Part shown: piece by piece, positions 1 through 57,874 of the stretch
Layout: every line of letters starts with the position of its first letter
Position numbering within the stretch: the stretch's first letter is position 1
Assembly (NCBI GenBank): GCA_043755535.1
Contig: JAYUSS010000044.1
Span: 1-57,874 of the forward strand
DNA length: 57,874 nucleotides
Direction: 5' to 3'
Origin: Candidatus Peregrinibacteria bacterium
GTDB taxonomy: Bacteria; Patescibacteriota; Gracilibacteria; Peribacterales; Peribacteraceae
Notes under the pieces: model-generated
What the model was told of the DNA's origin: nothing
Databases searched by the model: none
The model's input: only the letters and a program-made list of their open reading frames with translations
Position numbers and translations under genes: made by a program

Positions 1-122
1 CATCGAGCAATTTTTGTGCTCGTGGAGTACACGTCGTTTTCGCCCATAAGAAAGCCAATCATGCCGTTTCAGGCCTGTGACTTTTTAGGAATGTCAGGTT
101 AGAGTATAGCTGCATTGATGAT

Positions 123-767
123 ATGATGGGGAGAGAGGAATGTATGATGGATGACGATGAAGCGGACCGCATGGAATTGCAGGAAGCATATTGCAGAGCG
201 GTTTTTGTGGAATACGCGTTGTTAGTAGAGCGAGGTGTCCCCGTCCCGAACGATCTGATTCCGTCCGAGGTTATGCTCTTTTTAGGCTTACGAAGCGTGT
301 GCGGGCGGTGTCACGGTCTGGTGCACGGAGATGGTTTTAGTGTGGACGCCATTGTGAGTACCGTGCGGGCGATGGTAGAAGATGCGGAGCTGTTAGAGCG
401 GCTGCACTATCTCGACCACGATGGGTCGGAAGAGGCGGAACAGAAATATAGGGATCTTGCTGAGAGAATAAATCTTGATAGGGAAGAGGACCGTGGCTCG
501 TCGTGGTTCCTCATTAATACCGTCACGGAGATGATGATCGTCCTTCGGGCCGCTGACCGCATGACCGACACAACCGATCTTCGGTACTCTCATCCTTGGT
601 GTACTGTCCTGAAAGAAGCAAGATATGCATTACAAGGACTCGTCGCCCGTATCCAAGAGCACAATGAGACGTTGGACGTCCCTGAAGAAAGGGAGAGCAT
701 ATTGCTCTCCAGCCGCTTCCATGGCATTGAGGAGAAGATCCTGCGGTGGTGGGAAGGGCAGAAATGA
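123..767 (+). CDS. hypothetical protein (214 aa)
   Basis: Long ORF with no motif I recognise; acidic and helical-looking. Confidence 0.45.
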   Translation: MMGREECMMDDDEADRMELQEAYCRAVFVEYALLVERGVPVPNDLIPSEVMLFLGLRSVCGRCHGLVHGDGFSVDAIVSTVRAMVEDAELLERLHYLDHDGSEEAEQKYRDLAERINLDREEDRGSSWFLINTVTEMMIVLRAADRMTDTTDLRYSHPWCTVLKEARYALQGLVARIQEHNETLDVPEERESILLSSRFHGIEEKILRWWEGQK

Positions 768-887
768 GAAACATCAAGGCGTCTCTCGGGGCGTTCTTTT
801 TGTCATGCCTCCCCTTTTTGGTACCGCCCCACCAACCCCAATGCCTCCCCTTTCATGGATGCCGCATGCTTCGAAATTCCGCCAGCG

Positions 888-1433
888 TCACGCGGGTGCG
901 GCAGCAGCATAGCGGTGAGGAGTACGGGGATAGCCGATGGTCTCTTGAAGAGCGGCAATGCGCGCCCAGTAGACGGGGCGGTCGAAGTGGTACCACGGGT
1001 CGAAGTAGAGCATGTCCGCAATCGCGCGCTCGAGAGTCGCTTGCAGAATGCCGTTTTTCCGGATGATCCCCTCCTGATTATGGAGGAACCGCGGATGTAA
1101 CCGGCGACTGATGACACGATGCTCACGTACCTCATACCGTCGTGATACGTCTGAGACGAAGGTGAAGGCGTCCATGGATTGCAGAATGTATCCCTCACTG
1201 CGCAGCACGGACTCCGTTGTCAGGTAACAGAAGCGGTGGAGCGATGCGGCACAGAGAAGCGAGGGATCGATTCTGTCAGATGGCAGAAGGCTATAGAGCC
1301 CGCGATGGATGCGATGGAGCACGCCCGCCTGCGTAAGCCGATACAGCGTCACGCGGAGTGTGTTTGCATTGTCGATGCCAAGGAGCATCGCGAGGTCATC
1401 CGTGTGAAAGAGCGGATGCGATGCGTTTGCCAA
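888..1433 (-). CDS. AbiEi-like antitoxin / transcriptional regulator domain protein
   Basis: N-terminal LLGIDNANTLRVTLYRLTQAGVLHRIHRGLY wHTH and overall layout resemble the type IV TA AbiEi family. No AbiEii nucleotidyltransferase partner is adjacent. Confidence 0.55.
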   Translation of the reverse strand: MANASHPLFHTDDLAMLLGIDNANTLRVTLYRLTQAGVLHRIHRGLYSLLPSDRIDPSLLCAASLHRFCYLTTESVLRSEGYILQSMDAFTFVSDVSRRYEVREHRVISRRLHPRFLHNQEGIIRKNGILQATLERAIADMLYFDPWYHFDRPVYWARIAALQETIGYPRTPHRYAAAAPA

Positions 1434-1556
1434 GCGGGCGATCCGTTTTGCCGATATGTTGAGAGAAGATGTACTTATATGTACATTATAGATGAACTAA
1501 ATTGATAGATCAAGAAGTGGACACCAGCCAAAAAACTCGCCTCATCACTATTTTTC

Positions 1557-1565
1557 TGCTATAAT
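1557..1565 (+). promoter_or_regulatory. extended -10 promoter (TGcTATAAT), near-leaderless for the 1574 ORF
   Basis: TGCTATAAT ends 8 nt before the ATG at 1574, and there is no SD sequence. Confidence 0.4.
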
Positions 1566-1573
1566 AATCCGAA

Positions 1574-1819
1574 ATGTTCACACCCACACCATTCCACGAA
1601 ATCGAGCTGGTTCGCCGCTTGGCAGGGGCTGTCACGGGGTCTTTATTGGCGCTCACCGTCTATAGCGCATACCACGATATCGGGAATGCAGTGAAGGCAA
1701 TGGCGCAGAGCGACTCTGCTTCTGTAGTAGAAATGAGTAGCGATACGTACGACGTAAAAGTGGCGCGCATTAAAGCGTTTTCAGACACACTCAAGCAGAG
1801 CAATTCCGCTATGGAGTAA
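1574..1819 (+). CDS. small hypothetical protein with one predicted TM helix
   Basis: 81-aa ORF with hydrophobic stretch AGAVTGSLLALTVYSAY, immediately upstream of pilD. Confidence 0.45.
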   Translation: MFTPTPFHEIELVRRLAGAVTGSLLALTVYSAYHDIGNAVKAMAQSDSASVVEMSSDTYDVKVARIKAFSDTLKQSNSAME

Positions 1820-1840
1820 GAACGGATAGACTCCGTACAC

Positions 1841-2596
1841 ATGACGCCGATCCTCCCGCCATTTATTCTCATCGTATTTTTTGCCGTTGTCGGGTCTTGT
1901 TTCGGCAGCTTTGGAAATGTTCTGGTCGAGCGTTTGCCCGCAGGGGCGTCGCTCGGCGGCCGGTCTTATTGTGTCGGCTGCAGAAAAACGTTGCGTATGT
2001 GGGAACTGGTACCCGTGCTCAGTTGGTGCTTTCTTGGTGGTCGGTGTGCACGCTGTAACGCAGCGATCCCCCTTCGGTACACATTGGTCGAGTTTGTTAC
2101 CGCACTCATCTTTATAAGCTCGTTGCTGCTTTCGCGATTTGATGTGTCCAGCGCACTGCTGCTTGGTATCGCATTCTGGGCGATGCTCCTTATTGTACTC
2201 ATCGATAGCGACACACAGACCATCCCCGATGTGCTTACGCTTACGCTCGCGGCTTCTGCGCTGATGCTCCAGTGGATGCAGGTCGGGACAGTGTCGTTCC
2301 TCCCTGCTCTTATCGGGTTTTTGTTTCTAGGGTTCCAGTGGCTTATCAGTAAAGGGCGCTGGGTCGGCAGCGGCGATGTGCTCTTGGTAGCCGCTCTCGG
2401 GCTCCTCTTTTTAAGCTGGCAGATGATGGCTATGATGCTCTGGTTTACCTACGTCGTAGGAATGCTCTGGATTGTAGTCCTCTACCTACGGGGAACGTTG
2501 AACCTTGGCGCACGCATTGCCTTCGGGCCGTTTTTGATTCTTGGGGCGGTGCTGACACTGCTGTTTGGGGACAGGATTATGACGATGTTGTTTTAG
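1841..2596 (+). CDS. pilD: prepilin peptidase (A24 family)
   Basis: Cys-box CVGCRKTL...GGRCARCNAAIPLRY, polytopic membrane protein, GSGDV-type Asp motif region. Confidence 0.9.
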   Translation: MTPILPPFILIVFFAVVGSCFGSFGNVLVERLPAGASLGGRSYCVGCRKTLRMWELVPVLSWCFLGGRCARCNAAIPLRYTLVEFVTALIFISSLLLSRFDVSSALLLGIAFWAMLLIVLIDSDTQTIPDVLTLTLAASALMLQWMQVGTVSFLPALIGFLFLGFQWLISKGRWVGSGDVLLVAALGLLFLSWQMMAMMLWFTYVVGMLWIVVLYLRGTLNLGARIAFGPFLILGAVLTLLFGDRIMTMLF

Positions 2597-2930
2597 GAGT
2601 ATCAGGCATATAAAAAGGGCCGTCCCGATAGAATCGATACGACCCTTTGAATGTGTCAGATGCGTAGTACCGGATCACCGGCTCCCGCCGCCGACGGGCC
2701 TCTGTACTCCAACAAGAGAAGAACAGGAGTCCGTCGGCGAGAGAATGAGCACTGACAAGGCCAATAGTACAGTATTTTTTATATCTGTCAATATCCTGGT
2801 CCAGTTTTGACAGACTTCATCTTCTCTTTCCTTAAATAATACATTGGCTATTCTGATCAAAAATATGCATCAAAACAGGACTACGACGAGTTACAGCATA
2901 GAAGGTCAGTTCTATCGTATACTGCGGTTC

Positions 2931-3371
2931 ATGAAAACGGTCGCACAGAACCGCCGGGCACGTTTTGACTACCGCATCACCGATACGGTGCTCTCTGGCA
3001 TCATGCTTACGGGGCAAGAGGTGAAATCCTGCCGTATGAGTCATGTGGATTTAGCCGGTTCGTACGTTTCGTTCCTCCGCGGCAAGGCGATCATCAAGCA
3101 TCTAAAAATTCAGCCCTACAAATTCGCATCGGGGCTGGATGGATACGACCCCGGGCAGGATCGTCAGTTACTGCTGAATGCCAAAGAGATCGAAAAACTC
3201 CAAGGGGCTGCAGAGCAAAAAGGAGTGACGATTGTTCCGCTCGAAGTTCAAGCCGGTCGTCACATCAAAGTATTACTCGGTCTTGCAGAAGGACGAAAAA
3301 CCATCGACAAGCGACAGGTGATAAAAGAGCGAGACATCAAAAAGAAGATGAAAAAGGGGGAAGAGATTTGA
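2931..3371 (+). CDS. smpB: SsrA-binding protein SmpB
   Basis: ARFDYRITDTVLSGIMLTGQEVKS...QPYKF...DPGQDRQLLLNAKEI...GVTIVPLEV is typical SmpB. Start set at the internal ATG 2931 (MKTVAQNRRA). Confidence 0.9.
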   Translation: MKTVAQNRRARFDYRITDTVLSGIMLTGQEVKSCRMSHVDLAGSYVSFLRGKAIIKHLKIQPYKFASGLDGYDPGQDRQLLLNAKEIEKLQGAAEQKGVTIVPLEVQAGRHIKVLLGLAEGRKTIDKRQVIKERDIKKKMKKGEEI

Positions 3372-3482
3372 GGACTTAGAGGATGTAGAAGACTTAGAAG
3401 AAGTAGAGGAGTCGATAGACACCTTTTTGGTGCTGCTCGTTCTTCTATTTCCTCTTGTTCCTCTATATCCTCTATATCCTCC
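3372..3482. repeat. word-repeat hairpin (TAGAGGA/TAGAAGA words)
   Basis: Left arm GGACTTAGAGGATGTAGAAGACTTAGAAGAAGTAGAGGA; right arm is an imperfect complement, TTCTATTTCCTCTTGTTCCTCTATATCCTCTATATCCTCC. It fills the smpB-recR gap, and its right arm ends 2 nt before the recR ATG. Confidence 0.8.
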
Positions 3483-3484
3483 GT

Positions 3485-4111
3485 ATGCCTCTCCTCCCCC
3501 CGCACATCACCAAAGCCATCGAGGAGTTCAGCAAGCTCCCCGGTATCGGGCCTAAATCTGCCGAACGGCTGGTGTTTCATTTACTGCGCAGCGGACGGGC
3601 TAGTCCAGAAGGCCTTGGCCAAGCATTGCTCGACCTTAAAACAGAGCTTCGCTATTGCCGTGAATGCCAGATGGTGACGACAACGGAGCGCTGCGATATC
3701 TGCATGAACCCCTCGCGTGATGCATCGATGGTGCTTGTGGTCGAAGAGCCGCTGGAAGTAATAGCGTTTGAAAAGACATCCTATAAAGGTCGTTATCATG
3801 TGCTCCACGGGGTCCTTTCCCCTATCGACGGTATGGGTCCCGAACAGCTCAAAATCCGAGAATTGATTGAACGCTGCAATGCCGGTGGTCCGTCTGAGCA
3901 CGGCTCAGCCGCGACAAGGATTCGTGAAATTATTGTGGCGACGGACCCCGACGTCGAAGGTGAAGCGACAGCCACCTATCTGCGTGAACAGCTTAAGTCC
4001 GTTGTTCCGGTTATTACACGCCTAGCACATGGCCTTCCTATGGGTGCGGATATCGAATTCGCGGATCAGGTTACTTTAAGGGAGGCGTTGGCGGGGAGGA
4101 GGAGTCTGTAA
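3485..4111 (+). CDS. recR: recombination protein RecR
   Basis: LPGIGPKSAERL HhH, Cys4 zinc finger CRECQ...CDIC, Toprim ATDPDVEGEATA. Confidence 0.92.
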   Translation: MPLLPPHITKAIEEFSKLPGIGPKSAERLVFHLLRSGRASPEGLGQALLDLKTELRYCRECQMVTTTERCDICMNPSRDASMVLVVEEPLEVIAFEKTSYKGRYHVLHGVLSPIDGMGPEQLKIRELIERCNAGGPSEHGSAATRIREIIVATDPDVEGEATATYLREQLKSVVPVITRLAHGLPMGADIEFADQVTLREALAGRRSL

Positions 4112-4134
4112 ATTTGGAAAAGTGCCAAAGATAG

Positions 4135-4163
4135 TTGACATTCTGTTAAATAATGATGATACT
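4135..4163 (+). promoter_or_regulatory. sigma70-like promoter TTGACA-N17-GATACT
   Basis: Seen directly; followed by AAGGAG SD at 4216-4221 and a GTG start at 4227. Confidence 0.5.
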
Positions 4164-4226
4164 GTATATCCTACTTAATCCGATAGTAGGTAGTTCACAT
4201 CCACCACTCAGTTTCAAGGAGACATT

Positions 4227-4763
4227 GTGCAGCACAAAATTATTATTGAAGAATTGTGGGGGGAGAATCGATCTTTTCATCTCACGATCCAGATCTGCTC
4301 CATGGAGGGGATTTCCTTTCGGAAATTTTCGAATTGGAACGATCTGCAGAACCCGTTTATGCCGCCTACGGAAGAGACCCCCCAGCAGCCAGTGCCGACT
4401 CAGCAGGAAGCAGCAGGCGAGCTTGGTTACAAGCTTGCTCAGGATGTTCTTGCGATTGAAGGGGTATTGGCAGTGACGCTCGGTCCCTATCAGTTGACGG
4501 TCGAAAAGGGAGTTGGCTTTGAATGGGAGGACCTGAGTCCGGCCATTCGGGAGATCCTGCTTCCCATCTTTCCGCAGAAGGAGGTCGCTGACAAGGTTCA
4601 AGTAAGTGTGCGGCCCTTGGAATCCTGGGAGGACACACCGCAAGGGAAAGCGCAATTGGAGGGAATTCGCCTTCAAGAGCAGCATAACGGCTTCATGAAG
4701 CGTATTGTGGAAGAACAGGAGGGCGGACCTCCTTCAGATGAAGATGAGTCAGGCGATCGCTGA
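4227..4763 (+). CDS. hypothetical protein (178 aa), acidic C-terminus
   Basis: GTG start 5 nt after AAGGAG; followed by an intrinsic terminator. Middle segment LAIEGVLAVTLGPYQLTVEKG faintly resembles an Nfu_N-like fold (weak). Confidence 0.6.
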   Translation: MQHKIIIEELWGENRSFHLTIQICSMEGISFRKFSNWNDLQNPFMPPTEETPQQPVPTQQEAAGELGYKLAQDVLAIEGVLAVTLGPYQLTVEKGVGFEWEDLSPAIREILLPIFPQKEVADKVQVSVRPLESWEDTPQGKAQLEGIRLQEQHNGFMKRIVEEQEGGPPSDEDESGDR

Positions 4764-4777
4764 TTCATCACACATAG

Positions 4778-4816
4778 TCATTCGGACGTATCGGGTTCGT
4801 CCGAGTGATTTTTTTG
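4778..4816 (+). terminator. intrinsic terminator
   Basis: TCATTCGGACG-loop-CGTCCGAGTGA followed by TTTTTTT. Confidence 0.75.
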
Positions 4817-5003
4817 TCCTTCAGCTCACTCAAAAATCGCATTCACACAAAAGAAAAGGGCTCCTTAGGCACTAACACCGTTCGGATCCCCCTTCGTCTT
4901 GTTACAGAGGCATTCTATATCACGTCAGAGCAGCTTTATAGTCCGATCTTGCTCAAAACGCCCATTTTTGCTATACTGATGAGAAATCTCACATAAAACC
5001 CAC

Positions 5004-5468
5004 ATGCCAACTAAAAAAACAGCCCCCACCGCAAAACCGGCTTCCAAGGGTAAAAAGCCCACCTCCGCCCAGCCTTCGCTCAAGCTTCGGCCGGCAAGCA
5101 AGGTTACGGCGGGCAAGCGTATTTTGATCGTGGAGGACGAACGCCCATTGGCGCATGCGCTGGAGCTGAAAATGACACACGAAGGCTATGAGACTGTTGT
5201 GTGCAGTACCGGTGAAGCGGGTCTTAAGGAAGCGACGACCGGAAAGTATGATCTCATTCTGCTCGACCTTATTCTGCCTGGTGTTGATGGCTTCACGATT
5301 CTGCAGGAGCTGAAAAATAAGAAAATTAAAACGGTCATCATCATCCTCAGTAACTTGGGACAAGACGAAGACCGCAAAAAAGCCGCGGAGCTTGGTGCGA
5401 AAGATTACCTGATTAAATCTAACGTCCCGCTTTCCGACATCGTGAAAGTGGTGAAGTCCTCAATCTAA
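5004..5468 (+). CDS. stand-alone response regulator receiver protein with Lys/Pro-rich N-terminal tail
   Basis: RILIVEDE...DLILLDLILPGVDG...IIILSNLG...AKDYLIKS is a canonical CheY-like receiver, preceded by PTKKTAPTAKPASKGKKP. Confidence 0.85.
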   Translation: MPTKKTAPTAKPASKGKKPTSAQPSLKLRPASKVTAGKRILIVEDERPLAHALELKMTHEGYETVVCSTGEAGLKEATTGKYDLILLDLILPGVDGFTILQELKNKKIKTVIIILSNLGQDEDRKKAAELGAKDYLIKSNVPLSDIVKVVKSSI

Positions 5469-5484
5469 TTCCATCTCTTGCCCC

Positions 5485-7287
5485 ATGGCTTTAACCGACT
5501 CCGAGCTCAAAAAACTGTTGCTGGACCTTAGCTACGTGTCCGAGGAGGACATTAAAAAAGCTGAAGCCCAAGCCAAAGCACACGGGTCTTCACTCAAGGA
5601 GACGCTCAAAGAAATGGATTTGATCAGCCAGGATTTGTACGAGAGTGCGATCGCGGAGTTCTATCACTTGGCGTATTACGATCTTGGGAGCAATCCCCCA
5701 TCTGTGGAGACAGTGATGAAGCTGCCGGAGGATATCGCCCGCAGTTACAGCGCGCTCTTGGTGAAAGACGACAAGGGTACGATTACCGTTGCGACTGCCG
5801 ACCCGACAAACAAATTGCTGGAAGAAGCGGTACGCAAAAACTATGGACAGGACGTCGCGCTCTTTCCCGACAAAGAGGATGTCGAAAAAAAGCAGACGTC
5901 ACGTAAGGCCGCGGCGTACTTCAGTTTCCGTAAAGAAAAAAAGGTGGAGCGCGGTGATTACAAAGGAAAAATCACCTTTGTGTATGCGTCGCGCAAAGCA
6001 ATCGAAGCGTTCTTCGTCCATTACCGGAAGCCGCTTGCGACACGCTTCCAGCAGATTATCGATGCGAATAAAAAGGTCGCCCCGGAAATCCTGGAAGAAA
6101 TTTTCAACGATGCGATCGGCCTTCGGGCTTCGGACATCCACTTTGAACCGCAGGAGAAAATCGTCGTTGTACGCTTCCGTGTCGACGGTGTGCTCCACGA
6201 AGCAGGTCGTATTCCCCGTGAGTATTACGAGGGGGTGGTGAACCGCATGAAAATTGCGGCGAACATGCACATCGACGAGCACTTTGCCGCACAGGACGGA
6301 GCGATTCGCTACGACACCGGAAACGGCAACATGGATATCCGCGTCTCGATCGTTCCTATCGTCGATGGCGAAAAAATCGTACTGCGCCTTCTTTCCGAAT
6401 ACGTTCGCACCCTCACGCTTGCCGACCTCGGCTTCTCCGAAAAAAACCGAGTGGTGCTCGAAAAAATCTGTTACAAACCGTTCGGGATGATCCTCACGAC
6501 GGGGCCGACCGGTTCGGGAAAATCAACGACTCTTTATGCGCTCCTAAAATTGCGCAATCACCCGGATGTCAACATCTCCACCATCGAAGACCCGGTAGAA
6601 TACAAGGTTCCCGGCATCAACCATATTCAGGTGAATGCCGAAACCAACCTGACATTCGCCAACGGTCTACGCGCGCTCATGCGTCAAGACCCGAACGTCA
6701 TTCTCGTGGGAGAAATCCGCGACGGTGAAACGGCAAGCATCGCGGTAAACGCAGCTCTTACCGGTCACTTGCTGTTCAGTACTCTCCACGCCAACGACGC
6801 CGTGACATCTGTCCCGCGCATGCTCGAAATGGGAGTCGAACCTTTCCTTCTGGCATCGACTCTCGAAGTCGTGATCGCGCAGCGCCTTGTTCGTCGCATC
6901 TGCCCGCACTGTCGCTATAGCTACTCTGTCTCTGCAGCCGAAGCAGCCAAGCTCTTCCTCCATGCCGAGAAGTTCTTTGGCAAGGGAAGCCAGCTTCTCT
7001 ACAAAGGAAAAGGATGTGAGTCGTGCGGTGGGATCGGGTTCTCCGGTCGTATCGCCATTCATGAGCTTCTGATTATGACACCGGAAGTCGAAGACCTTGT
7101 CGTGAAGTGTGCATCAAGTGCCGAAATCCAGGTGGTCGCCCGTAAGCAGGGAATGGAATCACTCTTCGAAGACGGCTTTGAAAAAATGAAAAACGGTGTG
7201 ACGACGATCGAAGAATTGCTCCGTGTCGCATCTCCTCCGGATGCCCCATCCGTTAAACCCCATGCCAACAAAAAAAACAAAAAGTAA
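5485..7287 (+). CDS. pilB: type IV pilus assembly ATPase (GspE/PilB family)
   Basis: Walker A GPTGSGKSTTLYA, Asp box, Walker B ILVGEIRD, His box, tetracysteine CPHC...CESC. Confidence 0.95.
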   Translation: MALTDSELKKLLLDLSYVSEEDIKKAEAQAKAHGSSLKETLKEMDLISQDLYESAIAEFYHLAYYDLGSNPPSVETVMKLPEDIARSYSALLVKDDKGTITVATADPTNKLLEEAVRKNYGQDVALFPDKEDVEKKQTSRKAAAYFSFRKEKKVERGDYKGKITFVYASRKAIEAFFVHYRKPLATRFQQIIDANKKVAPEILEEIFNDAIGLRASDIHFEPQEKIVVVRFRVDGVLHEAGRIPREYYEGVVNRMKIAANMHIDEHFAAQDGAIRYDTGNGNMDIRVSIVPIVDGEKIVLRLLSEYVRTLTLADLGFSEKNRVVLEKICYKPFGMILTTGPTGSGKSTTLYALLKLRNHPDVNISTIEDPVEYKVPGINHIQVNAETNLTFANGLRALMRQDPNVILVGEIRDGETASIAVNAALTGHLLFSTLHANDAVTSVPRMLEMGVEPFLLASTLEVVIAQRLVRRICPHCRYSYSVSAAEAAKLFLHAEKFFGKGSQLLYKGKGCESCGGIGFSGRIAIHELLIMTPEVEDLVVKCASSAEIQVVARKQGMESLFEDGFEKMKNGVTTIEELLRVASPPDAPSVKPHANKKNKK

Positions 7288-7309
7288 GGCAGGTGTATCC
7301 GGCGAGATT

Positions 7310-9274
7310 ATGACGGTGCTGCGTAAGGTGGCGCCGTTCCTGTTCAAGAGCCGCAAGCCTCCGGCCTCCAGCCTCCAGCCACGTAACCAATTAGCTGCTC
7401 ATAAGAAGATGGCTATAAAGAAAACCACAAAAAAATCTCTGCCACTCAAGAAAACATCCAAAAAGCCGTCTGCAAAAAAGTTAGCAGTCGCCGCTCCTGT
7501 CGCTCAAAAGAAGGCGGTGGCTTTCGCAGTCCCGGAGGTACCTGTTGTTGCTCCTAAAACGCTCAAAGGCAGATTCATTCTTGCGCCAGAAGAACAAAAA
7601 ACGGATGCGAGAGCGGTTCAGTCCGCTCTCCTTGCCGATGCCAAAGATGATTCGTTTCTGAATAAAGTTCAGCTCAAACAGTCGGCTGCGCCGGGCGCGA
7701 CAAAAGCACCTCGATTTGGATTTGCCCTTTCCTTACTCAGGGATCGCCTTTCCTTCAGTCACTCTCCTAAAAAAGAGGCACAGCAGCCCGAAATTTCCTC
7801 AAAAGACATTGCCGAAGACTCCTTTCTGCAGCACGTCGAAAAGAAAAACACCAAATCCGTTGTCGGTACGGCAGGAGATGAAGAGGAGTCATCGAACGGG
7901 GTTCTCGATGGATTTGCGAGTGGCTCCAGAGATGATTCAACGCCGACAAAATCGACTGATGCTCCCAGGGGCCGTATTCTTTCTGTCGCGGACCTGCGTC
8001 AAGAAACAAAGGAAGCAAAAGAAGCGGCGGTCCGTCTCGAAAAAGAAGTGCAGGAGATCAAGGAGGAAATGAAAAAGCAGCAGCCGGCGAGTTTCTCAAA
8101 AATTACTGCTGCTCCTGTGAAAGAGCAGGAGAAGCCAAAAGAAGAAGTGCCTGCAGAACCGCTCAGAGTGAAAAAGCAGAACGTCTCAAAAAGCGGATTC
8201 CAAAAATTTGTCGCAGGCATCGGGTACATCGGTCTCGGCAAGGAGCGTATGGCGTTCATTCAGAACTTGGCGACCATGCTCAACGCGGGGCTCCCGCTCA
8301 TCGATGCCATTCGCACACTTCAGCTAGAAACGAGGCCGAAACCGATGAAGAAGCTCTTGCAACGCATTCTCGATGCTGTCGATAACGGAAGTCCGCTTTG
8401 GCGTGCGATGGAAGCGCAGAGTTTCTTTACGCCGCACGCGCTCGCGCTTGTACGCATCGGTGAAGAAGCGGGAAGCTTGTCCGAAAACATGGAATACCTG
8501 GCCGCGCAGGAAGAGAAAGACCATGATCTCAAATCCAAAGTGAAAATGGCGATGATCTACCCGTCTATCGTCATGACCATCATGGTTGTGGTTGTGGTGA
8601 TTCTCGGAATGTTCGTGCTCCCGAACCTCATCGGTGTGCTTACGTCGCTCAATGTAGAGTTGCCGCTCGTGACACGTATCGTGATCGCGGTCAGTCATGC
8701 CTTTACCGATTACGGTGCAGTAGGAGTCCCAGGCCTTATCATTGGTGTCTTTGTGATGATGATTCTCAATAAATACACTAAATTACGTGCAGTGTTCCAG
8801 TGGTTTACCTTCCATATTCCCGGTGTTGGCTCCTTGGCGCGCCAGGCCACCATCGCACGTTTCGGTGTAATTCTCGGAGGTCTCATGAAAGCGGGTGTGC
8901 CTGTGACTGAGGCGATGCAATCGCTCGTGGAAGTTACGACAATCGTTGCCTATCGCACGTTGTACATGCGCATGCTGGATCACATCACCATCGGTGATTC
9001 GTTCAGCAAGAGCTTTCAGGCCATCAAGGGCAGCGAAAAACTGATCCCTCCTTCTGTGCAGCAACTGGTGAGTACCGGGGAAAAGTCCGGTGCTCTGGCC
9101 GATATTCTGATCAAGATCTCCGAGATCTATGACAAAAAAGCGTCGGAGACGGCGCAGAAGCTGCCGATTATCCTTGAACCGATGCTGCTACTCTTTATGG
9201 GAGGACTTGTCGGTAGCATCGCGTTTGCGATTCTCGTTCCGATCTATTCGATCGTGGGGAATGTGGGACGGTAA
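7310..9274 (+). CDS. pilC: type IV pilus platform protein (GspF/PilC family) with about 330-aa Lys/Ala/Glu-rich N-terminal extension
   Basis: C-terminal 350 aa has two T2SSF repeats (LATMLNAGLPLIDAI..., GGLMKAGVPVTEAM...) and TM segments. Start is uncertain; the ORF is open from GTG 7223, with ATGs at 7262 and 7310. Confidence 0.88.
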   Translation: MTVLRKVAPFLFKSRKPPASSLQPRNQLAAHKKMAIKKTTKKSLPLKKTSKKPSAKKLAVAAPVAQKKAVAFAVPEVPVVAPKTLKGRFILAPEEQKTDARAVQSALLADAKDDSFLNKVQLKQSAAPGATKAPRFGFALSLLRDRLSFSHSPKKEAQQPEISSKDIAEDSFLQHVEKKNTKSVVGTAGDEEESSNGVLDGFASGSRDDSTPTKSTDAPRGRILSVADLRQETKEAKEAAVRLEKEVQEIKEEMKKQQPASFSKITAAPVKEQEKPKEEVPAEPLRVKKQNVSKSGFQKFVAGIGYIGLGKERMAFIQNLATMLNAGLPLIDAIRTLQLETRPKPMKKLLQRILDAVDNGSPLWRAMEAQSFFTPHALALVRIGEEAGSLSENMEYLAAQEEKDHDLKSKVKMAMIYPSIVMTIMVVVVVILGMFVLPNLIGVLTSLNVELPLVTRIVIAVSHAFTDYGAVGVPGLIIGVFVMMILNKYTKLRAVFQWFTFHIPGVGSLARQATIARFGVILGGLMKAGVPVTEAMQSLVEVTTIVAYRTLYMRMLDHITIGDSFSKSFQAIKGSEKLIPPSVQQLVSTGEKSGALADILIKISEIYDKKASETAQKLPIILEPMLLLFMGGLVGSIAFAILVPIYSIVGNVGR

Positions 9275-9275
9275 C

Positions 9276-9344
9276 AAGATCCAAGATACAAGCACCAAGA
9301 TCCAAACGGTTTGGAATACTTGGAATTTGGACCTTGGATCTTTT
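9276..9344. repeat. word-repeat hairpin (GATCCAAG words), likely terminator of pilC
   Basis: AAGATCCAAGATACAAGCACCAAGATCCAAAC / GTTTGGAATACTTGGAATTTGGACCTTGGATCTTTT. Confidence 0.8.
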
Positions 9345-9428
9345 CGAATCTGAGGTCAAGGCAAAGTAACACTCATTCATCGTGATAGGCAGTTAGAATA
9401 GAGCCCTCACCCCTGACCCCTCTCCCGT

Positions 9429-10652
9429 ATGCGTCGTTTCGGCTTTGCTCTCATTGAAATGATTCTGGTTATCGGAATCATGGGGGTTGTCGGCGGCATG
9501 GCTATCCCTCTCTATCGCGATTATCAGATTCGAAATGACTTGAATCTCGCGACCGAGCAGGTCACGCAGGGTCTTGCCCGTGCACGTCTACTCGCGCAAT
9601 CCGGTCAGGACGATTCAGGGTGGGGGTTCTACGTTCCCGCAGGCGTGCTCTACAAGGGTGACAGTTATATTGGTCGAGATTCCTCCTACGATGAAACGTA
9701 TCCGATGCCGTCAACCATCATGGCGGCCGGTCTTTCTGAAGTGTCCTATGCGCGTCTTGCGGGTACGCCAAGCGGCACAGGCTCTATCACCCTGATTGCT
9801 CTTAACCGCGAGGAGCGCACGATTTATATCGTCGTGGGAGCCGAGTCCATTGCCATCGTCCATGAAAACGATTTGACGATTTGTCACCAGACAGGACAGG
9901 GCTATCACACGCTGACCATGAACGAAGCTGCGTGGCCTGCACATCAGGCTCATGGTGATACGCTTGGTGCATGTCCCGTAACTTCTTCTTTTGCCTCCTC
10001 CGCTATTTCCAGTGTCGCCGCAAGTAGCGCAGTGTCATCGGCTGTTTCCAGCGCAGGAGCCAGCGCAACATGCCAGGATCGCTTCAGCATCGCCGCTGAT
10101 GGCACAATCACAACGACCGGTCCGCTCAGTATCCGGTTCGATTCGCTGGGTGCGAAATTCGGCTACGGTAACGGCAGCACTGCTGTGCCGGTGCAGGTGG
10201 CCTACAAAAAGAAAACGAGTGGCAACTCCTACACGAACTTGTTTAGCGGCAACGCGATCAACGGCAACGGAGGTGCAACGCAGACCGTATCCGGTTTCAA
10301 GAGCGGCGATAACGTAATCGTGCGATTCTGGGCACAGTACAGCCAGAAGGGCTGGTTGTCCTACGATCGAAAAATAGTGTCGAACGATGGTTCGAATGCG
10401 GTGCTTGTGTTGCGTAACGGCGATACGCCTCCCGTGATCTTGGGCTCTAACGGTCAGACGAGTATTTCCACGTTACTTGCTCCTATTGTGTCGAATGGAG
10501 TGATCAGTATCGGGACCTACGACCTTGTGCTCATTGGCGACTTCAACCGGCCGGATTGCAACTCCTGCAGTAATTATTACTGTAGCAACTGTACGGGTGT
10601 CGACTATCAGGACGGAGTGGTGTTGGTAAAATTCTTAACACCGTCGTGTTAG
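9429..10652 (+). CDS. large pseudopilin (prepilin-type N-terminal domain, Ser/Ala linker, Cys-rich C-terminus)
   Basis: MRRFG/FALIEMILVIGIMGVVGG cleavage-methylation motif; SSFASSAISSVAASSAVSSAVSS linker; CNSCSNYYCSNCTG near the end. Confidence 0.8.
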   Translation: MRRFGFALIEMILVIGIMGVVGGMAIPLYRDYQIRNDLNLATEQVTQGLARARLLAQSGQDDSGWGFYVPAGVLYKGDSYIGRDSSYDETYPMPSTIMAAGLSEVSYARLAGTPSGTGSITLIALNREERTIYIVVGAESIAIVHENDLTICHQTGQGYHTLTMNEAAWPAHQAHGDTLGACPVTSSFASSAISSVAASSAVSSAVSSAGASATCQDRFSIAADGTITTTGPLSIRFDSLGAKFGYGNGSTAVPVQVAYKKKTSGNSYTNLFSGNAINGNGGATQTVSGFKSGDNVIVRFWAQYSQKGWLSYDRKIVSNDGSNAVLVLRNGDTPPVILGSNGQTSISTLLAPIVSNGVISIGTYDLVLIGDFNRPDCNSCSNYYCSNCTGVDYQDGVVLVKFLTPSC

Positions 10653-10720
10653 CTTCTTAGCTTCTCAGCTGCATAGCTTCTTAGTTACACCCGCCTGAGA
10701 AGCTAAGCAGCTATGCAGCT
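10651..10720. repeat. word-repeat inverted element (TAGCTTCT words)
   Basis: TAGCTTCTTAGCTTCTCAGCTGCATAGCTTCTTAG ... CTGAGAAGCTAAGCAGCTATGCAGCT. The complementary blocks are in non-nested order. Confidence 0.75.
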
Positions 10721-10759
10721 CGTGAAAATTTCGTATGTTGGCTTGGCCTCGATAAACGT

Positions 10760-12235
10760 ATGCTATCCACAATGCAGCACAGAGTTCGTCATCCCCGTCC
10801 CGGCTTTCTCCTTCTGGAAGTGATGGTGGGTATCTGCATTTTTGCGATATTCGTGACAGCGATCGGACTCACGATGCTTTACGGACAGGAGGGAACCATC
10901 ATGGCGGGCGATCGTATCCGGGCCACGTATCTGGTACAGGAAACATTCGAAGTCGCGCGCGCGGTGCGTGACGGATCATTTGCGGCACTCACATCAGGTC
11001 CTCACGGCTGGAGAGTGACGTCGGGTGGCCTCTGGGCTTTTACCGGATCGCAGTTAGTGTCCACAGGGTCCTACACAAGTACACTCACTATTTCGTCACG
11101 TGGCTCCGATTGGGTGGCACTGAGCGTCCGTACCGCGTGGAAGCACGGCTATAATCGTTCCGGTGCGATTATTCTTACAAGTGAACTGACAGACTGGAGA
11201 ACGACACGATCGGTCGGAAACTGGTCCAGCTTAACAGTGGACGGAACAGTGACACCGGGTGGTTCGCCGACATTCGTCGATCTTGCTCTCTACTCCGGCT
11301 CGTACGTGTTTGCCGCAAGCCAGGACTCGACTGGTTTGTATGTGTTTGATACCACCACCACGACTGCTCCCTCGCGTATCAATAGCTCCTTCTCCCTCGG
11401 GTATTCTGCGTGGGACGTTGCTCTGCGTGGGACAGTCCTGTTTGTCGCTACAGATGATCCTTCGCAGGAAATCCGCGCATATCGCATTTCGAGTCCGTCA
11501 TCGTTTTCATCGGCGCAGCTGCTTGGCTCCTATAACATTCCAGGTTCGGCACGCGTTCGCTCCCTCGCACTCAATGGCAGCACGCTGTTTGCAGGAGCGA
11601 CCGCCAGCTCTACTTCCGGTGAAGCAGAGTTCTATGCCCTGCGTGTGACATCCGGTGGCACGATCAGCTTACTTGGATCTCTCGATGATAACTCGAGTAC
11701 AGTGGAGATGATCGCGCTTTCGGGGACGGCTGCGTACTTAGCCAGTTCCATGGACACGGGCGAACTGCGTGTGGTGAACGTCGAGAGCGGATCCAATCTC
11801 TCGCTCATCGGCACGTACAACCTCTCCGATCGCACGCTCGATGCCTTTGCCATCGCGACGAGCGGAACAGCCGCCATTATCGGCACGCAAAAAGGAACGA
11901 GCATCCAGGAGGTGGTTATGTTTCACACGGGGACCGGTGGGTCGCCTTCCACGACCGATGGCCCGTGGTATCACGAAGGCAGCGGCTCCATTGTCGGTAT
12001 CGATACCGATCCGTCGGGTTGTTTTGGATTCCTCGCAGCCTTGTCCGGCCAGAAAGCGTTACAGGTCTTTCATATGCGCGACACATCCGCACTCACGGAA
12101 CTGGCGACCTACACATCGACGAGCGGACTGGGTCGCTCCGTGCTCTATGACATGCGCCGTGACCGCCTGATCCTCGCAACCGATCAATCACTGATTATTT
12201 TCCGCCCCGGAGTTTCTACCGGAACCTGTCCATGA
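10760..12235 (+). CDS. large pseudopilin with beta-propeller-like (LVIVD-type) repeats
   Basis: RPG/FLLLEVMVGICIFAIFV prepilin motif. C-terminal recurring units YVFAASQDSTGLYVFD, VLFVATDDPSQEIRAYR, AAYLASSMDTGELRVVN, RLILATDQSLIIFRP. Confidence 0.8.
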   Translation: MLSTMQHRVRHPRPGFLLLEVMVGICIFAIFVTAIGLTMLYGQEGTIMAGDRIRATYLVQETFEVARAVRDGSFAALTSGPHGWRVTSGGLWAFTGSQLVSTGSYTSTLTISSRGSDWVALSVRTAWKHGYNRSGAIILTSELTDWRTTRSVGNWSSLTVDGTVTPGGSPTFVDLALYSGSYVFAASQDSTGLYVFDTTTTTAPSRINSSFSLGYSAWDVALRGTVLFVATDDPSQEIRAYRISSPSSFSSAQLLGSYNIPGSARVRSLALNGSTLFAGATASSTSGEAEFYALRVTSGGTISLLGSLDDNSSTVEMIALSGTAAYLASSMDTGELRVVNVESGSNLSLIGTYNLSDRTLDAFAIATSGTAAIIGTQKGTSIQEVVMFHTGTGGSPSTTDGPWYHEGSGSIVGIDTDPSGCFGFLAALSGQKALQVFHMRDTSALTELATYTSTSGLGRSVLYDMRRDRLILATDQSLIIFRPGVSTGTCP

Positions 12236-12660
12236 TGCACTCTCTTCATCATCGGCATATGCGCGAGGGGTATGTATTTCTCGTTACCATTCTCATGGTG
12301 GGGAGCATTGCGACGGCTACGGCCGTTTCCCTGATGTTACTTTCGTGGGCTGCAGAGCAAAACGGGTTTTTAGTGCAGCGATCAACCCAAGCGTACGAGT
12401 ATGCCAATACATGTGCCGAGAGGGCGCTTCGTAAACTTCGTATCGACCCCGCTTACGCCGGGGAAGAAACATTTTCGTTTGCGACAGGGAGTTGCAGTAT
12501 TCTTCGCATCGGTGGTGCGGGGAATGAACGTCGGACACTCTGCACATCCGGAGAGGTGGATGATATCAGTCGCCGCTTACAGGTGAATATCGATCGCTTA
12601 TATCCCTCGGTACGCATCAATTCGTGGGCCGAGGTGCTTTCCTCCAATGCATGCCAGTGA
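12232..12660 (+). CDS. PilX-like minor pilin / pseudopilin
   Basis: ATGA overlap with the upstream gene; N-terminal hydrophobic helix GYVFLVTILMVGSIATATAVSLMLL. Confidence 0.65.
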   Translation: MMHSLHHRHMREGYVFLVTILMVGSIATATAVSLMLLSWAAEQNGFLVQRSTQAYEYANTCAERALRKLRIDPAYAGEETFSFATGSCSILRIGGAGNERRTLCTSGEVDDISRRLQVNIDRLYPSVRINSWAEVLSSNACQ

Positions 12661-13289
12661 GTAACAAGCATCTTCATGCCGGCGTATCGTTGATCGAACT
12701 GATGATCTTTCTAGGAGTGTTTGCTATGGTTATTTCTGTTGCACTCCCGCTCTTTTTTTCGGCAACGGAAAACAGGCTCTTGCAGCAGACAATATCCGTC
12801 GTGGAACAAAACGGAACGCAGATGCTCCAGAACACATCCATACACGTGCATGCATCGGAGCGCATTATCTCCCCCGCAGCCGGTCAGACGGGGTCGGTGC
12901 TGGTGCTGCAAACCGGGAATGTCTCCACCGATCCAACGATCATCGGCATCAGCAGCGGATCACTCGTCATCATCAAACATGCGACGAAAGAACCTGTCAG
13001 CAGTCCTCAGGTTGCGATTACGAATCTTGTGTTCAGGAACACGTCGACATCCACTACACGACAGAGTGTGAAAATGTCCTTCGATCTTTCGCGTACCATT
13101 CGCCTGCAGATGCCGCACAGTTATGCGCGACTGTTCGAAACAACATTTTCACTTTTGCCCGATGACGTGACTCATGGCAACTCCTGTAGCTGTCTTGCTC
13201 CCACCTGCGCAGCGGGAGATCAGTATACGTGGAGAGTCTGCGAAAATTCGCTCTGCTACACAGCTACGACGGATCTGGAATGCCCGTAA
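12651..13289 (+). CDS. pseudopilin (prepilin-type N-terminal domain)
   Basis: HAG/VSLIELMIFLGVFAMVISVALPLF; start taken at ATG 12651, overlapping the previous gene by 10 nt. Confidence 0.75.
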   Translation: MPVSNKHLHAGVSLIELMIFLGVFAMVISVALPLFFSATENRLLQQTISVVEQNGTQMLQNTSIHVHASERIISPAAGQTGSVLVLQTGNVSTDPTIIGISSGSLVIIKHATKEPVSSPQVAITNLVFRNTSTSTTRQSVKMSFDLSRTIRLQMPHSYARLFETTFSLLPDDVTHGNSCSCLAPTCAAGDQYTWRVCENSLCYTATTDLECP

Positions 13290-13290
13290 G

Positions 13291-13380
13291 AAATTGAAAA
13301 TTGATAATGGATAATTGAAAATAAAAAACATTCTTCACTCGAGAAGTAATTATCAATTTTCAATTATCCATTATCAATTC
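13291..13380. repeat. word-repeat hairpin (AATTGATAAT/AATTGAAAAT words)
   Basis: AATTGAAAATTGATAATGGATAATTGAAAAT ... ATTATCAATTTTCAATTATCCATTATCAATTC. Confidence 0.8.
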
Positions 13381-13455
13381 GACAAGAGCCGCATCTCGAA
13401 GCCGTACTGTTTCCTTTTCGCGTCAAGCGAAAACGCCAGCCAAACGCGTTTGTCT

Positions 13456-13464
13456 TGTTATAAT
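13456..13464 (+). promoter_or_regulatory. extended -10 promoter (TGtTATAAT) of the major pilin gene
   Basis: TGTTATAAT lies about 60 nt upstream of ATG 13527; the 5' UTR contains hairpin GTGGAA-TTTTTG-TTCCAC. Confidence 0.45.
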
Positions 13465-13526
13465 AACCGCCGCCGTGTGGAATTTTTGTTCCACCGATCC
13501 CTTCATTTCTTTTCCTTTCTCCTCCC

Positions 13527-13967
13527 ATGGACATGTCTACAACTCAGAGGCGACAGGGGTTCACGCTCATTGAACTTCTGCTCGTCATCGGCATCATTGC
13601 CATTCTTGCCTCGATCGTGATCGTCGCGATCAACCCGACCAAGCAGCTTGGTGACGCTCGCAACGCGCAGCGACGCAGCGACGTCAACACCATCCTGAAC
13701 GCGGTGTACCAGTACGCGATCGATAACAACGGAACGATCCCGACCGGCATCACCACGACTGCGGATGAAGTCTGTCGCACTGGTGGCACAACCACGGGTT
13801 GTGTGAACCTCAGCGCCCTGACAGGTTCGTATCTCGTAAGCCTGCCGAACGATCCTCAGGCTACAAGCAGTGATACAGGTTATAGTGTTGTCCGCGATAC
13901 CAATGGTCGCATCACGGTCGTGGCTCCTTTGGCCGAGAACAGCGATACAATCAGCGTTACGAGATAA
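13527..13967 (+). CDS. pilA: type IV major pilin
   Basis: RRQG/FTLIELLLVIGIIAILASIVIVAINP; own promoter and strong terminator. Confidence 0.9.
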   Translation: MDMSTTQRRQGFTLIELLLVIGIIAILASIVIVAINPTKQLGDARNAQRRSDVNTILNAVYQYAIDNNGTIPTGITTTADEVCRTGGTTTGCVNLSALTGSYLVSLPNDPQATSSDTGYSVVRDTNGRITVVAPLAENSDTISVTR

Positions 13968-13991
13968 TCAGTTTTCCATTCGCGAAACATA

Positions 13992-14024
13992 CAACCCTGC
14001 ACGCACGTGCGGGGTTGTTTTGTA
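13992..14024 (+). terminator. intrinsic terminator after pilin 1
   Basis: CAACCCTGCACG/CGTGCGGGGTTG stem followed by TTTTGTATTT. Confidence 0.75.
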
Positions 14025-14049
14025 TTTCGATCTTGTTGCATCTTCGTAA

Positions 14050-14505
14050 ATGGGTAAAGTAGTCGACATGCATCACAAACACCGGGGATTTACCTTGATC
14101 GAATTACTACTCGTCATCGGGCTCATCGCGATTCTCTCGACGGTGGTTATTGCATCCCTCAGTCCCACGCGTCAGCTGGGGTCGAGCCGCGATGCTAAAC
14201 GTCGCGCCGATGTGAACACCATCCTGAACGCGGTGTATCAATATGCGATCGATCATCAGGGAATTTTGCCTTCGGCGATTCCGACCGGTGTATCTAGGCA
14301 GATCTGTAAGCTTACTGCCGCAGATTGTGACGAAGTCGACCTTGATGCACTCAGCGGAACGTACCTCGTCACTATCCCGATCGATCCGCAGGCATCCGAT
14401 ACCGGGACCGGCACGTCGTACTTCATACGCCATGACAGTAACGGCCGCTTGACGGTCTCAGCGCCCTTGGTAGAGGAGTCGGATTCGATCAGTATCACAC
14501 GGTGA
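14050..14505 (+). CDS. type IV pilin paralog
   Basis: HRG/FTLIELLLVIGLIAILSTVVIASLSP; RRADVNTILNAVYQYAIDHQG is nearly identical to pilin 1. Alternative start ATG 14068. Confidence 0.9.
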   Translation: MGKVVDMHHKHRGFTLIELLLVIGLIAILSTVVIASLSPTRQLGSSRDAKRRADVNTILNAVYQYAIDHQGILPSAIPTGVSRQICKLTAADCDEVDLDALSGTYLVTIPIDPQASDTGTGTSYFIRHDSNGRLTVSAPLVEESDSISITR

Positions 14506-14605
14506 CGAGAGGATGGAGAGGACATGTATTCTCCCTATTATTGCCCTTTTGCCCTTATATATCATTTCAGACCATTTTATGCTATAATAATGAGAAATTC
14601 GCATC

Positions 14606-16873
14606 ATGTCTGTATCTCGGCATCCCACCCTCCGGCCCACGGTTCTACGCTCCTCGATTCTCGGGCGGCTGGTCATGCAGGCGATGCTTCTTACGGGATT
14701 CATCGTGATTTTGCTGACAACACTTTCGTTCCTCGTCACGCGGTCGATGCTGGAACAGATCATTCTTTCGCAACTCTCGTCCATCGCGTCGGTGTCCGAA
14801 GACGCGATCGAGCAGACGCTGCAATCGCACCGTGAACGGGCTGCGCTGCTGTCGGCGCATACCGATATCCGTCAGATATTGCGCAGTGCCGCACCGCGCG
14901 GGACACTCGAGCGGCTGTTTCTGCAGGTACGTCGCGATGAACCGTCGCTTTCCGGTATAGAAATCTATAACGCAGATGGTCGTTTGCTTGACAATGTCGG
15001 CGAGGGTGCCGGCTTGCCCGATGATGCGCGGACAACACCGCAGTATCGCAGCGTCACGGACAGTACAGGCTGGCGATGGTACGACGTGCGTACGCCCGTC
15101 TGGGGATCGCAGTCCGGCAAAATCGGGTATCTGACTCTGCGGTATGATGCACGCCCCATCTTGGATCGGTTCATCGCGGTCGCCCCGTCCCTCGGGTCCG
15201 GTTCGCAGGTACTACTTGCCCGTACCGGCAGCGGCGAACTGCAACTGTTTCATCTTTCCGATAGAACGGATGCGTCGTACATCCTTTCTCTGGGTCCCGT
15301 CACGCGTGCGAACGCCGCGGTGATGCCATGGATTTCATCTGTCACAGGCGGAGAAGGTGTCGTACGCTCGAGTGATGAGAAAGGAGCGGACATGTTGGTC
15401 GCCTATCGTTATCTACCGACACTCGGCTGGGGCATGGCGCTATTAATCGACCGCCATACCGCACTTGCAGGAGTGCGCACTCTCGCCTTCACGCATGCCG
15501 CTATCGGCACATTGCTCCTTTTGCTTGCTGCCATACTCGCGTGGCTTCTTGCCCGCCAGCTCACACAACCTCTGCGCAGTCTCACCGAGCGCGTCCAACG
15601 TCTCCGGCCCGGAGCATGGGCCATGCACAGGTTCATTCATACCGGAGACGAAGTCGAAGTGCTCGAATCGGTTATAGTCGATATGGCTGGTCGCCTGCAG
15701 AAGCTGTATCGCTCGCAGGAAGCAGAAATACATCTTCGTACCGAGGAATTGCGCCGCCAGTACGCGCTCGACCGAACCATTCTCGATAACATCGGGTATG
15801 GCGTGCTCACGGTCGATCACAAAGGACACATCGTCGGCATCAATCCGGCGGGTCTGATGCTTCTTGGAGAAAGGAGTGATCGCATTGCGGGGAAACCGGT
15901 GCAGGGAATTTTGCGTATTTGCGGCCATCGCGGCGAAGCATTGAAAAGCATGCATCCCCTCTTGCAATGTATGAAGACGGGCAAGATGCAAAAGACGCCG
16001 CTGACCGCCCACTTTAACATCCGCCTCCGTGACGACACGCTCCTACCGATTCTCTACACCGTGAGTCCGTTCGGTACCGGCAACAAAATTGCGGGCGCCG
16101 TCATGGTGTTTCAGGATGTCACCGAAGAGCGCAAAGTCGATTACCTGAAAACAGAATTTATCTCGTTGGCCAGTCATCAGTTGCGTACGCCGCTCTCTGC
16201 GCTTCGTTGGTATGTCGAACTGATGGGAGAACATCGCGCACATCTCGACGACGATCAGCGGGGGTATCTGCGCGAAATGGAAAAATCCGTCGCACGGATG
16301 GTGCGCTTGCTTACCTCACTGCTTCACGCCTCTCGTTCGGAAAGTCAGAAGCTGCAGCCGTCGTTTATTATGACCGATCTGCGCACAGTGCTGCAGGAAC
16401 AGGCCGATGATACATTGCCGCTCTTGCAGGAAGCAGCCCTTACGTGTTCGCTTTCGCTTCCGAAGCGCGCGGTCACGGTGCGCACCGACCCCACACTGCT
16501 GCGCATCATCATGCAGAATCTGCTGTATAACGCCATCAAGTATTCCCGCGATGCCCATAAACCTATCGTCATTGCGCTGGCCGAACGATCGTCGGATGTC
16601 ACGATTTCCGTCAGTGACCAAGGAGTCGGTATTCCCGCAGCCGAACAACCGCGCATCTTCCAGAAATTCTTCCGCGCCAAAAACGTCCGCAAACTCGACA
16701 CCGACGGCAACGGCCTCGGGCTCTACATCACCAAATCCATCGTCGAACGCTTGGGCGGCACGATCGGTTTCCAATCTGCAGAAGGAAAGGGAACGACGTT
16801 TACGGTGACGTTGCCGAAGGGGAACCCCACTTCGTCCCGTAAGGCGGGACTACGAGGGGCAAGGAAGAAGTGA
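14606..16873 (+). CDS. sensor histidine kinase (2 TM, periplasmic sensor, HAMP, PAS, HisKA, HATPase_c)
   Basis: H-box FISLASHQLRTPLSAL, N-box LLYNAIKYS, G-boxes DQGVGIP and GNGLGLYITKSIVERLGG. Confidence 0.92.
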   Translation: MSVSRHPTLRPTVLRSSILGRLVMQAMLLTGFIVILLTTLSFLVTRSMLEQIILSQLSSIASVSEDAIEQTLQSHRERAALLSAHTDIRQILRSAAPRGTLERLFLQVRRDEPSLSGIEIYNADGRLLDNVGEGAGLPDDARTTPQYRSVTDSTGWRWYDVRTPVWGSQSGKIGYLTLRYDARPILDRFIAVAPSLGSGSQVLLARTGSGELQLFHLSDRTDASYILSLGPVTRANAAVMPWISSVTGGEGVVRSSDEKGADMLVAYRYLPTLGWGMALLIDRHTALAGVRTLAFTHAAIGTLLLLLAAILAWLLARQLTQPLRSLTERVQRLRPGAWAMHRFIHTGDEVEVLESVIVDMAGRLQKLYRSQEAEIHLRTEELRRQYALDRTILDNIGYGVLTVDHKGHIVGINPAGLMLLGERSDRIAGKPVQGILRICGHRGEALKSMHPLLQCMKTGKMQKTPLTAHFNIRLRDDTLLPILYTVSPFGTGNKIAGAVMVFQDVTEERKVDYLKTEFISLASHQLRTPLSALRWYVELMGEHRAHLDDDQRGYLREMEKSVARMVRLLTSLLHASRSESQKLQPSFIMTDLRTVLQEQADDTLPLLQEAALTCSLSLPKRAVTVRTDPTLLRIIMQNLLYNAIKYSRDAHKPIVIALAERSSDVTISVSDQGVGIPAAEQPRIFQKFFRAKNVRKLDTDGNGLGLYITKSIVERLGGTIGFQSAEGKGTTFTVTLPKGNPTSSRKAGLRGARKK

Positions 16874-16921
16874 GTATGGAGCGGGTTACTGGAGCTTATG
16901 AGGAACTGACCTTTCCTTCTT

Positions 16922-17635
16922 TCAGGATAATTTTTTACGCTCTTCATCAATTGCTAATCTCTCCCACATCGTCATATCGGGATGTGGTATTTGCCCCATA
17001 GATTGAGCCAGTCCGCGTTCCAGTATCATCATGGCATAGCAGAGTTTTATGCCTTCAGCCCCCGCAGACGGTGCGAGTAAGTCATGTGACCAAATCATCA
17101 TACTCTGTAAATCACCGCGCAAAGCAGGGAGAACTTCTTTCATATTGCGATTTCGCGGTGGAAAAAATTCTTTTGGCACTTCGCCCATGCCCGTTTTCGT
17201 CCATAACTTTCTAACTTCTTCAAACCCTGCTTTTTCCAGTTCGGGAAACTGCCTCTTTCCCATTTCCATGAAAATTTTCTCAGCTTCTTGAGGAGTGGGT
17301 ACCTCGTCAAAAACCATATTTTCTTGTTCTGCAGGACTGATATTTACATAGTTAAGACAAAGGCGCATCAGGTCTTCATAGTTACCCTTATCTGCATTAT
17401 TCAAAGCTCGCCTGTAAGCAAGTGCGTATCGACCTTCCACATTTTGACTATCATCAACTTCAAGATACCCACTTTTTGCTTCTTGGAAGAGTTGCGTTGC
17501 CTGACCTTCCAATCCCTTAATCCATTTTCCGTACGGTGTTTGTTTTGCAAACACCTTTTTACTTTCTGCCGTAAAAATATACGGTTTCAGCGTTTCGTTT
17601 CCATGATCTGGAGTGGATGTTTTTTCAGGTGGCAT
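16922..17635 (-). CDS. hypothetical protein (237 aa), element cargo
   Basis: Long ORF in the AT-rich block, divergent from the 17747 ORF; no recognised motif. Confidence 0.55.
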   Translation of the reverse strand: MPPEKTSTPDHGNETLKPYIFTAESKKVFAKQTPYGKWIKGLEGQATQLFQEAKSGYLEVDDSQNVEGRYALAYRRALNNADKGNYEDLMRLCLNYVNISPAEQENMVFDEVPTPQEAEKIFMEMGKRQFPELEKAGFEEVRKLWTKTGMGEVPKEFFPPRNRNMKEVLPALRGDLQSMMIWSHDLLAPSAGAEGIKLCYAMMILERGLAQSMGQIPHPDMTMWERLAIDEERKKLS

Positions 17636-17746
17636 AATATTTATATTATAGCATTTTTTTGTAAATTAATCAATGTACCCACCCGCAAATTCCTACCAAA
17701 CATAGAGTTGCGCTATACGTCAAAACCGCGTATCGTCACCTATTCC

Positions 17747-18547
17747 ATGGAAGAACCAATCAAAAAACGGCTTGTGGATGAGCTTTTGAAACACATACCA
17801 GAGATGCCTATGGAAATGGGCGTGTCATTTGATCAGGCCAATGCAGTGGTACTTCTCAAAAGATACGAGACGCTTACGCAGTCGCAAAAGAATGCCATCA
17901 TGGGGTTCCTTGCCAATCTGTACGTATCTGGAGCTTACAAAAAAGATGAATTTCTCGATCCCTACTTATTCGGGGAGTTCACTGACTTTCCATACGAGCA
18001 GACGAAAGAACTCCGTGATTATGCTATCGGGTATCTTGAGATCGGCGGCTTGATCGAGCGCAAAGATAACCATATTCATATCATTTCAGCCGAGGCATTA
18101 CGCATCTTTGCGGGAATGTTGATTGCTCTGATAATTGGTGAGAAATACTTTGAGAAACAGTCCATTGATTCGGAGAAATTTCCTCGTCGTTTGCGTCTGC
18201 AAGAACACGGTATGGGCTACAAATTGTTTGAGGTTAATAACGGCATCGAAACTCTTCTCTGTAAAATCCAGTCCAAAGGTGCACGTCGGGCTTTCTTCGA
18301 TGTGTGCTGGAAACATGCAGGAACGTGTATCCCGTTTGATCTATTCCATGACGAGCTTCCGTTAAATGAGCATCAGAAATTCAAGCCATCAGAGTATCTT
18401 CAGAAGTTTCGTTTGCAAGAGGGGGATCGACTATACCGCTACGCCTACGCTCATCCCGAAGAAGGATATGTGTACTTTCAAAAGCACTATGCTCCTGATC
18501 TGTTGATCAATTTGGTACCGAACTGGTACCGAAATCAGCAAACGTGA
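17747..18547 (+). CDS. hypothetical protein (266 aa), element cargo
   Basis: Start set at ATG 17747 (MEEPIKKRL) because the longer ORF runs antisense through 16922-17635. Confidence 0.55.
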   Translation: MEEPIKKRLVDELLKHIPEMPMEMGVSFDQANAVVLLKRYETLTQSQKNAIMGFLANLYVSGAYKKDEFLDPYLFGEFTDFPYEQTKELRDYAIGYLEIGGLIERKDNHIHIISAEALRIFAGMLIALIIGEKYFEKQSIDSEKFPRRLRLQEHGMGYKLFEVNNGIETLLCKIQSKGARRAFFDVCWKHAGTCIPFDLFHDELPLNEHQKFKPSEYLQKFRLQEGDRLYRYAYAHPEEGYVYFQKHYAPDLLINLVPNWYRNQQT

Positions 18548-18579
18548 GCGTCTTTTAGAAAAGGCCGTAAAACGGGGGC

Positions 18580-18822
18580 GTGTTCGTCGTCCCTTCAGTT
18601 TCGGCCATCCAAGACTTCCAAGTGCTCTATGAGAAGCACTATGGGGTAGTGCTTGCCGAGCCCGAGGCAGAAGTGAAACTCAACGCCCTTCTGGGATTGC
18701 TCTCTGTCGCGCGCGAATGCGCTGATGCTTGTGGCGAAGCGCACGAGCGCGGTGAGTATCCTGAAGGCTTTTTGTCCGTTTCTGGTCTAGGTGAAGTAAC
18801 ACCTAGACCACCTTTGTCATGA
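18580..18822 (+). CDS. small hypothetical protein
   Basis: GTG-start ORF whose stop overlaps the next start (ATGA at 18819). Confidence 0.4.
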   Translation: MFVVPSVSAIQDFQVLYEKHYGVVLAEPEAEVKLNALLGLLSVARECADACGEAHERGEYPEGFLSVSGLGEVTPRPPLS

Positions 18823-19892
18823 AAGTGAGACTTTTCCGCTTAGGCCTCGACCTTATCCGCTACAACTTCAATGCGAAGTTCCGTGGCAATACTTTTGCGT
18901 ATCTTTTTGATGGCCTATCGGAGAACTCACCCGAGAAGATGGCTGATTTCCTCGGACATCGTTTCAGAGTTGTGTATGCCGAAACCGATTCGTTGAAAAT
19001 GCTGTCTTTTCACCATAAAAACCACCGCGTATTTTTGCTCGTGAAGCAGGCAGGGATGGGGAAAGCGGATCACATTCCCTACACGTTTTTGTTTGATGGT
19101 TCGTACTTTTATTACCCTGAACTGACGCGCTGCCTCTTGGATTTTACAAAAAAGTACCTTCTGTACCTTTCCATATCTCGGTTAGATATCGCGCTCGATT
19201 GCGATGTAACCGTAGACGATCTGTTTCATAACCATAAAACACAGTTCGTTCTTGATAAAATGTGGCGCAGGTATGGCAAAGTCGTAACCTTCTATCTGGG
19301 TCAGAGAGAGGGAAATGCGAAGTTTTTTATCCGTATCTACGACAAAAAAAGGGACTCGATGAAAAAGGAAAAGTTTGATCTGTTCAGTCATTATGTCCTC
19401 GAAAAAGTGGTGACGCGCATCGAGGCAGAGCTACACCCAATGACGCTTAAGGCGCTCAAAATCACTCCCCAGACAATCATCAAGTACGAAGAAGACCGAC
19501 TGAACGGAGGTCATACGTCTCTTACATTGATGCAACAGTATTTTGCTTCGCTCTGCATGAACGAACAGGGTACGTATTTCTATCCACTCAAGGATCTTGA
19601 TTTCAGTTCCATTGAACGACTGACAATCGCCAAGAAGACGGGGCGGATGTTGCATCCTGAAGAACTGGAAAAGCACGAGAAGCTGCCGCATATGAAACAG
19701 TTCATCACGCGTGCCGAAACTCTGTATAAAATGGGCATAGACCCGATCATGCTGCTGCTCATGCATCTCCCGCGTCCTGTCGATCACCCCTACTGGGAGC
19801 AGGTTCGAACTCATCGAACTATCTCATTCCTACTTCCTCAGTTATCCTTCTCCCCCTATGAAGTACTTTCTCTATGCTCGGAAATCGAGTGA
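18819..19892 (+). CDS. Rep_trans-family replication initiator / relaxase-like protein
   Basis: ISRLDIALDCDV, FYLGQREGNAKFFIRIYDKKRDS and VVTRIEAELH match the three conserved blocks of pT181 RepC / Tn916 Orf20-type Rep_trans proteins. Confidence 0.65.
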   Translation: MKVRLFRLGLDLIRYNFNAKFRGNTFAYLFDGLSENSPEKMADFLGHRFRVVYAETDSLKMLSFHHKNHRVFLLVKQAGMGKADHIPYTFLFDGSYFYYPELTRCLLDFTKKYLLYLSISRLDIALDCDVTVDDLFHNHKTQFVLDKMWRRYGKVVTFYLGQREGNAKFFIRIYDKKRDSMKKEKFDLFSHYVLEKVVTRIEAELHPMTLKALKITPQTIIKYEEDRLNGGHTSLTLMQQYFASLCMNEQGTYFYPLKDLDFSSIERLTIAKKTGRMLHPEELEKHEKLPHMKQFITRAETLYKMGIDPIMLLLMHLPRPVDHPYWEQVRTHRTISFLLPQLSFSPYEVLSLCSEIE

Positions 19893-21456
19893 AGACAAAG
19901 AGCGGCAAGTGCAGTCGATCCCCGACCAGTTGCGGATTCTCGGTGCGATTGCCGCAGAGCGCGGCCTTGATGTCATCGAGACCATTGTGGACAGTAAATC
20001 CGCGAAAGCACCGGGCAGAAAAGGATTCACGGCAATGGTACAGCGCATACAAGCAGGAGAGGCACAGGGAATCCTCTGCTGGAAGCTCGATCGTCTGTCA
20101 CGCAATTCCGTCGATGGCGGAACGCTCATGTGGATGCTCCAGCAAGGCATCATTCAAGAGATCATCACGCACGAGAAGACGTACTATCCCCAAGAGAATT
20201 CGCTCATCCTGAACGTGGAGTTCGGCCTTGCGACGCAGATGATCCGTGACCTCAGCACGAATGTGAAACGCGGCCAGAAGAGCAAGATCGAAAGGGGCTG
20301 GATGCCCGCCCGCGCTCCCATAGGGTATTTGAATGAGAAGCAGGGTATCAAAGGTCAGAAACGTATTCTGATCGATCCTGTGCTATTCCCTATCATCGAA
20401 TCGTTATGGCACAAGCTTCTGACCGATCAATTGTCACTCATGCGGCTTTTCGATCACATGAAAGAACAGTGCCCGATTTTCGTGAAAGGGAAAATGATCG
20501 CATTCTCGTCTTTTCACGAAATCTTTCAGAACAAGTTTTACTGCGGCCTGTTCCAGTGGAATGAGGAATGGATGATCGGTGCGCAGAAGCCGATGCTTAC
20601 GCAATCTGAATTCGAGCAAGCGCAGTCGTTCCTGCATCACGGGAAGGGCGTGCGTGATCGTTTGCTCGATTTCCCTCTCAAGGGACTATTCCGATGCGGG
20701 ACGTGTGATTCTCTCATCACTGCCGAGCGTAAGACAAAAATGGTGAAGTCAGTCGGGGCAACGAAGGATTACGATTTCTACCGTTGCGGCCACAATCGAC
20801 GCTCCTACCCGTGCACCGAAAAACCACTCTCGGCGCACGGCATTGATGATTGTCTTTTGCAAGAACTTGCGAGTGTGCACCTGCCCGATGAGATCATTGC
20901 GTTCGGTATTGCATGCTTAGACACTATGGAAGATGTACAGGAAACGCCGAAAGAGCGGCAATTGTCCAAGCAAATTGCCGATCTTTCGCGCCGTATGACT
21001 ATGATCGAGAGCAATATCCCTGAAGAAGCCAATGCGGAAACAAGAGCGATCATGCAGACCAAGCTCAATGCACTGAAAGTCGAGAAAAAGGGAATCGAGG
21101 AAGAGATGAAAACCACGGCTGAACAGCGCAACAACAAGCACGTTGGTATTCGTGACCGACTGCAGATTATTCAAAACGCCTCTTACGCGATTAAACACGG
21201 CACGAAGGATCAGAAAAGAAGGGTCGTCTGCGGTCTCGGTTCGAACTGGCGGCTCACTCAAAAAAATCTAGTCTACGAGCCGCATTACGTCACCTCGGCC
21301 TTGAAAGAGACTCGGAAAATACACGAAGCGGAAATCAGGCAGTTCGAACTGAGAAAAAACCAGTCTGGGACTAGCACAAGTATGGATCAGAAACTTGTTA
21401 CTACGGTATGGAGCCACCAGCCGGACTCGAACCGGCGACCACCTCATTACAAGTGA
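19858..21456 (+). CDS. large serine recombinase (resolvase N-domain + recombinase domain + zinc ribbon + coiled coil)
   Basis: YARKSSEDKERQVQSIPDQ (catalytic Ser), WKLDRLSRN, RGWMPARAPIGY, CGTCDS...YRCGH. The last 48 nt overlap tRNA-Thr. Confidence 0.9.
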   Translation: MKYFLYARKSSEDKERQVQSIPDQLRILGAIAAERGLDVIETIVDSKSAKAPGRKGFTAMVQRIQAGEAQGILCWKLDRLSRNSVDGGTLMWMLQQGIIQEIITHEKTYYPQENSLILNVEFGLATQMIRDLSTNVKRGQKSKIERGWMPARAPIGYLNEKQGIKGQKRILIDPVLFPIIESLWHKLLTDQLSLMRLFDHMKEQCPIFVKGKMIAFSSFHEIFQNKFYCGLFQWNEEWMIGAQKPMLTQSEFEQAQSFLHHGKGVRDRLLDFPLKGLFRCGTCDSLITAERKTKMVKSVGATKDYDFYRCGHNRRSYPCTEKPLSAHGIDDCLLQELASVHLPDEIIAFGIACLDTMEDVQETPKERQLSKQIADLSRRMTMIESNIPEEANAETRAIMQTKLNALKVEKKGIEEEMKTTAEQRNNKHVGIRDRLQIIQNASYAIKHGTKDQKRRVVCGLGSNWRLTQKNLVYEPHYVTSALKETRKIHEAEIRQFELRKNQSGTSTSMDQKLVTTVWSHQPDSNRRPPHYK

Positions 21457-21484
21457 GGTGCTCTACCAGCTGAGCTATGGTGGC
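21409..21484 (-). tRNA. tRNA-Thr (anticodon UGU), CCA encoded
   Basis: GCCACCA-TA-GCTC-AGCTGGTA-GAGC-A-CCTCA-CTTGTAA-TGAGG-TGGTC-GCCGG-TTCGAGT-CCGGC-TGGTGGC-T-CCA folds as a canonical cloverleaf. Confidence 0.92.
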
Positions 21485-21598
21485 TGGTAAAAGAATGACG
21501 TGATGCTGTGAAGACCAATGGGGCCACGAGACTCTACATTTTTCTGAGCAATTTCGGAAGCTGATTCTTGCATGAATTAGCCATTAATGGGATAATGC

Positions 21599-22035
21599 TG
21601 GTCTGCTCCTTGGATGATCGCTCCGGCTACGCGAAAGCGGTGCCGAGAGAGGAACGTCCGGGCTCCACCGGAACGCCATGCGGATAACATCCGTCGCGGC
21701 GGCATATATCAGGTAAAGCCGTCGTAGAACTAGTGCCACAGAGACGTATCCCCTTTAGTGGGGAGTGAAACGCCACGGAGTACCGTGGACCCCGCACTCC
21801 ACGCGAGTGTTTGGTTGGTAAACTTATGGTGGAGCAAGGAGGAATTGGGTCGGCAGATTCAGCGATGGTTCCGTCGCTCTGTCTTCCCCTCCGCACAGTG
21901 TCGTGGTGCGATGCGCAAGCATCTGCTACTGCGACCGAGGTGTTCAGGCAACTGTCACCCCAGAGAGATGATCGTCATCCGCCCTGAGCTAGTCGAAGGG
22001 CGCGATACAGAACCCGGCGTATAGAGGGGCAGGAC
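21599..22035 (+). ncRNA. rnpB: RNase P RNA, bacterial type A
   Basis: GAGAGGAACGTCCGGGCTCCAC (P4 5'), GTGCCACAGAGACG, GGTAAACTTATGGTGGAGCAAGG and ACAGAACCCGGCGTATA (P4 3'). The ends pair as P1 (GGTCTGCTCC / GGGGCAGGAC). GATAAT -10 just upstream. Confidence 0.88.
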
Positions 22036-22040
22036 AAAGG

Positions 22041-22066
22041 AGAGACCGAAAGAGGTCTCTTTTTTG
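22041..22066 (+). terminator. intrinsic terminator after rnpB
   Basis: AGAGACC-GAAAGA-GGTCTCT followed by TTTTT. Confidence 0.8.
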
Positions 22067-22093
22067 TAAAAAATTTGCTACACTGATCGAACA

Positions 22094-22264
22094 ATGACGA
22101 ATAAAAAGTTGCAACATCAGGCAGTTTCCCTCAATCAAGAGAAAAGCAAAGAAGAACTTTTTGCTCAAATCCGGAGTAATCAGAAATGGAAAAAGCTTCC
22201 CAAGAGAATAGAAGATCTAGATGGAGATTTTGATAATCTTCTCCGTGAACTTGCAAAGCGGTGA
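22094..22264 (+). CDS. possible small protein (56 aa, charged/helical)
   Basis: ATG ORF MTNKKLQHQAVSLNQEKSKEELFAQIRSNQKWKKLPKRIEDLDGDFDNLLRELAKR, below the ORF-track cutoff; no SD. Confidence 0.3.
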   Translation: MTNKKLQHQAVSLNQEKSKEELFAQIRSNQKWKKLPKRIEDLDGDFDNLLRELAKR

Positions 22265-22399
22265 AGTATGTAGATATCTCAACGCAGAGGGCGACTTGAT
22301 TTATTAAGGGAGAAAGTCGGGGAGATTTGTGGGTTGGTGTATAGGCCTCCGGAGATGGAGTAATCGATGCTTGAATCCGAGAAGCGGCTCCTCCATCAA

Positions 22400-22990
22400 T
22401 CACCGCGCTGTAAAACACTGCATCGACACAATCCACTCCTGTCGGACCTCTTCGATCACAGTCGCAATCGGATGTTTCCGAAGACTCCCCAGCCACCTCC
22501 AGTCGCGTTCTTTACCCGAGAGATCAAAAATATACTTCCAACTTTCCGATTTTTCTTGAATACGCTGTGTAAAAGGGATTGTACGTTCACGCTCGTCCCA
22601 CGCTTCACTTTCCGCTTCCGTCCGTGCCAAGTGCCAGTCATTCAGGACATGATGCCATAGTTCGAAATCGTGAGGCAGATGCAACTGTGCGGGTACCTTC
22701 GCTTCGATCAGAACGCCCGGCGTTCCTCGGGGCAAATGCCGATACCGAAGATCTGGCTTAGGACGTTTTACATCCCAGCGGGTCCATGCCCATACCGGCC
22801 ACCCGCCATTGTAGTCCGGGATACGCTCCTGCATCTGTCCCATAATCCATTTATACGCATCGCGATAATCCTCCTTTACCTATTCTTCACTTCCACGAAG
22901 TGCCCCGTTGCGCTCAAGTTGCGATAGCATGCCTTGATGCTGGATCTTCCATACGGTCGTGTGCGCACTCTGATCGGGAGATTTCGGCAT
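22400..22990 (-). pseudogene. DUF3841-like gene interrupted by one in-frame TAG
   Basis: MPKSPDQSAHTTVWKIQHQGMLSQLERNGALRGSEE-TAG-VKEDYRDAYKWIMGQMQERIPDYNGGWPVWAW...DFELWHHVLNDW reads as one protein. The TAG is at 22880-22882, in frame with both halves. Confidence 0.6.
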
Positions 22991-23028
22991 AGCAAAGCAT
23001 TCTATTCGCACTGGCCGGGGGGTACAAT

Positions 23029-24426
23029 ATGCGCATGAAACGCTCCGAAGCCGTCTTTGGCGCCATCCGCGTTCCGCTTGATGCGGTAGCTGTATTTTGC
23101 GCACTGCTACTCTCGTACAAATTGCGCGAGGCGAACATCGACCTTGTGCCGTCGGTCCAGCTCCTCGATCCGGCGTCGACGCTCCCGCCTGTGGGGTATT
23201 ACATGTCGTCGTTCATCATTCCCAGCGTTGTCGCATTCATTCTCTTTTGTGCTGCACTCGGGCTCTACGCCCTCCAGTCGACGCGCAGTGCGTGGAACGA
23301 AGTGGGGCGCATCATCACGGCGGGGATCCTCTGGTTAGTCGGCATCATGGCGTGGTATTTCTTAGTCCAGAAACAACTCTTCTACTCGCGTCTGCTGCTC
23401 CTGCATTCCACATTTTTTATTATCCTGTTTGTCACGCTCATCCGAGGTGCTCTCACCCTAGTGCAGCGATCGCTGTTACAAAAAGGAATCGGGGTGCGCA
23501 CGGTTCTTTCCATCGGTCGACAGAAACTCGGCGGCATTGCGCGCGATACTCTCTCCCACGATGTGTGGTATGCATACTTGGGGCATGTAGCAGACCTTGC
23601 GGCGCTCGTGGAGCTTTCACGCACAAACGACCCCGATCTTGTCTTGCAGACAGACCCCAACCCCGGCAGCGGCGAGACGTTGCTCCTCATTGACTACTGC
23701 CGCAGTCACCACATCGGCTACGCATTCCTGCCGCCCGTCCTTGCCGATGTTCCACATTTGCTTCTGGTTGAACGCTTGGGGTTACTCCCCATGATTCGCC
23801 TGCAACCGACGCCACTTGATGGATGGGGACGGATCTTTAAGCGATTATTCGATATCGTGGCGTCACTCGTTGGTATTATTGTTATGGGCATCCCCATGCT
23901 GATCGTTGGGCTCATTGTGCACCTGGAAGGAGGTCCAATTTTTTATGTTTCGCGCAGAATCGGAGAAGGCGGTAAGGCACAAGTACCGGTCTTTAAATTT
24001 CGATCCATGGTGCAGGACGCCGATGCACGTAAGCCGCTGCTCGAAAAAATGAATCACCGGAGCGATGGGCCGCTCTTTAAAATCAAAAATGACCCCCGCG
24101 TCACGCGTATCGGTTCGATCCTCCGTCGCTGGTCGATTGATGAATGGCCGCAGCTCTTCAACGTACTGCTTGGTCACCTGTCTCTCGTTGGTCCCCGCCC
24201 GCATTTGCCCGACGAAGTACAACGTTACACCAGTTACCAGCGCCGAGTCTTTGCGGTAAAGCCGGGGGTCACCGGTCTTGCCCAGGTCTCGGGCCGGTCC
24301 GATTTGTCTTTTAGTGAAGAAGTCGCGCTCGATTTAAAATATGTGGAAGAATGGTCATTTAAGCTGGATTTATGGATTGCGTGGAGGACATTTGTGGTTA
24401 TCTGTGGCAGGAAAGGCGCGGATTGA
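23029..24426 (+). CDS. polyprenyl-phosphate glycosyl-1-phosphate transferase (bacterial sugar transferase, WbaP-like)
   Basis: FKRLFDIVASLVG...GPIFYVSRRIG...FKFRSM...PLFKIKNDPRVTRIG..LRRWSIDEWPQLFNVL.G.LSLVGPRP...KPGVTGLAQV. Confidence 0.9.
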   Translation: MRMKRSEAVFGAIRVPLDAVAVFCALLLSYKLREANIDLVPSVQLLDPASTLPPVGYYMSSFIIPSVVAFILFCAALGLYALQSTRSAWNEVGRIITAGILWLVGIMAWYFLVQKQLFYSRLLLLHSTFFIILFVTLIRGALTLVQRSLLQKGIGVRTVLSIGRQKLGGIARDTLSHDVWYAYLGHVADLAALVELSRTNDPDLVLQTDPNPGSGETLLLIDYCRSHHIGYAFLPPVLADVPHLLLVERLGLLPMIRLQPTPLDGWGRIFKRLFDIVASLVGIIVMGIPMLIVGLIVHLEGGPIFYVSRRIGEGGKAQVPVFKFRSMVQDADARKPLLEKMNHRSDGPLFKIKNDPRVTRIGSILRRWSIDEWPQLFNVLLGHLSLVGPRPHLPDEVQRYTSYQRRVFAVKPGVTGLAQVSGRSDLSFSEEVALDLKYVEEWSFKLDLWIAWRTFVVICGRKGAD

Positions 24427-24451
24427 CGCTTTTGTCATTTTTTGGTATAAT
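24423..24451 (+). promoter_or_regulatory. promoter TTGACG-N17-TATAAT (TGg extended) with leaderless ATG
   Basis: The -10 ends 6 nt before ATG 24458. Confidence 0.55.
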
Positions 24452-24457
24452 ATAAAC

Positions 24458-25228
24458 ATGCTAACAACCACTCCAGATTCATCTGGTACTGAGGAGTCTA
24501 GCGAGGGAGAGCCTCTTTTAAATCGTCTTTTGCAGTTGAGAGACAGGGTTGATTCAATGAATGCAGAGTTATGTGGCCATGAACATGAAGTGTCAGTTCA
24601 CCAAAAATCATTGGCAACACGCAACACACAGGTGATTGAAGGCCAAGTCCCCTTATGTCCACTTTCACGTCGTATACATAACACCACATGCAATCATTGC
24701 CTTTTTCAAGGGGGCAAACAGAAAATAGCAACACTGCTACCTTCTCTTGATTTTAAAGCCCCAGAATTTATCCCTGCGCACCAGGGAGTTGGCCAAGCAA
24801 ATCCATTTGCAGCAGAAGTAGAGTACGCAGCGTTACTGGGTGTTTCGTTTTCAAAAGAAGATGTTGGTGAGTTTCTTACAAAAAGTACTCATGCGTTATC
24901 CAATGCGTCGGAAGAAATGCGCAGAAAAGATCCTGATTATTCAATGTATCTTTACCGAAGAAGTGATGCCTTTAAGGATATTCAAAAACAGGATACGAAT
25001 CCTCTTGGTCAAATACGAGCATGCTGTTCCATCTTGCGTCAGATGATTAACGACCGTGATGCCAAAGCGGGTTCGGATACCCGAAAACAAATGTATAACG
25101 CAGAAAAAATTCGCAGTAAACAGAAATTCATAGTTTTTGTGCTTGATGAACTTAAACCTATTATACTAGCTGCTATCGACGTAAGTATTGATAAAGAAAA
25201 AGGAAGTCATAAAGATGTATCCTCATAA
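24458..25228 (+). CDS. hypothetical protein (256 aa), AT-richer
   Basis: Leaderless start supported by the promoter; no recognised domain. Confidence 0.55.
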   Translation: MLTTTPDSSGTEESSEGEPLLNRLLQLRDRVDSMNAELCGHEHEVSVHQKSLATRNTQVIEGQVPLCPLSRRIHNTTCNHCLFQGGKQKIATLLPSLDFKAPEFIPAHQGVGQANPFAAEVEYAALLGVSFSKEDVGEFLTKSTHALSNASEEMRRKDPDYSMYLYRRSDAFKDIQKQDTNPLGQIRACCSILRQMINDRDAKAGSDTRKQMYNAEKIRSKQKFIVFVLDELKPIILAAIDVSIDKEKGSHKDVSS

Positions 25229-25610
25229 AGGTAGATACCTGTTCTCTGCCGTCTACCTTCTGTATCCTATCTTCGTGCGCACCCTCGAACGCGTCATCGT
25301 CGGCACCCTTGCAGCACTGCTTTTGATTGTTGCCGTACAATCACTGTTTCCGCGCGAGTATGTACCCAACCCCAAAGAGCCGGTGGTAGAGGTCCCGTGC
25401 ACAGGTACGCCTATCAAGGTCGATTTTGCCTACACAGGCGGGGTGAATGACCCGTGGACGTGCAAAGAGCAGTGTAACGACGATAAGCCGCGCTACATTC
25501 TGTATAGCAACGGAAAAGCGACGCAGTGCGGGGCGCCGCCGGGATGTAACGATACAGGTGAAGATAGTGGTGTTACCTGCACCGCACCTGGTACTGCCTC
25601 GCAATCGTGA
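25215..25610 (+). CDS. small membrane-anchored Cys-rich protein
   Basis: TM helix VIVGTLAALLLIVAV followed by an 8-Cys ectodomain (CTG..WTCKEQCN..QCGAPPGCN..VTC). Start could be 25188. Confidence 0.5.
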   Translation: MYPHKGRYLFSAVYLLYPIFVRTLERVIVGTLAALLLIVAVQSLFPREYVPNPKEPVVEVPCTGTPIKVDFAYTGGVNDPWTCKEQCNDDKPRYILYSNGKATQCGAPPGCNDTGEDSGVTCTAPGTASQS

Positions 25611-25620
25611 TACGAACAAC

Positions 25621-25676
25621 CTTGCAAGCTGGTCAGCTTGTCAGGTTCCTAACCAGCTAACTAGCTGACCAGCTAA
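25621..25676. repeat. word-repeat hairpin (AGCTGGTC words) between convergent genes
   Basis: CAAGCTGGTCAGCTTGTCAGG ... CCAGCTAACTAGCTGACCAGCT. Confidence 0.75.
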
Positions 25677-25682
25677 AAAGCT

Positions 25683-27941
25683 TTATAGCGGCATTTTGAG
25701 TTGCGTCGGTTTTTCCTCAGTATTCACTGGAATGCCTCCGCACTCTTTCATATACCGCATAATCCCTTTCCCATAATCTTTTTCATGCAGTCGCTTATCG
25801 AGCACCATCACCTCGGCATCCGTTTTCTTGTGGCGGCAGAAACTCCTGAGCAATCGGAATAAGCGAAACTGCAGACGCGGAATGTTATATTCGCTGAATG
25901 CGTTTTTGTAGTGATTGCGACGCAGGCTCAGGACCGGGTGATTCGGATGATCAAACGGAACAGTATCAATGACGAGTCGGTCGACGGTAACTTCCGGGAA
26001 GTCTAACCCCTCGTACATGAACGGCGTGACGATCAGAATTGCGGGGCTCTCAGCGGCGGCAAATTCTGCTTCCATACGCCCCTGTCCCCCGTTCATGCCC
26101 TGGCAGATCAGTGTGACGCCTGCCGCCTCCAATGCGGCTGCGTGTACGGTGTAGGACTGTTCAATCACGCGCTTGCTGCCGGCTAAGATAATGGTTTTCC
26201 CGGCTGGCGGATTTTGGAGCACAGAGAGAAGTCCTCTGTCGGTCGGGAACGCAACGGCGAGAGCGCACGGCGGGAATCCGTCCGGTGCTTCACTCTGCAC
26301 TGCACTCTCGGGTGGAACGATTTCGGGGAAGACATCCCCAGTGCCGGTTGGCACCAGCAGCGTTGTCGGGTGACGATCATACAAAACATCTTTGAGCATC
26401 GTATCGACGCGCTTGGGTGCGGACTGAAGCATCAGCGCACCGTCCATTCTGCGCTCGATCCACACCAAGTGCGTCTCGGGGAGGTTTTCATTCAGAAGCG
26501 CACGCGCCGCTTTCAGTAACTCTTCTGTCTTTGCAGGGAGTGCAGGGATGGCCATCAGCGTATCGATATCGCCGCGTAGTGCACTCGCTTCGGGCTTCCG
26601 TAAATCTGCAGGAGTCAGCATGTATTGGTCTTCGCCTCCGCGGATTTTTTCGCAAAAGAGTGCGAGCAAGTCGGTGATACGCAGTAGTGCAGTATCTCCG
26701 GTAGCTGCAGCACGCAGATAATCGAGTCCCAAGAAATCGCCGAACGCTTTGGTCGCGGTGTCTTCCAGCATCGATGCGTCGTCAATCACCACATGTGCGC
26801 CTTCCAGGTGAGTAGCCATGACCGGATCCGAAAGCAGCTGGAGCAGTTGCCTATGGTCAAGCAGGAAGGCGCGGCTCTTCTGCTTGAACTGATCGGTGTA
26901 GGTAGGTGTTGCGTCGGTACAGGCAATGCGGCCGTTCCAGACATCTTTCTCACCGCCGTGCAGTGCAATGTCGTTCCGTGTTCGCGGGTTCCACCACGCA
27001 AGCTTCAGGCGCAAAAATGCTTCATCCGATGTAAACGTTGTCTGCTTGATGAGGGCATCGGCCGCTTCGGGGTTGAGCAGCAACTGCGGCGGATGCAGCA
27101 CAGTGAGACCTTCGGGGACGGTGAGGCGCTTCAAGGATCCTTCTAAGTTTTTCACCGCGATCCATCGGACAATAGAGTCATCGGCAACTGCCGCCGCAAT
27201 CACACTTTGCAAACACCCCGCACTCAATGTCTCTTCGCGTAGCGCCACTGTCCCGACGGTAGGAGGGTTAATGGTGATGGAGCCTGTTGTGCGCTCTTCA
27301 CTTTTACGCGTACGCATCTGCATCCACGTTGCACCCTTTCCCTTTCCTTCCAATGCATCAAAGAGAATGCGATAGCCTGGGCTCGATGTGCCCATCACTT
27401 CTTTGGCAAGTGTCATCTGCTTCTCATCCAACTCACTGAGTCGTTCCCACACTTTCAGGAATAGTTCCATGGTGGCGGTGACATCTCCCAGAGCACGGTG
27501 CGCAGGTTCGTGTGTGAGGTGCAGGACCTTGCTCATGTACGGGAGCGAGAAGCTCGGGAGTTCGGGGAAGACGAGCGACGCAAGCATCGACGTATCCACC
27601 CATGCGCGTTCTGACAGGTCCAGCCCTTCCCCACGCAGCATCCCGATGTCATATCCAAGGTTCTGTCCTACCAGCAGATCGACACCCTCTAACTTTCCGG
27701 CAATCTCGTCGCGTACCGTTTCGAACGCTGGCTTACCTTCGAGCATCGCAGGGGTTATATGCGTGAGCGTTTGGATCATCGGGGGGATTTCGCCTGGGAT
27801 CGCAAACAGATGCTCGGTTGTGTCGACAATTCCCCCTCCCTCGACTCTCACTGCCGCGTATTCGATCACACGGTGAACTTTGGGCACAAAGCCCGTGGTT
27901 TCGGTATCTAGGACAGCAAAGGAGAATGGGGGGAATTTCAT
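25683..27941 (-). CDS. dinG: DnaQ-type 3'-5' exonuclease fused to DinG-family helicase-like domain
   Basis: Exo motifs AVLDTETTG, GQNLGYDIGML and HRALGDVTAT. C-terminal DinG-like block ILIVTPFMYEGLDFPEVTVDRLVIDTVPF. No Walker A, and the DEAH box reads IDDASML. Confidence 0.82.
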   Translation of the reverse strand: MKFPPFSFAVLDTETTGFVPKVHRVIEYAAVRVEGGGIVDTTEHLFAIPGEIPPMIQTLTHITPAMLEGKPAFETVRDEIAGKLEGVDLLVGQNLGYDIGMLRGEGLDLSERAWVDTSMLASLVFPELPSFSLPYMSKVLHLTHEPAHRALGDVTATMELFLKVWERLSELDEKQMTLAKEVMGTSSPGYRILFDALEGKGKGATWMQMRTRKSEERTTGSITINPPTVGTVALREETLSAGCLQSVIAAAVADDSIVRWIAVKNLEGSLKRLTVPEGLTVLHPPQLLLNPEAADALIKQTTFTSDEAFLRLKLAWWNPRTRNDIALHGGEKDVWNGRIACTDATPTYTDQFKQKSRAFLLDHRQLLQLLSDPVMATHLEGAHVVIDDASMLEDTATKAFGDFLGLDYLRAAATGDTALLRITDLLALFCEKIRGGEDQYMLTPADLRKPEASALRGDIDTLMAIPALPAKTEELLKAARALLNENLPETHLVWIERRMDGALMLQSAPKRVDTMLKDVLYDRHPTTLLVPTGTGDVFPEIVPPESAVQSEAPDGFPPCALAVAFPTDRGLLSVLQNPPAGKTIILAGSKRVIEQSYTVHAAALEAAGVTLICQGMNGGQGRMEAEFAAAESPAILIVTPFMYEGLDFPEVTVDRLVIDTVPFDHPNHPVLSLRRNHYKNAFSEYNIPRLQFRLFRLLRSFCRHKKTDAEVMVLDKRLHEKDYGKGIMRYMKECGGIPVNTEEKPTQLKMPL

Positions 27942-27995
27942 GGGATGAGGATATAGAGGGGATAGAAGAAATAGAAGAGATAGAGGAAATCTGTT
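27942..27995. repeat. one-armed word repeat (ATAGAGGGG ATAGAAGAA ATAGAAGAG ATAGAGGAA)
   Basis: Tandem 9-mers abutting the dinG start. On the gene strand this reads ...CTCTATATCCTCATCCC-ATG. Confidence 0.75.
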
Positions 27996-28034
27996 CCAAA
28001 CCAATCTCTATAGGCATGCCGAATTGGTGGAGCT

Positions 28035-28083
28035 GATACGGAGAAGTTGGAACCGGATTCTCGATACATTCGACAGCGGATGG
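28035..28083. repeat. direct repeat copy 1 flanking the yafQ-dinJ cassette
   Basis: TGGTGGAGCTGATACGGAGAAGTTGGAACCGGATTCTCGATACATTCGA. Confidence 0.85.
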
Positions 28084-28103
28084 TGCATCTGAGATCTCTC
28101 CGG

Positions 28104-28391
28104 TTATTCGATATCCAGTACATCGCGGTGTGTCCCCGTACGGATCAGGAGCAAAATCAGCGTTTCTTCCTGTTTTACATACTGCAAAAGCCAGTCTGGA
28201 CTGATGTGGCATGCACGCGTTCCTCGGGAAGCTCCATGAAGAATATGGTCTCGATACCGGTCGGGCAATGGCGTGCCTGCAGCCAGTGAATCGATGACAG
28301 TCTCCAGTTTCAAAACGTCATACCCCGACTTCTGCAGGCGTTTATAGTTTTTCCGGTACTGCTTCGTTGGTACGATCTTGAACTTACTCAT
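28104..28391 (-). CDS. yafQ: type II toxin, YafQ/RelE family mRNA interferase
   Basis: YKRLQKSGYDVLKLETVIDSLAAGTPLPDRYRDHILHG...CHISPDWLLQYVKQEETLILLLIRTGTHRD. Confidence 0.85.
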   Translation of the reverse strand: MSKFKIVPTKQYRKNYKRLQKSGYDVLKLETVIDSLAAGTPLPDRYRDHILHGASRGTRACHISPDWLLQYVKQEETLILLLIRTGTHRDVLDIE

Positions 28392-28663
28392 GATTCTTTC
28401 ATGATATCACCATGCATCTCTTTTGCAGATGCATATCGTTTTCCGTATTTCAGTGCCCAATCTATCTCTTTCAGCATCCGTGCTTCAAATGCAGGTGCCA
28501 TCCCGTTTTCCGTCAGAATCTGGAAAGGGATCCCCTGTGTATTGATGAGCTGTACAAGATACAGATTGATCGCCGTACTCATATCCAATCCCAGTTTTTC
28601 AAGAACTTTCTGAGCGGCCTTTTTTGTTTTTTCATTCGTGCGAATATGGATGCTTGTAGTCAT
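28388..28663 (-). CDS. dinJ: type II antitoxin, RelB/DinJ family
   Basis: IHIRTNEKTKKAAQKVLEKLGLDMSTAINLYLVQLINTQGIPF; 4-nt overlap with the toxin gene. Confidence 0.85.
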   Translation of the reverse strand: MTTSIHIRTNEKTKKAAQKVLEKLGLDMSTAINLYLVQLINTQGIPFQILTENGMAPAFEARMLKEIDWALKYGKRYASAKEMHGDIMKES

Positions 28664-28669
28664 GATCCC

Positions 28670-28698
28670 ATGATAGTTTAGTATGTACACATTGTCAA
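28670..28698 (-). promoter_or_regulatory. promoter TTGACA-N17-TATCAT, leaderless dinJ start
   Basis: The -10 ends 6 nt before ATG 28663; the spacer contains the palindrome TGTACA. Confidence 0.5.
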
Positions 28699-28711
28699 CA
28701 TAATGTGGAGA

Positions 28712-28770
28712 TGGTGGAGCTTATACGGAGAAGTTGGAACCGGATTTTGCAATACATCGAAATATCCAAA
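28712..28770. repeat. direct repeat copy 2 flanking the yafQ-dinJ cassette
   Basis: TGGTGGAGCTTATACGGAGAAGTTGGAACCGGATTTTGCAATACATCGA; roughly 88 percent identical to copy 1 by eye. Confidence 0.85.
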
Positions 28771-28862
28771 GATTGCTGGTATAGTCAGTAGTTTTAATAT
28801 TCTGTGCGGCCATCGACTCGTCCAACTTGACTCATAATTATTTCCATTCATAATACTTCCAT

Positions 28863-29333
28863 ATGAGAGGAAGAAGATCCACCGTTTTTTGGGCAGATCA
28901 CAACACGCAATATAGTGAAGACCTTGTGACATGCATGAAAGACAATGGCTGTGATGTCCAGGGTATACAAACATGTCGTGACCTCTTACGCATGACAAAA
29001 AGAATTTTTCAAAGCTCTCGAGAGTCTAGAGTGCTCATTGCAGAACTTTGTCTTCCATTAGGTGAACATGATGGTGTGGGCATTGATGTTCCTGTAGAAT
29101 TTCATAGCGCAGATCAGAATATTCAACGTGGATTATGGCTTTCACAGCATTTGCTTCAACAAAAAAAGAAATTCCATTCCACTGTTCCTATCATAATTCT
29201 GAGTGGTAATTTAGATTGTGATACCATAGCAATGTTGGAGACAATCGGCATCCCACAGAGTGATCGATGGAAAAAGCCTGCTGAATTTGATGCTTTTATG
29301 AAAACAATTCTCGGCCTTACAGCACAAAAATAA
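28863..29333 (+). CDS. receiver-like protein with Glu at the phospho-acceptor position (pseudo-receiver)
   Basis: Beta-strand pattern TVFWADHN / RVLIAELCLP / PIIILSGN / WKKP mirrors receiver beta1/3/4/5, but the DD pair reads DH and the acceptor Asp reads Glu. AT-rich. Confidence 0.5.
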   Translation: MRGRRSTVFWADHNTQYSEDLVTCMKDNGCDVQGIQTCRDLLRMTKRIFQSSRESRVLIAELCLPLGEHDGVGIDVPVEFHSADQNIQRGLWLSQHLLQQKKKFHSTVPIIILSGNLDCDTIAMLETIGIPQSDRWKKPAEFDAFMKTILGLTAQK

Positions 29334-29370
29334 TCACGGTTTGAATCTTATGGGATCAATTAGTGTTCTG

Positions 29371-29441
29371 TGGTGGAGCGTGGGGGAATCGAACCCCGAC
29401 TCATGCTTCTCAAAACATAAGTACTAACCTAGTCACGCCCC
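29371..29441 (-). ncRNA. tRNA-Ala/tmRNA-like minihelix RNA (non-canonical, 71 nt, CCA encoded)
   Basis: GGGGCGT-G-ACTA-GGT-TAGT-ACTTATG-TTTTGAGAAG-CATGAGT-CGGGG-TTCGATT-CCCCC-ACGCTCC-A-CCA. It has a 7-bp acceptor with G3:U70, a T-loop and A73-CCA, but no normal D or anticodon arm. Confidence 0.5.
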
Positions 29442-29510
29442 TCGCAATTCGGCTGTACGATCGTACACCCATTTTGTTGACAGAAACAAGACGAAAATGT
29501 AAGCTATAAG

Positions 29511-29584
29511 CAGCTTCTCAGAACATAAGACTAACCGGGTCATCGAATCACCCGCCTCTGCAAAGAGCGGGTGTTTTCGTTTTA
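29511..29584 (+). ncRNA. candidate small RNA complementary to the tRNA-like RNA
   Basis: TTGACA-N17-TAAGCT (29477-29505) upstream. The body contains GCTTCTCAGAACATAAGACTAACC (29513-29536). Terminator CACCCGCCTC-TGCAAA-GAGCGGGTG + TTTTCGTTTT (29549-29584). Confidence 0.3.
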
Positions 29585-29724
29585 CCGTCTTTTTTTTTCT
29601 TGTGAGATGCAAAGAATCCCATATAATCTCTCCCCTCCCGATTTTTCACATCTCTTGTGGGCTGCGGCTTGTGTCAGTTGTGACGTAAGCCGCTCCCCAT
29701 CCCCCTAACCCAATCGGAGGCCCC

Positions 29725-30006
29725 ATGATCTGTAACTTGACTGTCTTGGTACGCGCAAAAAACGATGATCAGTTTAATCAATTTGTCGCATGCGTAAGAG
29801 AATTATGCGACAGCAATGCGAACGTAGCAATTTCTGGCTGGAGGGAAGGACAGGTGCAAATGACCTACTTTCTGGGTATAGACGGCATTTCCCACATACA
29901 CAAAATCCAATCAGCAGCATTGGAAGTGTTGCGGCATGCAAAAGACAAGACTTATGTCAAAGATGTGGAACTTCGATTCAGCATCGTTGGCAGTATGAAT
30001 GTATAG
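29725..30006 (+). CDS. hypothetical protein (93 aa)
   Basis: GGAGG SD 5 nt upstream, TATAAT promoter about 100 nt upstream, terminator downstream. Confidence 0.55.
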   Translation: MICNLTVLVRAKNDDQFNQFVACVRELCDSNANVAISGWREGQVQMTYFLGIDGISHIHKIQSAALEVLRHAKDKTYVKDVELRFSIVGSMNV

Positions 30007-30023
30007 ATCTTCCGGGGAGCAAA

Positions 30024-30050
30024 GGGGCCGACTTGTTGTCGGCCTTTTCT
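30024..30050 (+). terminator. intrinsic terminator
   Basis: GGCCGAC-TTGTT-GTCGGCC followed by TTTTCTT. Confidence 0.75.
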
Positions 30051-30097
30051 TCGTGCCTGTCTTGCCACCCTTTACATAGTTAAGTAACTTACCTAAC

Positions 30098-30556
30098 ATG
30101 TTTGCCATGGTTCACAAAGATTCCAAACCATCGGCCGAAGAAGCACTGTTTCTGCTTGTCCATAAAACAGCTTCTAACCTGCAAAAAACAGGGGAGGAAG
30201 GGCTTCGTGCCGCAGGCCTGAGTGTGGCCGAATATTCAATGTTGCGTATCATTCAACACTTCCCCGGCATCACCGCGGGTGAAACAAAGTCTCATTTATA
30301 TTCCACTGCTCCTGCGGTCGCACAACTTGTTGCCAAGCTTGAAGGCCGCGGCATGCTCAAGCGTGGCAGTGATACGAGTGATGCACGGAAGCTCCCACTC
30401 TATGTAACTGCCAAAGGAACCAAACATGTTAAAAATGCTAAACACGCTATTTCGCAACTTGTAAGCGCGTTAAAACTGCCAAGCAGCTTGCTACACTCTC
30501 TTGCACACGACCTTTCCCTCTTCTCCACTTCCCTCTCTTCGTATGCCTCCCGCTAA
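30098..30556 (+). CDS. MarR-family transcriptional regulator
   Basis: LSVAEYSMLRIIQHFPGITAGETKSHLYSTAPAVAQLVAKLEGRGMLKRGSDTSDARKLPLYVTAKG winged helix. Confidence 0.85.
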   Translation: MFAMVHKDSKPSAEEALFLLVHKTASNLQKTGEEGLRAAGLSVAEYSMLRIIQHFPGITAGETKSHLYSTAPAVAQLVAKLEGRGMLKRGSDTSDARKLPLYVTAKGTKHVKNAKHAISQLVSALKLPSSLLHSLAHDLSLFSTSLSSYASR

Positions 30557-33227
30557 ACAACTGTGGACGGTCGACATGTATCGGCGACTCCATCGTGGCG
30601 CTTCGGCCCTTAACGGCTGCTTCTGGATTCTCGGTATCGGCTCCTTTCTTTCCATGATGAGCTACGGCGGGGTGTTTAGCTTCGTCCATTTAGTAGCAGC
30701 GATTATGGGCATTGTGGGGATGTCGTCTATCCGTAAGGTCTTTGCCGAACTGGTAGCCGCAGCCGACCCGGATGCGCCGCAACCTGCCAAGTCATTCATG
30801 CTGCAAAGCGCGCCTCAGTTGCAAGTAGTAAAGCGTGTCAGCGAAGAGTCTTCGAATGTCGAGATGTATCGCAATATGCAGGGGTCTACTGTCACTCAAA
30901 AGCCTGTGCGCCAAGATGTAAAAAAGGCGGAACCTGCAATCAAGATCGACTGGGAAGAGTGGGTGGGTCAAAAGCTCCTGCAGAAAGCAGGTGTGCTTAT
31001 AGTGCTTGTAGGTATGCTCGTGTTCCTCAAATATTCGTTTGATAACAAGTGGATTGATGAACTGGGTCGCGTCGTCCTCAGCGTGATCGGCGCAGGAGCG
31101 CTCTTTATTGCCGGTGAATTCTTCCATGCAAAATATGCGAAGTGGTCGCATGCGTTTACCGGAGGAGGTCTGGTATTGCTCTATCTGACGGTGTGGGTGG
31201 CACATGTGCTCTACGCGCAGGAACTTGCAACGAGTTACAGCATTGTTGTTCCGGCTGGCGTGGCATTCTTGCTCAACAGCTTTATAACGTTACTCGGTGC
31301 TGTTGCGGCAGTTCGGTACAAATCCGAGGTCATTGCATGGTTCACGGTGCTTGGCGGCTACCTGACCCCGATGTTAGTTGATAGCCCTACCCCCGATTTG
31401 ACCGCGCTCCTCCTCTACCTTGCGGTTCTTGCAGGCGGTCTCTTACTTCTTGCATGGCACAGTAAGTGGAAGCACATCAACGCTGCGGCCTTCTTCTTTA
31501 CGCAGTTCTACCTGTTCTCGGCCGTGTACACGGCTGTGCCTGAATTTGGTGATACCGAGCAGGTGGTGACGGCGTCCGCGTTCTTCCTCATCTTTAACAT
31601 TCTCCCGCTCCTCTATCAGTTCCGTTTACGAGAGAAGTCGGACCACGAAGGCATTATTCTGATCATCCTCAATGGTCTTGCGGTCTTCCTGCCGGTCGTC
31701 GATGCGCTTGGCGGATGGGAAAGTGGGTACGTCGGCATCGTCTGCTTCCTGCTCGCTGCGTTCTACTTGCTCTTCTCGGCGGCGGCACTCGGTAAGCGTG
31801 GTGAGGATGAAGCGCTTGTAAATACGTACCTCGTCGGTACGGTGATCCTGGTTGCTGGTGGACTCTTTGCAGAGCTTGAGCGCGAATGGGTTGCGGTCGG
31901 GTGGGCTCCGCTCTCGCTGCTACTTGCCTTCATCACGTCCCGCATGCCGCGTAAAGGTGCATGGGTATGTTCGCTGCTCCTGCTTGCAGGGTCACTCCTC
32001 TTCCTTGCACTGAATATCCCCACAAACGCCGGTCCCGAAGCGATCTGGCATCCGTTTATGTCCAACTGGGCGATTCAAAGTTACGTGGTCTTCGCGATGG
32101 TGATGGGTTGGATTGCACTCAGTACCAAAATCCCCGCATCGGTTCTTCCTGCAGAAACGTCTGTGTCGTTCAAGAACATGCTGCACACAGCACTCGCAGT
32201 CATTCTCTTTTTTGCGGTCACCTTCGAAGCGACCGGTCTCGACTTTCATGTCGACCTTATCTGGACGTTTGCCTACGTCGGGCTCGGCATCGCTGCGATC
32301 GTAGTTTTCTTTGTCACAGAATCGATTGTCTGGTTTGTCGCGGCCTTTGTTGCCCAAATCCTCGCACTACTCTTCATCTTCCGCTTTGCGGATGGCTCCG
32401 GCATGGCGGCATTTAGTGACCACACCGTCCGGCCGTTCATGCACCCGTGGGGCTACCTGTCCCTCGTCGCACTCTTGGCGTCGGTCGTTATGGCCTACGT
32501 CGCACGCCTTAAGCAGAACGTGTTTACCGCAGGGGTTAGGGCTGACCTGCTCCTTGTGATTGTTGCAGCCGCGCAAGTATGGACGCACGTTTCTGTCGAA
32601 ATCATGAACCTTCGCAGTGCCTACGACATTGCGTATCTCCCGGGTGATCGCATGCTCTCGACGTGGTGGATTGTGTTCGCGCTTGTGACGCTGGCGTATG
32701 CAGTCCTGCGCAAGTATCCAAAACTCGCATATCCGTCGCTCCTGCTCCTCGCGATTCCGTTCGTACATAATCACCTGTCTATCCTCGATGGTCAGGAACG
32801 AATGCTCGAAACAATTATCTGGACCGCGCTGTCACTCGGAGTCGCTATTACCGGTGCACGGACCAAGTGGCCGGTACTTCTTCGCGGAGGCATGTTGCTC
32901 CTACTACTCGCGATGGGCGCCGATATGGTGTCGCACTTGGGCGATAGCAGTACGGGGTTACTCCGTCCCGTATGGTGGGCGTTGGCCGGCCTCGTCACGA
33001 TGATTGCCGGCTTCATGGAACGCGAGAAGCAGCTACGCCAGGTGGCGATGGTGATCTTTGGGGCAACCGTCATTAAATTACTCCTCGTCGATTTCAGCGG
33101 CCTTGAAACGCCGGTGCGCATCGGTGCGTCGGTTGTAACAGGCTTACTCATGATCGGTGCGAGTTACCTGTACCAGCGGTTCGATACATCTGCAGCGCCC
33201 CCTGTTGCTTCCTCCCCTAAAAAATAA
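30543..33227 (+). CDS. large polytopic membrane protein, DUF2339-like
   Basis: WEEWVGQKLLQKAGVLIVLVGMLVFLKYSFDNKWI entry motif followed by more than 20 hydrophobic helices; overlaps marR by 14 nt. Confidence 0.75.
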   Translation: MPPAKQLWTVDMYRRLHRGASALNGCFWILGIGSFLSMMSYGGVFSFVHLVAAIMGIVGMSSIRKVFAELVAAADPDAPQPAKSFMLQSAPQLQVVKRVSEESSNVEMYRNMQGSTVTQKPVRQDVKKAEPAIKIDWEEWVGQKLLQKAGVLIVLVGMLVFLKYSFDNKWIDELGRVVLSVIGAGALFIAGEFFHAKYAKWSHAFTGGGLVLLYLTVWVAHVLYAQELATSYSIVVPAGVAFLLNSFITLLGAVAAVRYKSEVIAWFTVLGGYLTPMLVDSPTPDLTALLLYLAVLAGGLLLLAWHSKWKHINAAAFFFTQFYLFSAVYTAVPEFGDTEQVVTASAFFLIFNILPLLYQFRLREKSDHEGIILIILNGLAVFLPVVDALGGWESGYVGIVCFLLAAFYLLFSAAALGKRGEDEALVNTYLVGTVILVAGGLFAELEREWVAVGWAPLSLLLAFITSRMPRKGAWVCSLLLLAGSLLFLALNIPTNAGPEAIWHPFMSNWAIQSYVVFAMVMGWIALSTKIPASVLPAETSVSFKNMLHTALAVILFFAVTFEATGLDFHVDLIWTFAYVGLGIAAIVVFFVTESIVWFVAAFVAQILALLFIFRFADGSGMAAFSDHTVRPFMHPWGYLSLVALLASVVMAYVARLKQNVFTAGVRADLLLVIVAAAQVWTHVSVEIMNLRSAYDIAYLPGDRMLSTWWIVFALVTLAYAVLRKYPKLAYPSLLLLAIPFVHNHLSILDGQERMLETIIWTALSLGVAITGARTKWPVLLRGGMLLLLLAMGADMVSHLGDSSTGLLRPVWWALAGLVTMIAGFMEREKQLRQVAMVIFGATVIKLLLVDFSGLETPVRIGASVVTGLLMIGASYLYQRFDTSAAPPVASSPKK

Positions 33228-33244
33228 TTCTTTTCCCCTTTCTC

Positions 33245-34390
33245 ATGCGTCGTTTGTCACTCATCACCGCTGCACTCGTCTTGCTCCCGCTTGCGGCGCA
33301 GGCAGAAACATTCACCACTGTGCGCGATATCGTGCTGCCGATTTCTATCACTATACCCAAGAATGTCACGGCACGAATCGACACAGAGACGATGCAGGGT
33401 GTGCCGGGGTTCCGCGTCATCAACAGTTCAGCGATCGCTGTCCCCGCGTACATTGTGAATGATCAAGAAGATATCCTCCCCTCGGCACAGATGGTAAATG
33501 CGCCGAACGCAGCTGATACCGTCCCTGCTACAACAGTCGACATGCTGCGCGATAACGACTTGAACTCAGCCTTCCAGCCTTCGTCGGAGCGCACATTTAC
33601 CTTCTTACTTCGCTATAGCACCGACGTCGCTCCTAAGCGTTTGGAGTACACGATGCTCTCGGGCTCCGTTGATTCTGTGCGTGTACGTATCGGTTCATCA
33701 TCTTCCACACTGAAGAATGCCTTTGTAGGAACCCCCCGTGGTAACAGCATCGATCTTTCGGGTGAACGTGCCCGGGTGGTAGAGATCACCTTTACGATGC
33801 ACGAAGGAGTTACGCGTATTGCATCGCTACGCCTTATGCAGCCGCGGTCCTACTTGGTCATGCGTGCTTTGCCACGCGAGAGTTACCGCCTGCTGTATGG
33901 AGCGGGGCAAGAAGTCGTTAACCCGTATGATCGTGAGCTCAACGAGTATCAGGCGATCGAGGCGACGCTTGGAAAACCACGTGCAATCGGAGCCTTGGAT
34001 GGTAGTGATCACGACGGAGTAGACGCAGATAACTGCGACATGTTCTGGAACCCCGCGCAGGAAGATATGGATAAAGATGGCGTAGGTGATGCGTGTGATA
34101 ATTGCGGTGCGTATGCAAACCCTCTCCAGGAAGACAAAGACAATGATGGAGAAGGTGATACCTGTGAAGACAACGATAATGATGGAGCGGTCAATGCAGT
34201 CGACAACTGCCCCGAGCTCTCTAACCGATATCAGGAGGATGAAGATCGTGACGGACAAGGAAACGTCTGCGACAACGTCGATAACCGCTTTACCGCGGGC
34301 AAGCCGTGGCTGCTGTGGGGCGCTCTCGTTGTTATTATCTTGATGCTGGGTGGAGCGGGGGCGATGGTGCTACGACGGACGCGGGAGTAA
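33245..34390 (+). CDS. secreted protein with thrombospondin type-3-like Ca-binding repeats and C-terminal TM anchor
   Basis: Signal peptide LVLLPLAAQA; DxDxDGxxDxxD units (DMDKDGVGDACDNC, DKDNDGEGDTCED, DEDRDGQGNVCDN); C-terminal LLWGALVVIILMLGGAGAMVL. Confidence 0.8.
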   Translation: MRRLSLITAALVLLPLAAQAETFTTVRDIVLPISITIPKNVTARIDTETMQGVPGFRVINSSAIAVPAYIVNDQEDILPSAQMVNAPNAADTVPATTVDMLRDNDLNSAFQPSSERTFTFLLRYSTDVAPKRLEYTMLSGSVDSVRVRIGSSSSTLKNAFVGTPRGNSIDLSGERARVVEITFTMHEGVTRIASLRLMQPRSYLVMRALPRESYRLLYGAGQEVVNPYDRELNEYQAIEATLGKPRAIGALDGSDHDGVDADNCDMFWNPAQEDMDKDGVGDACDNCGAYANPLQEDKDNDGEGDTCEDNDNDGAVNAVDNCPELSNRYQEDEDRDGQGNVCDNVDNRFTAGKPWLLWGALVVIILMLGGAGAMVLRRTRE

Positions 34391-34464
34391 TAGAATAATA
34401 GGAATGAGAATAATAGGACGCGCACGAGACGGTCCTATTATTCTAATACTCTCATTCCTAATCC
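34389..34464. repeat. word-repeat hairpin (GGAATAATAG words) between convergent genes
   Basis: AATAGAATAATAGGAATGAGAATAATAGGA-loop-TCCTATTATTCTAATACTCTCATTCCTAATCC. Confidence 0.8.
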
Positions 34465-35775
34465 CTAGGCCGCAATCGCCCCCTCCCCCGCCAACGGCTG
34501 ACCTTCGTCGGGAGTAATACTGCCTTCGCCCTGTTCGGATGCCGGGGCAGCTTCCGTCTCCATCACCAGTGTCTGCTTTTCCTCCTCAGAGCGCTCGGCA
34601 ACGATTTCGGAGACGACTGCTGAGTCATCACCTGCCTCAGGATTTTCCTCGATGATCACCGCCTCGACTTCTTCGCCGCGCATCTGCGCAAGCTTGGCCT
34701 TAAGCGCCGGGAGCTCTTCGTAGTTATACATATCAAGCTCAAATCCTGTGAGGTCGGTTGCCAGGCGGATATTCTGGCCTTTCTTACCGATCGCCATCGG
34801 GCGTTGTGCTTCTTCTACAAAGACGGCTGCGCGCTTTTTGATGCGGTGACCGGCTTCGTCGAAGTGCTCGTCGTTGTTCAAAATAATGACGGCTGAGATT
34901 GATGCAGGCTGCAGTGCAGTTGAAATCAGTTTGATCGCATCATCGCTCCACTCAAGCATGTCGACGCGCTCGCCGTTGATCTCTTCCATCACGGCTTGGA
35001 TGCGTACGCCCTTCTGTCCCACACAAGCGCCGATCGGGTCGATGCGTGCGTCTTTGCTGCGAACTGCAACCTTGCTGCGAAATCCCGCATCGCGAGCGAT
35101 GGCGACTACTTCCACATCGCCGTTGCGTACTTCGGGGATTTCAAGTTCCAAGAGTTTACGGACGAGGTTCGGGTGGGTGCGGGAGATTTTGAGCTGAGGG
35201 CCCTTTCCTGTGAGTTCTACTTTTTCCAAGTACACACGAATGCGCTTACCGGTGTAGTAGTGTTCGCCGGGGATCTGTTCTCTCCACGGGAGTGACACGG
35301 TCATCCCTTCGACTTCGAGCGTCACCCAGTTCGGGTCGGTCTTGGTGACGGTTGCAGTAAGCAGCTCATTCTCGCGGTCTTTGAACTTCTCGTACAAGCT
35401 CTGGCGCTCGGCCTCCTGCAGCTTCTGCAGAATCACCTGCTTGGCAGCTTGCGCGGCAATGCGTCCGTATTCGTCCGGCGTCACATCGATCGTGATTTCA
35501 TCACCGACTTCGATATCGCGCTGGATGCGCTTAGCATCGTTCAAGCTGATTTCGAAGTTCTCATTTTCAATCTCCTCTACAACTTCTTTCACCAGCAAGA
35601 TTTTTGGCATATCCAACCCTTCTTCCAGCTCCACGCGGATATCCATTTCTTTGTTGCCGTAATCTTTGCGATACGCGGTGGCGATCGCCTGTTTGACGGC
35701 TTCGATGACCTGGTCCGGTGAAACGTTCTTCTCGGAACAAATCTGGTTAATGGCGGCTATGAACGATGCTTTCAT
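34465..35775 (-). CDS. nusA: transcription termination/antitermination factor NusA
   Basis: N-terminal domain, S1 (VTATVTKTDPNWVTLEVEG) and two KH domains (GACVGQKGVRIQAV, AIGKKGQNIRLA). Confidence 0.95.
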   Translation of the reverse strand: MKASFIAAINQICSEKNVSPDQVIEAVKQAIATAYRKDYGNKEMDIRVELEEGLDMPKILLVKEVVEEIENENFEISLNDAKRIQRDIEVGDEITIDVTPDEYGRIAAQAAKQVILQKLQEAERQSLYEKFKDRENELLTATVTKTDPNWVTLEVEGMTVSLPWREQIPGEHYYTGKRIRVYLEKVELTGKGPQLKISRTHPNLVRKLLELEIPEVRNGDVEVVAIARDAGFRSKVAVRSKDARIDPIGACVGQKGVRIQAVMEEINGERVDMLEWSDDAIKLISTALQPASISAVIILNNDEHFDEAGHRIKKRAAVFVEEAQRPMAIGKKGQNIRLATDLTGFELDMYNYEELPALKAKLAQMRGEEVEAVIIEENPEAGDDSAVVSEIVAERSEEEKQTLVMETEAAPASEQGEGSITPDEGQPLAGEGAIAA

Positions 35776-35907
35776 GATGATGGGTGGAAAATGCTATCAG
35801 AAGCACCTACTAGCCCTGAGCGTATCGAAGGGTTCGTGGGTGCAGGCGGCGAAATAACACCATTCCGTTTAATCGGAATAGTGCAGATATCACATAACGC
35901 TAAACGC

Positions 35908-35937
35908 ATTATAAGCCATGTATAGGTAACTGTGCAA
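35908..35937 (-). promoter_or_regulatory. promoter TTGCAC-N18-TATAAT for nusA
   Basis: Seen on the minus strand; implies a 5' UTR of about 125 nt containing a CCCTGAGC..TCGAAGGG hairpin. Confidence 0.45.
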
Positions 35938-35940
35938 GCG

Positions 35941-36112
35941 GAATACGGGAATACTAGAATAATAGGGATTAGAATAATCGGAACGACGGGAATAATAGAG
36001 TAATAGGGACTAGAATAATCGGAACGACGGGAATAATAGAATAATAGGGATTAGAATAATGGGAACGATCGTTCGTCCTATTATTCTATTATTCTAATCC
36101 CTATTATTCCTC
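35941..36112. repeat. compound word-repeat element: three tandem 41-nt left arms plus one right arm
   Basis: Units at 35947-35987, 35988-36028 and 36029-36069 (GGGAATAATAGAATAATAGGGATTAGAATAATCGGAACGAC variants), then GTCCTATTATTCTATTATTCTAATCCCTATTATTCC. Confidence 0.85.
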
Positions 36113-36116
36113 TCCT

Positions 36117-37058
36117 TCATAAGGACTTCTTCTTTTTAACAGGTTTCTTACGCCGCGGAGCCACCTTTTTAACCACCCCCCTCCCCGGCACAATCGGCCG
36201 TGGGATGTACTTAAACACAAAGCCCATAAAGACCAAGAAGATAAGAGTCGGGAGCAGTGGACGGCTGATAGCCGGAGTGAATTGTGCGATAAGACCCAGG
36301 AGAATCGGGAGCGTCACACCATAGAGCCCCAAGCGGTAGATTTGTCCGTAGGTGAGCTTCCTTCCCATCATGCTGCTAAGTAGCCATGCGAGCAGCGACC
36401 AGATAAGCAGGATAAACAGATACCATGCCCATGCGAATCCTGCACCGAGGAATGGCAGTAGTAGAAGGCCGACCATCACTCCTCTATCGATCCAGAGGGG
36501 GGCCGCTTCCAAAAATGGAATGGCTGCGTCGACGGTATTATCAAAAATTTCTTTATCGACCACGACGTGCTCGTCGATTTTGGACAGGGAGAATGCGCGA
36601 ATGCCTTCGTCACTCTCTGCGACGATGTGCGTGCGGGTAGCAAGAATGACGGTGTCGTATGCGTCGAAGTCATCGATCGAAGCGTTCGTATCAATCGTCA
36701 GCAGATGCAAAGGCATATCTTCTTTGTCTTCTCTATCCTCCCCCCAGAATGGCGGGTCCAAGAAGTATGGCTCGTCGACGTTCGTTGTAAGCGCACCGGA
36801 CTGAATATCCAATACCAACTCTGCAGGGTACATCTCCCTGAGCAGCGGTCCGCTACGATCAAAAAAATCCTGAATCTGCGGGCGCACAGAGGCATACAGA
36901 ATTGCCAGAACAATACTTGTGATGGTGGAGGTGCATACAAAAAGCCAGTACAAGTACCCAAGACCCGCTGAGGTCCGTTCCTTCAAATGCACACCATAGG
37001 TGCGCGGCTTAAAGGCGGAGTCGACAACGGTACGAAAGAATCGGCGGATGGTCTGCAT
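36117..37058 (-). CDS. polytopic membrane protein (DUF1189/YvdJ-like?) with Lys-rich C-tail
   Basis: N-terminus FFRTVVDSAFKPRTYGVHLKERTSAGLGYLYWLFV resembles DUF1189 openings; C-terminus KKVAPRRKKPVKKKKSL. Confidence 0.65.
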   Translation of the reverse strand: MQTIRRFFRTVVDSAFKPRTYGVHLKERTSAGLGYLYWLFVCTSTITSIVLAILYASVRPQIQDFFDRSGPLLREMYPAELVLDIQSGALTTNVDEPYFLDPPFWGEDREDKEDMPLHLLTIDTNASIDDFDAYDTVILATRTHIVAESDEGIRAFSLSKIDEHVVVDKEIFDNTVDAAIPFLEAAPLWIDRGVMVGLLLLPFLGAGFAWAWYLFILLIWSLLAWLLSSMMGRKLTYGQIYRLGLYGVTLPILLGLIAQFTPAISRPLLPTLIFLVFMGFVFKYIPRPIVPGRGVVKKVAPRRKKPVKKKKSL

Positions 37059-37172
37059 ACGCGTAGTATACCCGTTTTTTCTATTTCGGCATTAAAAAAT
37101 GACCCAAGCGTGTATGTCCGCTTGGGCCGGTGTCTTCCACTGTGTCACGAGTGCAATCGGCTGGTCCGGCTG

Positions 37173-37745
37173 CTATGCGAGTTGTTTCTTGCGGTTGACG
37201 AGGGTCCGGATCCGCTCTGCGAGCAAAGCGCTGTCGAATGGCTTCCGGAAGGTTTCGTTGAACGGGGTGCGGTCGAAACCGTTTGCCGTGTCATCGTCGC
37301 TCAGGAGGGCCATCAAAATCGGACTCTCGTAGTCGGGGTTCTTGCGCAGGTTGGTTGCGATCAGCGCCGCCTCGTGGCGTCCCATCCCGACGTCAATGAC
37401 AACGCAATCCGGGTGGAGTGAATCCGCCTTGACTCCCGCCTCGAAGCCGATCGCCGCCGACTCAATCTTGTAGTCGTCGGTGGGCAGCAGGTCCATGAGA
37501 TGGCCGCGGACGGTGGCATCGATGCCAATGAGCAGCAGCTTCCCCATCGCCTCGTCTTCGAGTTCTCCGAGGGGCATGCCGTGTTCCTTCAGAAACCGAA
37601 TCAGATGCTCCCGGGGAATCCGGCGGTCTTGGCTTCCGGGAATCCGGTAGCCGCGCAGCCGCCCGCTGTCGAACCACTTGCTCACCGTGCGGGGAGCAAC
37701 TTTGCAAATCTTCGCCACCTGTCCCGTTGTGAAAATCGTTCGCAT
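37173..37745 (-). CDS. excisionase-type HTH fused to a receiver domain (response regulator)
   Basis: FTTGQVAKICKVAPRTVSKWFDSGRLRGYRIPGSQDRRIPRE (HTH_17-like), then a receiver: LLLIGID, DCVVIDVGMG, ILMALLSD, FRKPF. Confidence 0.75.
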   Translation of the reverse strand: MRTIFTTGQVAKICKVAPRTVSKWFDSGRLRGYRIPGSQDRRIPREHLIRFLKEHGMPLGELEDEAMGKLLLIGIDATVRGHLMDLLPTDDYKIESAAIGFEAGVKADSLHPDCVVIDVGMGRHEAALIATNLRKNPDYESPILMALLSDDDTANGFDRTPFNETFRKPFDSALLAERIRTLVNRKKQLA

Positions 37746-37872
37746 CGCCCACCTCCTGAGTTCCTTGTGTTCCTCCTCCTGCAACCTTCGCACCAAGCAC
37801 ACCCGCTTGGTTTAATTTCGTGCCACATGAGAGAAAGAGCTACGTAGAGCTTAGACGCAGGAATAAATTATG

Positions 37873-38751
37873 TCAAGCAACATTATTTAATCCTGTCAAG
37901 AACGCTCGTTCATGCCTTCCTCTCATCGTCGGCAGTAACGCAACTGCTCGATGTGCCCACAACTTCCACCCTTTCGGAATTCGGTCGAACGTCGGGTCAA
38001 TCTTCTCCATGGTCCGGAGTGACTTCCCGATCGTGTGTATCCGTTTGAGTGAATCCGCAAGTTCGATGTGGTGATGATGCAGTGCCTTCGCATCGGGTTC
38101 GTAGATCAGTTGTACACCGGCGTCCCGTAACTCCGTCCCCCACAAAATATCTTCCCATCCGTAGAGTGATATGTCTTCACGAAACGGATGCTGCTTCGCG
38201 ATTTCCGTCGGGAGGCTGATGTGGCTCGTATAGGTGAAGCGATGTTGGATGTTTTTTGGGATCGCTTGATGTGCGTACTGCGTAATCATCGGGTAGCCGA
38301 ATTGCCAACCGCTTTTCTCTAGCCAGCGCATTACAGGAGTGATGTTGCAGGCGGGGTTCCAGGTGGTGAAGCCGAGCGCGGCCCTCCCCCTTCCCCCAGC
38401 CCCTTCCCCCGCGAGGGGCAGGGGAGCATGAATGGAGAGATGCTTTTCGCATGCATCAGGTGCAAAAAAAATATCATCTTGGCCGAATAAGATGATAGGA
38501 GCTATCGCTTTCTCCACTCCTCTGTTTCGCGCAACTCCCTGTTGGCTTTTGGGGATGGAGAAGTATTGGGTATTGGGTATTGGGTATTGGGTATGGGCAA
38601 AGAGTTCATCAGTGTCAGCATCCGGTCCGTCGCTGACGACGATCACTTCCAACTGATCCACGATTGTCTGCTTCGCGATATGCCCCAGACACTTCTTCAA
38701 AATGTCCGGGCGCTTATGGGTGGGGATGACGATGGAAAGAGACGGGTTCAT
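37873..38751 (-). CDS. family 2 glycosyltransferase
   Basis: LSIVIPTHKRPDILKKCL...EVIVVSDGPD, QQGVARNRG and FGQDDIF motifs. Carries two internal repeat insertions (see findings). Confidence 0.85.
   Translation of the reverse strand: MNPSLSIVIPTHKRPDILKKCLGHIAKQTIVDQLEVIVVSDGPDADTDELFAHTQYPIPNTQYFSIPKSQQGVARNRGVEKAIAPIILFGQDDIFFAPDACEKHLSIHAPLPLAGEGAGGRGRAALGFTTWNPACNITPVMRWLEKSGWQFGYPMITQYAHQAIPKNIQHRFTYTSHISLPTEIAKQHPFREDISLYGWEDILWGTELRDAGVQLIYEPDAKALHHHHIELADSLKRIHTIGKSLRTMEKIDPTFDRIPKGWKLWAHRAVALLPTMRGRHERAFLTGLNNVA
38381..38426. repeat. GC-rich palindromic element inside the glycosyltransferase CDS
   Basis: GCCCTCCCCCTTCCCCCAGCCCCTTCCCCCGCGAGGGGCAGGGGAG is the reverse complement of the element at 39222-39262; translated as PLPLAGEGAGGRGRA. 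Confidence 0.85.
38564..38598. repeat. heptanucleotide tandem repeat (TATTGGG x4 plus one imperfect) inside the glycosyltransferase CDS
   Basis: TATTGGGTATTGGGTATTGGGTATTGGGTATGGGC; encodes TQYPIPNTQY on the gene strand. Confidence 0.9.
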
Positions 38752-38756
38752 CGAGT

Positions 38757-38846
38757 GAGAGTAATAGAATACTGGAATAATAGAGTAATAGGACGGCGGA
38801 AGAACTCCTTTCCTATTATTCTAGTATTCTAATCCCTATTATTCCC
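38757..38846. repeat. word-repeat hairpin (GGAATAATAG words) in a divergent promoter region
   Basis: GTAATAGAATACTGGAATAATAGAGTAATAGGA-loop-TCCTATTATTCTAGTATTCTAATCCCTATTATTCC; each arm ends within about 10 nt of a start codon. Confidence 0.8.
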
Positions 38847-38851
38847 TTCTC

Positions 38852-39589
38852 ATGAATATCCTCTTCCTCAACCTGGCCAGTAATTCCACTCTCCCGGGCG
38901 AAGGTGCGTGTATTGCCTGCGTATCCGACACAAAGACAGAAGCAATCCGTTTTACCGATCACCGCCTGGCCGATGACAAGCTGATGCCGGAGCTGGAAAT
39001 GGTGATGAGCGAAGCTGGTTGGGATAATAAGGACCTCACGCACATTGCGAGCATTACGGGTCCCGGGGGCTTTACGAGCCTGCGCGTGGCGGTGACGCTC
39101 GCCAATACCTACAGCGATCAATTGCAGATTCCGGTGGTGGGAGTGAATTTGAGTGATTTGTATTGTGCGCGAACCTCCCCCACCCTAAATCCCTCCCCCG
39201 ACGGGGAGGGACTTTTCGTGCTCCCTGCCCCTCGCGGGGGAAGGGCTGGGGAAGGGGGAGGTTTGCTCGCTCATGAAGCAGCCTCTAGTAAAAGTAGCTT
39301 CGTCTGGCTCCACAGCACCAAAAAAACCCACCTCTTCATCCGCGGCTTCGATGACCTTTCCTCGCGCTGGCCCGAACCGACGCTGATTTCTCTCGACGAT
39401 CTTGTCTCTCAATTACCTGAAAACACATCCATTGTCGGCGAAATCCTTCCGGAGCATCGGGAGGCGGTTGCAGCAAAGAACCCGGCATACCCAACAATCA
39501 GTCCTATTGCGGACGTGCTACCGGCGTTTCTTTCGTCACTCCCCTACGACCACAAAGCGCTTGCTCCATGGTATGGACGGGGATGGTGA
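38852..39589 (+). CDS. tsaB: tRNA t6A37 biosynthesis protein TsaB (YeaZ-like)
   Basis: ITGPGGFTSLRVAVTLANTYSDQLQIPVVGVN core; contains an insertion of about 30 aa encoded by a GC-rich palindromic element. Confidence 0.78.
   Translation: MNILFLNLASNSTLPGEGACIACVSDTKTEAIRFTDHRLADDKLMPELEMVMSEAGWDNKDLTHIASITGPGGFTSLRVAVTLANTYSDQLQIPVVGVNLSDLYCARTSPTLNPSPDGEGLFVLPAPRGGRAGEGGGLLAHEAASSKSSFVWLHSTKKTHLFIRGFDDLSSRWPEPTLISLDDLVSQLPENTSIVGEILPEHREAVAAKNPAYPTISPIADVLPAFLSSLPYDHKALAPWYGRGW
39173..39260. repeat. GC-rich compound palindromic element inside tsaB
   Basis: CCTCCCCCACCCTAAATCCCTCCCCCGACGGGGAGGGACTTTTCGTGCTCCCTGCCCCTCGCGGGGGAAGGGCTGGGGAAGGGGGAGG; translated as SPTLNPSPDGEGLFVLPAPRGGRAGEGGG. 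Confidence 0.85.
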
Positions 39590-39608
39590 AGATGCTATTC
39601 GAAATTGT

Positions 39609-40583
39609 TCACTTCTTCTTTAAAAGATTCCAAAGAGCATTAAGTACGCCCTTTTTTCCGCCAGCATGTTCAGTTTGATCCTTTGTAACTGGGGTATGCG
39701 TTCCATTATCCACTCCTTTCTTTTCGCGTTCCAGTGTTCCCCTATAAGGAGATGTATCGACGAGAGCATAGGCCTCACCTGTGTTTTGATCGATCATTCG
39801 TCTACAGTCGGTAGCAGTAAAAAAACCACCGTTTCCGCTTTCTAGTAAATCAATCGTCCTTCTTAAATTTTCCACCGGTCCTGCGATATCCAACCGCTCG
39901 TCTCGCTGACCGGCAAATTTGTCAGCTTGTACAACAACATTATAGATTTTTCTCATAGCAGGGACTTTAGGCTGTAATTGTTCCAAGCGCTTTTTCTGCG
40001 CGAGTTTACATGTCGCAACGAGTAGTTGAGAGAATGTTTTAAGGTCTGCGGCAGGTTCCGTCAGATCAGCGGCATGTGACTTTAGACTTTGCGTTACCTT
40101 CGTTAATCTTGCAGTATTTTGGAATCGACTCACCAAGTCTCTCCTTTCTCTGGTGTTATCATTTTCTTGAACTAAATTGGCCATTGAGTCTGCCAACGCT
40201 GTATCAATTTCACTGGAAGAGGGAATCTTGTCCAAATCAACTTCCTTGGTAACACGCCCAATGAGACCTGTAAGCCTCTCTTTTTCATGCCAAAAGCTTT
40301 CATCTGTCTCTTGTTCGATTTGCTCAAAAGCAGCTATGGATCGTTTCAATCCTTGTATTACTATATCTTTCCACGCAGATAGATCTTCAAATATCACTGG
40401 CGCTTCTTTGTACCTTATAGAAATACTCTCACCCTTCATCAGTTCGCGGTAGCTTGGCAGGTCATCGAATAATCCAAAAAGTTGATCTTTTCTTTGGTAT
40501 AATGCGTCGCACTGGCGTGCATATCGAAGATGTAATGGCTCTATCGGCTCCGCAGGTGAAGGAAGGGGAGAATTATTTTGCAT
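39609..40583 (-). CDS. hypothetical protein (324 aa), AT-rich, helical
   Basis: Start moved to ATG 40583 because a TATAAT box overlaps the upstream ATGs; no recognised domain. Confidence 0.55.
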   Translation of the reverse strand: MQNNSPLPSPAEPIEPLHLRYARQCDALYQRKDQLFGLFDDLPSYRELMKGESISIRYKEAPVIFEDLSAWKDIVIQGLKRSIAAFEQIEQETDESFWHEKERLTGLIGRVTKEVDLDKIPSSSEIDTALADSMANLVQENDNTRERRDLVSRFQNTARLTKVTQSLKSHAADLTEPAADLKTFSQLLVATCKLAQKKRLEQLQPKVPAMRKIYNVVVQADKFAGQRDERLDIAGPVENLRRTIDLLESGNGGFFTATDCRRMIDQNTGEAYALVDTSPYRGTLEREKKGVDNGTHTPVTKDQTEHAGGKKGVLNALWNLLKKK

Positions 40584-40691
40584 AGGGTATCTGTTAGTAT
40601 TTATCTCCATTATACAATAAAAATATAATTTTTGCAATACCCTCTGTGTCATCATCTCTCAATCTGATAGAGTCGACGGACTCGCAATCCT

Positions 40692-43499
40692 ATGGCTTTT
40701 CTTGATTCCCTCAATAAACTCCTCGGCGATCCCAATGAAAAAGAACTCAGAAAACTGCGTCCATACGTCAAATTGGTGCGGGATGCCGCTGCAAAGCCGG
40801 ACATTCGGGCTTTAACCAGGGAGGATCTACCCAAGAAAACCGAGGAATTGAAGGCCAAATTTACCGCCGGAGCCACTCTGGAAGAGCTTTTGCCCGAGGC
40901 GTTTGCCGTGCATATCCGTGCGTGTGAACTGCTCCAGGGCGAGAAAGCGACCATCGGACGCCAGGAATTCGTGTGGAATATGATTCCGTTTGATGTGCAG
41001 ATTATTGGTGGAGTAGCGCTCCACCGCGGCTCCATTGCCGAAATGCGCACCGGTGAAGGAAAGACGCTTGTCTGTACGCTTCCCATTTACCTCAATGCTC
41101 TTGCCGGGAAAGGTGTCCACGTCGTCACCGTCAACGACTACCTCGCCAAGCGCGATGCGCTCTGGATGGGGGTCCTCTACAGAGCGCTCGGCTTAACCGT
41201 CGGTGTGATTGTGCATGGCGTCAATAACAACGACAGGCGCGATGCATACAGCTGTGACATCACCTATGGCACCAACAACGAATATGGGTTTGATTACCTG
41301 CGCGACAACATGGTGACGAGCAAAAAGCAGCAGGTGCAGCGCGGCCTTAACTACGCGATCGTCGATGAAGTGGACTCCATTCTTGTCGACGAAGCCAGGA
41401 CGCCGCTCATCATCAGCCAGCCAGCGGAGGAGTCGACGACCAAGTACATGCAGTACGCGATGCTGGTGAAAAATTTGCAAGAAAACACGCATTACAACAA
41501 AGACGAAAAGCAGAAGACGGCGGTACTTACCGACGAAGGTATCAAGAAAATGGAGGAGCTACTCGGTGTTGAAAATATCTACACCGAGAAAGGATTCGAA
41601 GAAGTACACCACATCGAACAGGCTCTGCGCGCCCATGCGATGTATCAGCGCGATGTCGATTACGTGGTATCGAATGATGGGCAGATTGTGATCGTGGATG
41701 AATTCACCGGGCGCTTAATGCCGGGCCGTCGCTACGGGCACGGGCTGCACCAGGCAATTGAGGCTAAAGAGAATGTGGAGGTGCAGCGGGAATCTAAAAC
41801 CCTCGCAACCATCACGTTTCAGAACTACTTCCGTCTCTATAAAAAACTTGCGGGTATGACCGGTACGGCTAAGACCGAAGAAGAAGAATTCGAATCGATC
41901 TATAAACTCCGCACCATTGTGATCCCCACGCACAGGCCGATGATTCGCGACGACCAATCCGATGCCATTTACCGCACGGTGTCATCCAAGTTCAAAGCCG
42001 TCGCACAGTTTGCCCGGGAGCGACATGCCAAAGGGCAGCCGGTGCTGATCGGTACGACGTCGATCGAAAAATCAGAGATTCTCGGCATGCTGCTCGAAAA
42101 AGAAGGCGTCCCGCACAACGTGCTCAATGCTAAGCAGCACGAACAAGAGGCAGATATTATCGCCAATGCAGGCCAAAAAGGAGCAGTGACGATTGCCACC
42201 AACATGGCCGGTCGCGGAACCGACATCAAGCTTGGCGAAGGGATGGCCGACCTCGGCGGCCTTTGCATTCTTGGGACGGAGCGTCACGAAAGTCGCCGTA
42301 TCGATAACCAGCTGCGTGGACGAAGCGGACGCCAGGGTGACCCGGGTGAAACACAGTTCTTTGTCTCGATGGAAGACGACCTGATGCGACTCTTTGGGGG
42401 AGACAGGCTCAAGTCGATGATGGAGCGCTTGAATGTGCCCGAAGATGTGCCGCTCCAAAACGGCATGGTTTCGCGCAGCATCGAAGGTGCCCAGAAGCGC
42501 GTGGAAGGACATCACTTCGACATGCGAAAACACGTCTTGCAGTACGACGATGTGATGAACAAGCACAGGGATATTATTTATAAGAGGCGGCAGAAGATCC
42601 TCGATAAACTGGAGGAGGGATCGGACTTAGGGATTGGGACTTCGGACTTAGGAAACGAGACTACCACCCTTCATGCAGATATTCTGGAAGCCATCCGCCG
42701 CGACGGTCGCGACATTGTCGTCACGCATGCGACGGGCATTGATAGCGACGAATGGAATTACAAGGAGATGAACGAAACTCTTGGGGCTCTGCACCCGAAG
42801 TTGCGCGAAGTGCTCAGTGAAGAAGTGCTACGTTCCAAAGACACCGTCGATGATCTGGTCGCATTTGTCTGTGACACATTGGTGGAATTCTACGAAGCGA
42901 AGTGCGCCTCACTCGATCCCAAACTAAGTATCCAGGCCGAGCGCGTCGTCACACTGCGTTCGATCGACACACATTGGATGGATCATATCGACGAGATGTC
43001 GCATTTGCGTGAGCAAGTTGCATTCGCAGGCTATGCCCAGCGCGACCCGGTGATTGAATACCAGGACAGAGCCTTCCAAAAGTTCCGCCAACTCCTCAAA
43101 AACATCGATTCGGTGATTGTCCGTACCGTGCTCCAGATCGACTTCGCACAATTCGCTCCAAGGCAAGTACTAGAGCAAGCAGAGGAAGGGCTCCAGAATT
43201 TGCAGACCAACGAAGCGCAGATTTCTGGGGAGTTGGAACAGACAGGCGTGAATGCGCGCGGCATGAATTCCGGTTCAGCCCTACAGCAAGCGATGAAACG
43301 GCAGTCCGAAGGTGACCTTTTGCTCAACCCGCTTGCAGCACGCACGCCGGCAACGGCACATATGGTTCCTCGCCCACCACTTCCACAGCAGCAAAAATCC
43401 ATGCAGAAGGTTGGACGGAATGATCCGTGTCCATGCGGAGCGAAGAAAGAGGATGGATCATCGGTAAAGTATAAAAACTGCCATGGCAAAAATGCTTAA
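40692..43499 (+). CDS. secA: preprotein translocase ATPase SecA
   Basis: MRTGEGKTLV Walker A, DEVDSILVDEARTPLIIS, TNMAGRGTDIKLG, C-terminal zinc tail CPCGAKKEDGSSVKYKNCHG. Confidence 0.97.
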   Translation: MAFLDSLNKLLGDPNEKELRKLRPYVKLVRDAAAKPDIRALTREDLPKKTEELKAKFTAGATLEELLPEAFAVHIRACELLQGEKATIGRQEFVWNMIPFDVQIIGGVALHRGSIAEMRTGEGKTLVCTLPIYLNALAGKGVHVVTVNDYLAKRDALWMGVLYRALGLTVGVIVHGVNNNDRRDAYSCDITYGTNNEYGFDYLRDNMVTSKKQQVQRGLNYAIVDEVDSILVDEARTPLIISQPAEESTTKYMQYAMLVKNLQENTHYNKDEKQKTAVLTDEGIKKMEELLGVENIYTEKGFEEVHHIEQALRAHAMYQRDVDYVVSNDGQIVIVDEFTGRLMPGRRYGHGLHQAIEAKENVEVQRESKTLATITFQNYFRLYKKLAGMTGTAKTEEEEFESIYKLRTIVIPTHRPMIRDDQSDAIYRTVSSKFKAVAQFARERHAKGQPVLIGTTSIEKSEILGMLLEKEGVPHNVLNAKQHEQEADIIANAGQKGAVTIATNMAGRGTDIKLGEGMADLGGLCILGTERHESRRIDNQLRGRSGRQGDPGETQFFVSMEDDLMRLFGGDRLKSMMERLNVPEDVPLQNGMVSRSIEGAQKRVEGHHFDMRKHVLQYDDVMNKHRDIIYKRRQKILDKLEEGSDLGIGTSDLGNETTTLHADILEAIRRDGRDIVVTHATGIDSDEWNYKEMNETLGALHPKLREVLSEEVLRSKDTVDDLVAFVCDTLVEFYEAKCASLDPKLSIQAERVVTLRSIDTHWMDHIDEMSHLREQVAFAGYAQRDPVIEYQDRAFQKFRQLLKNIDSVIVRTVLQIDFAQFAPRQVLEQAEEGLQNLQTNEAQISGELEQTGVNARGMNSGSALQQAMKRQSEGDLLLNPLAARTPATAHMVPRPPLPQQQKSMQKVGRNDPCPCGAKKEDGSSVKYKNCHGKNA

Positions 43500-43594
43500 T
43501 TATCCACTACACAGCGGAGCCCTGAGCCTGTCGAAGGGCGGCAGCGGGAAGAAGTATAAGAAGTGTCATGGGGCGAATGAGTGAATATTTTCAC

Positions 43595-44596
43595 TCACAC
43601 TTTCACATACCGTGTCCCCCGTCCCTGTCCCATACGCTTCACTTTGCGCAGTATCACGAGACGTGCAAGTGCTTGGCGTACTGTTCCAAGGGCGATACCG
43701 GTTGCATTCACGATTTTACCGGGAGCCGCTTCATCGACGCTTGAGAGATATTTCCACACGTCGTATTGCTTCGGAGAAAGAGTGTCTTCCACGTGCTCTT
43801 CTTCGAGATACGAGAGTGCCCTTGTCGCTTGTTCCCCTACAACCGCCAAAAAGAAATTCAGCCATGGTGCAATCGTACCGTGACCGGTTTTCAATGTTTC
43901 TTGCGATGTGCGGAGGGCAAAATAATATTCATCCTTCCTGCGTTCCACGATCTGCTCGTGCGAGACATACTGGACAAACTGGTAACCGGAACGGAGGAGG
44001 AGAAGGTTGGTCAGGACACGGGAAAGGCGTCCGTTGCCGTCTTCAAACGGGTGAATTTTCAAAAACTCCACAATGAAATTGGCGATGATGAGGAGTTGGT
44101 GAAAGCGTTTTTTCTCGAATGCATCGCTTGTCCATTCCGTAAGTTCCTGCATCTCTTTTCCGGCGAGATATGCCGGTGTCGTCTTGTAGCCTCCGCGATG
44201 TGTCTCGTCTTTGGTTGAATATTTGAGAAGCTGATGGTGGAGAGACAGAATCACACTCTCTCGAAGAGGCAATGTCCAGAAACTGTCGAATACATTCTGC
44301 AGCGTTTCAAGATATCCCTGTACCTCCTGCGTATCACGATCGGCAAATTTTGACAGGGAAAGACCATGCATGATTTTCTCCACTTGTGCATCGGTGAGTG
44401 TGGAACCCTCAATGCGAGTCGAAGCGCCGGCAGAGGTGATGATGGTCGACGTGCGGAGGTTGGTAACGGACTGAGGAGTCATGCGCAGGCCGGATTTGAA
44501 TTCGCCACGAATACCATCGATTTCAGTTAAAAGGGCTACGATATGTGGATCGATGCTATGGATACGCAGATCGAATTTTCGGAGGATGTCGTCCAT
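43595..44596 (-). CDS. fic: Fic-family protein with C-terminal winged helix
   Basis: HPFEDGNGRLSRVLTNLLL Fic motif and an N-terminal STRIEG inhibitory motif ((S/T)xxxE(G/N)). Confidence 0.9.
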   Translation of the reverse strand: MDDILRKFDLRIHSIDPHIVALLTEIDGIRGEFKSGLRMTPQSVTNLRTSTIITSAGASTRIEGSTLTDAQVEKIMHGLSLSKFADRDTQEVQGYLETLQNVFDSFWTLPLRESVILSLHHQLLKYSTKDETHRGGYKTTPAYLAGKEMQELTEWTSDAFEKKRFHQLLIIANFIVEFLKIHPFEDGNGRLSRVLTNLLLLRSGYQFVQYVSHEQIVERRKDEYYFALRTSQETLKTGHGTIAPWLNFFLAVVGEQATRALSYLEEEHVEDTLSPKQYDVWKYLSSVDEAAPGKIVNATGIALGTVRQALARLVILRKVKRMGQGRGTRYVKV

Positions 44597-44678
44597 ACTA
44601 AAGTGGAATTACAGTTATGTACTGTGTAACGGATTATAGCGGATTGTAACGGTAAATGCAAAGAACGGGGATTTTTGA

Positions 44679-44727
44679 CCACAAGAAACACATGCTTCGC
44701 CGACGCCAGTAAGCTATTCTTCACACT
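44679..44727 (+). repeat. holB 5'-module decoy, copy A (left-truncated)
   Basis: CCACAAGAAACACATGCTTCGCCGACGCCAGTAAGCTATTCTTCACACT is nearly identical to 46619-46666. Confidence 0.85.
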
Positions 44728-46014
44728 ATGATCACCTCCCGCATCCTCACTATCGTCGCATTCCTCTTAAGTGCAACCCCCGCCTACGCCGCCACGAACG
44801 ATACGCTTACTTGTACGTTGGAAGCAAAACTTTGTCCTGACGGCGTCACGTATGTCATGCGCCTAAAACCTGATTGTGAGTTTTCAAAATGCCCGACTCA
44901 TGCGTGTATTCCGTACCAATGCAAAGACGGGACGCAGGTTTCCCGTTGTACGGCAGATGGTGTCACAATCAATTATTTTGCCGCCCCTTGTTTGACACAT
45001 GGAGGAGAGACTGATGCGGTTCCATTTTCGGACGTCTCTTTCGATCATCCCAATGCGGCTGCCATTGCCTATCTGAAAGATCAGGATCTTGTTTCGGGCT
45101 ACCCCGACGGGACATTCAAAGCGGACCAGCCGATTAACCGAGCGGAGTTCACAAAGATCATCATGAACGGATACAACGGATTGGATGTGGTGCCGAAGCA
45201 GTGTGGGAGCACAAACGGGATGTATCTTCCTTTCAGTGATGTGCATCAAGGTGACTGGTTCGCGTTCCGCGTTTGTCTGGCTGTGGAGGCATCCATCGTC
45301 CAAGGATATCCTGATGGGACGTTCCGTCCATCCGCGAATATCAATTTTGTGGAGGCGGCAAAAATCATAGCTCACTCTTTCAAGCTGCCGTTTGCCCACA
45401 CGGATATATGGTTTGAGGGCTCTGTCCGTGCACTGGCCGACAGCAATGCCATCCCCACTTCCATCGCCCGCTTCGACCAGCCCATTACCCGCGGGGAAAT
45501 GGCGGAGATGATCTATAGACTAAAGGCAGGCATGACGGACCTTCCTTCGAAGACGTATGAGCAGTTATCACAACCTCCCACGGTTTTTGATAACTTCAGC
45601 CAGTGGGGCAGTTGGTCGGAAAACGGATACTTTTTCCGGGTTCCCAAGAATTGGAATAATGCGCGCGACAATAAGGGTCGGACGATCTTTGTGGATGGGA
45701 GAGGTGTAGTCCGCGCCATGCTTACTTGTCCTATTCCACAGGCCGGATACGAAGCATGGGATTTTCAGGAGTCACATCGAATGTTCAGTGAGCACGGACA
45801 GCAATACGGCGCGACGTTGTGGTTAGGTCACCCGCGCGATCCCATAGATGGTCTGGAGGATTTCAATCTGGTATTCATGCACCGCAACACGTTTGATCAC
45901 TGGTATGACGAGGGTGATGAACAATATTCCTGCGAGTTGACCTCGGGTGCAGGTGAGCTGGACGATGATATCTGGATGGCTATCTATCGTTCAGTAGAGG
46001 TATTGTCCGAGTAA
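44728..46014 (+). CDS. SLH-domain surface protein 1 (Cys-rich N-domain, SLH repeats, C-terminal domain)
   Basis: Signal peptide ILTIVAFLLSATPAYA; SLH units FSDVSFDHPNAAAIAYLKDQDLVSGYPDGTFKADQPINRAEFTKII and FSDVHQGDWF...VQGYPDGTFRPSANINFVEAAKII. Confidence 0.85.
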   Translation: MITSRILTIVAFLLSATPAYAATNDTLTCTLEAKLCPDGVTYVMRLKPDCEFSKCPTHACIPYQCKDGTQVSRCTADGVTINYFAAPCLTHGGETDAVPFSDVSFDHPNAAAIAYLKDQDLVSGYPDGTFKADQPINRAEFTKIIMNGYNGLDVVPKQCGSTNGMYLPFSDVHQGDWFAFRVCLAVEASIVQGYPDGTFRPSANINFVEAAKIIAHSFKLPFAHTDIWFEGSVRALADSNAIPTSIARFDQPITRGEMAEMIYRLKAGMTDLPSKTYEQLSQPPTVFDNFSQWGSWSENGYFFRVPKNWNNARDNKGRTIFVDGRGVVRAMLTCPIPQAGYEAWDFQESHRMFSEHGQQYGATLWLGHPRDPIDGLEDFNLVFMHRNTFDHWYDEGDEQYSCELTSGAGELDDDIWMAIYRSVEVLSE

Positions 46015-46032
46015 TCATTTTCCTTTGCTATT

Positions 46033-46521
46033 ATGACCATTTCCAATTCCATTAGGCGCGTTATTCTATGTTTGCGCACGTATCAGATCGCTCTTCCACT
46101 TTCGCAGATTCCTCCTTTAGTATTTTTATTGGGGATTAGCCAAGCATATGCAGGATCGATAATGCCCATATTATACAGAATGTGGGGATCACTCCTTTAT
46201 GTTTTTCTGCTTTTGTTGATTGGGATTTTTTTAATTCAACTCATAATTTATGGCTTCAAAAAAGATAGGAAATGGGCTTGGGGTGCAGCACTAATTTATT
46301 TTATGTATTCGATCAGTTCTGGAATTCACGCACTCTATACAATAGAAGATGAATTTTTAATCATTGATTCTTTTGGGTTCCTCATTCCGATAGCTGTGAT
46401 CTCAATTATTATTGGGATCATCGGAATATACATATTGATTCAAAAGGACGTACGTACTGAATTTGCCATAGATACCGCACTTGCAGAATTTGTCCAAAAG
46501 AGTCGCGGGAGCAGAAAATAA
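46033..46521 (+). CDS. small integral membrane protein (4 TM), AT-rich
   Basis: Hydrophobic helices throughout; no recognised family. Confidence 0.55.
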   Translation: MTISNSIRRVILCLRTYQIALPLSQIPPLVFLLGISQAYAGSIMPILYRMWGSLLYVFLLLLIGIFLIQLIIYGFKKDRKWAWGAALIYFMYSISSGIHALYTIEDEFLIIDSFGFLIPIAVISIIIGIIGIYILIQKDVRTEFAIDTALAEFVQKSRGSRK

Positions 46522-46580
46522 TGTACTTCAGTGACCATACTTCCTATACCGGTTTCAGGAGAGACGACTATTAGGGGGTG

Positions 46581-46666
46581 TATACTCTCTCCCCATGCTC
46601 CCCTCCGCCATCCTCGGCCACAAGAAACAGCTGCTTCGCCGACGCCAGTAAGCTATTCTTCACACT
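46581..46666 (+). repeat. holB 5'-module decoy, copy B
   Basis: TATACT-N8-ATG CTC CCC TCC GCC ATC CTC GGC CAC AAG AAA CAG CTG CTT...TAA (MLPSAILGHKKQLLRRRQ). Confidence 0.85.
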
Positions 46667-47749
46667 ATGATCACCCCCCGCATCCTCGCAATCGCCGCAT
46701 TCCTCCTGATCGCAACCCCCGCCCACGCCGCCTTCAGCGATGTCCCATCCAACCATCCTAATGCCGAAGCCATCGCTTATGTGCAGGCGAAAGGAATAGT
46801 CTCCGGGTATGGAGACGGAAGTTTCAGACCAGATCAAAAGATTAACCGTGCAGAATTTACGAAGATCATTGTGGCAAGTTATGTCTCAGACGAGGAAATA
46901 TACGACTGTCCGTTACATGGAGATACGGCCAGTCTATTCTCCGATTTAGAGGAGAGGGCATGGTACTTGGCTCCACTTTGTGTCGCGCATTTAAAGGGCG
47001 TGATTGCAGGCTATCCTGACGGCACATTCCGTCCTTCTGCAAATATCAATTTTGTGGAGGCAGCAAAAATCATCGTTCACTCTTTCGATATCGCAACCGA
47101 TGCGGGGCATACTGCCCCCTCCGATATTTGGTTTGTGCCCTATGTGATCGATTTGAATGTATATAATGCAATCCCCACATCTATTACCCGCTTCGACCAA
47201 TCCATCACCCGCGGCGAAATGGCGGAGATGATTTGGCGGTTGAAGGCAGGCATCACGAATAAGCCGACTCAGACGTATGAATCACTAGCAGGGGAAAAAA
47301 GTGACGGTTGGAAAGCATTCAATTCGCAGTATTTTACCTTGTCATTTAATGTCCCCGCCGGGTTCGAGGTTACCGACAATCCGGATGCTATCGCGGTTTC
47401 AAAAGGTCCTCTGCAATCGTATGACATCGGTGGCGGCAGTGCCTTTATGACAATTGTACGATTCGATGAACGCAACACCCGGGATAATGCGATCGCCCTT
47501 ACTCGGAAGCTTTTGAAAAATCAAAAAGAATCCACGATCACTGTCGACGGTTCTTCATTCTTTATGATCGAAGGCGATGATTATGGCAGATACGAAGGCG
47601 ATAGCGCCGGAAGAATCATGAAAATTTTCTTCCCGAAGTCCGTTCTCGAAGTTCAGGAGCGACCAGGAAATCAAACGCAAAGCTTTGATGTGATGGTGAC
47701 GGCGAAGAATATCATTGCAACGATGAAGTTTGCTTCTACGACAAAATAA
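46667..47749 (+). CDS. SLH-domain surface protein 2
   Basis: Signal peptide ILAIAAFLLIATPAHA; FSDVPSNHPNAEAIAYVQAKGIVSGYGDGSFRPDQKINRAEFTKII plus two more SLH units. Confidence 0.85.
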   Translation: MITPRILAIAAFLLIATPAHAAFSDVPSNHPNAEAIAYVQAKGIVSGYGDGSFRPDQKINRAEFTKIIVASYVSDEEIYDCPLHGDTASLFSDLEERAWYLAPLCVAHLKGVIAGYPDGTFRPSANINFVEAAKIIVHSFDIATDAGHTAPSDIWFVPYVIDLNVYNAIPTSITRFDQSITRGEMAEMIWRLKAGITNKPTQTYESLAGEKSDGWKAFNSQYFTLSFNVPAGFEVTDNPDAIAVSKGPLQSYDIGGGSAFMTIVRFDERNTRDNAIALTRKLLKNQKESTITVDGSSFFMIEGDDYGRYEGDSAGRIMKIFFPKSVLEVQERPGNQTQSFDVMVTAKNIIATMKFASTTK

Positions 47750-47775
47750 TAAATCATTTCTTTCTCTCTTCAATC

Positions 47776-48834
47776 ATGCGCCTCCATCTCCCCCTCACTA
47801 TCGCCGCATTCCTTCTAACCGCAACACCCGCTTACGCCTCATTCAGTGATGTTTCAGCAACGCATCCAAACTACGACGCCATCATTCACATGCAGAAACA
47901 GGGCATCGTGTCCGGTTATCCAGATGAAACATATCGACCGAATACGATAATAAATCGGGCGGAGTTCACAAAAATCATCATCGGATCAAGTTTTAACGCA
48001 AGCGATTTGGATAGGTGTAGTTTGGGGAATATCTATAGTTTTGTGGATATAGATTTCACGGCTTGGTATGCGCGTTATCTTTGCGTAGCTGTGCATCATA
48101 GAATGGTATCTGGATATCTTGACCATACATTTCAACCAAATGCCCCTATTAATTTTGCAGAAGCGGCGAAGATCATTGCTGTAGATGGCTACGTTGTGGG
48201 TGATGTCGCGGTTCCCAACGATCAAGGTGGGCCGTGGTATGAACCATATGTGCGCTATTTGGAATTAAACAATGCTATTCCCCTTTCCATCACCCGCTTC
48301 GACCAACTCATCACCCGCGGCGAAATGGCGGAGATGATTTATAGACTCTATAATAAAATGAATGATCTGCCGTCACAGACATATGAGGGGCTGCAGACAT
48401 CTGGAGAGACACTGTCCGTTACACTCTATTTCGGTGACAGAGAAGTCATAGAGGAAAGTGATTGTGGAGCGACGAAGCCAGTAAAGCGCACGATTGCGAA
48501 GACGCCTTCAGTGGCTGATGCAACTCTGCGTCTTCTTTTCCAGGGCGCTACCCCGCAGGAGAGGGCACAAGGATACAGCTCGGATTTTGATTGGGACTCG
48601 GACGGTATGGGCGACCCGCTTGAACCACTGCTTTCCTATTACAGAGGAGTAACGGTCGTGAACGGCATAGCCACGGTGAAATTCACCGGCGGTGCCATGG
48701 CGTATTTGAATAATACTTCTTGCATGCAGGAAGCGGTTAAAACGCCCATCTTCGATACACTGATGCAATTTCCGTCCATCAAAAGCATCCAGTTTTCGGT
48801 AGATGGGGAAATCATCACCGAATGGGACGCGTGA
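47776..48834 (+). CDS. SLH-domain surface protein 3 with C-terminal GerMN-like domain
   Basis: FSDVSATHPNYDAIIHMQKQGIVSGYPDETYRPNTIINRAEFTKII; C-terminus VVNGIATVKFTGG...TLMQFPSIKSIQFSVDGEI. Confidence 0.85.
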   Translation: MRLHLPLTIAAFLLTATPAYASFSDVSATHPNYDAIIHMQKQGIVSGYPDETYRPNTIINRAEFTKIIIGSSFNASDLDRCSLGNIYSFVDIDFTAWYARYLCVAVHHRMVSGYLDHTFQPNAPINFAEAAKIIAVDGYVVGDVAVPNDQGGPWYEPYVRYLELNNAIPLSITRFDQLITRGEMAEMIYRLYNKMNDLPSQTYEGLQTSGETLSVTLYFGDREVIEESDCGATKPVKRTIAKTPSVADATLRLLFQGATPQERAQGYSSDFDWDSDGMGDPLEPLLSYYRGVTVVNGIATVKFTGGAMAYLNNTSCMQEAVKTPIFDTLMQFPSIKSIQFSVDGEIITEWDA

Positions 48835-48838
48835 GGGG

Positions 48839-48915
48839 TATACTGTCTCTCCATGCCCCCCATCCTCGGTCACGAAAAGCAGCCCCAGCACTGAGATTTG
48901 CAGCAGATCGTACAG
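48839..48915 (+). repeat. holB 5'-module decoy, copy C
   Basis: TATACT-N8-ATG CCC CCC ATC CTC GGT CAC GAA AAG CAG...TGA (MPPILGHEKQPQH), followed by GAGATTTGCAGCAGATCGTACAG, which is shared with copy D. Confidence 0.8.
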
Positions 48916-48955
48916 TACGTTATACTTACTTTCGTACTTTCTTATTTTTATACAT

Positions 48956-49207
48956 ATGACACGCAAGATCGCCAAAAGCACCGAGCGGGGTCAAATTACG
49001 CTGCCGAAGGAGTGGAGAGACAATTTCCCTACCAACACGTTTATCGTGGAGATGCGCGATGACAGGCTGATTGTTCTTCCATTGAATGTCGACAAAGCGG
49101 ATGACGAAGAAATTCTGTTCGATGCCGATCGGGATAATAATGGAAAAGGTGTCAGTGCAGAGGACATGATCGCCATGATTCGCAAAATCAACAATGAACA
49201 AGGTTGA
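48956..49207 (+). CDS. AbrB/MazE/SpoVT-family antitoxin
   Basis: KIAKSTERGQITLPKEWRDNFPTNTFIVEMRDDRLIVLP swapped-hairpin motif; overlaps the toxin gene by 14 nt. Confidence 0.8.
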   Translation: MTRKIAKSTERGQITLPKEWRDNFPTNTFIVEMRDDRLIVLPLNVDKADDEEILFDADRDNNGKGVSAEDMIAMIRKINNEQG

Positions 49208-49445
49208 AAAATTTCTCAGGTCCATTTCCAGAAAAGATAGAGATGCAATTCTATTGCTGATTGATCTGCTGGAACGGGATCCCGCCAGTGTGCCGGGCAT
49301 CGTGGCACTCACTGGCATGCAAGGGTTCTATCGCGTGCGTCTGGGGTTATACAGGATTATCTTTTTCAGGGATCCGAAGACAAAGAAAGTCGAAACGAAG
49401 CGCATCGGCCGCAGAAGCGAAAAGACCTATAAAGGTCTTCGATAA
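49194..49445 (+). CDS. RelE/ParE-family toxin
   Basis: LTGMQGFYRVRLGLYRIIFFRDPKTKKVETKRIGRRSEKTY is typical of RelE/ParE. Confidence 0.8.
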   Translation: MNKVEKFLRSISRKDRDAILLLIDLLERDPASVPGIVALTGMQGFYRVRLGLYRIIFFRDPKTKKVETKRIGRRSEKTYKGLR

Positions 49446-49460
49446 GGGATCGAGGAAGAT

Positions 49461-49545
49461 CTGTACTTCCCCTCCGTGGCCCCCGCCCCCGCCATCCTCG
49501 GCCATAAGAAACAGCTATGCCATAGAGATTGTGTCAGATCGTAGA
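49461..49545 (+). repeat. holB 5'-module decoy, copy D
   Basis: TGTACT-N8-GTG GCC CCC GCC CCC GCC ATC CTC GGC CAT AAG AAA CAG CTA... (VAPAPAILGHKKQLCHRDCVRS). Confidence 0.8.
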
Positions 49546-49557
49546 GAGCGTTGTACT

Positions 49558-49644
49558 ATGACACGCAGGATCGCCAAAAGCACCGAGCGGGGGCAAATTT
49601 CACTGCCAAAGAAGTGGCGGGATCACTTCCCGTGCACAGCCTAA
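49558..49644 (+). pseudogene. truncated duplicate of the AbrB-type antitoxin gene (28 codons)
   Basis: MTRRIAKSTERGQISLPKKWRDHFPCTA-stop; close DNA match to 48956-49035. Confidence 0.7.
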
Positions 49645-49744
49645 AATGAGTATTTCTTATGCATTTCAGATTTGAATTTGCGGTTCTAAAATTGTTCTAA
49701 AATAGAATAAAATGGTATAATAATACCGATTCTTTTCCCAACCT

Positions 49745-51655
49745 ATGCCAGAGCCACTTAACCGAGAAGCAGCAGCCGAAGTTGCAGAGCATGCAGAACA
49801 AAAACTTGCAGGCGGACAGCATAAGGTTACTGCTGAAGCCCGTTTTGCTGTCAGTACTCAATTAAGTGCAGAAAGAAATCCGGAACGAAGAAACATTCTC
49901 CTTGCTACACTTTCAGCTTCAGGACAAAAGCTGAATACTCTTGCGGCAGGACTGACGCCCGACGAAATGGAAGAGCTGAAAGAGTTAACAAGACAGGAAT
50001 ATCTCGCAATGGAATCTGCGGTGAGCACACTTACCCGGCTCGATGCGGCGTTGATGAAACACTTTGACTCAAAGGATGCTAAAGAACTCCAGGATCTTGC
50101 GCGGCACACAATGGGTCTCTATCTCAATACGCATCAATACCACAACGCCGTCCATGCACTCAGCATGACACGCGAAGCCCTGCACTTGGCCGAAATTGCC
50201 GGCATTCATGATGAACAGAGTTTGAAAACACTCGTGATCCAAGGCCTCTACCATGACGCGGGAAACGGGGAACAACCGACTAAGCCGACAACAAAAGATG
50301 CGGATGAAACGCAGGCAGTCGCTGTCTTCGTGAAAGATCTGAAGGAAGTTGAACGGCGCATACGAGCAGAAGAAGACTTGGGAGAACTGTCCGTTCTTGC
50401 AAAACTGACAAGCGTGAACATCCATGGGAAGGATTTCGATCAAAAAACGGTCATAGCAGCATGTATCGCGGCGACCGTATTCCGCGATCGTTTCGCACCC
50501 ACCGAAACCCTTGCACTGCAACAGTATGTCGGCGGCATTCTCGAACATGTGCATAGTGCCCCAAATTACACATTCTTACAGATTCGCCACTTGGAAGAGA
50601 TGACGGAATTGATGGGCAGCGGCCTGGCGTGGATTGCACGCGGCGCCGACGTTGTCGGATCGACCTTCGATATGTCCGTATTGCAAAATAACATCCTGAA
50701 CCGTGTGGAAGATGTAAGACGCGGAGTTGGTGATGAAGTGGGTCCTGCTGGGTACCATGCAGGATTCATCGGATTCGTTGGCGCAAAATTTTTCGCAGGC
50801 CCGGCCAATCCGGCTGTAGCAGCAGCAAGAGGCGGGTCTGTACTCTTCCTGCCTGAAGGGGAAGGCGACGCCGCTTCAGTGATCGCCTATGGCAAGGTTC
50901 AGATGGATGAAGAAACTCAAAGATATGAGACGCTTATGAAAGAGCACGGCTCGTTGCTGACGGGTCTCTACGTCTTAATCGGCGAAGCACATGCAAGGGG
51001 AGAAAATTTTCTCACGCTTCCGGTTGCGGAAATCTATGCACGTATTCAAGAGCTTGCAGCAAGTCCTGATCGTGTAAAACGTGCCGGGTTGATTTTGAAA
51101 AAAGAAAAAATCGACTCGCTCGACATCAATCTTGAAAACTACCCACTCCTCCAAGAGTCTCGCAATGCGCATTGTACCATTTCTGCGATGACACCTGGAT
51201 TGGTGAACCGCCTCTTCGCACCAAACGCGGCGCAAACGGCAGAACAGGCTTGGATGTACGACCGTCTTGCGAAAATCGAACAGTGTACAAATGGCCGTGA
51301 GCAACCGATTTTGGTGAGCATGCTGGAATTGGCTAACCTTCATGCCGGCACACTGAAACACGAATCGTTCAAAAACGGGGAGAGCATTATCGCAAAAGAC
51401 AGCCAGTCGGGGCGTGTACTCGTGATACTGGAAGGCACCGTCACTATCAACACAGGCGATCACACATTCGCGCGGGGACCGGGGGCAGTGATCGGTGAGA
51501 TATCGGCACTGACCAATAAACCGGCAAACGCAGATGTCATTGCAGAATCGGATGTGGTAGCCGCTTCTCTGCCGGCTGAACTGCTGTGTGGCGAGTATAA
51601 TACGGAAGACCTGCGAAGGCATATATTGGAACTGATTAAAACTAGGAAGGGATAA
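49745..51655 (+). CDS. HD-superfamily phosphohydrolase-like protein fused to a C-terminal cyclic-nucleotide-binding domain
   Basis: YHNAVHALSM...GLYHDAGN (H...HD). C-terminus FKNGESIIAKDSQSGRVLVILEGTV...GPGAVIGEISALTNKPANADVIAES is a cNMP-binding beta-roll. TGGTATAAT promoter at 49709. Confidence 0.72.
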   Translation: MPEPLNREAAAEVAEHAEQKLAGGQHKVTAEARFAVSTQLSAERNPERRNILLATLSASGQKLNTLAAGLTPDEMEELKELTRQEYLAMESAVSTLTRLDAALMKHFDSKDAKELQDLARHTMGLYLNTHQYHNAVHALSMTREALHLAEIAGIHDEQSLKTLVIQGLYHDAGNGEQPTKPTTKDADETQAVAVFVKDLKEVERRIRAEEDLGELSVLAKLTSVNIHGKDFDQKTVIAACIAATVFRDRFAPTETLALQQYVGGILEHVHSAPNYTFLQIRHLEEMTELMGSGLAWIARGADVVGSTFDMSVLQNNILNRVEDVRRGVGDEVGPAGYHAGFIGFVGAKFFAGPANPAVAAARGGSVLFLPEGEGDAASVIAYGKVQMDEETQRYETLMKEHGSLLTGLYVLIGEAHARGENFLTLPVAEIYARIQELAASPDRVKRAGLILKKEKIDSLDINLENYPLLQESRNAHCTISAMTPGLVNRLFAPNAAQTAEQAWMYDRLAKIEQCTNGREQPILVSMLELANLHAGTLKHESFKNGESIIAKDSQSGRVLVILEGTVTINTGDHTFARGPGAVIGEISALTNKPANADVIAESDVVAASLPAELLCGEYNTEDLRRHILELIKTRKG

Positions 51656-52046
51656 GGTGCGTACTGCCCGCTTTAAAAGGAGCCGCCTTTGATATACCTC
51701 ATCTTTAACTCTCAAACCCGCATCACAAAAGAGGGCGGTGTTCACACCAGTGGTAAAGTGCAGATCGTCGAATCGAAGAATGGAAAGGCTCAGCAGCTTG
51801 CGACGACGCAAGTTGATGAATCCCAAGGCAAACCGGGTCTACTTCTGCAACAGGCAGCTCGATCAAAACGAGCAGCCCGGGAACAATTCGAAGATCCGCA
51901 GTCTCACGATCGAGTCTGCCAAAATTCACGGGTGATCGTTCTGAAGAAGTAACTCCATGGATAGGTGAAATACGTGATGTCTCTCGTCGGGCCAGCAGTA
52001 CTCCTGCTAGCCCGATTTTTTGTGGTATGCGCTATACTCCCCCTCC

Positions 52047-53009
52047 ATGGCGAGCGCCCCCCAAATCATCGGCCACAAAAAGCAGCTGCTCCAATTGGCG
52101 CAGGATTTAGAGAGCGGCAATCTGTCGCATGCGTACTTGTTCACCGGGCCTGCACATATCGGTAAAACTGCCGTTGCACGCTGGTTCGCTAGGCAAATTC
52201 TGTGTGGTGATGCCCCCATCGAAACGGCAGACCTCACCGCGACGCAAATCGACCGGCTCATTCACCCGGATTTCTTGATGCTCGATCAACTCTGGATGGA
52301 AGAAAAAATGGAAGACTGGGACATCATCGCAAAATCGTCAAATATTCCGCAGCAGCACCGCAGCAAGAAGCCCGCGATGAAAACGGATACCATCGCCATC
52401 GATGACGTCCGGGAAATTCAACAGAGGCTCTACGAGACGGGCGATCTTGCCCACCGCGTCTGTCTCATTCGTGGCATCGAACGCATGCAGGATGCGGCAG
52501 CAAATGCGTTCTTAAAGATTTTAGAAGAGCCGCCACCCGGGCGCATCTTCGTACTCACTGCCGATAATCCTTCCACAGTTCTTTCGACCATCTTATCGCG
52601 CTCCAGAGTACTTCGGTTCGAGCGGACCGGTGACCGCGATATATTGCAGATGCTTTCTGATATGGACAGCCACGACGCATCATTTATTGCACACGTTGCA
52701 GAAGGCGCCCCGGGGTTTGCCAAGCGCCTGCAGGTTGACCCGGATATGCTGCGTGCTGAACGCCTCATGCACACACAAGCGATCGCATTCTGGGAAGCGA
52801 AGGTGCTTCATGAAAAACTCTCGTATCTTAAGCCGCTTGGGGAACGTGGTGGGGAATCCGACAGGTTTTTGTACCACTTGGCACTTGCCCTACGTGCAAA
52901 ACCGAATGCTGTGCACGGCCAGGAGAGGGCACTACAAAAACTTGTTTCATCCCTCGATACCAATGCCCAAAGAGGGTTGCAGGTGCAGGATTTTGCGATG
53001 ACCATATAA
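52047..53009 (+). CDS. holB: DNA polymerase III delta' subunit
   Basis: HAYLFTGPAHIGKTAVARWFARQILC, AANAFLKILEEPP, TILSRSRVLRF. Start ATG 52047 lies 8 nt after TATACT (leaderless). Confidence 0.88.
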   Translation: MASAPQIIGHKKQLLQLAQDLESGNLSHAYLFTGPAHIGKTAVARWFARQILCGDAPIETADLTATQIDRLIHPDFLMLDQLWMEEKMEDWDIIAKSSNIPQQHRSKKPAMKTDTIAIDDVREIQQRLYETGDLAHRVCLIRGIERMQDAAANAFLKILEEPPPGRIFVLTADNPSTVLSTILSRSRVLRFERTGDRDILQMLSDMDSHDASFIAHVAEGAPGFAKRLQVDPDMLRAERLMHTQAIAFWEAKVLHEKLSYLKPLGERGGESDRFLYHLALALRAKPNAVHGQERALQKLVSSLDTNAQRGLQVQDFAMTI

Positions 53010-53071
53010 AGATCCAAGGTCCAAATTTCAAGATCCAAACGTTTGGACACTTGGAATTTGGATCTTGGAAT
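53010..53071. repeat. word-repeat hairpin (GATCCAAG words) between convergent holB and murA
   Basis: AAGATCCAAGGTCCAAATTTCAAGATCCAAAC/GTTTGGACACTTGGAATTTGGATCTTGGAATT. Confidence 0.8.
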
Positions 53072-54358
53072 TTACGCAGCCGATGGCTGCTCAATCACCT
53101 GCCGTTCAATCCGTGCCCCTACTGCACGCAGTCTCTCATCAAGCCTCTCATATCCTCGCTCGATGTACTTCACGTCGGTGATCGTCGTCGTCCCTTCGGC
53201 ACAGAGGCCGGCCAGTACCATCGCGGCACCGGCGCGGATGTCGTTACTGGCAACGAGGCGACCCTTGAGTGGAGCGGGTCCAATCACGAGTGCTTCATGT
53301 GAGTTGAGGATCTCTACCTGTGCGCCCAATTTCTCAAGCTCATACAAGTACCCCAGGCGCCCGTCGAACAGCGTTTCAAAGACTCTGCTTACACCCTTAG
53401 CCTGTGTCATAAGCACGCCCATTGGCGCCTGCAAATCGGTCGGGAAGCCAGGGAAAATATTTGTCTGCAACTTGAAGGCACTTAAGAACGACAGTTCTCC
53501 ATCAACAAATAACGTCTTATCTTCGGGAGTGTATTTAAAGATTCCTCCGGCTCGGCGGATGGTGTCCAGAAACATTGTCAAATGGCTGTCATCAACATCT
53601 TTAATACGGAGCTTCCCGCGTGTTACCAGCGCTGCAATCACAAAGCATCCTGCTTCCAAGTAATCGAATGGCACACGGTGCGTGACGGCATGGAGGTTTG
53701 GATTTCCTTCAATGGTCATGGTGTGCGTACCGATGCCGTCGATCGTTGCACCCATCGCAACCGCCATACGGGCACATTCCTGCACATGTGGCTCGGCTGC
53801 TGCAATCTCAATTGTGGTCTTACCGGAAAGCAGTGATGCAGCCCAAAGCGCGTTTTCCGTCGCGGTCACCGAGAACTCGGGGAGAATGACGCGAGATGGT
53901 TTTAACTGTCCTTGTAGGTGCAATACGTCGGATGTGCTCATGTTATTGGCCCCCATCTGTTCTAGCGCAAGAATATGCGCTTCTACCGTGCGCCCCTTTC
54001 CAAGCACACAACCACCGGGATAACTCATTTCCACGACCCCGAAGCGTGCAAGCAATGGCCCAAGCAGCACAATGCAACCGCGGAGCTTACTGACAAGTTC
54101 GTGTGGAATCGGTTTGTTCTGGAGATTAGTTGTGTTGATGCGCACCGTGCCGTCGACAAATGATGTCTGTGCTCCCAAGAATTCAAGAATAGAGAGCATG
54201 ATCTCGACATCGCGTAGCCTCGGGACGTTGGTCAGAACAGTCTCCCCAGAAACAAGTACAGAGCCGGCAATCATCGGCAATGCGGCGTTTTTAGAGCCGC
54301 TGACGGTGATTTCCCCTTGGAGCGGAACTCCTCCGGTAATTTGATAGCGAATGTCCAT
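53072..54358 (-). CDS. murA: UDP-N-acetylglucosamine 1-carboxyvinyltransferase
   Basis: ITGGVPLQGEITVSGSKNAALPMIAGSVL, PGGCVLG (catalytic Cys), FPGFPTDLQ. Start ATG 54358 is preceded by TATACT-N8. Confidence 0.95.
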   Translation of the reverse strand: MDIRYQITGGVPLQGEITVSGSKNAALPMIAGSVLVSGETVLTNVPRLRDVEIMLSILEFLGAQTSFVDGTVRINTTNLQNKPIPHELVSKLRGCIVLLGPLLARFGVVEMSYPGGCVLGKGRTVEAHILALEQMGANNMSTSDVLHLQGQLKPSRVILPEFSVTATENALWAASLLSGKTTIEIAAAEPHVQECARMAVAMGATIDGIGTHTMTIEGNPNLHAVTHRVPFDYLEAGCFVIAALVTRGKLRIKDVDDSHLTMFLDTIRRAGGIFKYTPEDKTLFVDGELSFLSAFKLQTNIFPGFPTDLQAPMGVLMTQAKGVSRVFETLFDGRLGYLYELEKLGAQVEILNSHEALVIGPAPLKGRLVASNDIRAGAAMVLAGLCAEGTTTITDVKYIERGYERLDERLRAVGARIERQVIEQPSAA

Positions 54359-54446
54359 AGGAGGGAAGTATAGAGAAAAAATATGTAGCAAACTGTCAAA
54401 ATACAGTGGTTTTTGTCCTTTATGGGAGAAAAAGACCCAGACTTCT

Positions 54447-54543
54447 AAGATCCAAGATCCAAAAAACAAGATCCAAAACGGGTAATAATTGAATGCACGT
54501 AACGTCAGACTTTTGGATCTTGGAATTTGGACCTTGGATCTTT
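54447..54543. repeat. word-repeat hairpin (GATCCAAG words) in a divergent intergenic region
   Basis: AAGATCCAAGATCCAAAAAACAAGATCCAAAAC-loop-CTTTTGGATCTTGGAATTTGGACCTTGGATCTTT. Confidence 0.8.
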
Positions 54544-54589
54544 ATCATGATTCTGGCCAAAAGATCATTTTTTCTTTACCATCACAGTA

Positions 54590-55117
54590 ATGTTAACCTT
54601 CACCCCCCTCGCCGGTTCTTCTATTCGCATTGTTGGCGGACAGCTGCCTATTGTGTCGTTCCCGGCGGAGGTAGTAGCGGGGGCAATTAACTTACTCCCA
54701 AGCCCCCAAGAACACCCCAGCCGTGAGACGATCTCGTGGCCCGGTGAGTATGACGTTGCCGGTATCACCATTCGCGGTGTCGGCCATGCGGAGGGACAGA
54801 AAGTATCCTATGTTGTCGAAGTTGATAGCGTACGTATCGCCTTCCCGGCTACTCCATTAGATGTGTGGGAAGAATCCGATATTGAGCATTTGGGCGAAGT
54901 ACATGTGCTGGTGCTGCCGACTGATGACGCAAAGATTTGCCAAAAACTACTCGACGACGTGGACCCTCGTGTCCTGATTATTGTCCCCGGTGCCGATGGC
55001 AACCTGAACGTTGATGTGCTCAAGGCTTGTGGCGCAATCGATAAGGAGCGAGTTTCTGAGTACAAGCTGAAGGGTGCGTTGCCACAGGATGGGCGGGAGG
55101 TGGTAGTGTTTGCGTAA
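54590..55117 (+). CDS. hypothetical protein (175 aa), possibly a degenerate MBL-fold protein
   Basis: Strand-rich pattern ITIRGVGHAEG...VHVLVLPTDD...RVLIIVPG resembles small UPF0173-type MBL proteins, but HxHxDH is absent. Confidence 0.55.
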   Translation: MLTFTPLAGSSIRIVGGQLPIVSFPAEVVAGAINLLPSPQEHPSRETISWPGEYDVAGITIRGVGHAEGQKVSYVVEVDSVRIAFPATPLDVWEESDIEHLGEVHVLVLPTDDAKICQKLLDDVDPRVLIIVPGADGNLNVDVLKACGAIDKERVSEYKLKGALPQDGREVVVFA

Positions 55118-55182
55118 TTCCTAATTCTCAATTAAGAATTGACCAGACGTCGTCCATCTCGGATGGACTATGCCCGGCAAGT

Positions 55183-55223
55183 AATTGATAATGAAAACAG
55201 AAATTTTCAATTATCAATTTTTC
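55183..55223 (+). terminator. word-repeat hairpin (AATTGATAAT words) with T-run
   Basis: AATTGATAATGAAAA-CAG-AAATTTTCAATTATCAATT followed by TTTT. Confidence 0.6.
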
Positions 55224-55273
55224 ACTTGTCGCGGCGGAGGCCGCAGCCGCAGTCGGATTTTCAATTCGTCCAT

Positions 55274-55348
55274 GGCCCTGTAGTTCAACGGATAGAACAA
55301 CCCCGTCCTAAGGGGTAAATATTGGTTCAATTCCAATCGGGGCTACCA
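55274..55348 (+). tRNA. tRNA-Arg (anticodon CCU), CCA encoded
   Basis: GGCCCTG-TA-GTTC-AACGGATA-GAAC-A-ACCCC-GTCCTAA-GGGGT-AAAT-ATTGG-TTCAATT-CCAAT-CGGGGCT-A-CCA. Confidence 0.88.
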
Positions 55349-55513
55349 TTCGACTTGCGTCTCGCGCTACCGGCGCTCGCCACTCGCTCACCGTTCGACC
55401 CCGAGCTCACGGTCGAGGGGTGGTTTCGGCCCTTGTGGGGCCTCAGCCATTCTTTTGTAAAGCGAGTCGAATGACCCGGACTATCAGAGTTTTTCTATTT
55501 CACAGGCGAGCGT

Positions 55514-56224
55514 ATGCTTATGCGCATGAAACAGCATAAATACTTAGAGTGGATTGTAATGCTCTACATCACGATGCAGATCGTGTCAGATGTTAGTGCA
55601 GGAAAAATTATCCAGTTAGGTATTCTCACTGTTTCAGCGACAGTTTTTTATTTTCCATTCACCTACATCTTTGCGGATATTCTGACTGAGGTATATGGCT
55701 ACGCAGAATCTCGCAGAGCAATTTGGAAAGCATTCTTCTGCTCGGTTATAGCTGGTCTTGTTTTTCAAGTGATTGTCTTTTTGCCACCGGCAATGGGATT
55801 CGATGCAAACGATGCATATACAAGAGTATTGGGCTCCGTTCCTCGCATCTTAATTGGAGGATGGATTGCGGTGTGGGCGGGAGCGATCTTGAATGATTAT
55901 GTACTCGCCAAAATGAAGGTTTGGACAAATGGTAAATACCTTTGGGCCCGTACAATTGGATCGACTGTGCTTGGGGAAGGTGTGAATACTATTCTGTTTT
56001 ATAGTATTGCACTCTACGGAGTCATTCCAAACGAGTTGCTGGTGTCGTCGGTCTTATCTGGATGGTTTATAAAAACACTTGTTGAAATTGTCATGACCCC
56101 AGTCACATATGTCGTTATCAAAAAATTAAAGAAGACCGAAGGTATCGACTACTACGACAAAGATACTGACTTCAATCCCTTTACTTTTGGCCTCGGTAAA
56201 AAAAGCCAAGGTAAAATAAATTGA
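55514..56224 (+). CDS. yhhQ: queuosine-precursor transporter (YhhQ/DUF165 family)
   Basis: QIVSDVSAGKIIQLGILTVSATVFYFPFTYIFADILTEVYGY and six TM helices. Confidence 0.85.
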   Translation: MLMRMKQHKYLEWIVMLYITMQIVSDVSAGKIIQLGILTVSATVFYFPFTYIFADILTEVYGYAESRRAIWKAFFCSVIAGLVFQVIVFLPPAMGFDANDAYTRVLGSVPRILIGGWIAVWAGAILNDYVLAKMKVWTNGKYLWARTIGSTVLGEGVNTILFYSIALYGVIPNELLVSSVLSGWFIKTLVEIVMTPVTYVVIKKLKKTEGIDYYDKDTDFNPFTFGLGKKSQGKIN

Positions 56225-56331
56225 GAAACCCTGGTTGCCATTGACAAGAATCTGGATCAGTATAGTGTGCGTCACTTTTCCCCCAACCCGCAGTTCCCCT
56301 CTCAAATCCAGACGTCGGAAATTTTGAAACG

Positions 56332-57015
56332 TTGCTCTTCCAAAAACTGGAAGATCCGCTTTTTCTTCCTACCCGTTCCCAGTTGGAGCGGGCATTCGGC
56401 GTGCAGGGATTCCGTCCTCAAAAACTCTCACGGTTTTATCTGGACAGGGATAAACCGGTGCATAGTCACGAAGTCTTGAACCGCGAAATGATTCGTGAGC
56501 TTTCGCTATATTTCGTCGATCGAATTTCTTCTCTGATAGCCCGGCAAGATGCAGAGGTACCTATACCGATTGTGGAAGTGGGAGCGGGTACGGGACGATT
56601 AAGCTATTTCTTGCGACAGAGTATTGATCGGTTGTTGCCTGGCTGTGCACAGTTCCACCCAATCGATTCAGGTGAAGACGGCATCATTTCTTTGGCTGAG
56701 ACGGATATTCTCGATGCTGCCCAAGCGATGGATACATATCAGCCTTCATTGGTCATTTGTTCCTGGATGGCGCCAAAGGTCGATCTGACCCCTATTTTTC
56801 GTGGGAATCCGTCGGTGCGGGAATATATTCTCTTGGGTGAAAAAGCATGCTGCGGCAAATATCCCGAAACATGGTCGGCGAAAGACGGGTTTACCGCGAT
56901 AGACCTCGTAGGGATTCAAAAGCACCAGATCGGTTCCATGGATCAGCATATGAATAGGGATAAGGCCATGGGCAATATTTCTAGTGCGGTGGCGTTTCGG
57001 CGTATATCTTTGTGA
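56332..57015 (+). CDS. class I SAM-dependent methyltransferase-like protein
   Basis: Motif I IVEVGAGTGRLSYFL; TTG start in the ORF track, true start uncertain. Confidence 0.6.
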   Translation: MLFQKLEDPLFLPTRSQLERAFGVQGFRPQKLSRFYLDRDKPVHSHEVLNREMIRELSLYFVDRISSLIARQDAEVPIPIVEVGAGTGRLSYFLRQSIDRLLPGCAQFHPIDSGEDGIISLAETDILDAAQAMDTYQPSLVICSWMAPKVDLTPIFRGNPSVREYILLGEKACCGKYPETWSAKDGFTAIDLVGIQKHQIGSMDQHMNRDKAMGNISSAVAFRRISL

Positions 57016-57209
57016 TGCGATGTTTTTGCCATGCGATTGTCATCGCATATGGCTTCGCATTTGATTTGATTCTAATCTACCGCAATTTTGTGAGTCTTTT
57101 CTTTACGATAAGCCAAATGCTACACCGATATTCATATGGTTTTCATTGCAACTTGGTATAATCTACCATTTGAGGCATATCCCCCGTCAGCTTTTAAACC
57201 TTTAGACCT

Positions 57210-57782
57210 TTGCGACTTTGCCATACACTTATATACGTGAATCCAATTTTTATTATTGGCTTGATAGGCGCTCTCGTTCTTGTTGTGGGTGCAGCGTATC
57301 CACCTGAACACGTGGTCCATCCAGCAAAATCTATAAAGAATTGGCTTTTTGCAATTGGCGGATTGCTTATGCTCCTCTATTCACTGTTCAGCTATCTAGC
57401 AGGAGGAACCATCTTTTTTTTGATACTCCAAGTCTTCATTAACTTCACAAGCATTTTGATGATGTTGAATACTACCGACAAATTCGATACTCCATTTATT
57501 GCAGTTGGAGGAATCGCGATGGTTGCTTGGTCCCTCTATTTATTTGAAGGGCTGAATACCGTGTATTTTGTTGTTGGATTATCTGGGATTGGCCTCGGCT
57601 ATGCCTTGGATATGGGTACGTTTAAACGGAATGCAGCACTTACTCTTGGCAGCGGACTCATTGCCCTGTTTAGCTACATAGAAGGAAATATGATTTTCTT
57701 CTGGCTCAATCTTTTCTTCGCATTGTTCTCCGGATACTATGCTCTAATTGTTTTTGGTAAGACAAAAGCAAAAATAAAGTGA
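57210..57782 (+). CDS. integral membrane protein (about 6 TM)
   Basis: Hydrophobic throughout. TGGTATAAT promoter at 57155-57163. Start is either TTG 57210 or GTG 57237. Confidence 0.6.
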   Translation: MRLCHTLIYVNPIFIIGLIGALVLVVGAAYPPEHVVHPAKSIKNWLFAIGGLLMLLYSLFSYLAGGTIFFLILQVFINFTSILMMLNTTDKFDTPFIAVGGIAMVAWSLYLFEGLNTVYFVVGLSGIGLGYALDMGTFKRNAALTLGSGLIALFSYIEGNMIFFWLNLFFALFSGYYALIVFGKTKAKIK

Positions 57783-57874
57783 AGAACCCTGCGTCCCGCC
57801 CCTGCACTCCGCTGCGGCTGCGCTCCGGGGCTTGAACGCAGGGCATCTTCACCCTCGTTATTCGAGATCGAACA

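What the first reader, a model, noticed from the sequence alone, without database searches (positions are those of the whole stretch)
3372..55223. Intergenic hairpins built from degenerate 7-10 nt words; some arms abut leaderless starts
At least a dozen intergenic regions consist of tandem degenerate words followed by the imperfect reverse complement of the same words. Each word family recurs at separate loci. The TAGAGGA/TAGAAGA family is at 3372-3482 and 27942-27995. The GATCCAAG family is at 9276-9344, 53010-53071 and 54447-54543. The AATTGATAAT family is at 13291-13380 and 55183-55223. The GGAATAATAG family is at 34389-34464, 35941-36112 and 38757-38846. The TAGCTTCT family is at 10651-10720. 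The AGCTGGTC family is at 25621-25676. Many sit where terminators are expected, after pilC or between convergent genes. Others lie in divergent promoter regions. In several cases the pyrimidine-rich arm ends in a TATA-containing word 6-9 nt before a start codon. For recR the sequence is CTCTATATCCTCCGT-ATG. For dinG it is CTATATCCTCATCCC-ATG. For tsaB it is TATTATTCCCTTCTC-ATG. For the GT2 gene it is TATTACTCTCACTCG-ATG. These mirror the TATACT-N8-ATG layout of holB and murA. I infer that these are compact terminator-plus-promoter modules that spread and diverge by slippage. I do not recognise this as a described repeat class.
Basis: partly seen in the sequence, partly recalled or inferred. 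Interest (0 to 1): 0.6.

Follow-up and report, generated by a model that had tools for sequence, protein, structure and literature searches.

The report
Tandem-word hairpins between Peribacteria genes
The gaps between genes of this ultra-small bacterium hold fast-changing hairpins built from repeated 7-9-base words, which look like gene-less copies of a selfish cassette that carries a small four-helix-bundle gene, and whose gene-facing ends often supply the promoter box of the next gene.

Summary
Eleven of the twelve listed loci are hairpins whose arms are tandem degenerate 7-, 8- or 9-nt words; 27942-27995 is a single arm. Genome-wide there are 79 such hairpins, against 1 in a simulated control. 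Polarity is fixed: the G-richer word strand is always the 5' arm, follows stop codons and faces away from starts.

The genome shows a leaderless-type signal, and arrays end 5-8 nt before start codons. The terminator half is not supported.

The class is not undescribed. Xanthomonas heptamer repeats with convergent inverted pairs and the same strand rule are published (PMC4692102). This scan has also noted such hairpins before on other DNA.

The main result tests a lead from those earlier notes. All four strong PF05635 genes (23S-rRNA-intervening-sequence protein) in this genome sit between arms of the same word families. So do 23 of 30 such genes in the family and 15 of 29 across the phylum. 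Hairpin density tracks PF05635 copy number in 12 genomes (rho 0.97).

Best reading: these are gene-less members of IVS-type hairpin elements, evolving in concert and partly co-opted as -10 boxes. No RNA data exist and mobility is not shown.

The parts
3370..3481 (.). Hairpin of 9-nt words filling the gap between the SmpB stop (3369-3371) and the RecR start (ATG 3485)
   Evidence: I1; -58.8 kcal/mol
9275..9344 (.). Hairpin of 7-nt words starting right after the PilC (T2SSF) stop; absent at the orthologous place of G001
   Evidence: (I11)
10649..10720 (.). Hairpin of 8-nt words; its first word holds the stop codon of gene 9429-10652. G001 has a hairpin of other words here
   Evidence: (I8, I13)
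13291..13380 (.). Hairpin of 7-nt words after gene 12657-13289 (arms 24/24 complementary), kept with the same words but decaying in G001
   Evidence: (I4)
25618..25683 (.). Hairpin of 8-nt words filling a convergent gap (stop 25610 / stop 25683)
   Evidence: (I9)
27942..27995 (-). Single array of 9-nt words (no partner arm), pyrimidine-rich on the gene strand, ending 5 nt before the DinG-like start (27941)
34385..34464 (.). Hairpin of 8-nt words filling the convergent gap from stop to stop (34390 / NusA stop 34465); its first word holds the stop codon
   Evidence: (I16)
35941..36112 (.). Hairpin of the same 8-nt family with a tripled 41-nt 5' block, next to the DUF1189 gene stop (36117); absent in G001
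   Evidence: (I6, I7, I10)
38563..38594 (-). Heptamer array of the genome's largest family lying in frame inside the GT2 gene. G001 has an array of equal length but another heptamer at the same codons
38757..38846 (.). Hairpin of 8-nt words in the divergent gap GT2 (start 38751) / TsaB-like (start 38852). It is orthologous in G001, with one base changed in every word of both arms
   Evidence: (I12)
53009..53071 (.). Hairpin of 7-nt words filling the convergent gap holB stop (53009) / murA stop (53072)
   Evidence: (I17, I22)
54444..54543 (.). Hairpin of the same 7-nt family in the divergent gap murA (start 54358) / gene 54590. Most of the eight same-genus genomes compared hold a hairpin of different words here
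   Evidence: (I2)
55183..55223 (.). Short hairpin of 7-nt words after gene 54590-55117 and before tRNA-Arg; replaced by a hairpin of other words in G001

Best explanation
The hairpins are gene-less members of families of IVS-type palindromic elements. In the full form, a small four-helix-bundle gene (Pfam PF05635, the protein of 23S rRNA intervening sequences, related to the Avd protein of diversity-generating retroelements) lies in the loop of a hairpin whose two arms are tandem 7-9-nt words.

Shown:
- The arms of the gene-bearing cassettes and of the gene-less hairpins use the same word families in the same polarity.
- Gene-less hairpins are common only in genomes that carry PF05635.
- Words change in concert within a hairpin and across a genome.
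- The element sits tightly between a stop codon and the next start, or between two stops or two starts.

Inferred:
- The families spread or are homogenised by a process that involves the PF05635 protein; the mechanism is unknown.
- The arms stay alike through replication slippage, plus template switching between the two arms in shifted register.
- The elements are tolerated because they keep clear of coding sequence or stay in frame.
- In this Shine-Dalgarno-poor, leaderless-type genome the gene-facing last word has often been recruited, by a change that creates a TA, as the -10 box of the neighbouring gene.
- When transcribed, the long stems are likely substrates of the genome's RNase III, as rRNA intervening sequences are. 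That would cut read-through transcripts rather than terminate them.
For: PF05635 genes in this genome. There are four strong matches. Those on C106, C89 and C97 each lie between a 5' array and its inverted 3' array, of three different word families. The fourth, cut by the start of contig C51, is followed by an inverted array of a 9-nt family.

Shared words. 48 of 79 gene-less hairpins share at least two exact 7-mers with the arms of one of these four cassettes: 52 matches in the same polarity against 1 in the opposite.

Relatives.
- 21 of 26 genomes of the family carry PF05635, with up to 24 copies.
- 23 of 30 loci examined are bracketed by inverted word-periodic arms 17-66 nt from the gene in most cases; 3 more have less periodic inverted arms and 4 have none.
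- Across the phylum, 15 of 29 loci meet the same criteria.

Density against copy number. Hairpins per 100 kb against PF05635 copies in 12 genomes were 0/0, 0/0, 0/0, 0.8/0, 1/2, 2/3, 2.2/2, 5.4/4, 6/10, 6/8, 7/10 and 7.5/24. Spearman rho is 0.97.

Fixed polarity. 302 hairpin pairs that share words have the same polarity, against 2 with the opposite. The 5' arm has G>C in 65 of 79.

Pairing. Of 82 neighbouring array pairs in one spacer, the 6-mer rule called 53 inverted same-family, 2 direct and 27 'different'. By eye, about 15 of the 27 are degenerate inverted pairs and about 10 are truly different.

Concerted change.
- The hairpin at 38757-38846 differs from its G001 orthologue by one base in every word of both arms.
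- Genome-wide, that word variant counts 90 against 11 here and 4 against 16 in 454 kb of G001.
- The same intergenic site holds hairpins of different words in most of the eight same-genus genomes compared.

Promoter co-option.

Other support. RNase III is present. The Coxiella IVS is a selfish element with a 28-bp terminal stem, the S23p ORF in the loop and RNase III excision (PMC4990558, abstract and passages). PF05635 resembles Avd (PMC10053308, passages). The C106 protein matches PDB 2GSC of Xanthomonas campestris at E = 1.2e-24.
Against: - No movement was seen. I found no clean empty site or target duplication. The two presence/absence cases against G001 (9275-9344, 35941-36112) are not alignable base by base at about 80% identity.
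- Loops of gene-less hairpins show no similarity to cassette interiors: 18 short hits with E<0.1, against 4-17 in 20 shuffles. Descent by internal deletion is therefore not shown.
- 31 of 79 hairpins, among them the largest family and two of the window's families, have no gene-bearing copy in this 93%-complete, 153-contig assembly.
- The arms abut the genes and the unique sequence is in the loop. This fits growth in place as well as insertion.
- The correlation with PF05635 is across kin, and the G016 contigs were picked because they hold PF05635 genes.
- The direction could be the reverse: the gene may settle in existing hairpins.
- PF05635 has no known function.
- No RNA data exist for this organism.
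Confidence: 0.55

Rival explanations
1. Functional terminator-plus-promoter modules. The hairpin stops transcription of the upstream gene and its 3' arm is the promoter of the next. The modules spread because they are useful.
For: - Half of the gene-end cases start within 5 nt of the stop (35 of 69; median 5 nt).
- Arrays end 5-8 nt before starts in 37 of 101 cases.
- The -10-like hexamer falls at -15 to -11 in 43.6% of array-preceded genes against 30.3% of the others.
- One family is start-biased (22 against 9) and another stop-biased (24 against 2).
Against: - 16 hairpins lie between two stops and 18 between two starts, so half of each supposed module is idle there.
- There is no T-run (7 of 69) and arm G+C is 0.36.
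- Sense-strand G:T mismatches number 15 against 26 A:C; ordinary hairpins show 19 against 9.
- The same words occur in frame inside genes.
- The idea does not explain why PF05635 genes sit in the loops.
Confidence: 0.15
2. A pure mutational by-product. Replication slippage and fold-back template switching grow word hairpins in place at any spacer, with no element, no spread and no link to a protein.
For: - Arms abut the genes and the loops are unique.
- Copy number and word order differ between the arms.
- Words turn over at a fixed site.
- Heptamer excess is known in many bacteria and was ascribed to polymerase slippage (PMC4692102, discussion).
Against: - The same 7-9-nt words recur at tens of separate loci, with polarity 302 against 2.
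- One word variant shifts genome-wide between sister species.
- Four sampled family members without PF05635 have 0-0.8 hairpins per 100 kb, against 5-7.5 in PF05635-rich ones.
Confidence: 0.15
3. REP/REPIN-like elements moved by a RAYT-type Y1 transposase.
For: The genome has 4 matches to Y1_Tnp (PF01797), two of them full length. REPINs are also intergenic hairpin-forming doublets (recalled).
Against: 0 of 4 Y1 genes have any word array or inverted repeat within 600 nt. Two of them lie at contig ends, as multi-copy insertion sequences do. The arms are tandem words, not single imperfect palindromes.
Confidence: 0.03
4. Arrays of binding sites for regulators or nucleoid proteins, each word family read by its own DNA-binding protein, with no selfish spread.
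For: - Strict polarity with respect to genes.
- Some word families persist across genera.
- Families differ in their start or stop preference.
Against: - Neighbouring genes span all functions.
- Words at one orthologous site are replaced by unrelated words in sister species.
- Arrays occur inside coding sequence.
Confidence: 0.07

Closest known systems
G-rich heptameric simple-sequence repeats of Xanthomonas and Nostoc (Rehm et al. 2015, PMC4692102; abstract, sections 13 and 16 and passages read)
   Same: - Tandem 7-nt units, over-represented between genes.
- 70-75 inverted pairs per Xanthomonas genome, always convergent.
- The G-rich strand lies after stops on the coding strand and before starts on the non-coding strand.
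- Overlap with stop codons.
- Length and sequence vary between sister species while the type (single or paired) is kept.
- Not linked to transposases.
   Different: - Here there are a dozen or more word families of 7, 8 and 9 nt in one genome.
- The words are AT-rich (arm G+C 0.36) and have no G-tracts, so the G-quadruplex reading cannot apply.
- They are not under-represented between divergent genes.
- The paper's main text does not mention PF05635, S23p or XCC0516.
23S rRNA intervening sequences carrying the S23p / PF05635 ORF (Coxiella burnetii IVS, PMC4990558; PF05635 ORFs in rRNA insertions of CPR bacteria, PMC11270868; passages read)
   Same: A hairpin made by terminal inverted repeats with a PF05635 gene in the loop. 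Total size is about 0.45-0.55 kb. The IVS is regarded as selfish and horizontally moved. An RNase III gene is present in the host.
   Different: - The cassettes here lie between protein genes, not in rRNA.
- Their arms are tandem words.
- The window's own hairpins carry no gene.
- Excision by RNase III is untested.
TAACTGA-type heptamer direct repeats of Beggiatoaceae, cyanobacteria and Bacteroidetes (MacGregor 2015, PMC4679880; abstract and passages read)
   Same: Heptamer arrays in one orientation lie within a few nucleotides upstream of start codons, in spacers that lack ribosome-binding sites. A few lie in frame inside genes.
   Different: There is one word only, and almost no inverted pairs (1 of 170 sets). 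The author proposed a translational role.
REPINs / REP elements with RAYT transposases, and MITEs
   Same: Short, intergenic, hairpin-forming, species-specific families present in tens of copies.
   Different: There is no association with the Y1 genes of this genome. There is no conserved core and no target duplication was seen. The arms are tandem words.

Membership tests
Heptamer-type long simple-sequence repeats with inverted pairs (Xanthomonas type) | Tandem units of about 7 nt, over-represented outside genes | tested here: met
   Periods 7, 8 and 9 dominate. 279 of 435 arrays lie outside or only partly inside genes, although 80% of the genome is coding.
Heptamer-type long simple-sequence repeats with inverted pairs (Xanthomonas type) | Paired arrays always convergent; the G-richer strand follows stops and is antisense before starts | tested here: met
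   Polarity is 302 against 2, and the 5' arm has G>C in 65 of 79. Next to starts the count is 64 against 5; next to stops it is 83 against 20.
Heptamer-type long simple-sequence repeats with inverted pairs (Xanthomonas type) | G-tracts able to form G-quadruplexes, with a preference for four units | tested here: not met
   The words listed have no runs of three G, and arm G+C is 0.36.
IVS-type element (23S rRNA intervening sequence with S23p ORF) | Inserted in helix 25 or 45 of 23S rRNA | tested here: not met
   All window hairpins and the four cassettes lie between protein-coding genes. The rRNA genes of this genome were not examined.
IVS-type element (23S rRNA intervening sequence with S23p ORF) | Terminal inverted repeats forming a stem around a PF05635 ORF | tested here: met
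   This holds for 3 of 3 complete cassettes in the genome; the fourth is cut by a contig end. It also holds for 23 of 30 loci in the family and 15 of 29 in the phylum. The window's hairpins have the stem but no ORF.
IVS-type element (23S rRNA intervening sequence with S23p ORF) | Excised from the transcript by RNase III | not testable with these tools
   The rnc gene is present. No RNA run was listed.
REP/REPIN with RAYT | A Y1 (RAYT) gene flanked by the repeats | tested here: not met
   0 of 4 Y1_Tnp matches have arrays or inverted repeats within 600 nt.
MITE | A conserved internal sequence between the terminal inverted repeats, and a target-site duplication | tested here: not met
   Loops are unrelated within families and unrelated to cassette interiors. 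Target duplications could not be judged because the arms abut stop codons and are themselves symmetric.
Intrinsic (Rho-independent) terminator | A G+C-rich stem followed by a U-run | tested here: not met
   A T-run of 4 or more follows in 7 of 69 cases, and arm G+C is 0.36. Ordinary hairpins of this genome also lack T-runs (6 of 59), so this does not exclude a termination mode without a U-run.
Leaderless-type promoter (-10 box ending about 6 nt before the start codon) | A TA-N3-T hexamer at about -12 to -7 and no Shine-Dalgarno signal | tested here: met
   Genome-wide, 110 of 842 ATG-start ORFs have the hexamer at -12, against 11-32 at positions -30 to -16. GGAG occurs at most 8 times at any position. 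In array-preceded genes the hexamer is at -12 in 22.8%, against 12.4% in the others. Transcription starts are not mapped.

The most novel reading that the evidence does not exclude
PF05635 four-helix-bundle (Avd-like, 'S23p') proteins are the trans-acting partners of a widespread, undescribed class of selfish hairpin elements whose arms are tandem short words. The enigmatic heptamer repeats of many bacteria (Xanthomonas, cyanobacteria, CPR) would be the gene-less copies of these elements, and rRNA intervening sequences would be only the special case that landed in rRNA. In leaderless-type CPR genomes these elements would be a steady source of new -10 boxes and gene punctuation.
Probability: 0.3. 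Interest if true: 0.8.

Novelty: new variant of a known kind. Interest (0 to 1): 0.58.

Why it matters
Short tandem heptamer repeats between bacterial genes have been on record for decades without an explanation. PF05635 is a very large protein family: at least 7992 relatives at E <= 1e-8 among the 8000 candidates scored. It has a solved structure but no known role outside diversity-generating retroelements.

This genome ties the two together in a clean form:
- several word families, each with a gene-bearing copy;
- density that follows PF05635 copy number;
- word changes that sweep whole genomes.

It also shows that the architecture does not need G-quadruplex-forming words, which removes the only published functional idea for the paired repeats. 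For genome annotation of CPR bacteria, these arrays mislead start-codon calls and break assemblies.

If the promoter co-option holds, a selfish repeat is shaping the promoters of about 8% of genes (101 of 1261).

Tried and rejected
Expression. No RNA holder was listed for window 30001-40000, so neither starts, ends nor RNase III cuts could be seen.

Polymorphism. Logan contigs of two sediment runs match the window with 0 differences over the hairpins they span. They break at 36081-36106 and between 38412 and 38812, as repeats do, and show no copy-number variants.

G:U test for selection on RNA. The result ran against an RNA role for the word hairpins (15 sense against 26 antisense), but the numbers are small.

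T-run test. It is uninformative, because ordinary hairpins lack T-runs too.

Terminal-word test. The -10-like hexamer is in the last word of 19 of 37 start-facing ends against 9 of 55 stop-facing ends. This is confounded by family, since one family has the hexamer in every word.

Descent by deletion. No signal.

RAYT link. None.

Reverse transcriptases. There are 6 matches in the genome. One lies beside the weak fifth PF05635-like gene, a layout like a diversity-generating retroelement. None lies next to a word hairpin cassette. A role of reverse transcription in spread is pure conjecture.

Protein identity against word family across the phylum. The two closest relatives of the C106 protein (70% and 68% identity) have arms that share 7 and 6 hexamers with the C106 arms in the same polarity, against 2 and 1 in the other. 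Other loci scatter: 8, 6 and 5 shared hexamers at 65%, 51% and 53% identity, and 0-3 elsewhere. This is suggestive only.

Literature searches.
- No paper held all of Patescibacteria, intergenic, tandem repeat and hairpin.
- PF05635 occurs in one paper.
- The IVP terms occur in 9 papers. I opened PMC11270868, whose text has no hit for hairpin or inverted repeat, and PMC11637426, read for the protein name only.

Rehm's S-files list the repeat-associated genes and might show XCC0516. MacGregor's supplementary tables could also bear on the PF05635 link.

The Xanthomonas genome could not be fetched, so I did not test whether XCC0516 lies between heptamer arrays.

Full report
WHAT IS THERE.

The window is a whole 57.9-kb contig (C44) of a 1.47-Mb, 153-contig genome with 50.5% G+C. 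Relatives found with its MurA protein are titled Candidatus Peribacteria or Peribacteraceae, a CPR lineage.

At 11 of the 12 coordinates given, a run of degenerate words of period 7, 8 or 9 is followed after a loop of 10-110 nt by its imperfect inverted copy. The twelfth, 27942-27995, is a lone array.

Several hairpins fill their spacer from codon to codon. 53009-53071 and 34385-34464 run from one stop to the convergent stop. At 10649 and 34385 the first word holds the stop codon.

IS IT MORE THAN CHANCE.

My own inverted-repeat scan required arms of at least 16 nt, at least 75% complementarity and a span of at most 220 nt. It finds 147 loci in the genome, against 23 in one order-3 Markov simulation. 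Of these, 79 of 147 have arms with a self-match of 0.7 or more at a lag of 7, 8 or 9, against 1 of 23 in the simulation. TRF periods peak at 7, 8 and 9.

About a dozen word families recur at separate loci. Logan contigs of two sediment runs reproduce the hairpins they span without a difference.

RULES OF THE ARCHITECTURE.

(a) Polarity. Among hairpin pairs that share at least three 7-mers, 302 have the same polarity and 2 the opposite. The 5' arm has more G than C in 65 of 79; ordinary hairpins show 23 against 33.

(b) Pairing. Of 82 neighbouring array pairs in one spacer, a 6-mer rule called 53 inverted same-family, 2 direct and 27 different. By eye, about 15 of the 27 are degenerate inverted pairs and about 10 are truly different. 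The two arms are therefore a unit, not two independent arrays.

(c) Relation to genes. For 12 families, arrays next to a start are in the 3'-arm orientation 64 times and in the other 5 times. Arrays next to a stop are in the 5'-arm orientation 83 times against 20. Arms of one hairpin are counted apart in these figures.

(d) Context. 34 hairpins lie in tandem spacers, 18 in divergent and 16 in convergent ones; 6 are genic and 5 are at contig ends. Spacers in general number 571, 167 and 161. Ordinary hairpins avoid divergent spacers (3 of 45).

(e) The same words also occur in frame inside genes.

PROMOTER SIDE.

The genome has a leaderless-type signal. A TA-N3-T hexamer peaks at -12 (110 of 842 ATG-start ORFs, against 11-32 at positions -30 to -16), G is depleted upstream, and there is no Shine-Dalgarno peak.

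101 of 1261 genes have an array within 40 nt upstream. In 37 of these the array ends 5-8 nt before the start. In several families the last word differs from the inner words by a change that creates a TA at the right place (listing). The hexamer is at -12 in 22.8% of array-preceded genes, against 12.4% of the rest.

This supports the view that the last word often serves as the -10 box. Transcription starts are not mapped.

TERMINATOR SIDE.

- There is no T-run (7 of 69), but ordinary hairpins have none either (6 of 59).
- G:U-compatible mismatches are not enriched on the sense strand (15 against 26); in ordinary hairpins they are (19 against 9).
- The hairpins are not depleted between divergent genes.

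I therefore do not accept termination as their reason for being.

EVOLUTION.

G001, a same-genus genome about 80% identical in DNA, is syntenic with the window. Comparing the window's hairpins with G001:
- Two are absent.
- Three are replaced by hairpins of other words.
- One is kept and is decaying.
- One (38757-38846) is kept, but with the same single base changed in every word of both arms.

That word variant is the majority genome-wide in G001 (16 against 4 in 454 kb) and the minority here (11 against 90).

At the divergent MurA spacer, most of the eight same-genus genomes compared hold a hairpin, each built of different words. Inside the GT2 gene, a heptamer array is replaced in G001 by an array of equal length made of another heptamer.

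So the architecture persists while the words sweep.

THE PF05635 LINK.

My own literature search found the Xanthomonas paper. After that, earlier notes of this scan pointed to small four-helix-bundle genes lying in such hairpins. I tested this here.

In this genome.
- There are five PF05635 matches.
- The three complete strong ones lie between a 5' array and an inverted 3' array of three different families that also have gene-less copies.
- The fourth, at a contig start, is followed by an inverted array of a 9-nt family.
- The fifth is below the Pfam cut-off, has no arrays and lies beside a reverse transcriptase.
- 48 of 79 gene-less hairpins share words with one of the four cassettes.
- The paralogues are only 33-35% identical to each other.
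- Relatives 62-79% identical to the C106 protein are named from other CPR groups. This speaks for old subfamilies or for transfer.

In relatives.
- 21 of 26 family genomes carry the gene.
- 23 of 30 loci are bracketed by inverted word arms.
- In a phylum-wide sample, 36 of 301 genomes have a close relative of the C106 protein, and 15 of 29 loci are bracketed.
- Hairpin density follows PF05635 copy number in 12 genomes (rho 0.97). Four PF05635-free family members have 0, 0, 0 and 0.8 per 100 kb.
- Caveats: these are kin, the samples are about 100 kb each, and the G016 contigs were chosen because they hold PF05635 genes.

COMPARISON WITH WHAT IS KNOWN.

- Rehm et al. (PMC4692102) describe G-rich heptamer repeats in Xanthomonas. 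They report 70-75 convergent inverted pairs, the same strand rule, overlap with stops and turnover between species, and they leave the function open. Their main text does not mention PF05635.
- The best solved relative of the C106 protein is a Xanthomonas campestris protein, 2GSC.
- The Coxiella IVS is a selfish 428-nt element with a 28-bp terminal stem and the S23p ORF, excised by RNase III (PMC4990558).
- PF05635 ORFs occur in rRNA insertions of CPR bacteria (PMC11270868).
- PF05635 resembles Avd (PMC10053308).

The window's hairpins are thus a multi-family, AT-rich, 7-9-nt variant of a published repeat type. They are tied to a published gene-bearing element that had been described only within rRNA. 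In the papers I could search, I found no statement of that tie. This scan has noted it before on other genomes.

VERDICT.

- Most likely these are gene-less members of IVS-type hairpin elements that evolve in concert and are partly co-opted as -10 boxes (confidence about 0.55).
- Mobility, the role of the protein and all RNA-level behaviour remain inferred.

Noticed in passing
window 38563-38594 (- strand, inside GT2 gene 37873-38751): A heptamer array encodes 12 residues within the Pfam GT2 match. The G001 orthologue has an array of the same length built from a different heptamer at the same codons, so word replacement happens inside a conserved coding sequence.
   Followed up: partly
window 39169-39266: A G+C-rich inverted repeat (32-nt arms, 75% complementary) lies inside the TsaB-like gene. 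It is unlike the word hairpins and may belong to the G+C-rich folded repeats that earlier notes on this genome tie to a DUF559 cassette.
   Followed up: no
window 42621-42662 (inside gene 40692-43499): An array of period 7/21 of another word family lies in frame in a 935-aa protein.
   Followed up: no
window 9404-9426: A C-rich 7-nt array ends 2 nt before the start of gene 9429-10652. It lies in the same spacer as the hairpin 9275-9344 but belongs to a different word family.
   Followed up: no
whole genome (G000): The genome has a leaderless-type start context: the -10-like hexamer peaks at -12, G is depleted upstream and there is no Shine-Dalgarno peak. Longest-ORF start calls often run into the arrays; for example RecR is called at 3455 instead of 3485, and MurA at 54469 instead of 54358.
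   Followed up: partly
G000:C20:25296-26668: A reverse transcriptase gene lies back to back with a weak PF05635-like (Avd-like) gene at a contig end, a layout like a diversity-generating retroelement. The 1.47-Mb genome has six RVT_1 matches in all.
   Followed up: no
G000:C106:2420-2800 and its relatives (P0002-P0120): The PF05635 protein of C106 has relatives 62-79% identical in other CPR groups (source names include Nomurabacteria, Wolfebacteria and Lloydbacteria). The paralogues within this genome are only 33-35% identical to it. This hints at transfer of whole cassettes between distant CPR lineages.
   Followed up: partly
G000:C4:19776-19861, C77:14209-14306, C32:20525-20606, C26:2110-2198: Whole hairpins of 9-nt words lie inside predicted genes. 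One arm reads as an acidic Glu/Asp/Ser tract or a Lys/Gln/Thr tract, and the other as a Ser-rich tract.
   Followed up: no
window 21409-22037: tRNA-Thr (21409-21484, - strand) lies next to a class A RNase P RNA (21602-22037, + strand, 130 bits).
   Followed up: no

Follow-up and report, generated by a model that had tools for sequence, protein, structure and literature searches.

Accessory gene cassettes and holB-like start stubs in the secA–holB interval of an uncultured Peribacteraceae bacterium

The interval between secA and holB of an uncultured Peribacteraceae (CPR) bacterium was analysed in a window of 57,874 nucleotides, the whole stretch of DNA considered here, and was found to be packed with accessory gene cassettes (Table 1). 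A total of 431 homologues of holB were found, and the named ones all belonged to Peribacteraceae or Peregrinibacteria. In about 25 related loci secA lies directly 5' of holB, with an identity of 63-84% to the window gene. Four holB-like stubs, copies A to D, are placed between the two genes and each of them precedes a cargo block. Type IV pilus genes are present at 1.8-14.5 kb of the window; from general knowledge of CPR bacteria we take them to be consistent with DNA uptake.

Table 1. Features of the secA–holB interval and its two anchor genes (window positions)
Feature	Position	Strand	Description
secA	40692..43499	+	Conserved left anchor of the variable interval; 935-aa ORF
Fic-domain gene	43595..44596	-	Pfam Fic 4.7e-14
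Copy A	44679..44727	+	Left-truncated; starts within the core (GACCACAAGAAACA), then same junction sequence as copy B
SLH1	44728..46014	+	Secreted S-layer-homology protein, Cys-rich N-terminal region; Pfam SLH 8.5e-24
162-aa hydrophobic protein	46033..46521	+	ORF; no Pfam match
Copy B	46581..46651	+	Intact TATACT-N8-ATG, 18-codon holB-like ORF ending 15 nt before SLH2
SLH2	46667..47749	+	Pfam SLH 9.2e-26
SLH3	47776..48834	+	Pfam SLH and C-terminal Germane domain
Copy C	48839..48894	+	TATACT-N8-ATG, 13 codons; at the stub-to-TA junction
Promoter/operator of abrB-relE cassette (predicted)	48916..48950	+	Conserved across relatives
Putative toxin-antitoxin (TA) pair	48956..49445	+	AbrB/MazE-fold antitoxin (48956-49207) and RelE/Gp49-like toxin (49194-49445); Pfam just under curated cut-offs
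Copy D	49462..49544	+	Decayed mosaic stub; left part resembles live start, core resembles B
abrB' fragment	49558..49632	+	25 codons; second copy of cassette 5' end
636-aa protein	49745..51655	+	C-terminal cyclic-nucleotide-binding domain; Pfam cNMP_binding 1.3e-11
orf87	51689..51952	+	87-aa ORF; no Pfam match; also called on contig L001
Intrinsic terminator (predicted)	51986..52022	+	Hairpin -20.1 kcal/mol, z = -4.7, then T6
Live holB module	52033..52087	+	Module that is repeated: -10 box, leaderless ATG, codons 1-13; 94.5% identical to holB start of L121
holB (DNA polymerase III delta')	52047..53009	+	Pfam DNA_pol3_delta2 2.1e-35

The gene content that an initial annotation had assigned to each cassette was borne out by Pfam, apart from the HD domain of a proposed HD/cNMP protein, for which the search with the 636-aa product gave cNMP_binding only. 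The three SLH genes are paralogues, and SLH1 is 57% identical to an SLH gene of the related locus L004. The antitoxin and toxin genes overlap by 14 nt, with Pfam scores of 24.4 bits for MazE_antitoxin (cut-off 24.7) and 17.8 bits for Gp49 (cut-off 23.9); the homologues P0146 and P0148 carry the JGI name RelE, and P0148 has PF05016. The 35-nt predicted promoter/operator of this TA cassette is 97% identical to that of L004 and 88% to that of L121, against 72-81% for the coding sequence. The abrB' fragment is 84-85% identical to positions 48955-49029 over 75 nt (84% by tblastn). The homologues of the cNMP gene that were examined lie in unrelated neighbourhoods in other genomes, and the gene is a relocated one in the secA–holB locus; a donor form of the cassette was also sought among these homologues, and none of those examined lies beside a stub. 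The predicted terminator behind orf87 would shield the holB promoter from cargo readthrough. At the left end, the promoter region of the Fic gene, with a promoter-like site at 44662-44633 on the minus strand, takes the place of the left part of copy A, and in relatives other minus-strand genes occupy the position of this gene. A Fic gene 3' of holB in L125 was considered as the same cassette and ruled out, being only 29% identical to the window Fic.

The five copies of the module were found at the positions given by the initial annotation with offsets of at most 1 nt, and a repeat finder groups the four stubs as one family. Copies B, C and D repeat the holB promoter and about 13 codons, and A is left-truncated. 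The likeness extends past the -10 box into the holB coding sequence. In the live gene, TATACT (52033-52038) precedes the ATG at 52047 and the peptide MASAPQIIGHKKQLL. Copy B has TATACT at 46581-46586, ATG at 46595 and a stop codon at 46649-46651 (peptide MLPSAILGHKKQLLRRRQ), and its core is one mismatch away from the live holB start of L004. Copy C has TATACT at 48839-48844, ATG at 48853 and a stop codon at 48892-48894 (peptide MPPILGHEKQPQH); its mini-ORF ends 61 nt before the next gene and its core differs from that of B by 5 mismatches. Copy D reads TGTACT at 49462-49467 and GTG at 49476 with a stop codon at about 49542-49544, and copy A has neither promoter nor start codon. The 23-nt core ATCCTCGGCCACAAGAAACAGCT, searched with up to 3 mismatches, occurred only at B, D and holB in the 57.9 kb, and none of 100 shuffles had any occurrence. 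About 120 holB homologues have the N-terminal consensus M-x(3-5)-I-[IL]-G-H-K-K-Q-L-L-Q-L, and the stub peptides fit it; the coding core is thus holB-specific, in accordance with the earlier claim that it is holB coding sequence.

The promoter part was found to be less specific. Plus-strand instances of TATACT-N8-ATG are confined to B, C and holB, with one more on the minus strand at the start of murA, and the arrangement is therefore a semi-generic leaderless architecture. The stubs had been proposed to keep a leaderless promoter, which holds for B and C with their intact -10 box and ATG and fails for the altered D and for A. Judged from these motifs, B and C may still serve as promoters for SLH2/SLH3 and the TA cassette, while A and D appear dead as promoters. 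The stubs were missed by a generic scan for sigma-70 promoters and terminators, which says little where a promoter has no more than a -10 box and a leaderless start.

The sequences next to the stubs were compared. The flanks of A and B are 88-91% identical over 100-124 nt (copy A region against 46618-46741: 88% over 124 nt, 91% over 100 nt), and those of C and D have in common a stub-to-abrB junction followed by an abrB stretch of 75 nt with 84-85% identity. L004 carries the same TA cassette, flanked there by a 21-nt holB stub on the left and by the live start on the right; this stub, immediately left of the cassette, matches its own holB start at 20 of 21 positions (E = 7e-5), has no promoter and is not an ORF. 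Copies C and D and the L004 stub resemble holB as far as CAGC, and A and B do so as far as CAGCTGCT; the two end points are about 4-8 nt apart, and the sequence past the core is unrelated between the two groups. As A and B share one junction and C, D and the L004 stub share the other, two independent junction types (stub-to-SLH and stub-to-TA) are present, and the four decoys of the initial annotation do not represent four insertions. In relatives a palindrome, CAGCTGC-T-GCAGCTG, lies at about holB codons 13-17; it folds no better than shuffled sequence.

The left flank of copy C, formed by the end of an SLH/Germane gene and GGGGTATACTG, is the flank found directly before holB in L114. The 3' end of SLH3 followed by GGGGTATACT is the ancestral upstream context of holB and also stands directly before holB in L114. 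Because of this match, copy C appears to be the former resident start, pushed aside when an insertion supplied a new one, which agrees with the displaced-start claim made earlier for the stubs. The accompanying claim, that incoming DNA regenerates the gene start, is consistent with the TA cassette, where C keeps the L114-type flank, and does not hold for the last cassette, that of the cNMP gene: the live start shares 94.5% identity with the start in L121, a locus devoid of the cNMP cassette, and so the last cassette did not regenerate it. Sequence just before the live -10 box (6-12 nt) was tried as a marker of the ancestral copy and rejected, as only 4-6 nt were shared. Copy D is a mosaic. Its promoter-to-start part has 3 mismatches to the live start and 6-7 to B or C among 18 sites, its core has 1 mismatch to B and 4 to the live start among 23 sites, and the call rests on these few sites. 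It is followed by the second copy of the stub-to-abrB junction, and the mosaic together with this repeated junction agrees with unequal crossover among repeats already present rather than with a new integration.

The comparison set comprised about 40 related Peribacteraceae loci, the relatives all being metagenome contigs. Scanning genome contigs with the full holB alignment mostly picked up the generic motif LKILEEPP and yielded a single useful locus (L005), and a metagenome scan with a clade-specific sub-alignment gave 29 loci. The spacing from secA to holB is 20-250 nt in about 20 loci, which are empty or near-empty sites, and secA directly adjoins holB in P0003 and P0004, two relatives of 70% identity. 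The ancestral arrangement is holB directly after secA. Other gaps carry differing cargo: a 173-aa ORF in L117; a 318-aa ORF on the minus strand and a 150-aa ORF in L002; ORFs of 216 aa and 148 aa in L116; one SLH gene in L092 and two in L114; a ligase, an SLH gene and the TA pair in L004. The order in L126 is secA-TA-SLH, with the TA cassette after secA and without a stub. The secA–holB gap is a clear hotspot of cassette gain. Most cargo in relatives lies upstream of the promoter and has left no stub, and stubs are absent from almost all relatives. The initial annotation, which had called for this neighbourhood comparison, had named three outcomes as speaking against it; the comparison gave no conserved stand-alone versions of the short ORFs, no likeness confined to the -10 box and no fixed arrangement.

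The cassettes are exchanged between divergent lineages. The TA cassette of the window is 91-92% identical in DNA to that of L125, against only 67% for holB, and therefore cassettes move horizontally; for L121 the values are 81% and 87%. In both L121 and L125 holB follows relE directly, copy D and the cNMP cassette being absent, and as these contigs end left of the TA cassette the comparison covers the TA-to-holB side. The similarity between the window and L125 falls off right after the relE stop codon, which argues against a holB-anchored transfer, for which the end is predicted within holB.

A mobilising enzyme was searched for in the array and around it. Pfam analysis of all ten ORFs at 43.6-53 kb revealed no recombinase, confirming what had been stated for 43.6-52 kb. 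No integrase was called in the related gaps of L002, L004, L114, L117, L126/P0143 and the partly covered L116, the six examined by gene calls or Pfam; the gaps of L092, L097, L106, L111 and L113, of at most 1.5 kb, were measured only. The window has a single recombinase, of the serine type, at 19858-21456, and 23 kb separate it from the array; L004 has two serine recombinases; no tyrosine recombinase or IntI was detected by Pfam among about 50 window ORFs. When 43.5-53.1 kb was scanned for inverted repeats, the cassette ends showed no conserved imperfect palindromes. A search for a phage or plasmid with an attP site had no success: three viral-contig matches to the degenerate core, roughly the number expected by chance, lay in a phage structural ORF with no integrase nearby. 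A holB-based scan of viral contigs gave nothing, and a literature search on holB as an integration site gave nothing relevant. On the minus strand at 28104-28690 the window has a second TA cassette, which is flanked by direct repeats, 44-58 nt long, that come from its target region. The holB region and the region upstream of a dinG-like gene (28.0-28.75 kb) have a CAGCT..CCAATT-like motif in common where the repeat ends on its right side, and the signature of about 55-nt repeats is seen at these two window loci. It is quite improbable, in our estimation, that Peribacteraceae possess an unrecognised trans-acting system which inserts small self-promoted modules (TA pairs, SLH genes) at housekeeping-gene 5' regions with target duplications of about 55 nt; if true, such a system would work like an integron in a CPR lineage, with cassettes but with neither attC nor IntI.

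We give an even chance to the reading that secA–holB is a hypervariable cassette locus in which the four stubs are non-coding recombination scars, with the conserved holB 5' end as the homologous substrate. The mosaic D and the A/B and C/D patterns are best read as an array of such scars whose repeats later recombined. The starting state, seen in relatives, was secA followed directly by holB, the latter transcribed from a -10 box located 8 nt before its leaderless ATG. SLH genes then arrived upstream of holB, as they are found in L114 and L092. At least twice, foreign cargo with its own promoter and a holB 5' end would have been joined into resident holB codons 13-16; one event would have made the stub-to-TA junction (C, and also L004) and another the stub-to-SLH junction (A/B). 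Left of the new cargo a stub would remain, made of the promoter and first codons of the resident gene, which is the outcome visible in the window. The mechanism may have been homology-facilitated illegitimate recombination, or else a circularised cassette may have integrated by a single (Campbell-type) crossover, probably anchored on the near-invariant ATCMTCGGCCACAARAARCAGCTGCT segment of roughly 25 nt. Unequal crossover among the direct repeats of about 55 nt, suggested by the mosaic pattern, would have duplicated units of stub and cassette 5' end, giving the mosaic D with abrB' and the A/B pair, and the second TA copy would later have been mostly replaced by the cNMP gene, orf87 and the terminator. 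With 25-55 nt the anchor barely reaches the length that RecA-dependent recombination requires, above all across 67%-identical lineages, which counts against the homology-anchored reading. Two independent junctions about 8 nt apart would be a coincidence under illegitimate joining and would be expected from a site-specific recombinase.

The latter possibility corresponds to the integrase model of the initial annotation, in which the holB 5' end (core roughly ATCMTCGGCCACAARAARCAGCT) is the attB of small integrative cassettes, each with a replacement promoter and start, the recombinase being elsewhere or lost; the array would consist of integrase-less, att-bounded elements like CIMEs or tycheposon remnants. 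The model is supported in part. The variable hotspot and the displaced start C fit it, and so do several other observations: the stubs are direct repeats with a common 23-nt core and right breakpoints at most 8 nt apart, copy C and the L004 stub act like attL with resident flank, A/B and C/D are homologous just right of the core as tandem related elements would be, and the other TA cassette of the window lies between repeats. Near-identical TA cassettes next to holB in 67%-identical lineages would imply targeted re-insertion. Serine recombinases are present in the window and in L004, but serine recombinases cross over at about 2 bp and neither need nor create 55-nt repeats, so that their type speaks against the model. 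The integrase is missing from the window gap and the six related gaps, the orthology of the live start with that of L121 means that the cNMP cassette did not supply it, and D is a mosaic. The TA cassette of L126 and the other cargo of relatives are stubless, and the core was not found elsewhere in the window and had chance-level matches only in viral contigs. Although islands specific for dusA swap the 5' end of their target gene (PMC4482086), we regard an attB at holB as rather unlikely.

Two readings without an integration site were also weighed. In-situ duplication of the holB promoter region, the copies being kept as ready leaderless promoters with no horizontal input, agrees with the resemblance of the A/B and C/D units to tandem duplicates, the intact -10 box and ATG of B and C directly before cargo and the paralogy of the three SLH genes. 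It is nevertheless very improbable: the sequence right of C (abrB) is unrelated to that on its left (SLH3), so C is not a tandem-duplication product, the TA cassette is horizontally exchanged (92% against 67% for holB) and the cNMP gene lies elsewhere in relatives. Moreover, abrB has its own highly conserved promoter and would not need copy C, A and D are without functional promoter features, and the L004 stub has no promoter at all. Donor-like alleles of the stubs in other lineages would also speak against it, and the core of B is one mismatch from the allele of L004. We find it scarcely credible that the stubs are functional, either as leader peptides (upstream ORFs) or as decoy binding sites coupling cassette expression to holB regulation. 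Copies B and C each retain an intact leaderless mini-ORF, with 15 and 61 nt, respectively, left to the next gene, and the GHKKQ codons are kept; however, stubs are missing from almost all relatives, the four copies vary in length, start codon, integrity of the promoter and reading frame past the core, the L004 copy does not form an ORF, and the post-core sequence is unrelated between junction types.

CPR bacteria have tiny genomes with few recognisable mobile elements, and their accessory gene gain is poorly understood. The secA–holB locus offers a concrete example which can be reconstructed from comparative data. With the recombination-scar reading preferred here, a conserved gene start of 25-55 nt next to secA would act as a portable recombination handle by which surface, TA and signalling cassettes are gained, shuffled and duplicated, while the essential replication gene holB retains a working promoter amid this turnover. 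The holB-start stubs and the repeats of about 55 nt around TA cassettes are practical hotspot markers for metagenome bins. If a dedicated enzyme is involved, the locus would represent a new cassette system.

Cassette gain at a fixed site has precedent elsewhere. As in chromosomal integrons, the cassettes are small, mostly single-operon units including TA pairs, on one strand at a fixed point and in variable order; unlike in integrons, an IntI gene, attI and attC-type imperfect palindromes were not identified in the locus, and the separators are gene-start copies. CIMEs of streptococcal ICEs are integrase-less remnants in tandem accretions. Tycheposon islands contain scattered partial tRNAs and grow by tandem accretion of integrative elements (10.1101/2020.12.28.424599). 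Both resemble the holB array in cargo blocks split by degenerate attachment copies, older ones pushed outward, at a clade-wide hotspot. The tycheposons, however, target the tRNA 3' end and occur as intact elements with tyrosine recombinases in many genomes, whereas no intact element was seen at holB.

SXT/R391 ICEs in the prfC 5' end behave like dusA islands, and SXT supplies the promoter too. The islands and prophages at the dusA 5' end are served by DusA-specific tyrosine integrases (PMC4482086). The holB locus shares with these islands the insertion in the first codons of a housekeeping gene, a probable replacement 5' end in the case of the TA cassette, the remnant on the far side and the unoccupied target sites, here in about 20 loci including P0003 and P0004. 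The dusA and prfC islands have an integrase beside the att site and one fixed crossover core, in contrast to the absence of an integrase from the holB gaps examined, and the holB units differ further in their size of 0.6-2.5 kb, in a last cassette without a start and in one mosaic stub.

The T6SS effector-immunity arrays of Vibrio cholerae and the Rhs loci provide a precedent for homology-anchored sequential displacement, and orphan toxin-immunity modules of Rhs/CDI loci are cited in the same work (PMC5361080). In these arrays, as proposed for holB, a conserved segment is the anchor, modules arrive with their own copy of it and displaced modules keep a fragment. They work without a dedicated recombinase, and the resulting repeats permit homologous recombination and duplication, again as proposed for holB. 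The foreign modules are discordant with the anchor gene in both cases, which at holB is seen in the TA and holB identities and in the contexts of the cNMP gene. The toxin arrays grow at the toxin-gene 3' end with toxin tips and immunity genes as cargo, whereas the holB array grows upstream from the promoter and 5' end of an essential replication gene, with heterogeneous cargo (SLH surface proteins, a TA pair, a cNMP-binding protein) in which Pfam gave no toxin-tip/immunity architecture. If no dedicated enzyme is involved, the sequential-displacement logic of toxin loci would extend to the 5' end of a core gene.

The array of holB starts lying upstream of the live gene is a real and well-delimited feature of the locus. 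The source names on the holB homologues place the genome in Candidatus Peribacteraceae (Peregrinibacteria, CPR). The recurring same-strand module consists of TATACT, N8, ATG, two to five variable codons and the motif I-[IL]-G-H-K-K-Q, and it was confirmed at copies A, B, C and D, as the initial annotation had described; A and D are the degenerate stubs. With up to three mismatches allowed, the 23-nt core of holB coding sequence was found in the 57.9 kb only at B, D and holB, and in none of 100 shuffles. This core fits the N-terminal consensus of about 120 holB homologues. A scan of the window for TATACT-N8-ATG gave B, C and holB on the plus strand and a single minus-strand site, the murA start. 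Because this arrangement occurs also at murA and the core is confined to B, D and holB, the promoter architecture is a house style and the repeated coding core holB-specific. One stretch of the live holB promoter, covering its upstream edge and -10 box, is matched exactly at a minus-strand site about 170 nt 5' of the prepilin peptidase gene, which lies on the other strand.

Positions of the holB start copies and other features in the window
Feature	Position	Strand	Remarks
Match to live holB promoter	1661-1675	-	15 nt, GTGGTATGCGCTATA; blastn-short E = 0.003
Type IV pilus cluster	1841-14505		Prepilin peptidase, PilB-like ATPase, PilC-like platform protein, two N-methyl pseudopilins
Serine recombinase	19858-21456	+	532 aa; Resolvase, Recombinase, Zn_ribbon_recom domains
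tRNA-Thr(TGT)	21409-21484	-	
DinG-like exonuclease/helicase gene	25683-28004		
Direct repeats flanking second TA cassette	28016-28059, 28703-28746		44 nt, 89% identity, extendable to ~58 nt
Second TA cassette	28104-28690	-	YafQ toxin (Pfam 8.8e-28), upstream antitoxin ORF
TATTATTCTA-rich motifs	34381-34467, 36076-36110, 38811-38845		Intergenic, between divergent genes
41-nt tandem repeat	35945-36068		Three copies; intergenic, between divergent genes
Copy A	44679-44727	+	Truncated, without promoter or start codon
SLH signal-peptide regions	44745-44790, 46684-46729, 47793-47838		
Copy B	46581-46651	+	TATACT and ATG intact; ends 15 nt before SLH2
Copy C	48839-48894	+	TATACT and ATG intact
abrB-relE promoter	48916-48950		L004 8956-8990; L121 28-69
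Copy D	49462-49544	+	TGTACT and GTG replace TATACT and ATG
Live holB	ATG 52047; TATACT 52033-52038	+	Box 8 nt upstream of ATG; DNA_pol3_delta2, Pfam 2.1e-35
Direct repeats flanking murA	53009-53039, 54447-54477		31 nt, 87% identical

About 40 related holB loci (L-numbers; homologues, P-numbers) were gathered, every relative being a metagenome contig. A spacer of 20-250 nt separates secA from the following holB in about 20 more distant Peribacteria. The over-extended holB ORF of P0003 and P0004 (70% identical) runs in a different frame through the secA C-terminus, and secA therefore directly abuts holB there too. Elsewhere the secA-holB interval carries a 173-aa ORF (L117), a 318-aa ORF on the minus strand with a 150-aa ORF (L002), or 216-aa and 148-aa ORFs (L116); these small ORFs are mutually unrelated and no Pfam family was found for them. 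The cargo is a single SLH gene in L092, SLH and SLH/Germane genes in L114, and a 2'-5' ligase (minus strand), SLH and AbrB/RelE in L004. The order secA, AbrB/RelE, SLH was found in the P0143 contigs and L126. AbrB/RelE stands immediately before holB in L121 and L125, whose contigs break off left of this toxin-antitoxin (TA) cassette. The differing cargo among close relatives rules out a fixed arrangement and bears out the variable hotspot that had been proposed. The holB stubs were found only in the window and L004; in the remaining relatives the cargo lies upstream of the promoter and is stub-free. At 6240-6300 of L114, an ATA occupies the leaderless-ATG position between a conserved GGGGTATACT box and the probable holB GTG start, and is followed by about 25 nt loosely resembling a holB start (TTCCTCAGTAC), possibly a decayed and very short stub, here in a lineage lacking the TA cassette. 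Low-complexity TATCCTCTATCC repeats, similar to the tandem and TATTATTCTA-rich repeats of the window, precede holB in the distant relatives L099, L105 and L109.

The window gap, at 8.5 kb, is the largest among the loci compared. It runs from Fic (minus strand) through SLH, a membrane ORF and two further SLH genes, the second of these with a Germane domain, to an AbrB/MazE-fold and RelE/Gp49-like pair, an abrB fragment of 25 codons, a cNMP-binding protein of 636 aa and an ORF of 87 aa. This gene content is as first described, except that the HD domain assigned to the cNMP-binding protein was undetected by Pfam. The live holB is preceded by a terminator (-20.1 kcal/mol, z = -4.7). The window abrB-relE pair showed 91-92% DNA identity to L125 while holB showed only 67%; the pattern is reversed for L121 (TA 81%, holB 87%). 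The similarity to L125 collapses directly after the relE stop codon, and homologues of the cNMP gene in other Peregrinibacteria have unrelated neighbourhoods. Judged from these comparisons, the cassettes move horizontally. The abrB-relE pair has its own promoter, which is 97% (L004) and 88% (L121) conserved compared with 72-81% in coding sequence; this fits an autoregulatory operator travelling with the cassette. The three SLH signal-peptide regions share 83-88% DNA identity compared with 50-55% in the mature proteins, which suggests gene conversion or repeated 5'-end replacement.

The left flank of copy C (the end of the Germane-domain SLH gene, then GGGGTATACTG) is the sequence found immediately before holB in L114. 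Copy C is therefore read as a former live start, pushed aside when a new start, together with the TA cassette, was placed after codon 13, and the displaced-start idea of the initial annotation was right in outline. In L004 the TA cassette lies between the live start and a 21-nt stub matching its own holB start at 20/21 positions. Because the stub-to-abrB sequences are homologous among the window, L004 and L121, this junction must either be old or move along with the cassette. Copies A and B have one common junction, with 100-124 nt downstream at 88-91% identity, and C and D have a common stub-to-abrB junction with 75 nt of abrB at 84-85%. The four stubs thus come down to two independent types of junction and not to the four insertions envisaged. 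From -10 box to start codon, copy D differs from the live start at 3/18 positions compared with 6-7 for B and C, and its number of variable codons also resembles the live start, whereas its core has 1-2/23 mismatches to B and the L004 allele against 4 to the live start. Copy D is probably a mosaic of the live start and an older stub, by an argument resting on few sites. It lies directly after the relE stop codon, the position of the live holB promoter in L121 and L125. An unequal crossover in which the live start paired with such a stub would be expected to yield this product and would duplicate the TA cassette. The live start itself and the L121 start share 94.5% identity and, with it, the lineage-specific MASAP codons. 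This makes the live start resident sequence, and the claim that an incoming cassette regenerates the start is wrong for the most recent one.

A second TA cassette in the window matches the holB stubs in architecture and repeat length. Its flanking direct repeats are copies of the sequence 5' of the DinG-like gene, and their right-hand edge CAGCTCCACCAATTCGG is loosely like CAGCTGCTCCAATTGG of holB.

The window's sole recombinase is of the large serine type and lies beside tRNA-Thr at 19.9-21.5 kb; its 3' end overlaps the tRNA gene, and an integrated element may have its edge here. Two resolvase/recombinase genes are found 3-8 kb downstream of holB in L004. The murA repeats lie within palindromic GATCCAAA-type hairpins. 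In L114 holB and murA are encoded on different strands, and L125 has a Fic gene instead of murA after holB; rearrangement thus affects the sequence downstream of holB as well. A response regulator and a sensor kinase lie near the type IV pilus genes, and the pseudopilin pair contains a 76-nt internal paralogous repeat. The pilus is a plausible DNA-uptake apparatus relevant to cassette entry.

No recombinase is encoded at 43.6-53 kb of the window (Pfam), and none was called in six related gaps having gene calls or Pfam data. Because of this, and because stubs are restricted to two loci and the other cargo is stub-free, a homology-anchored scar array is favoured, with about an even chance of being correct. 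Recombination would be anchored in the conserved holB 5' segment through homology-facilitated illegitimate recombination, the route put forward for displacement arrays of the T6SS effector-immunity and Rhs kinds (PMC5361080), or circularised cassettes would integrate by single crossover. After either route, the ~55-nt repeats so formed would recombine by unequal crossover, and the cNMP gene, orf87 and the strong terminator would later have taken the place of most of the second TA copy. That the stubs arose by purely local duplication is considered improbable, and that they are functional leader ORFs highly improbable.

A site-specific enzyme acting in trans at holB, modelled on dusA islands (PMC4482086) or tycheposon remnants (10.1101/2020.12.28.424599), is rather unlikely although better placed than these two. 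It draws support from the two junction types, whose ends lie no more than 8 nt apart in a CAGCTGC-T-GCAGCTG palindrome, from the same cassette standing beside very divergent holB genes, and from the second TA cassette, which likewise lies between direct repeats of its target, 44-58 nt long. The recombinase-free gaps count against it and leave the integrase part of the initial model unsupported. The locus is a variant of the known displacement or att-scar arrays, found here at the 5' end of an essential gene in a CPR bacterium.
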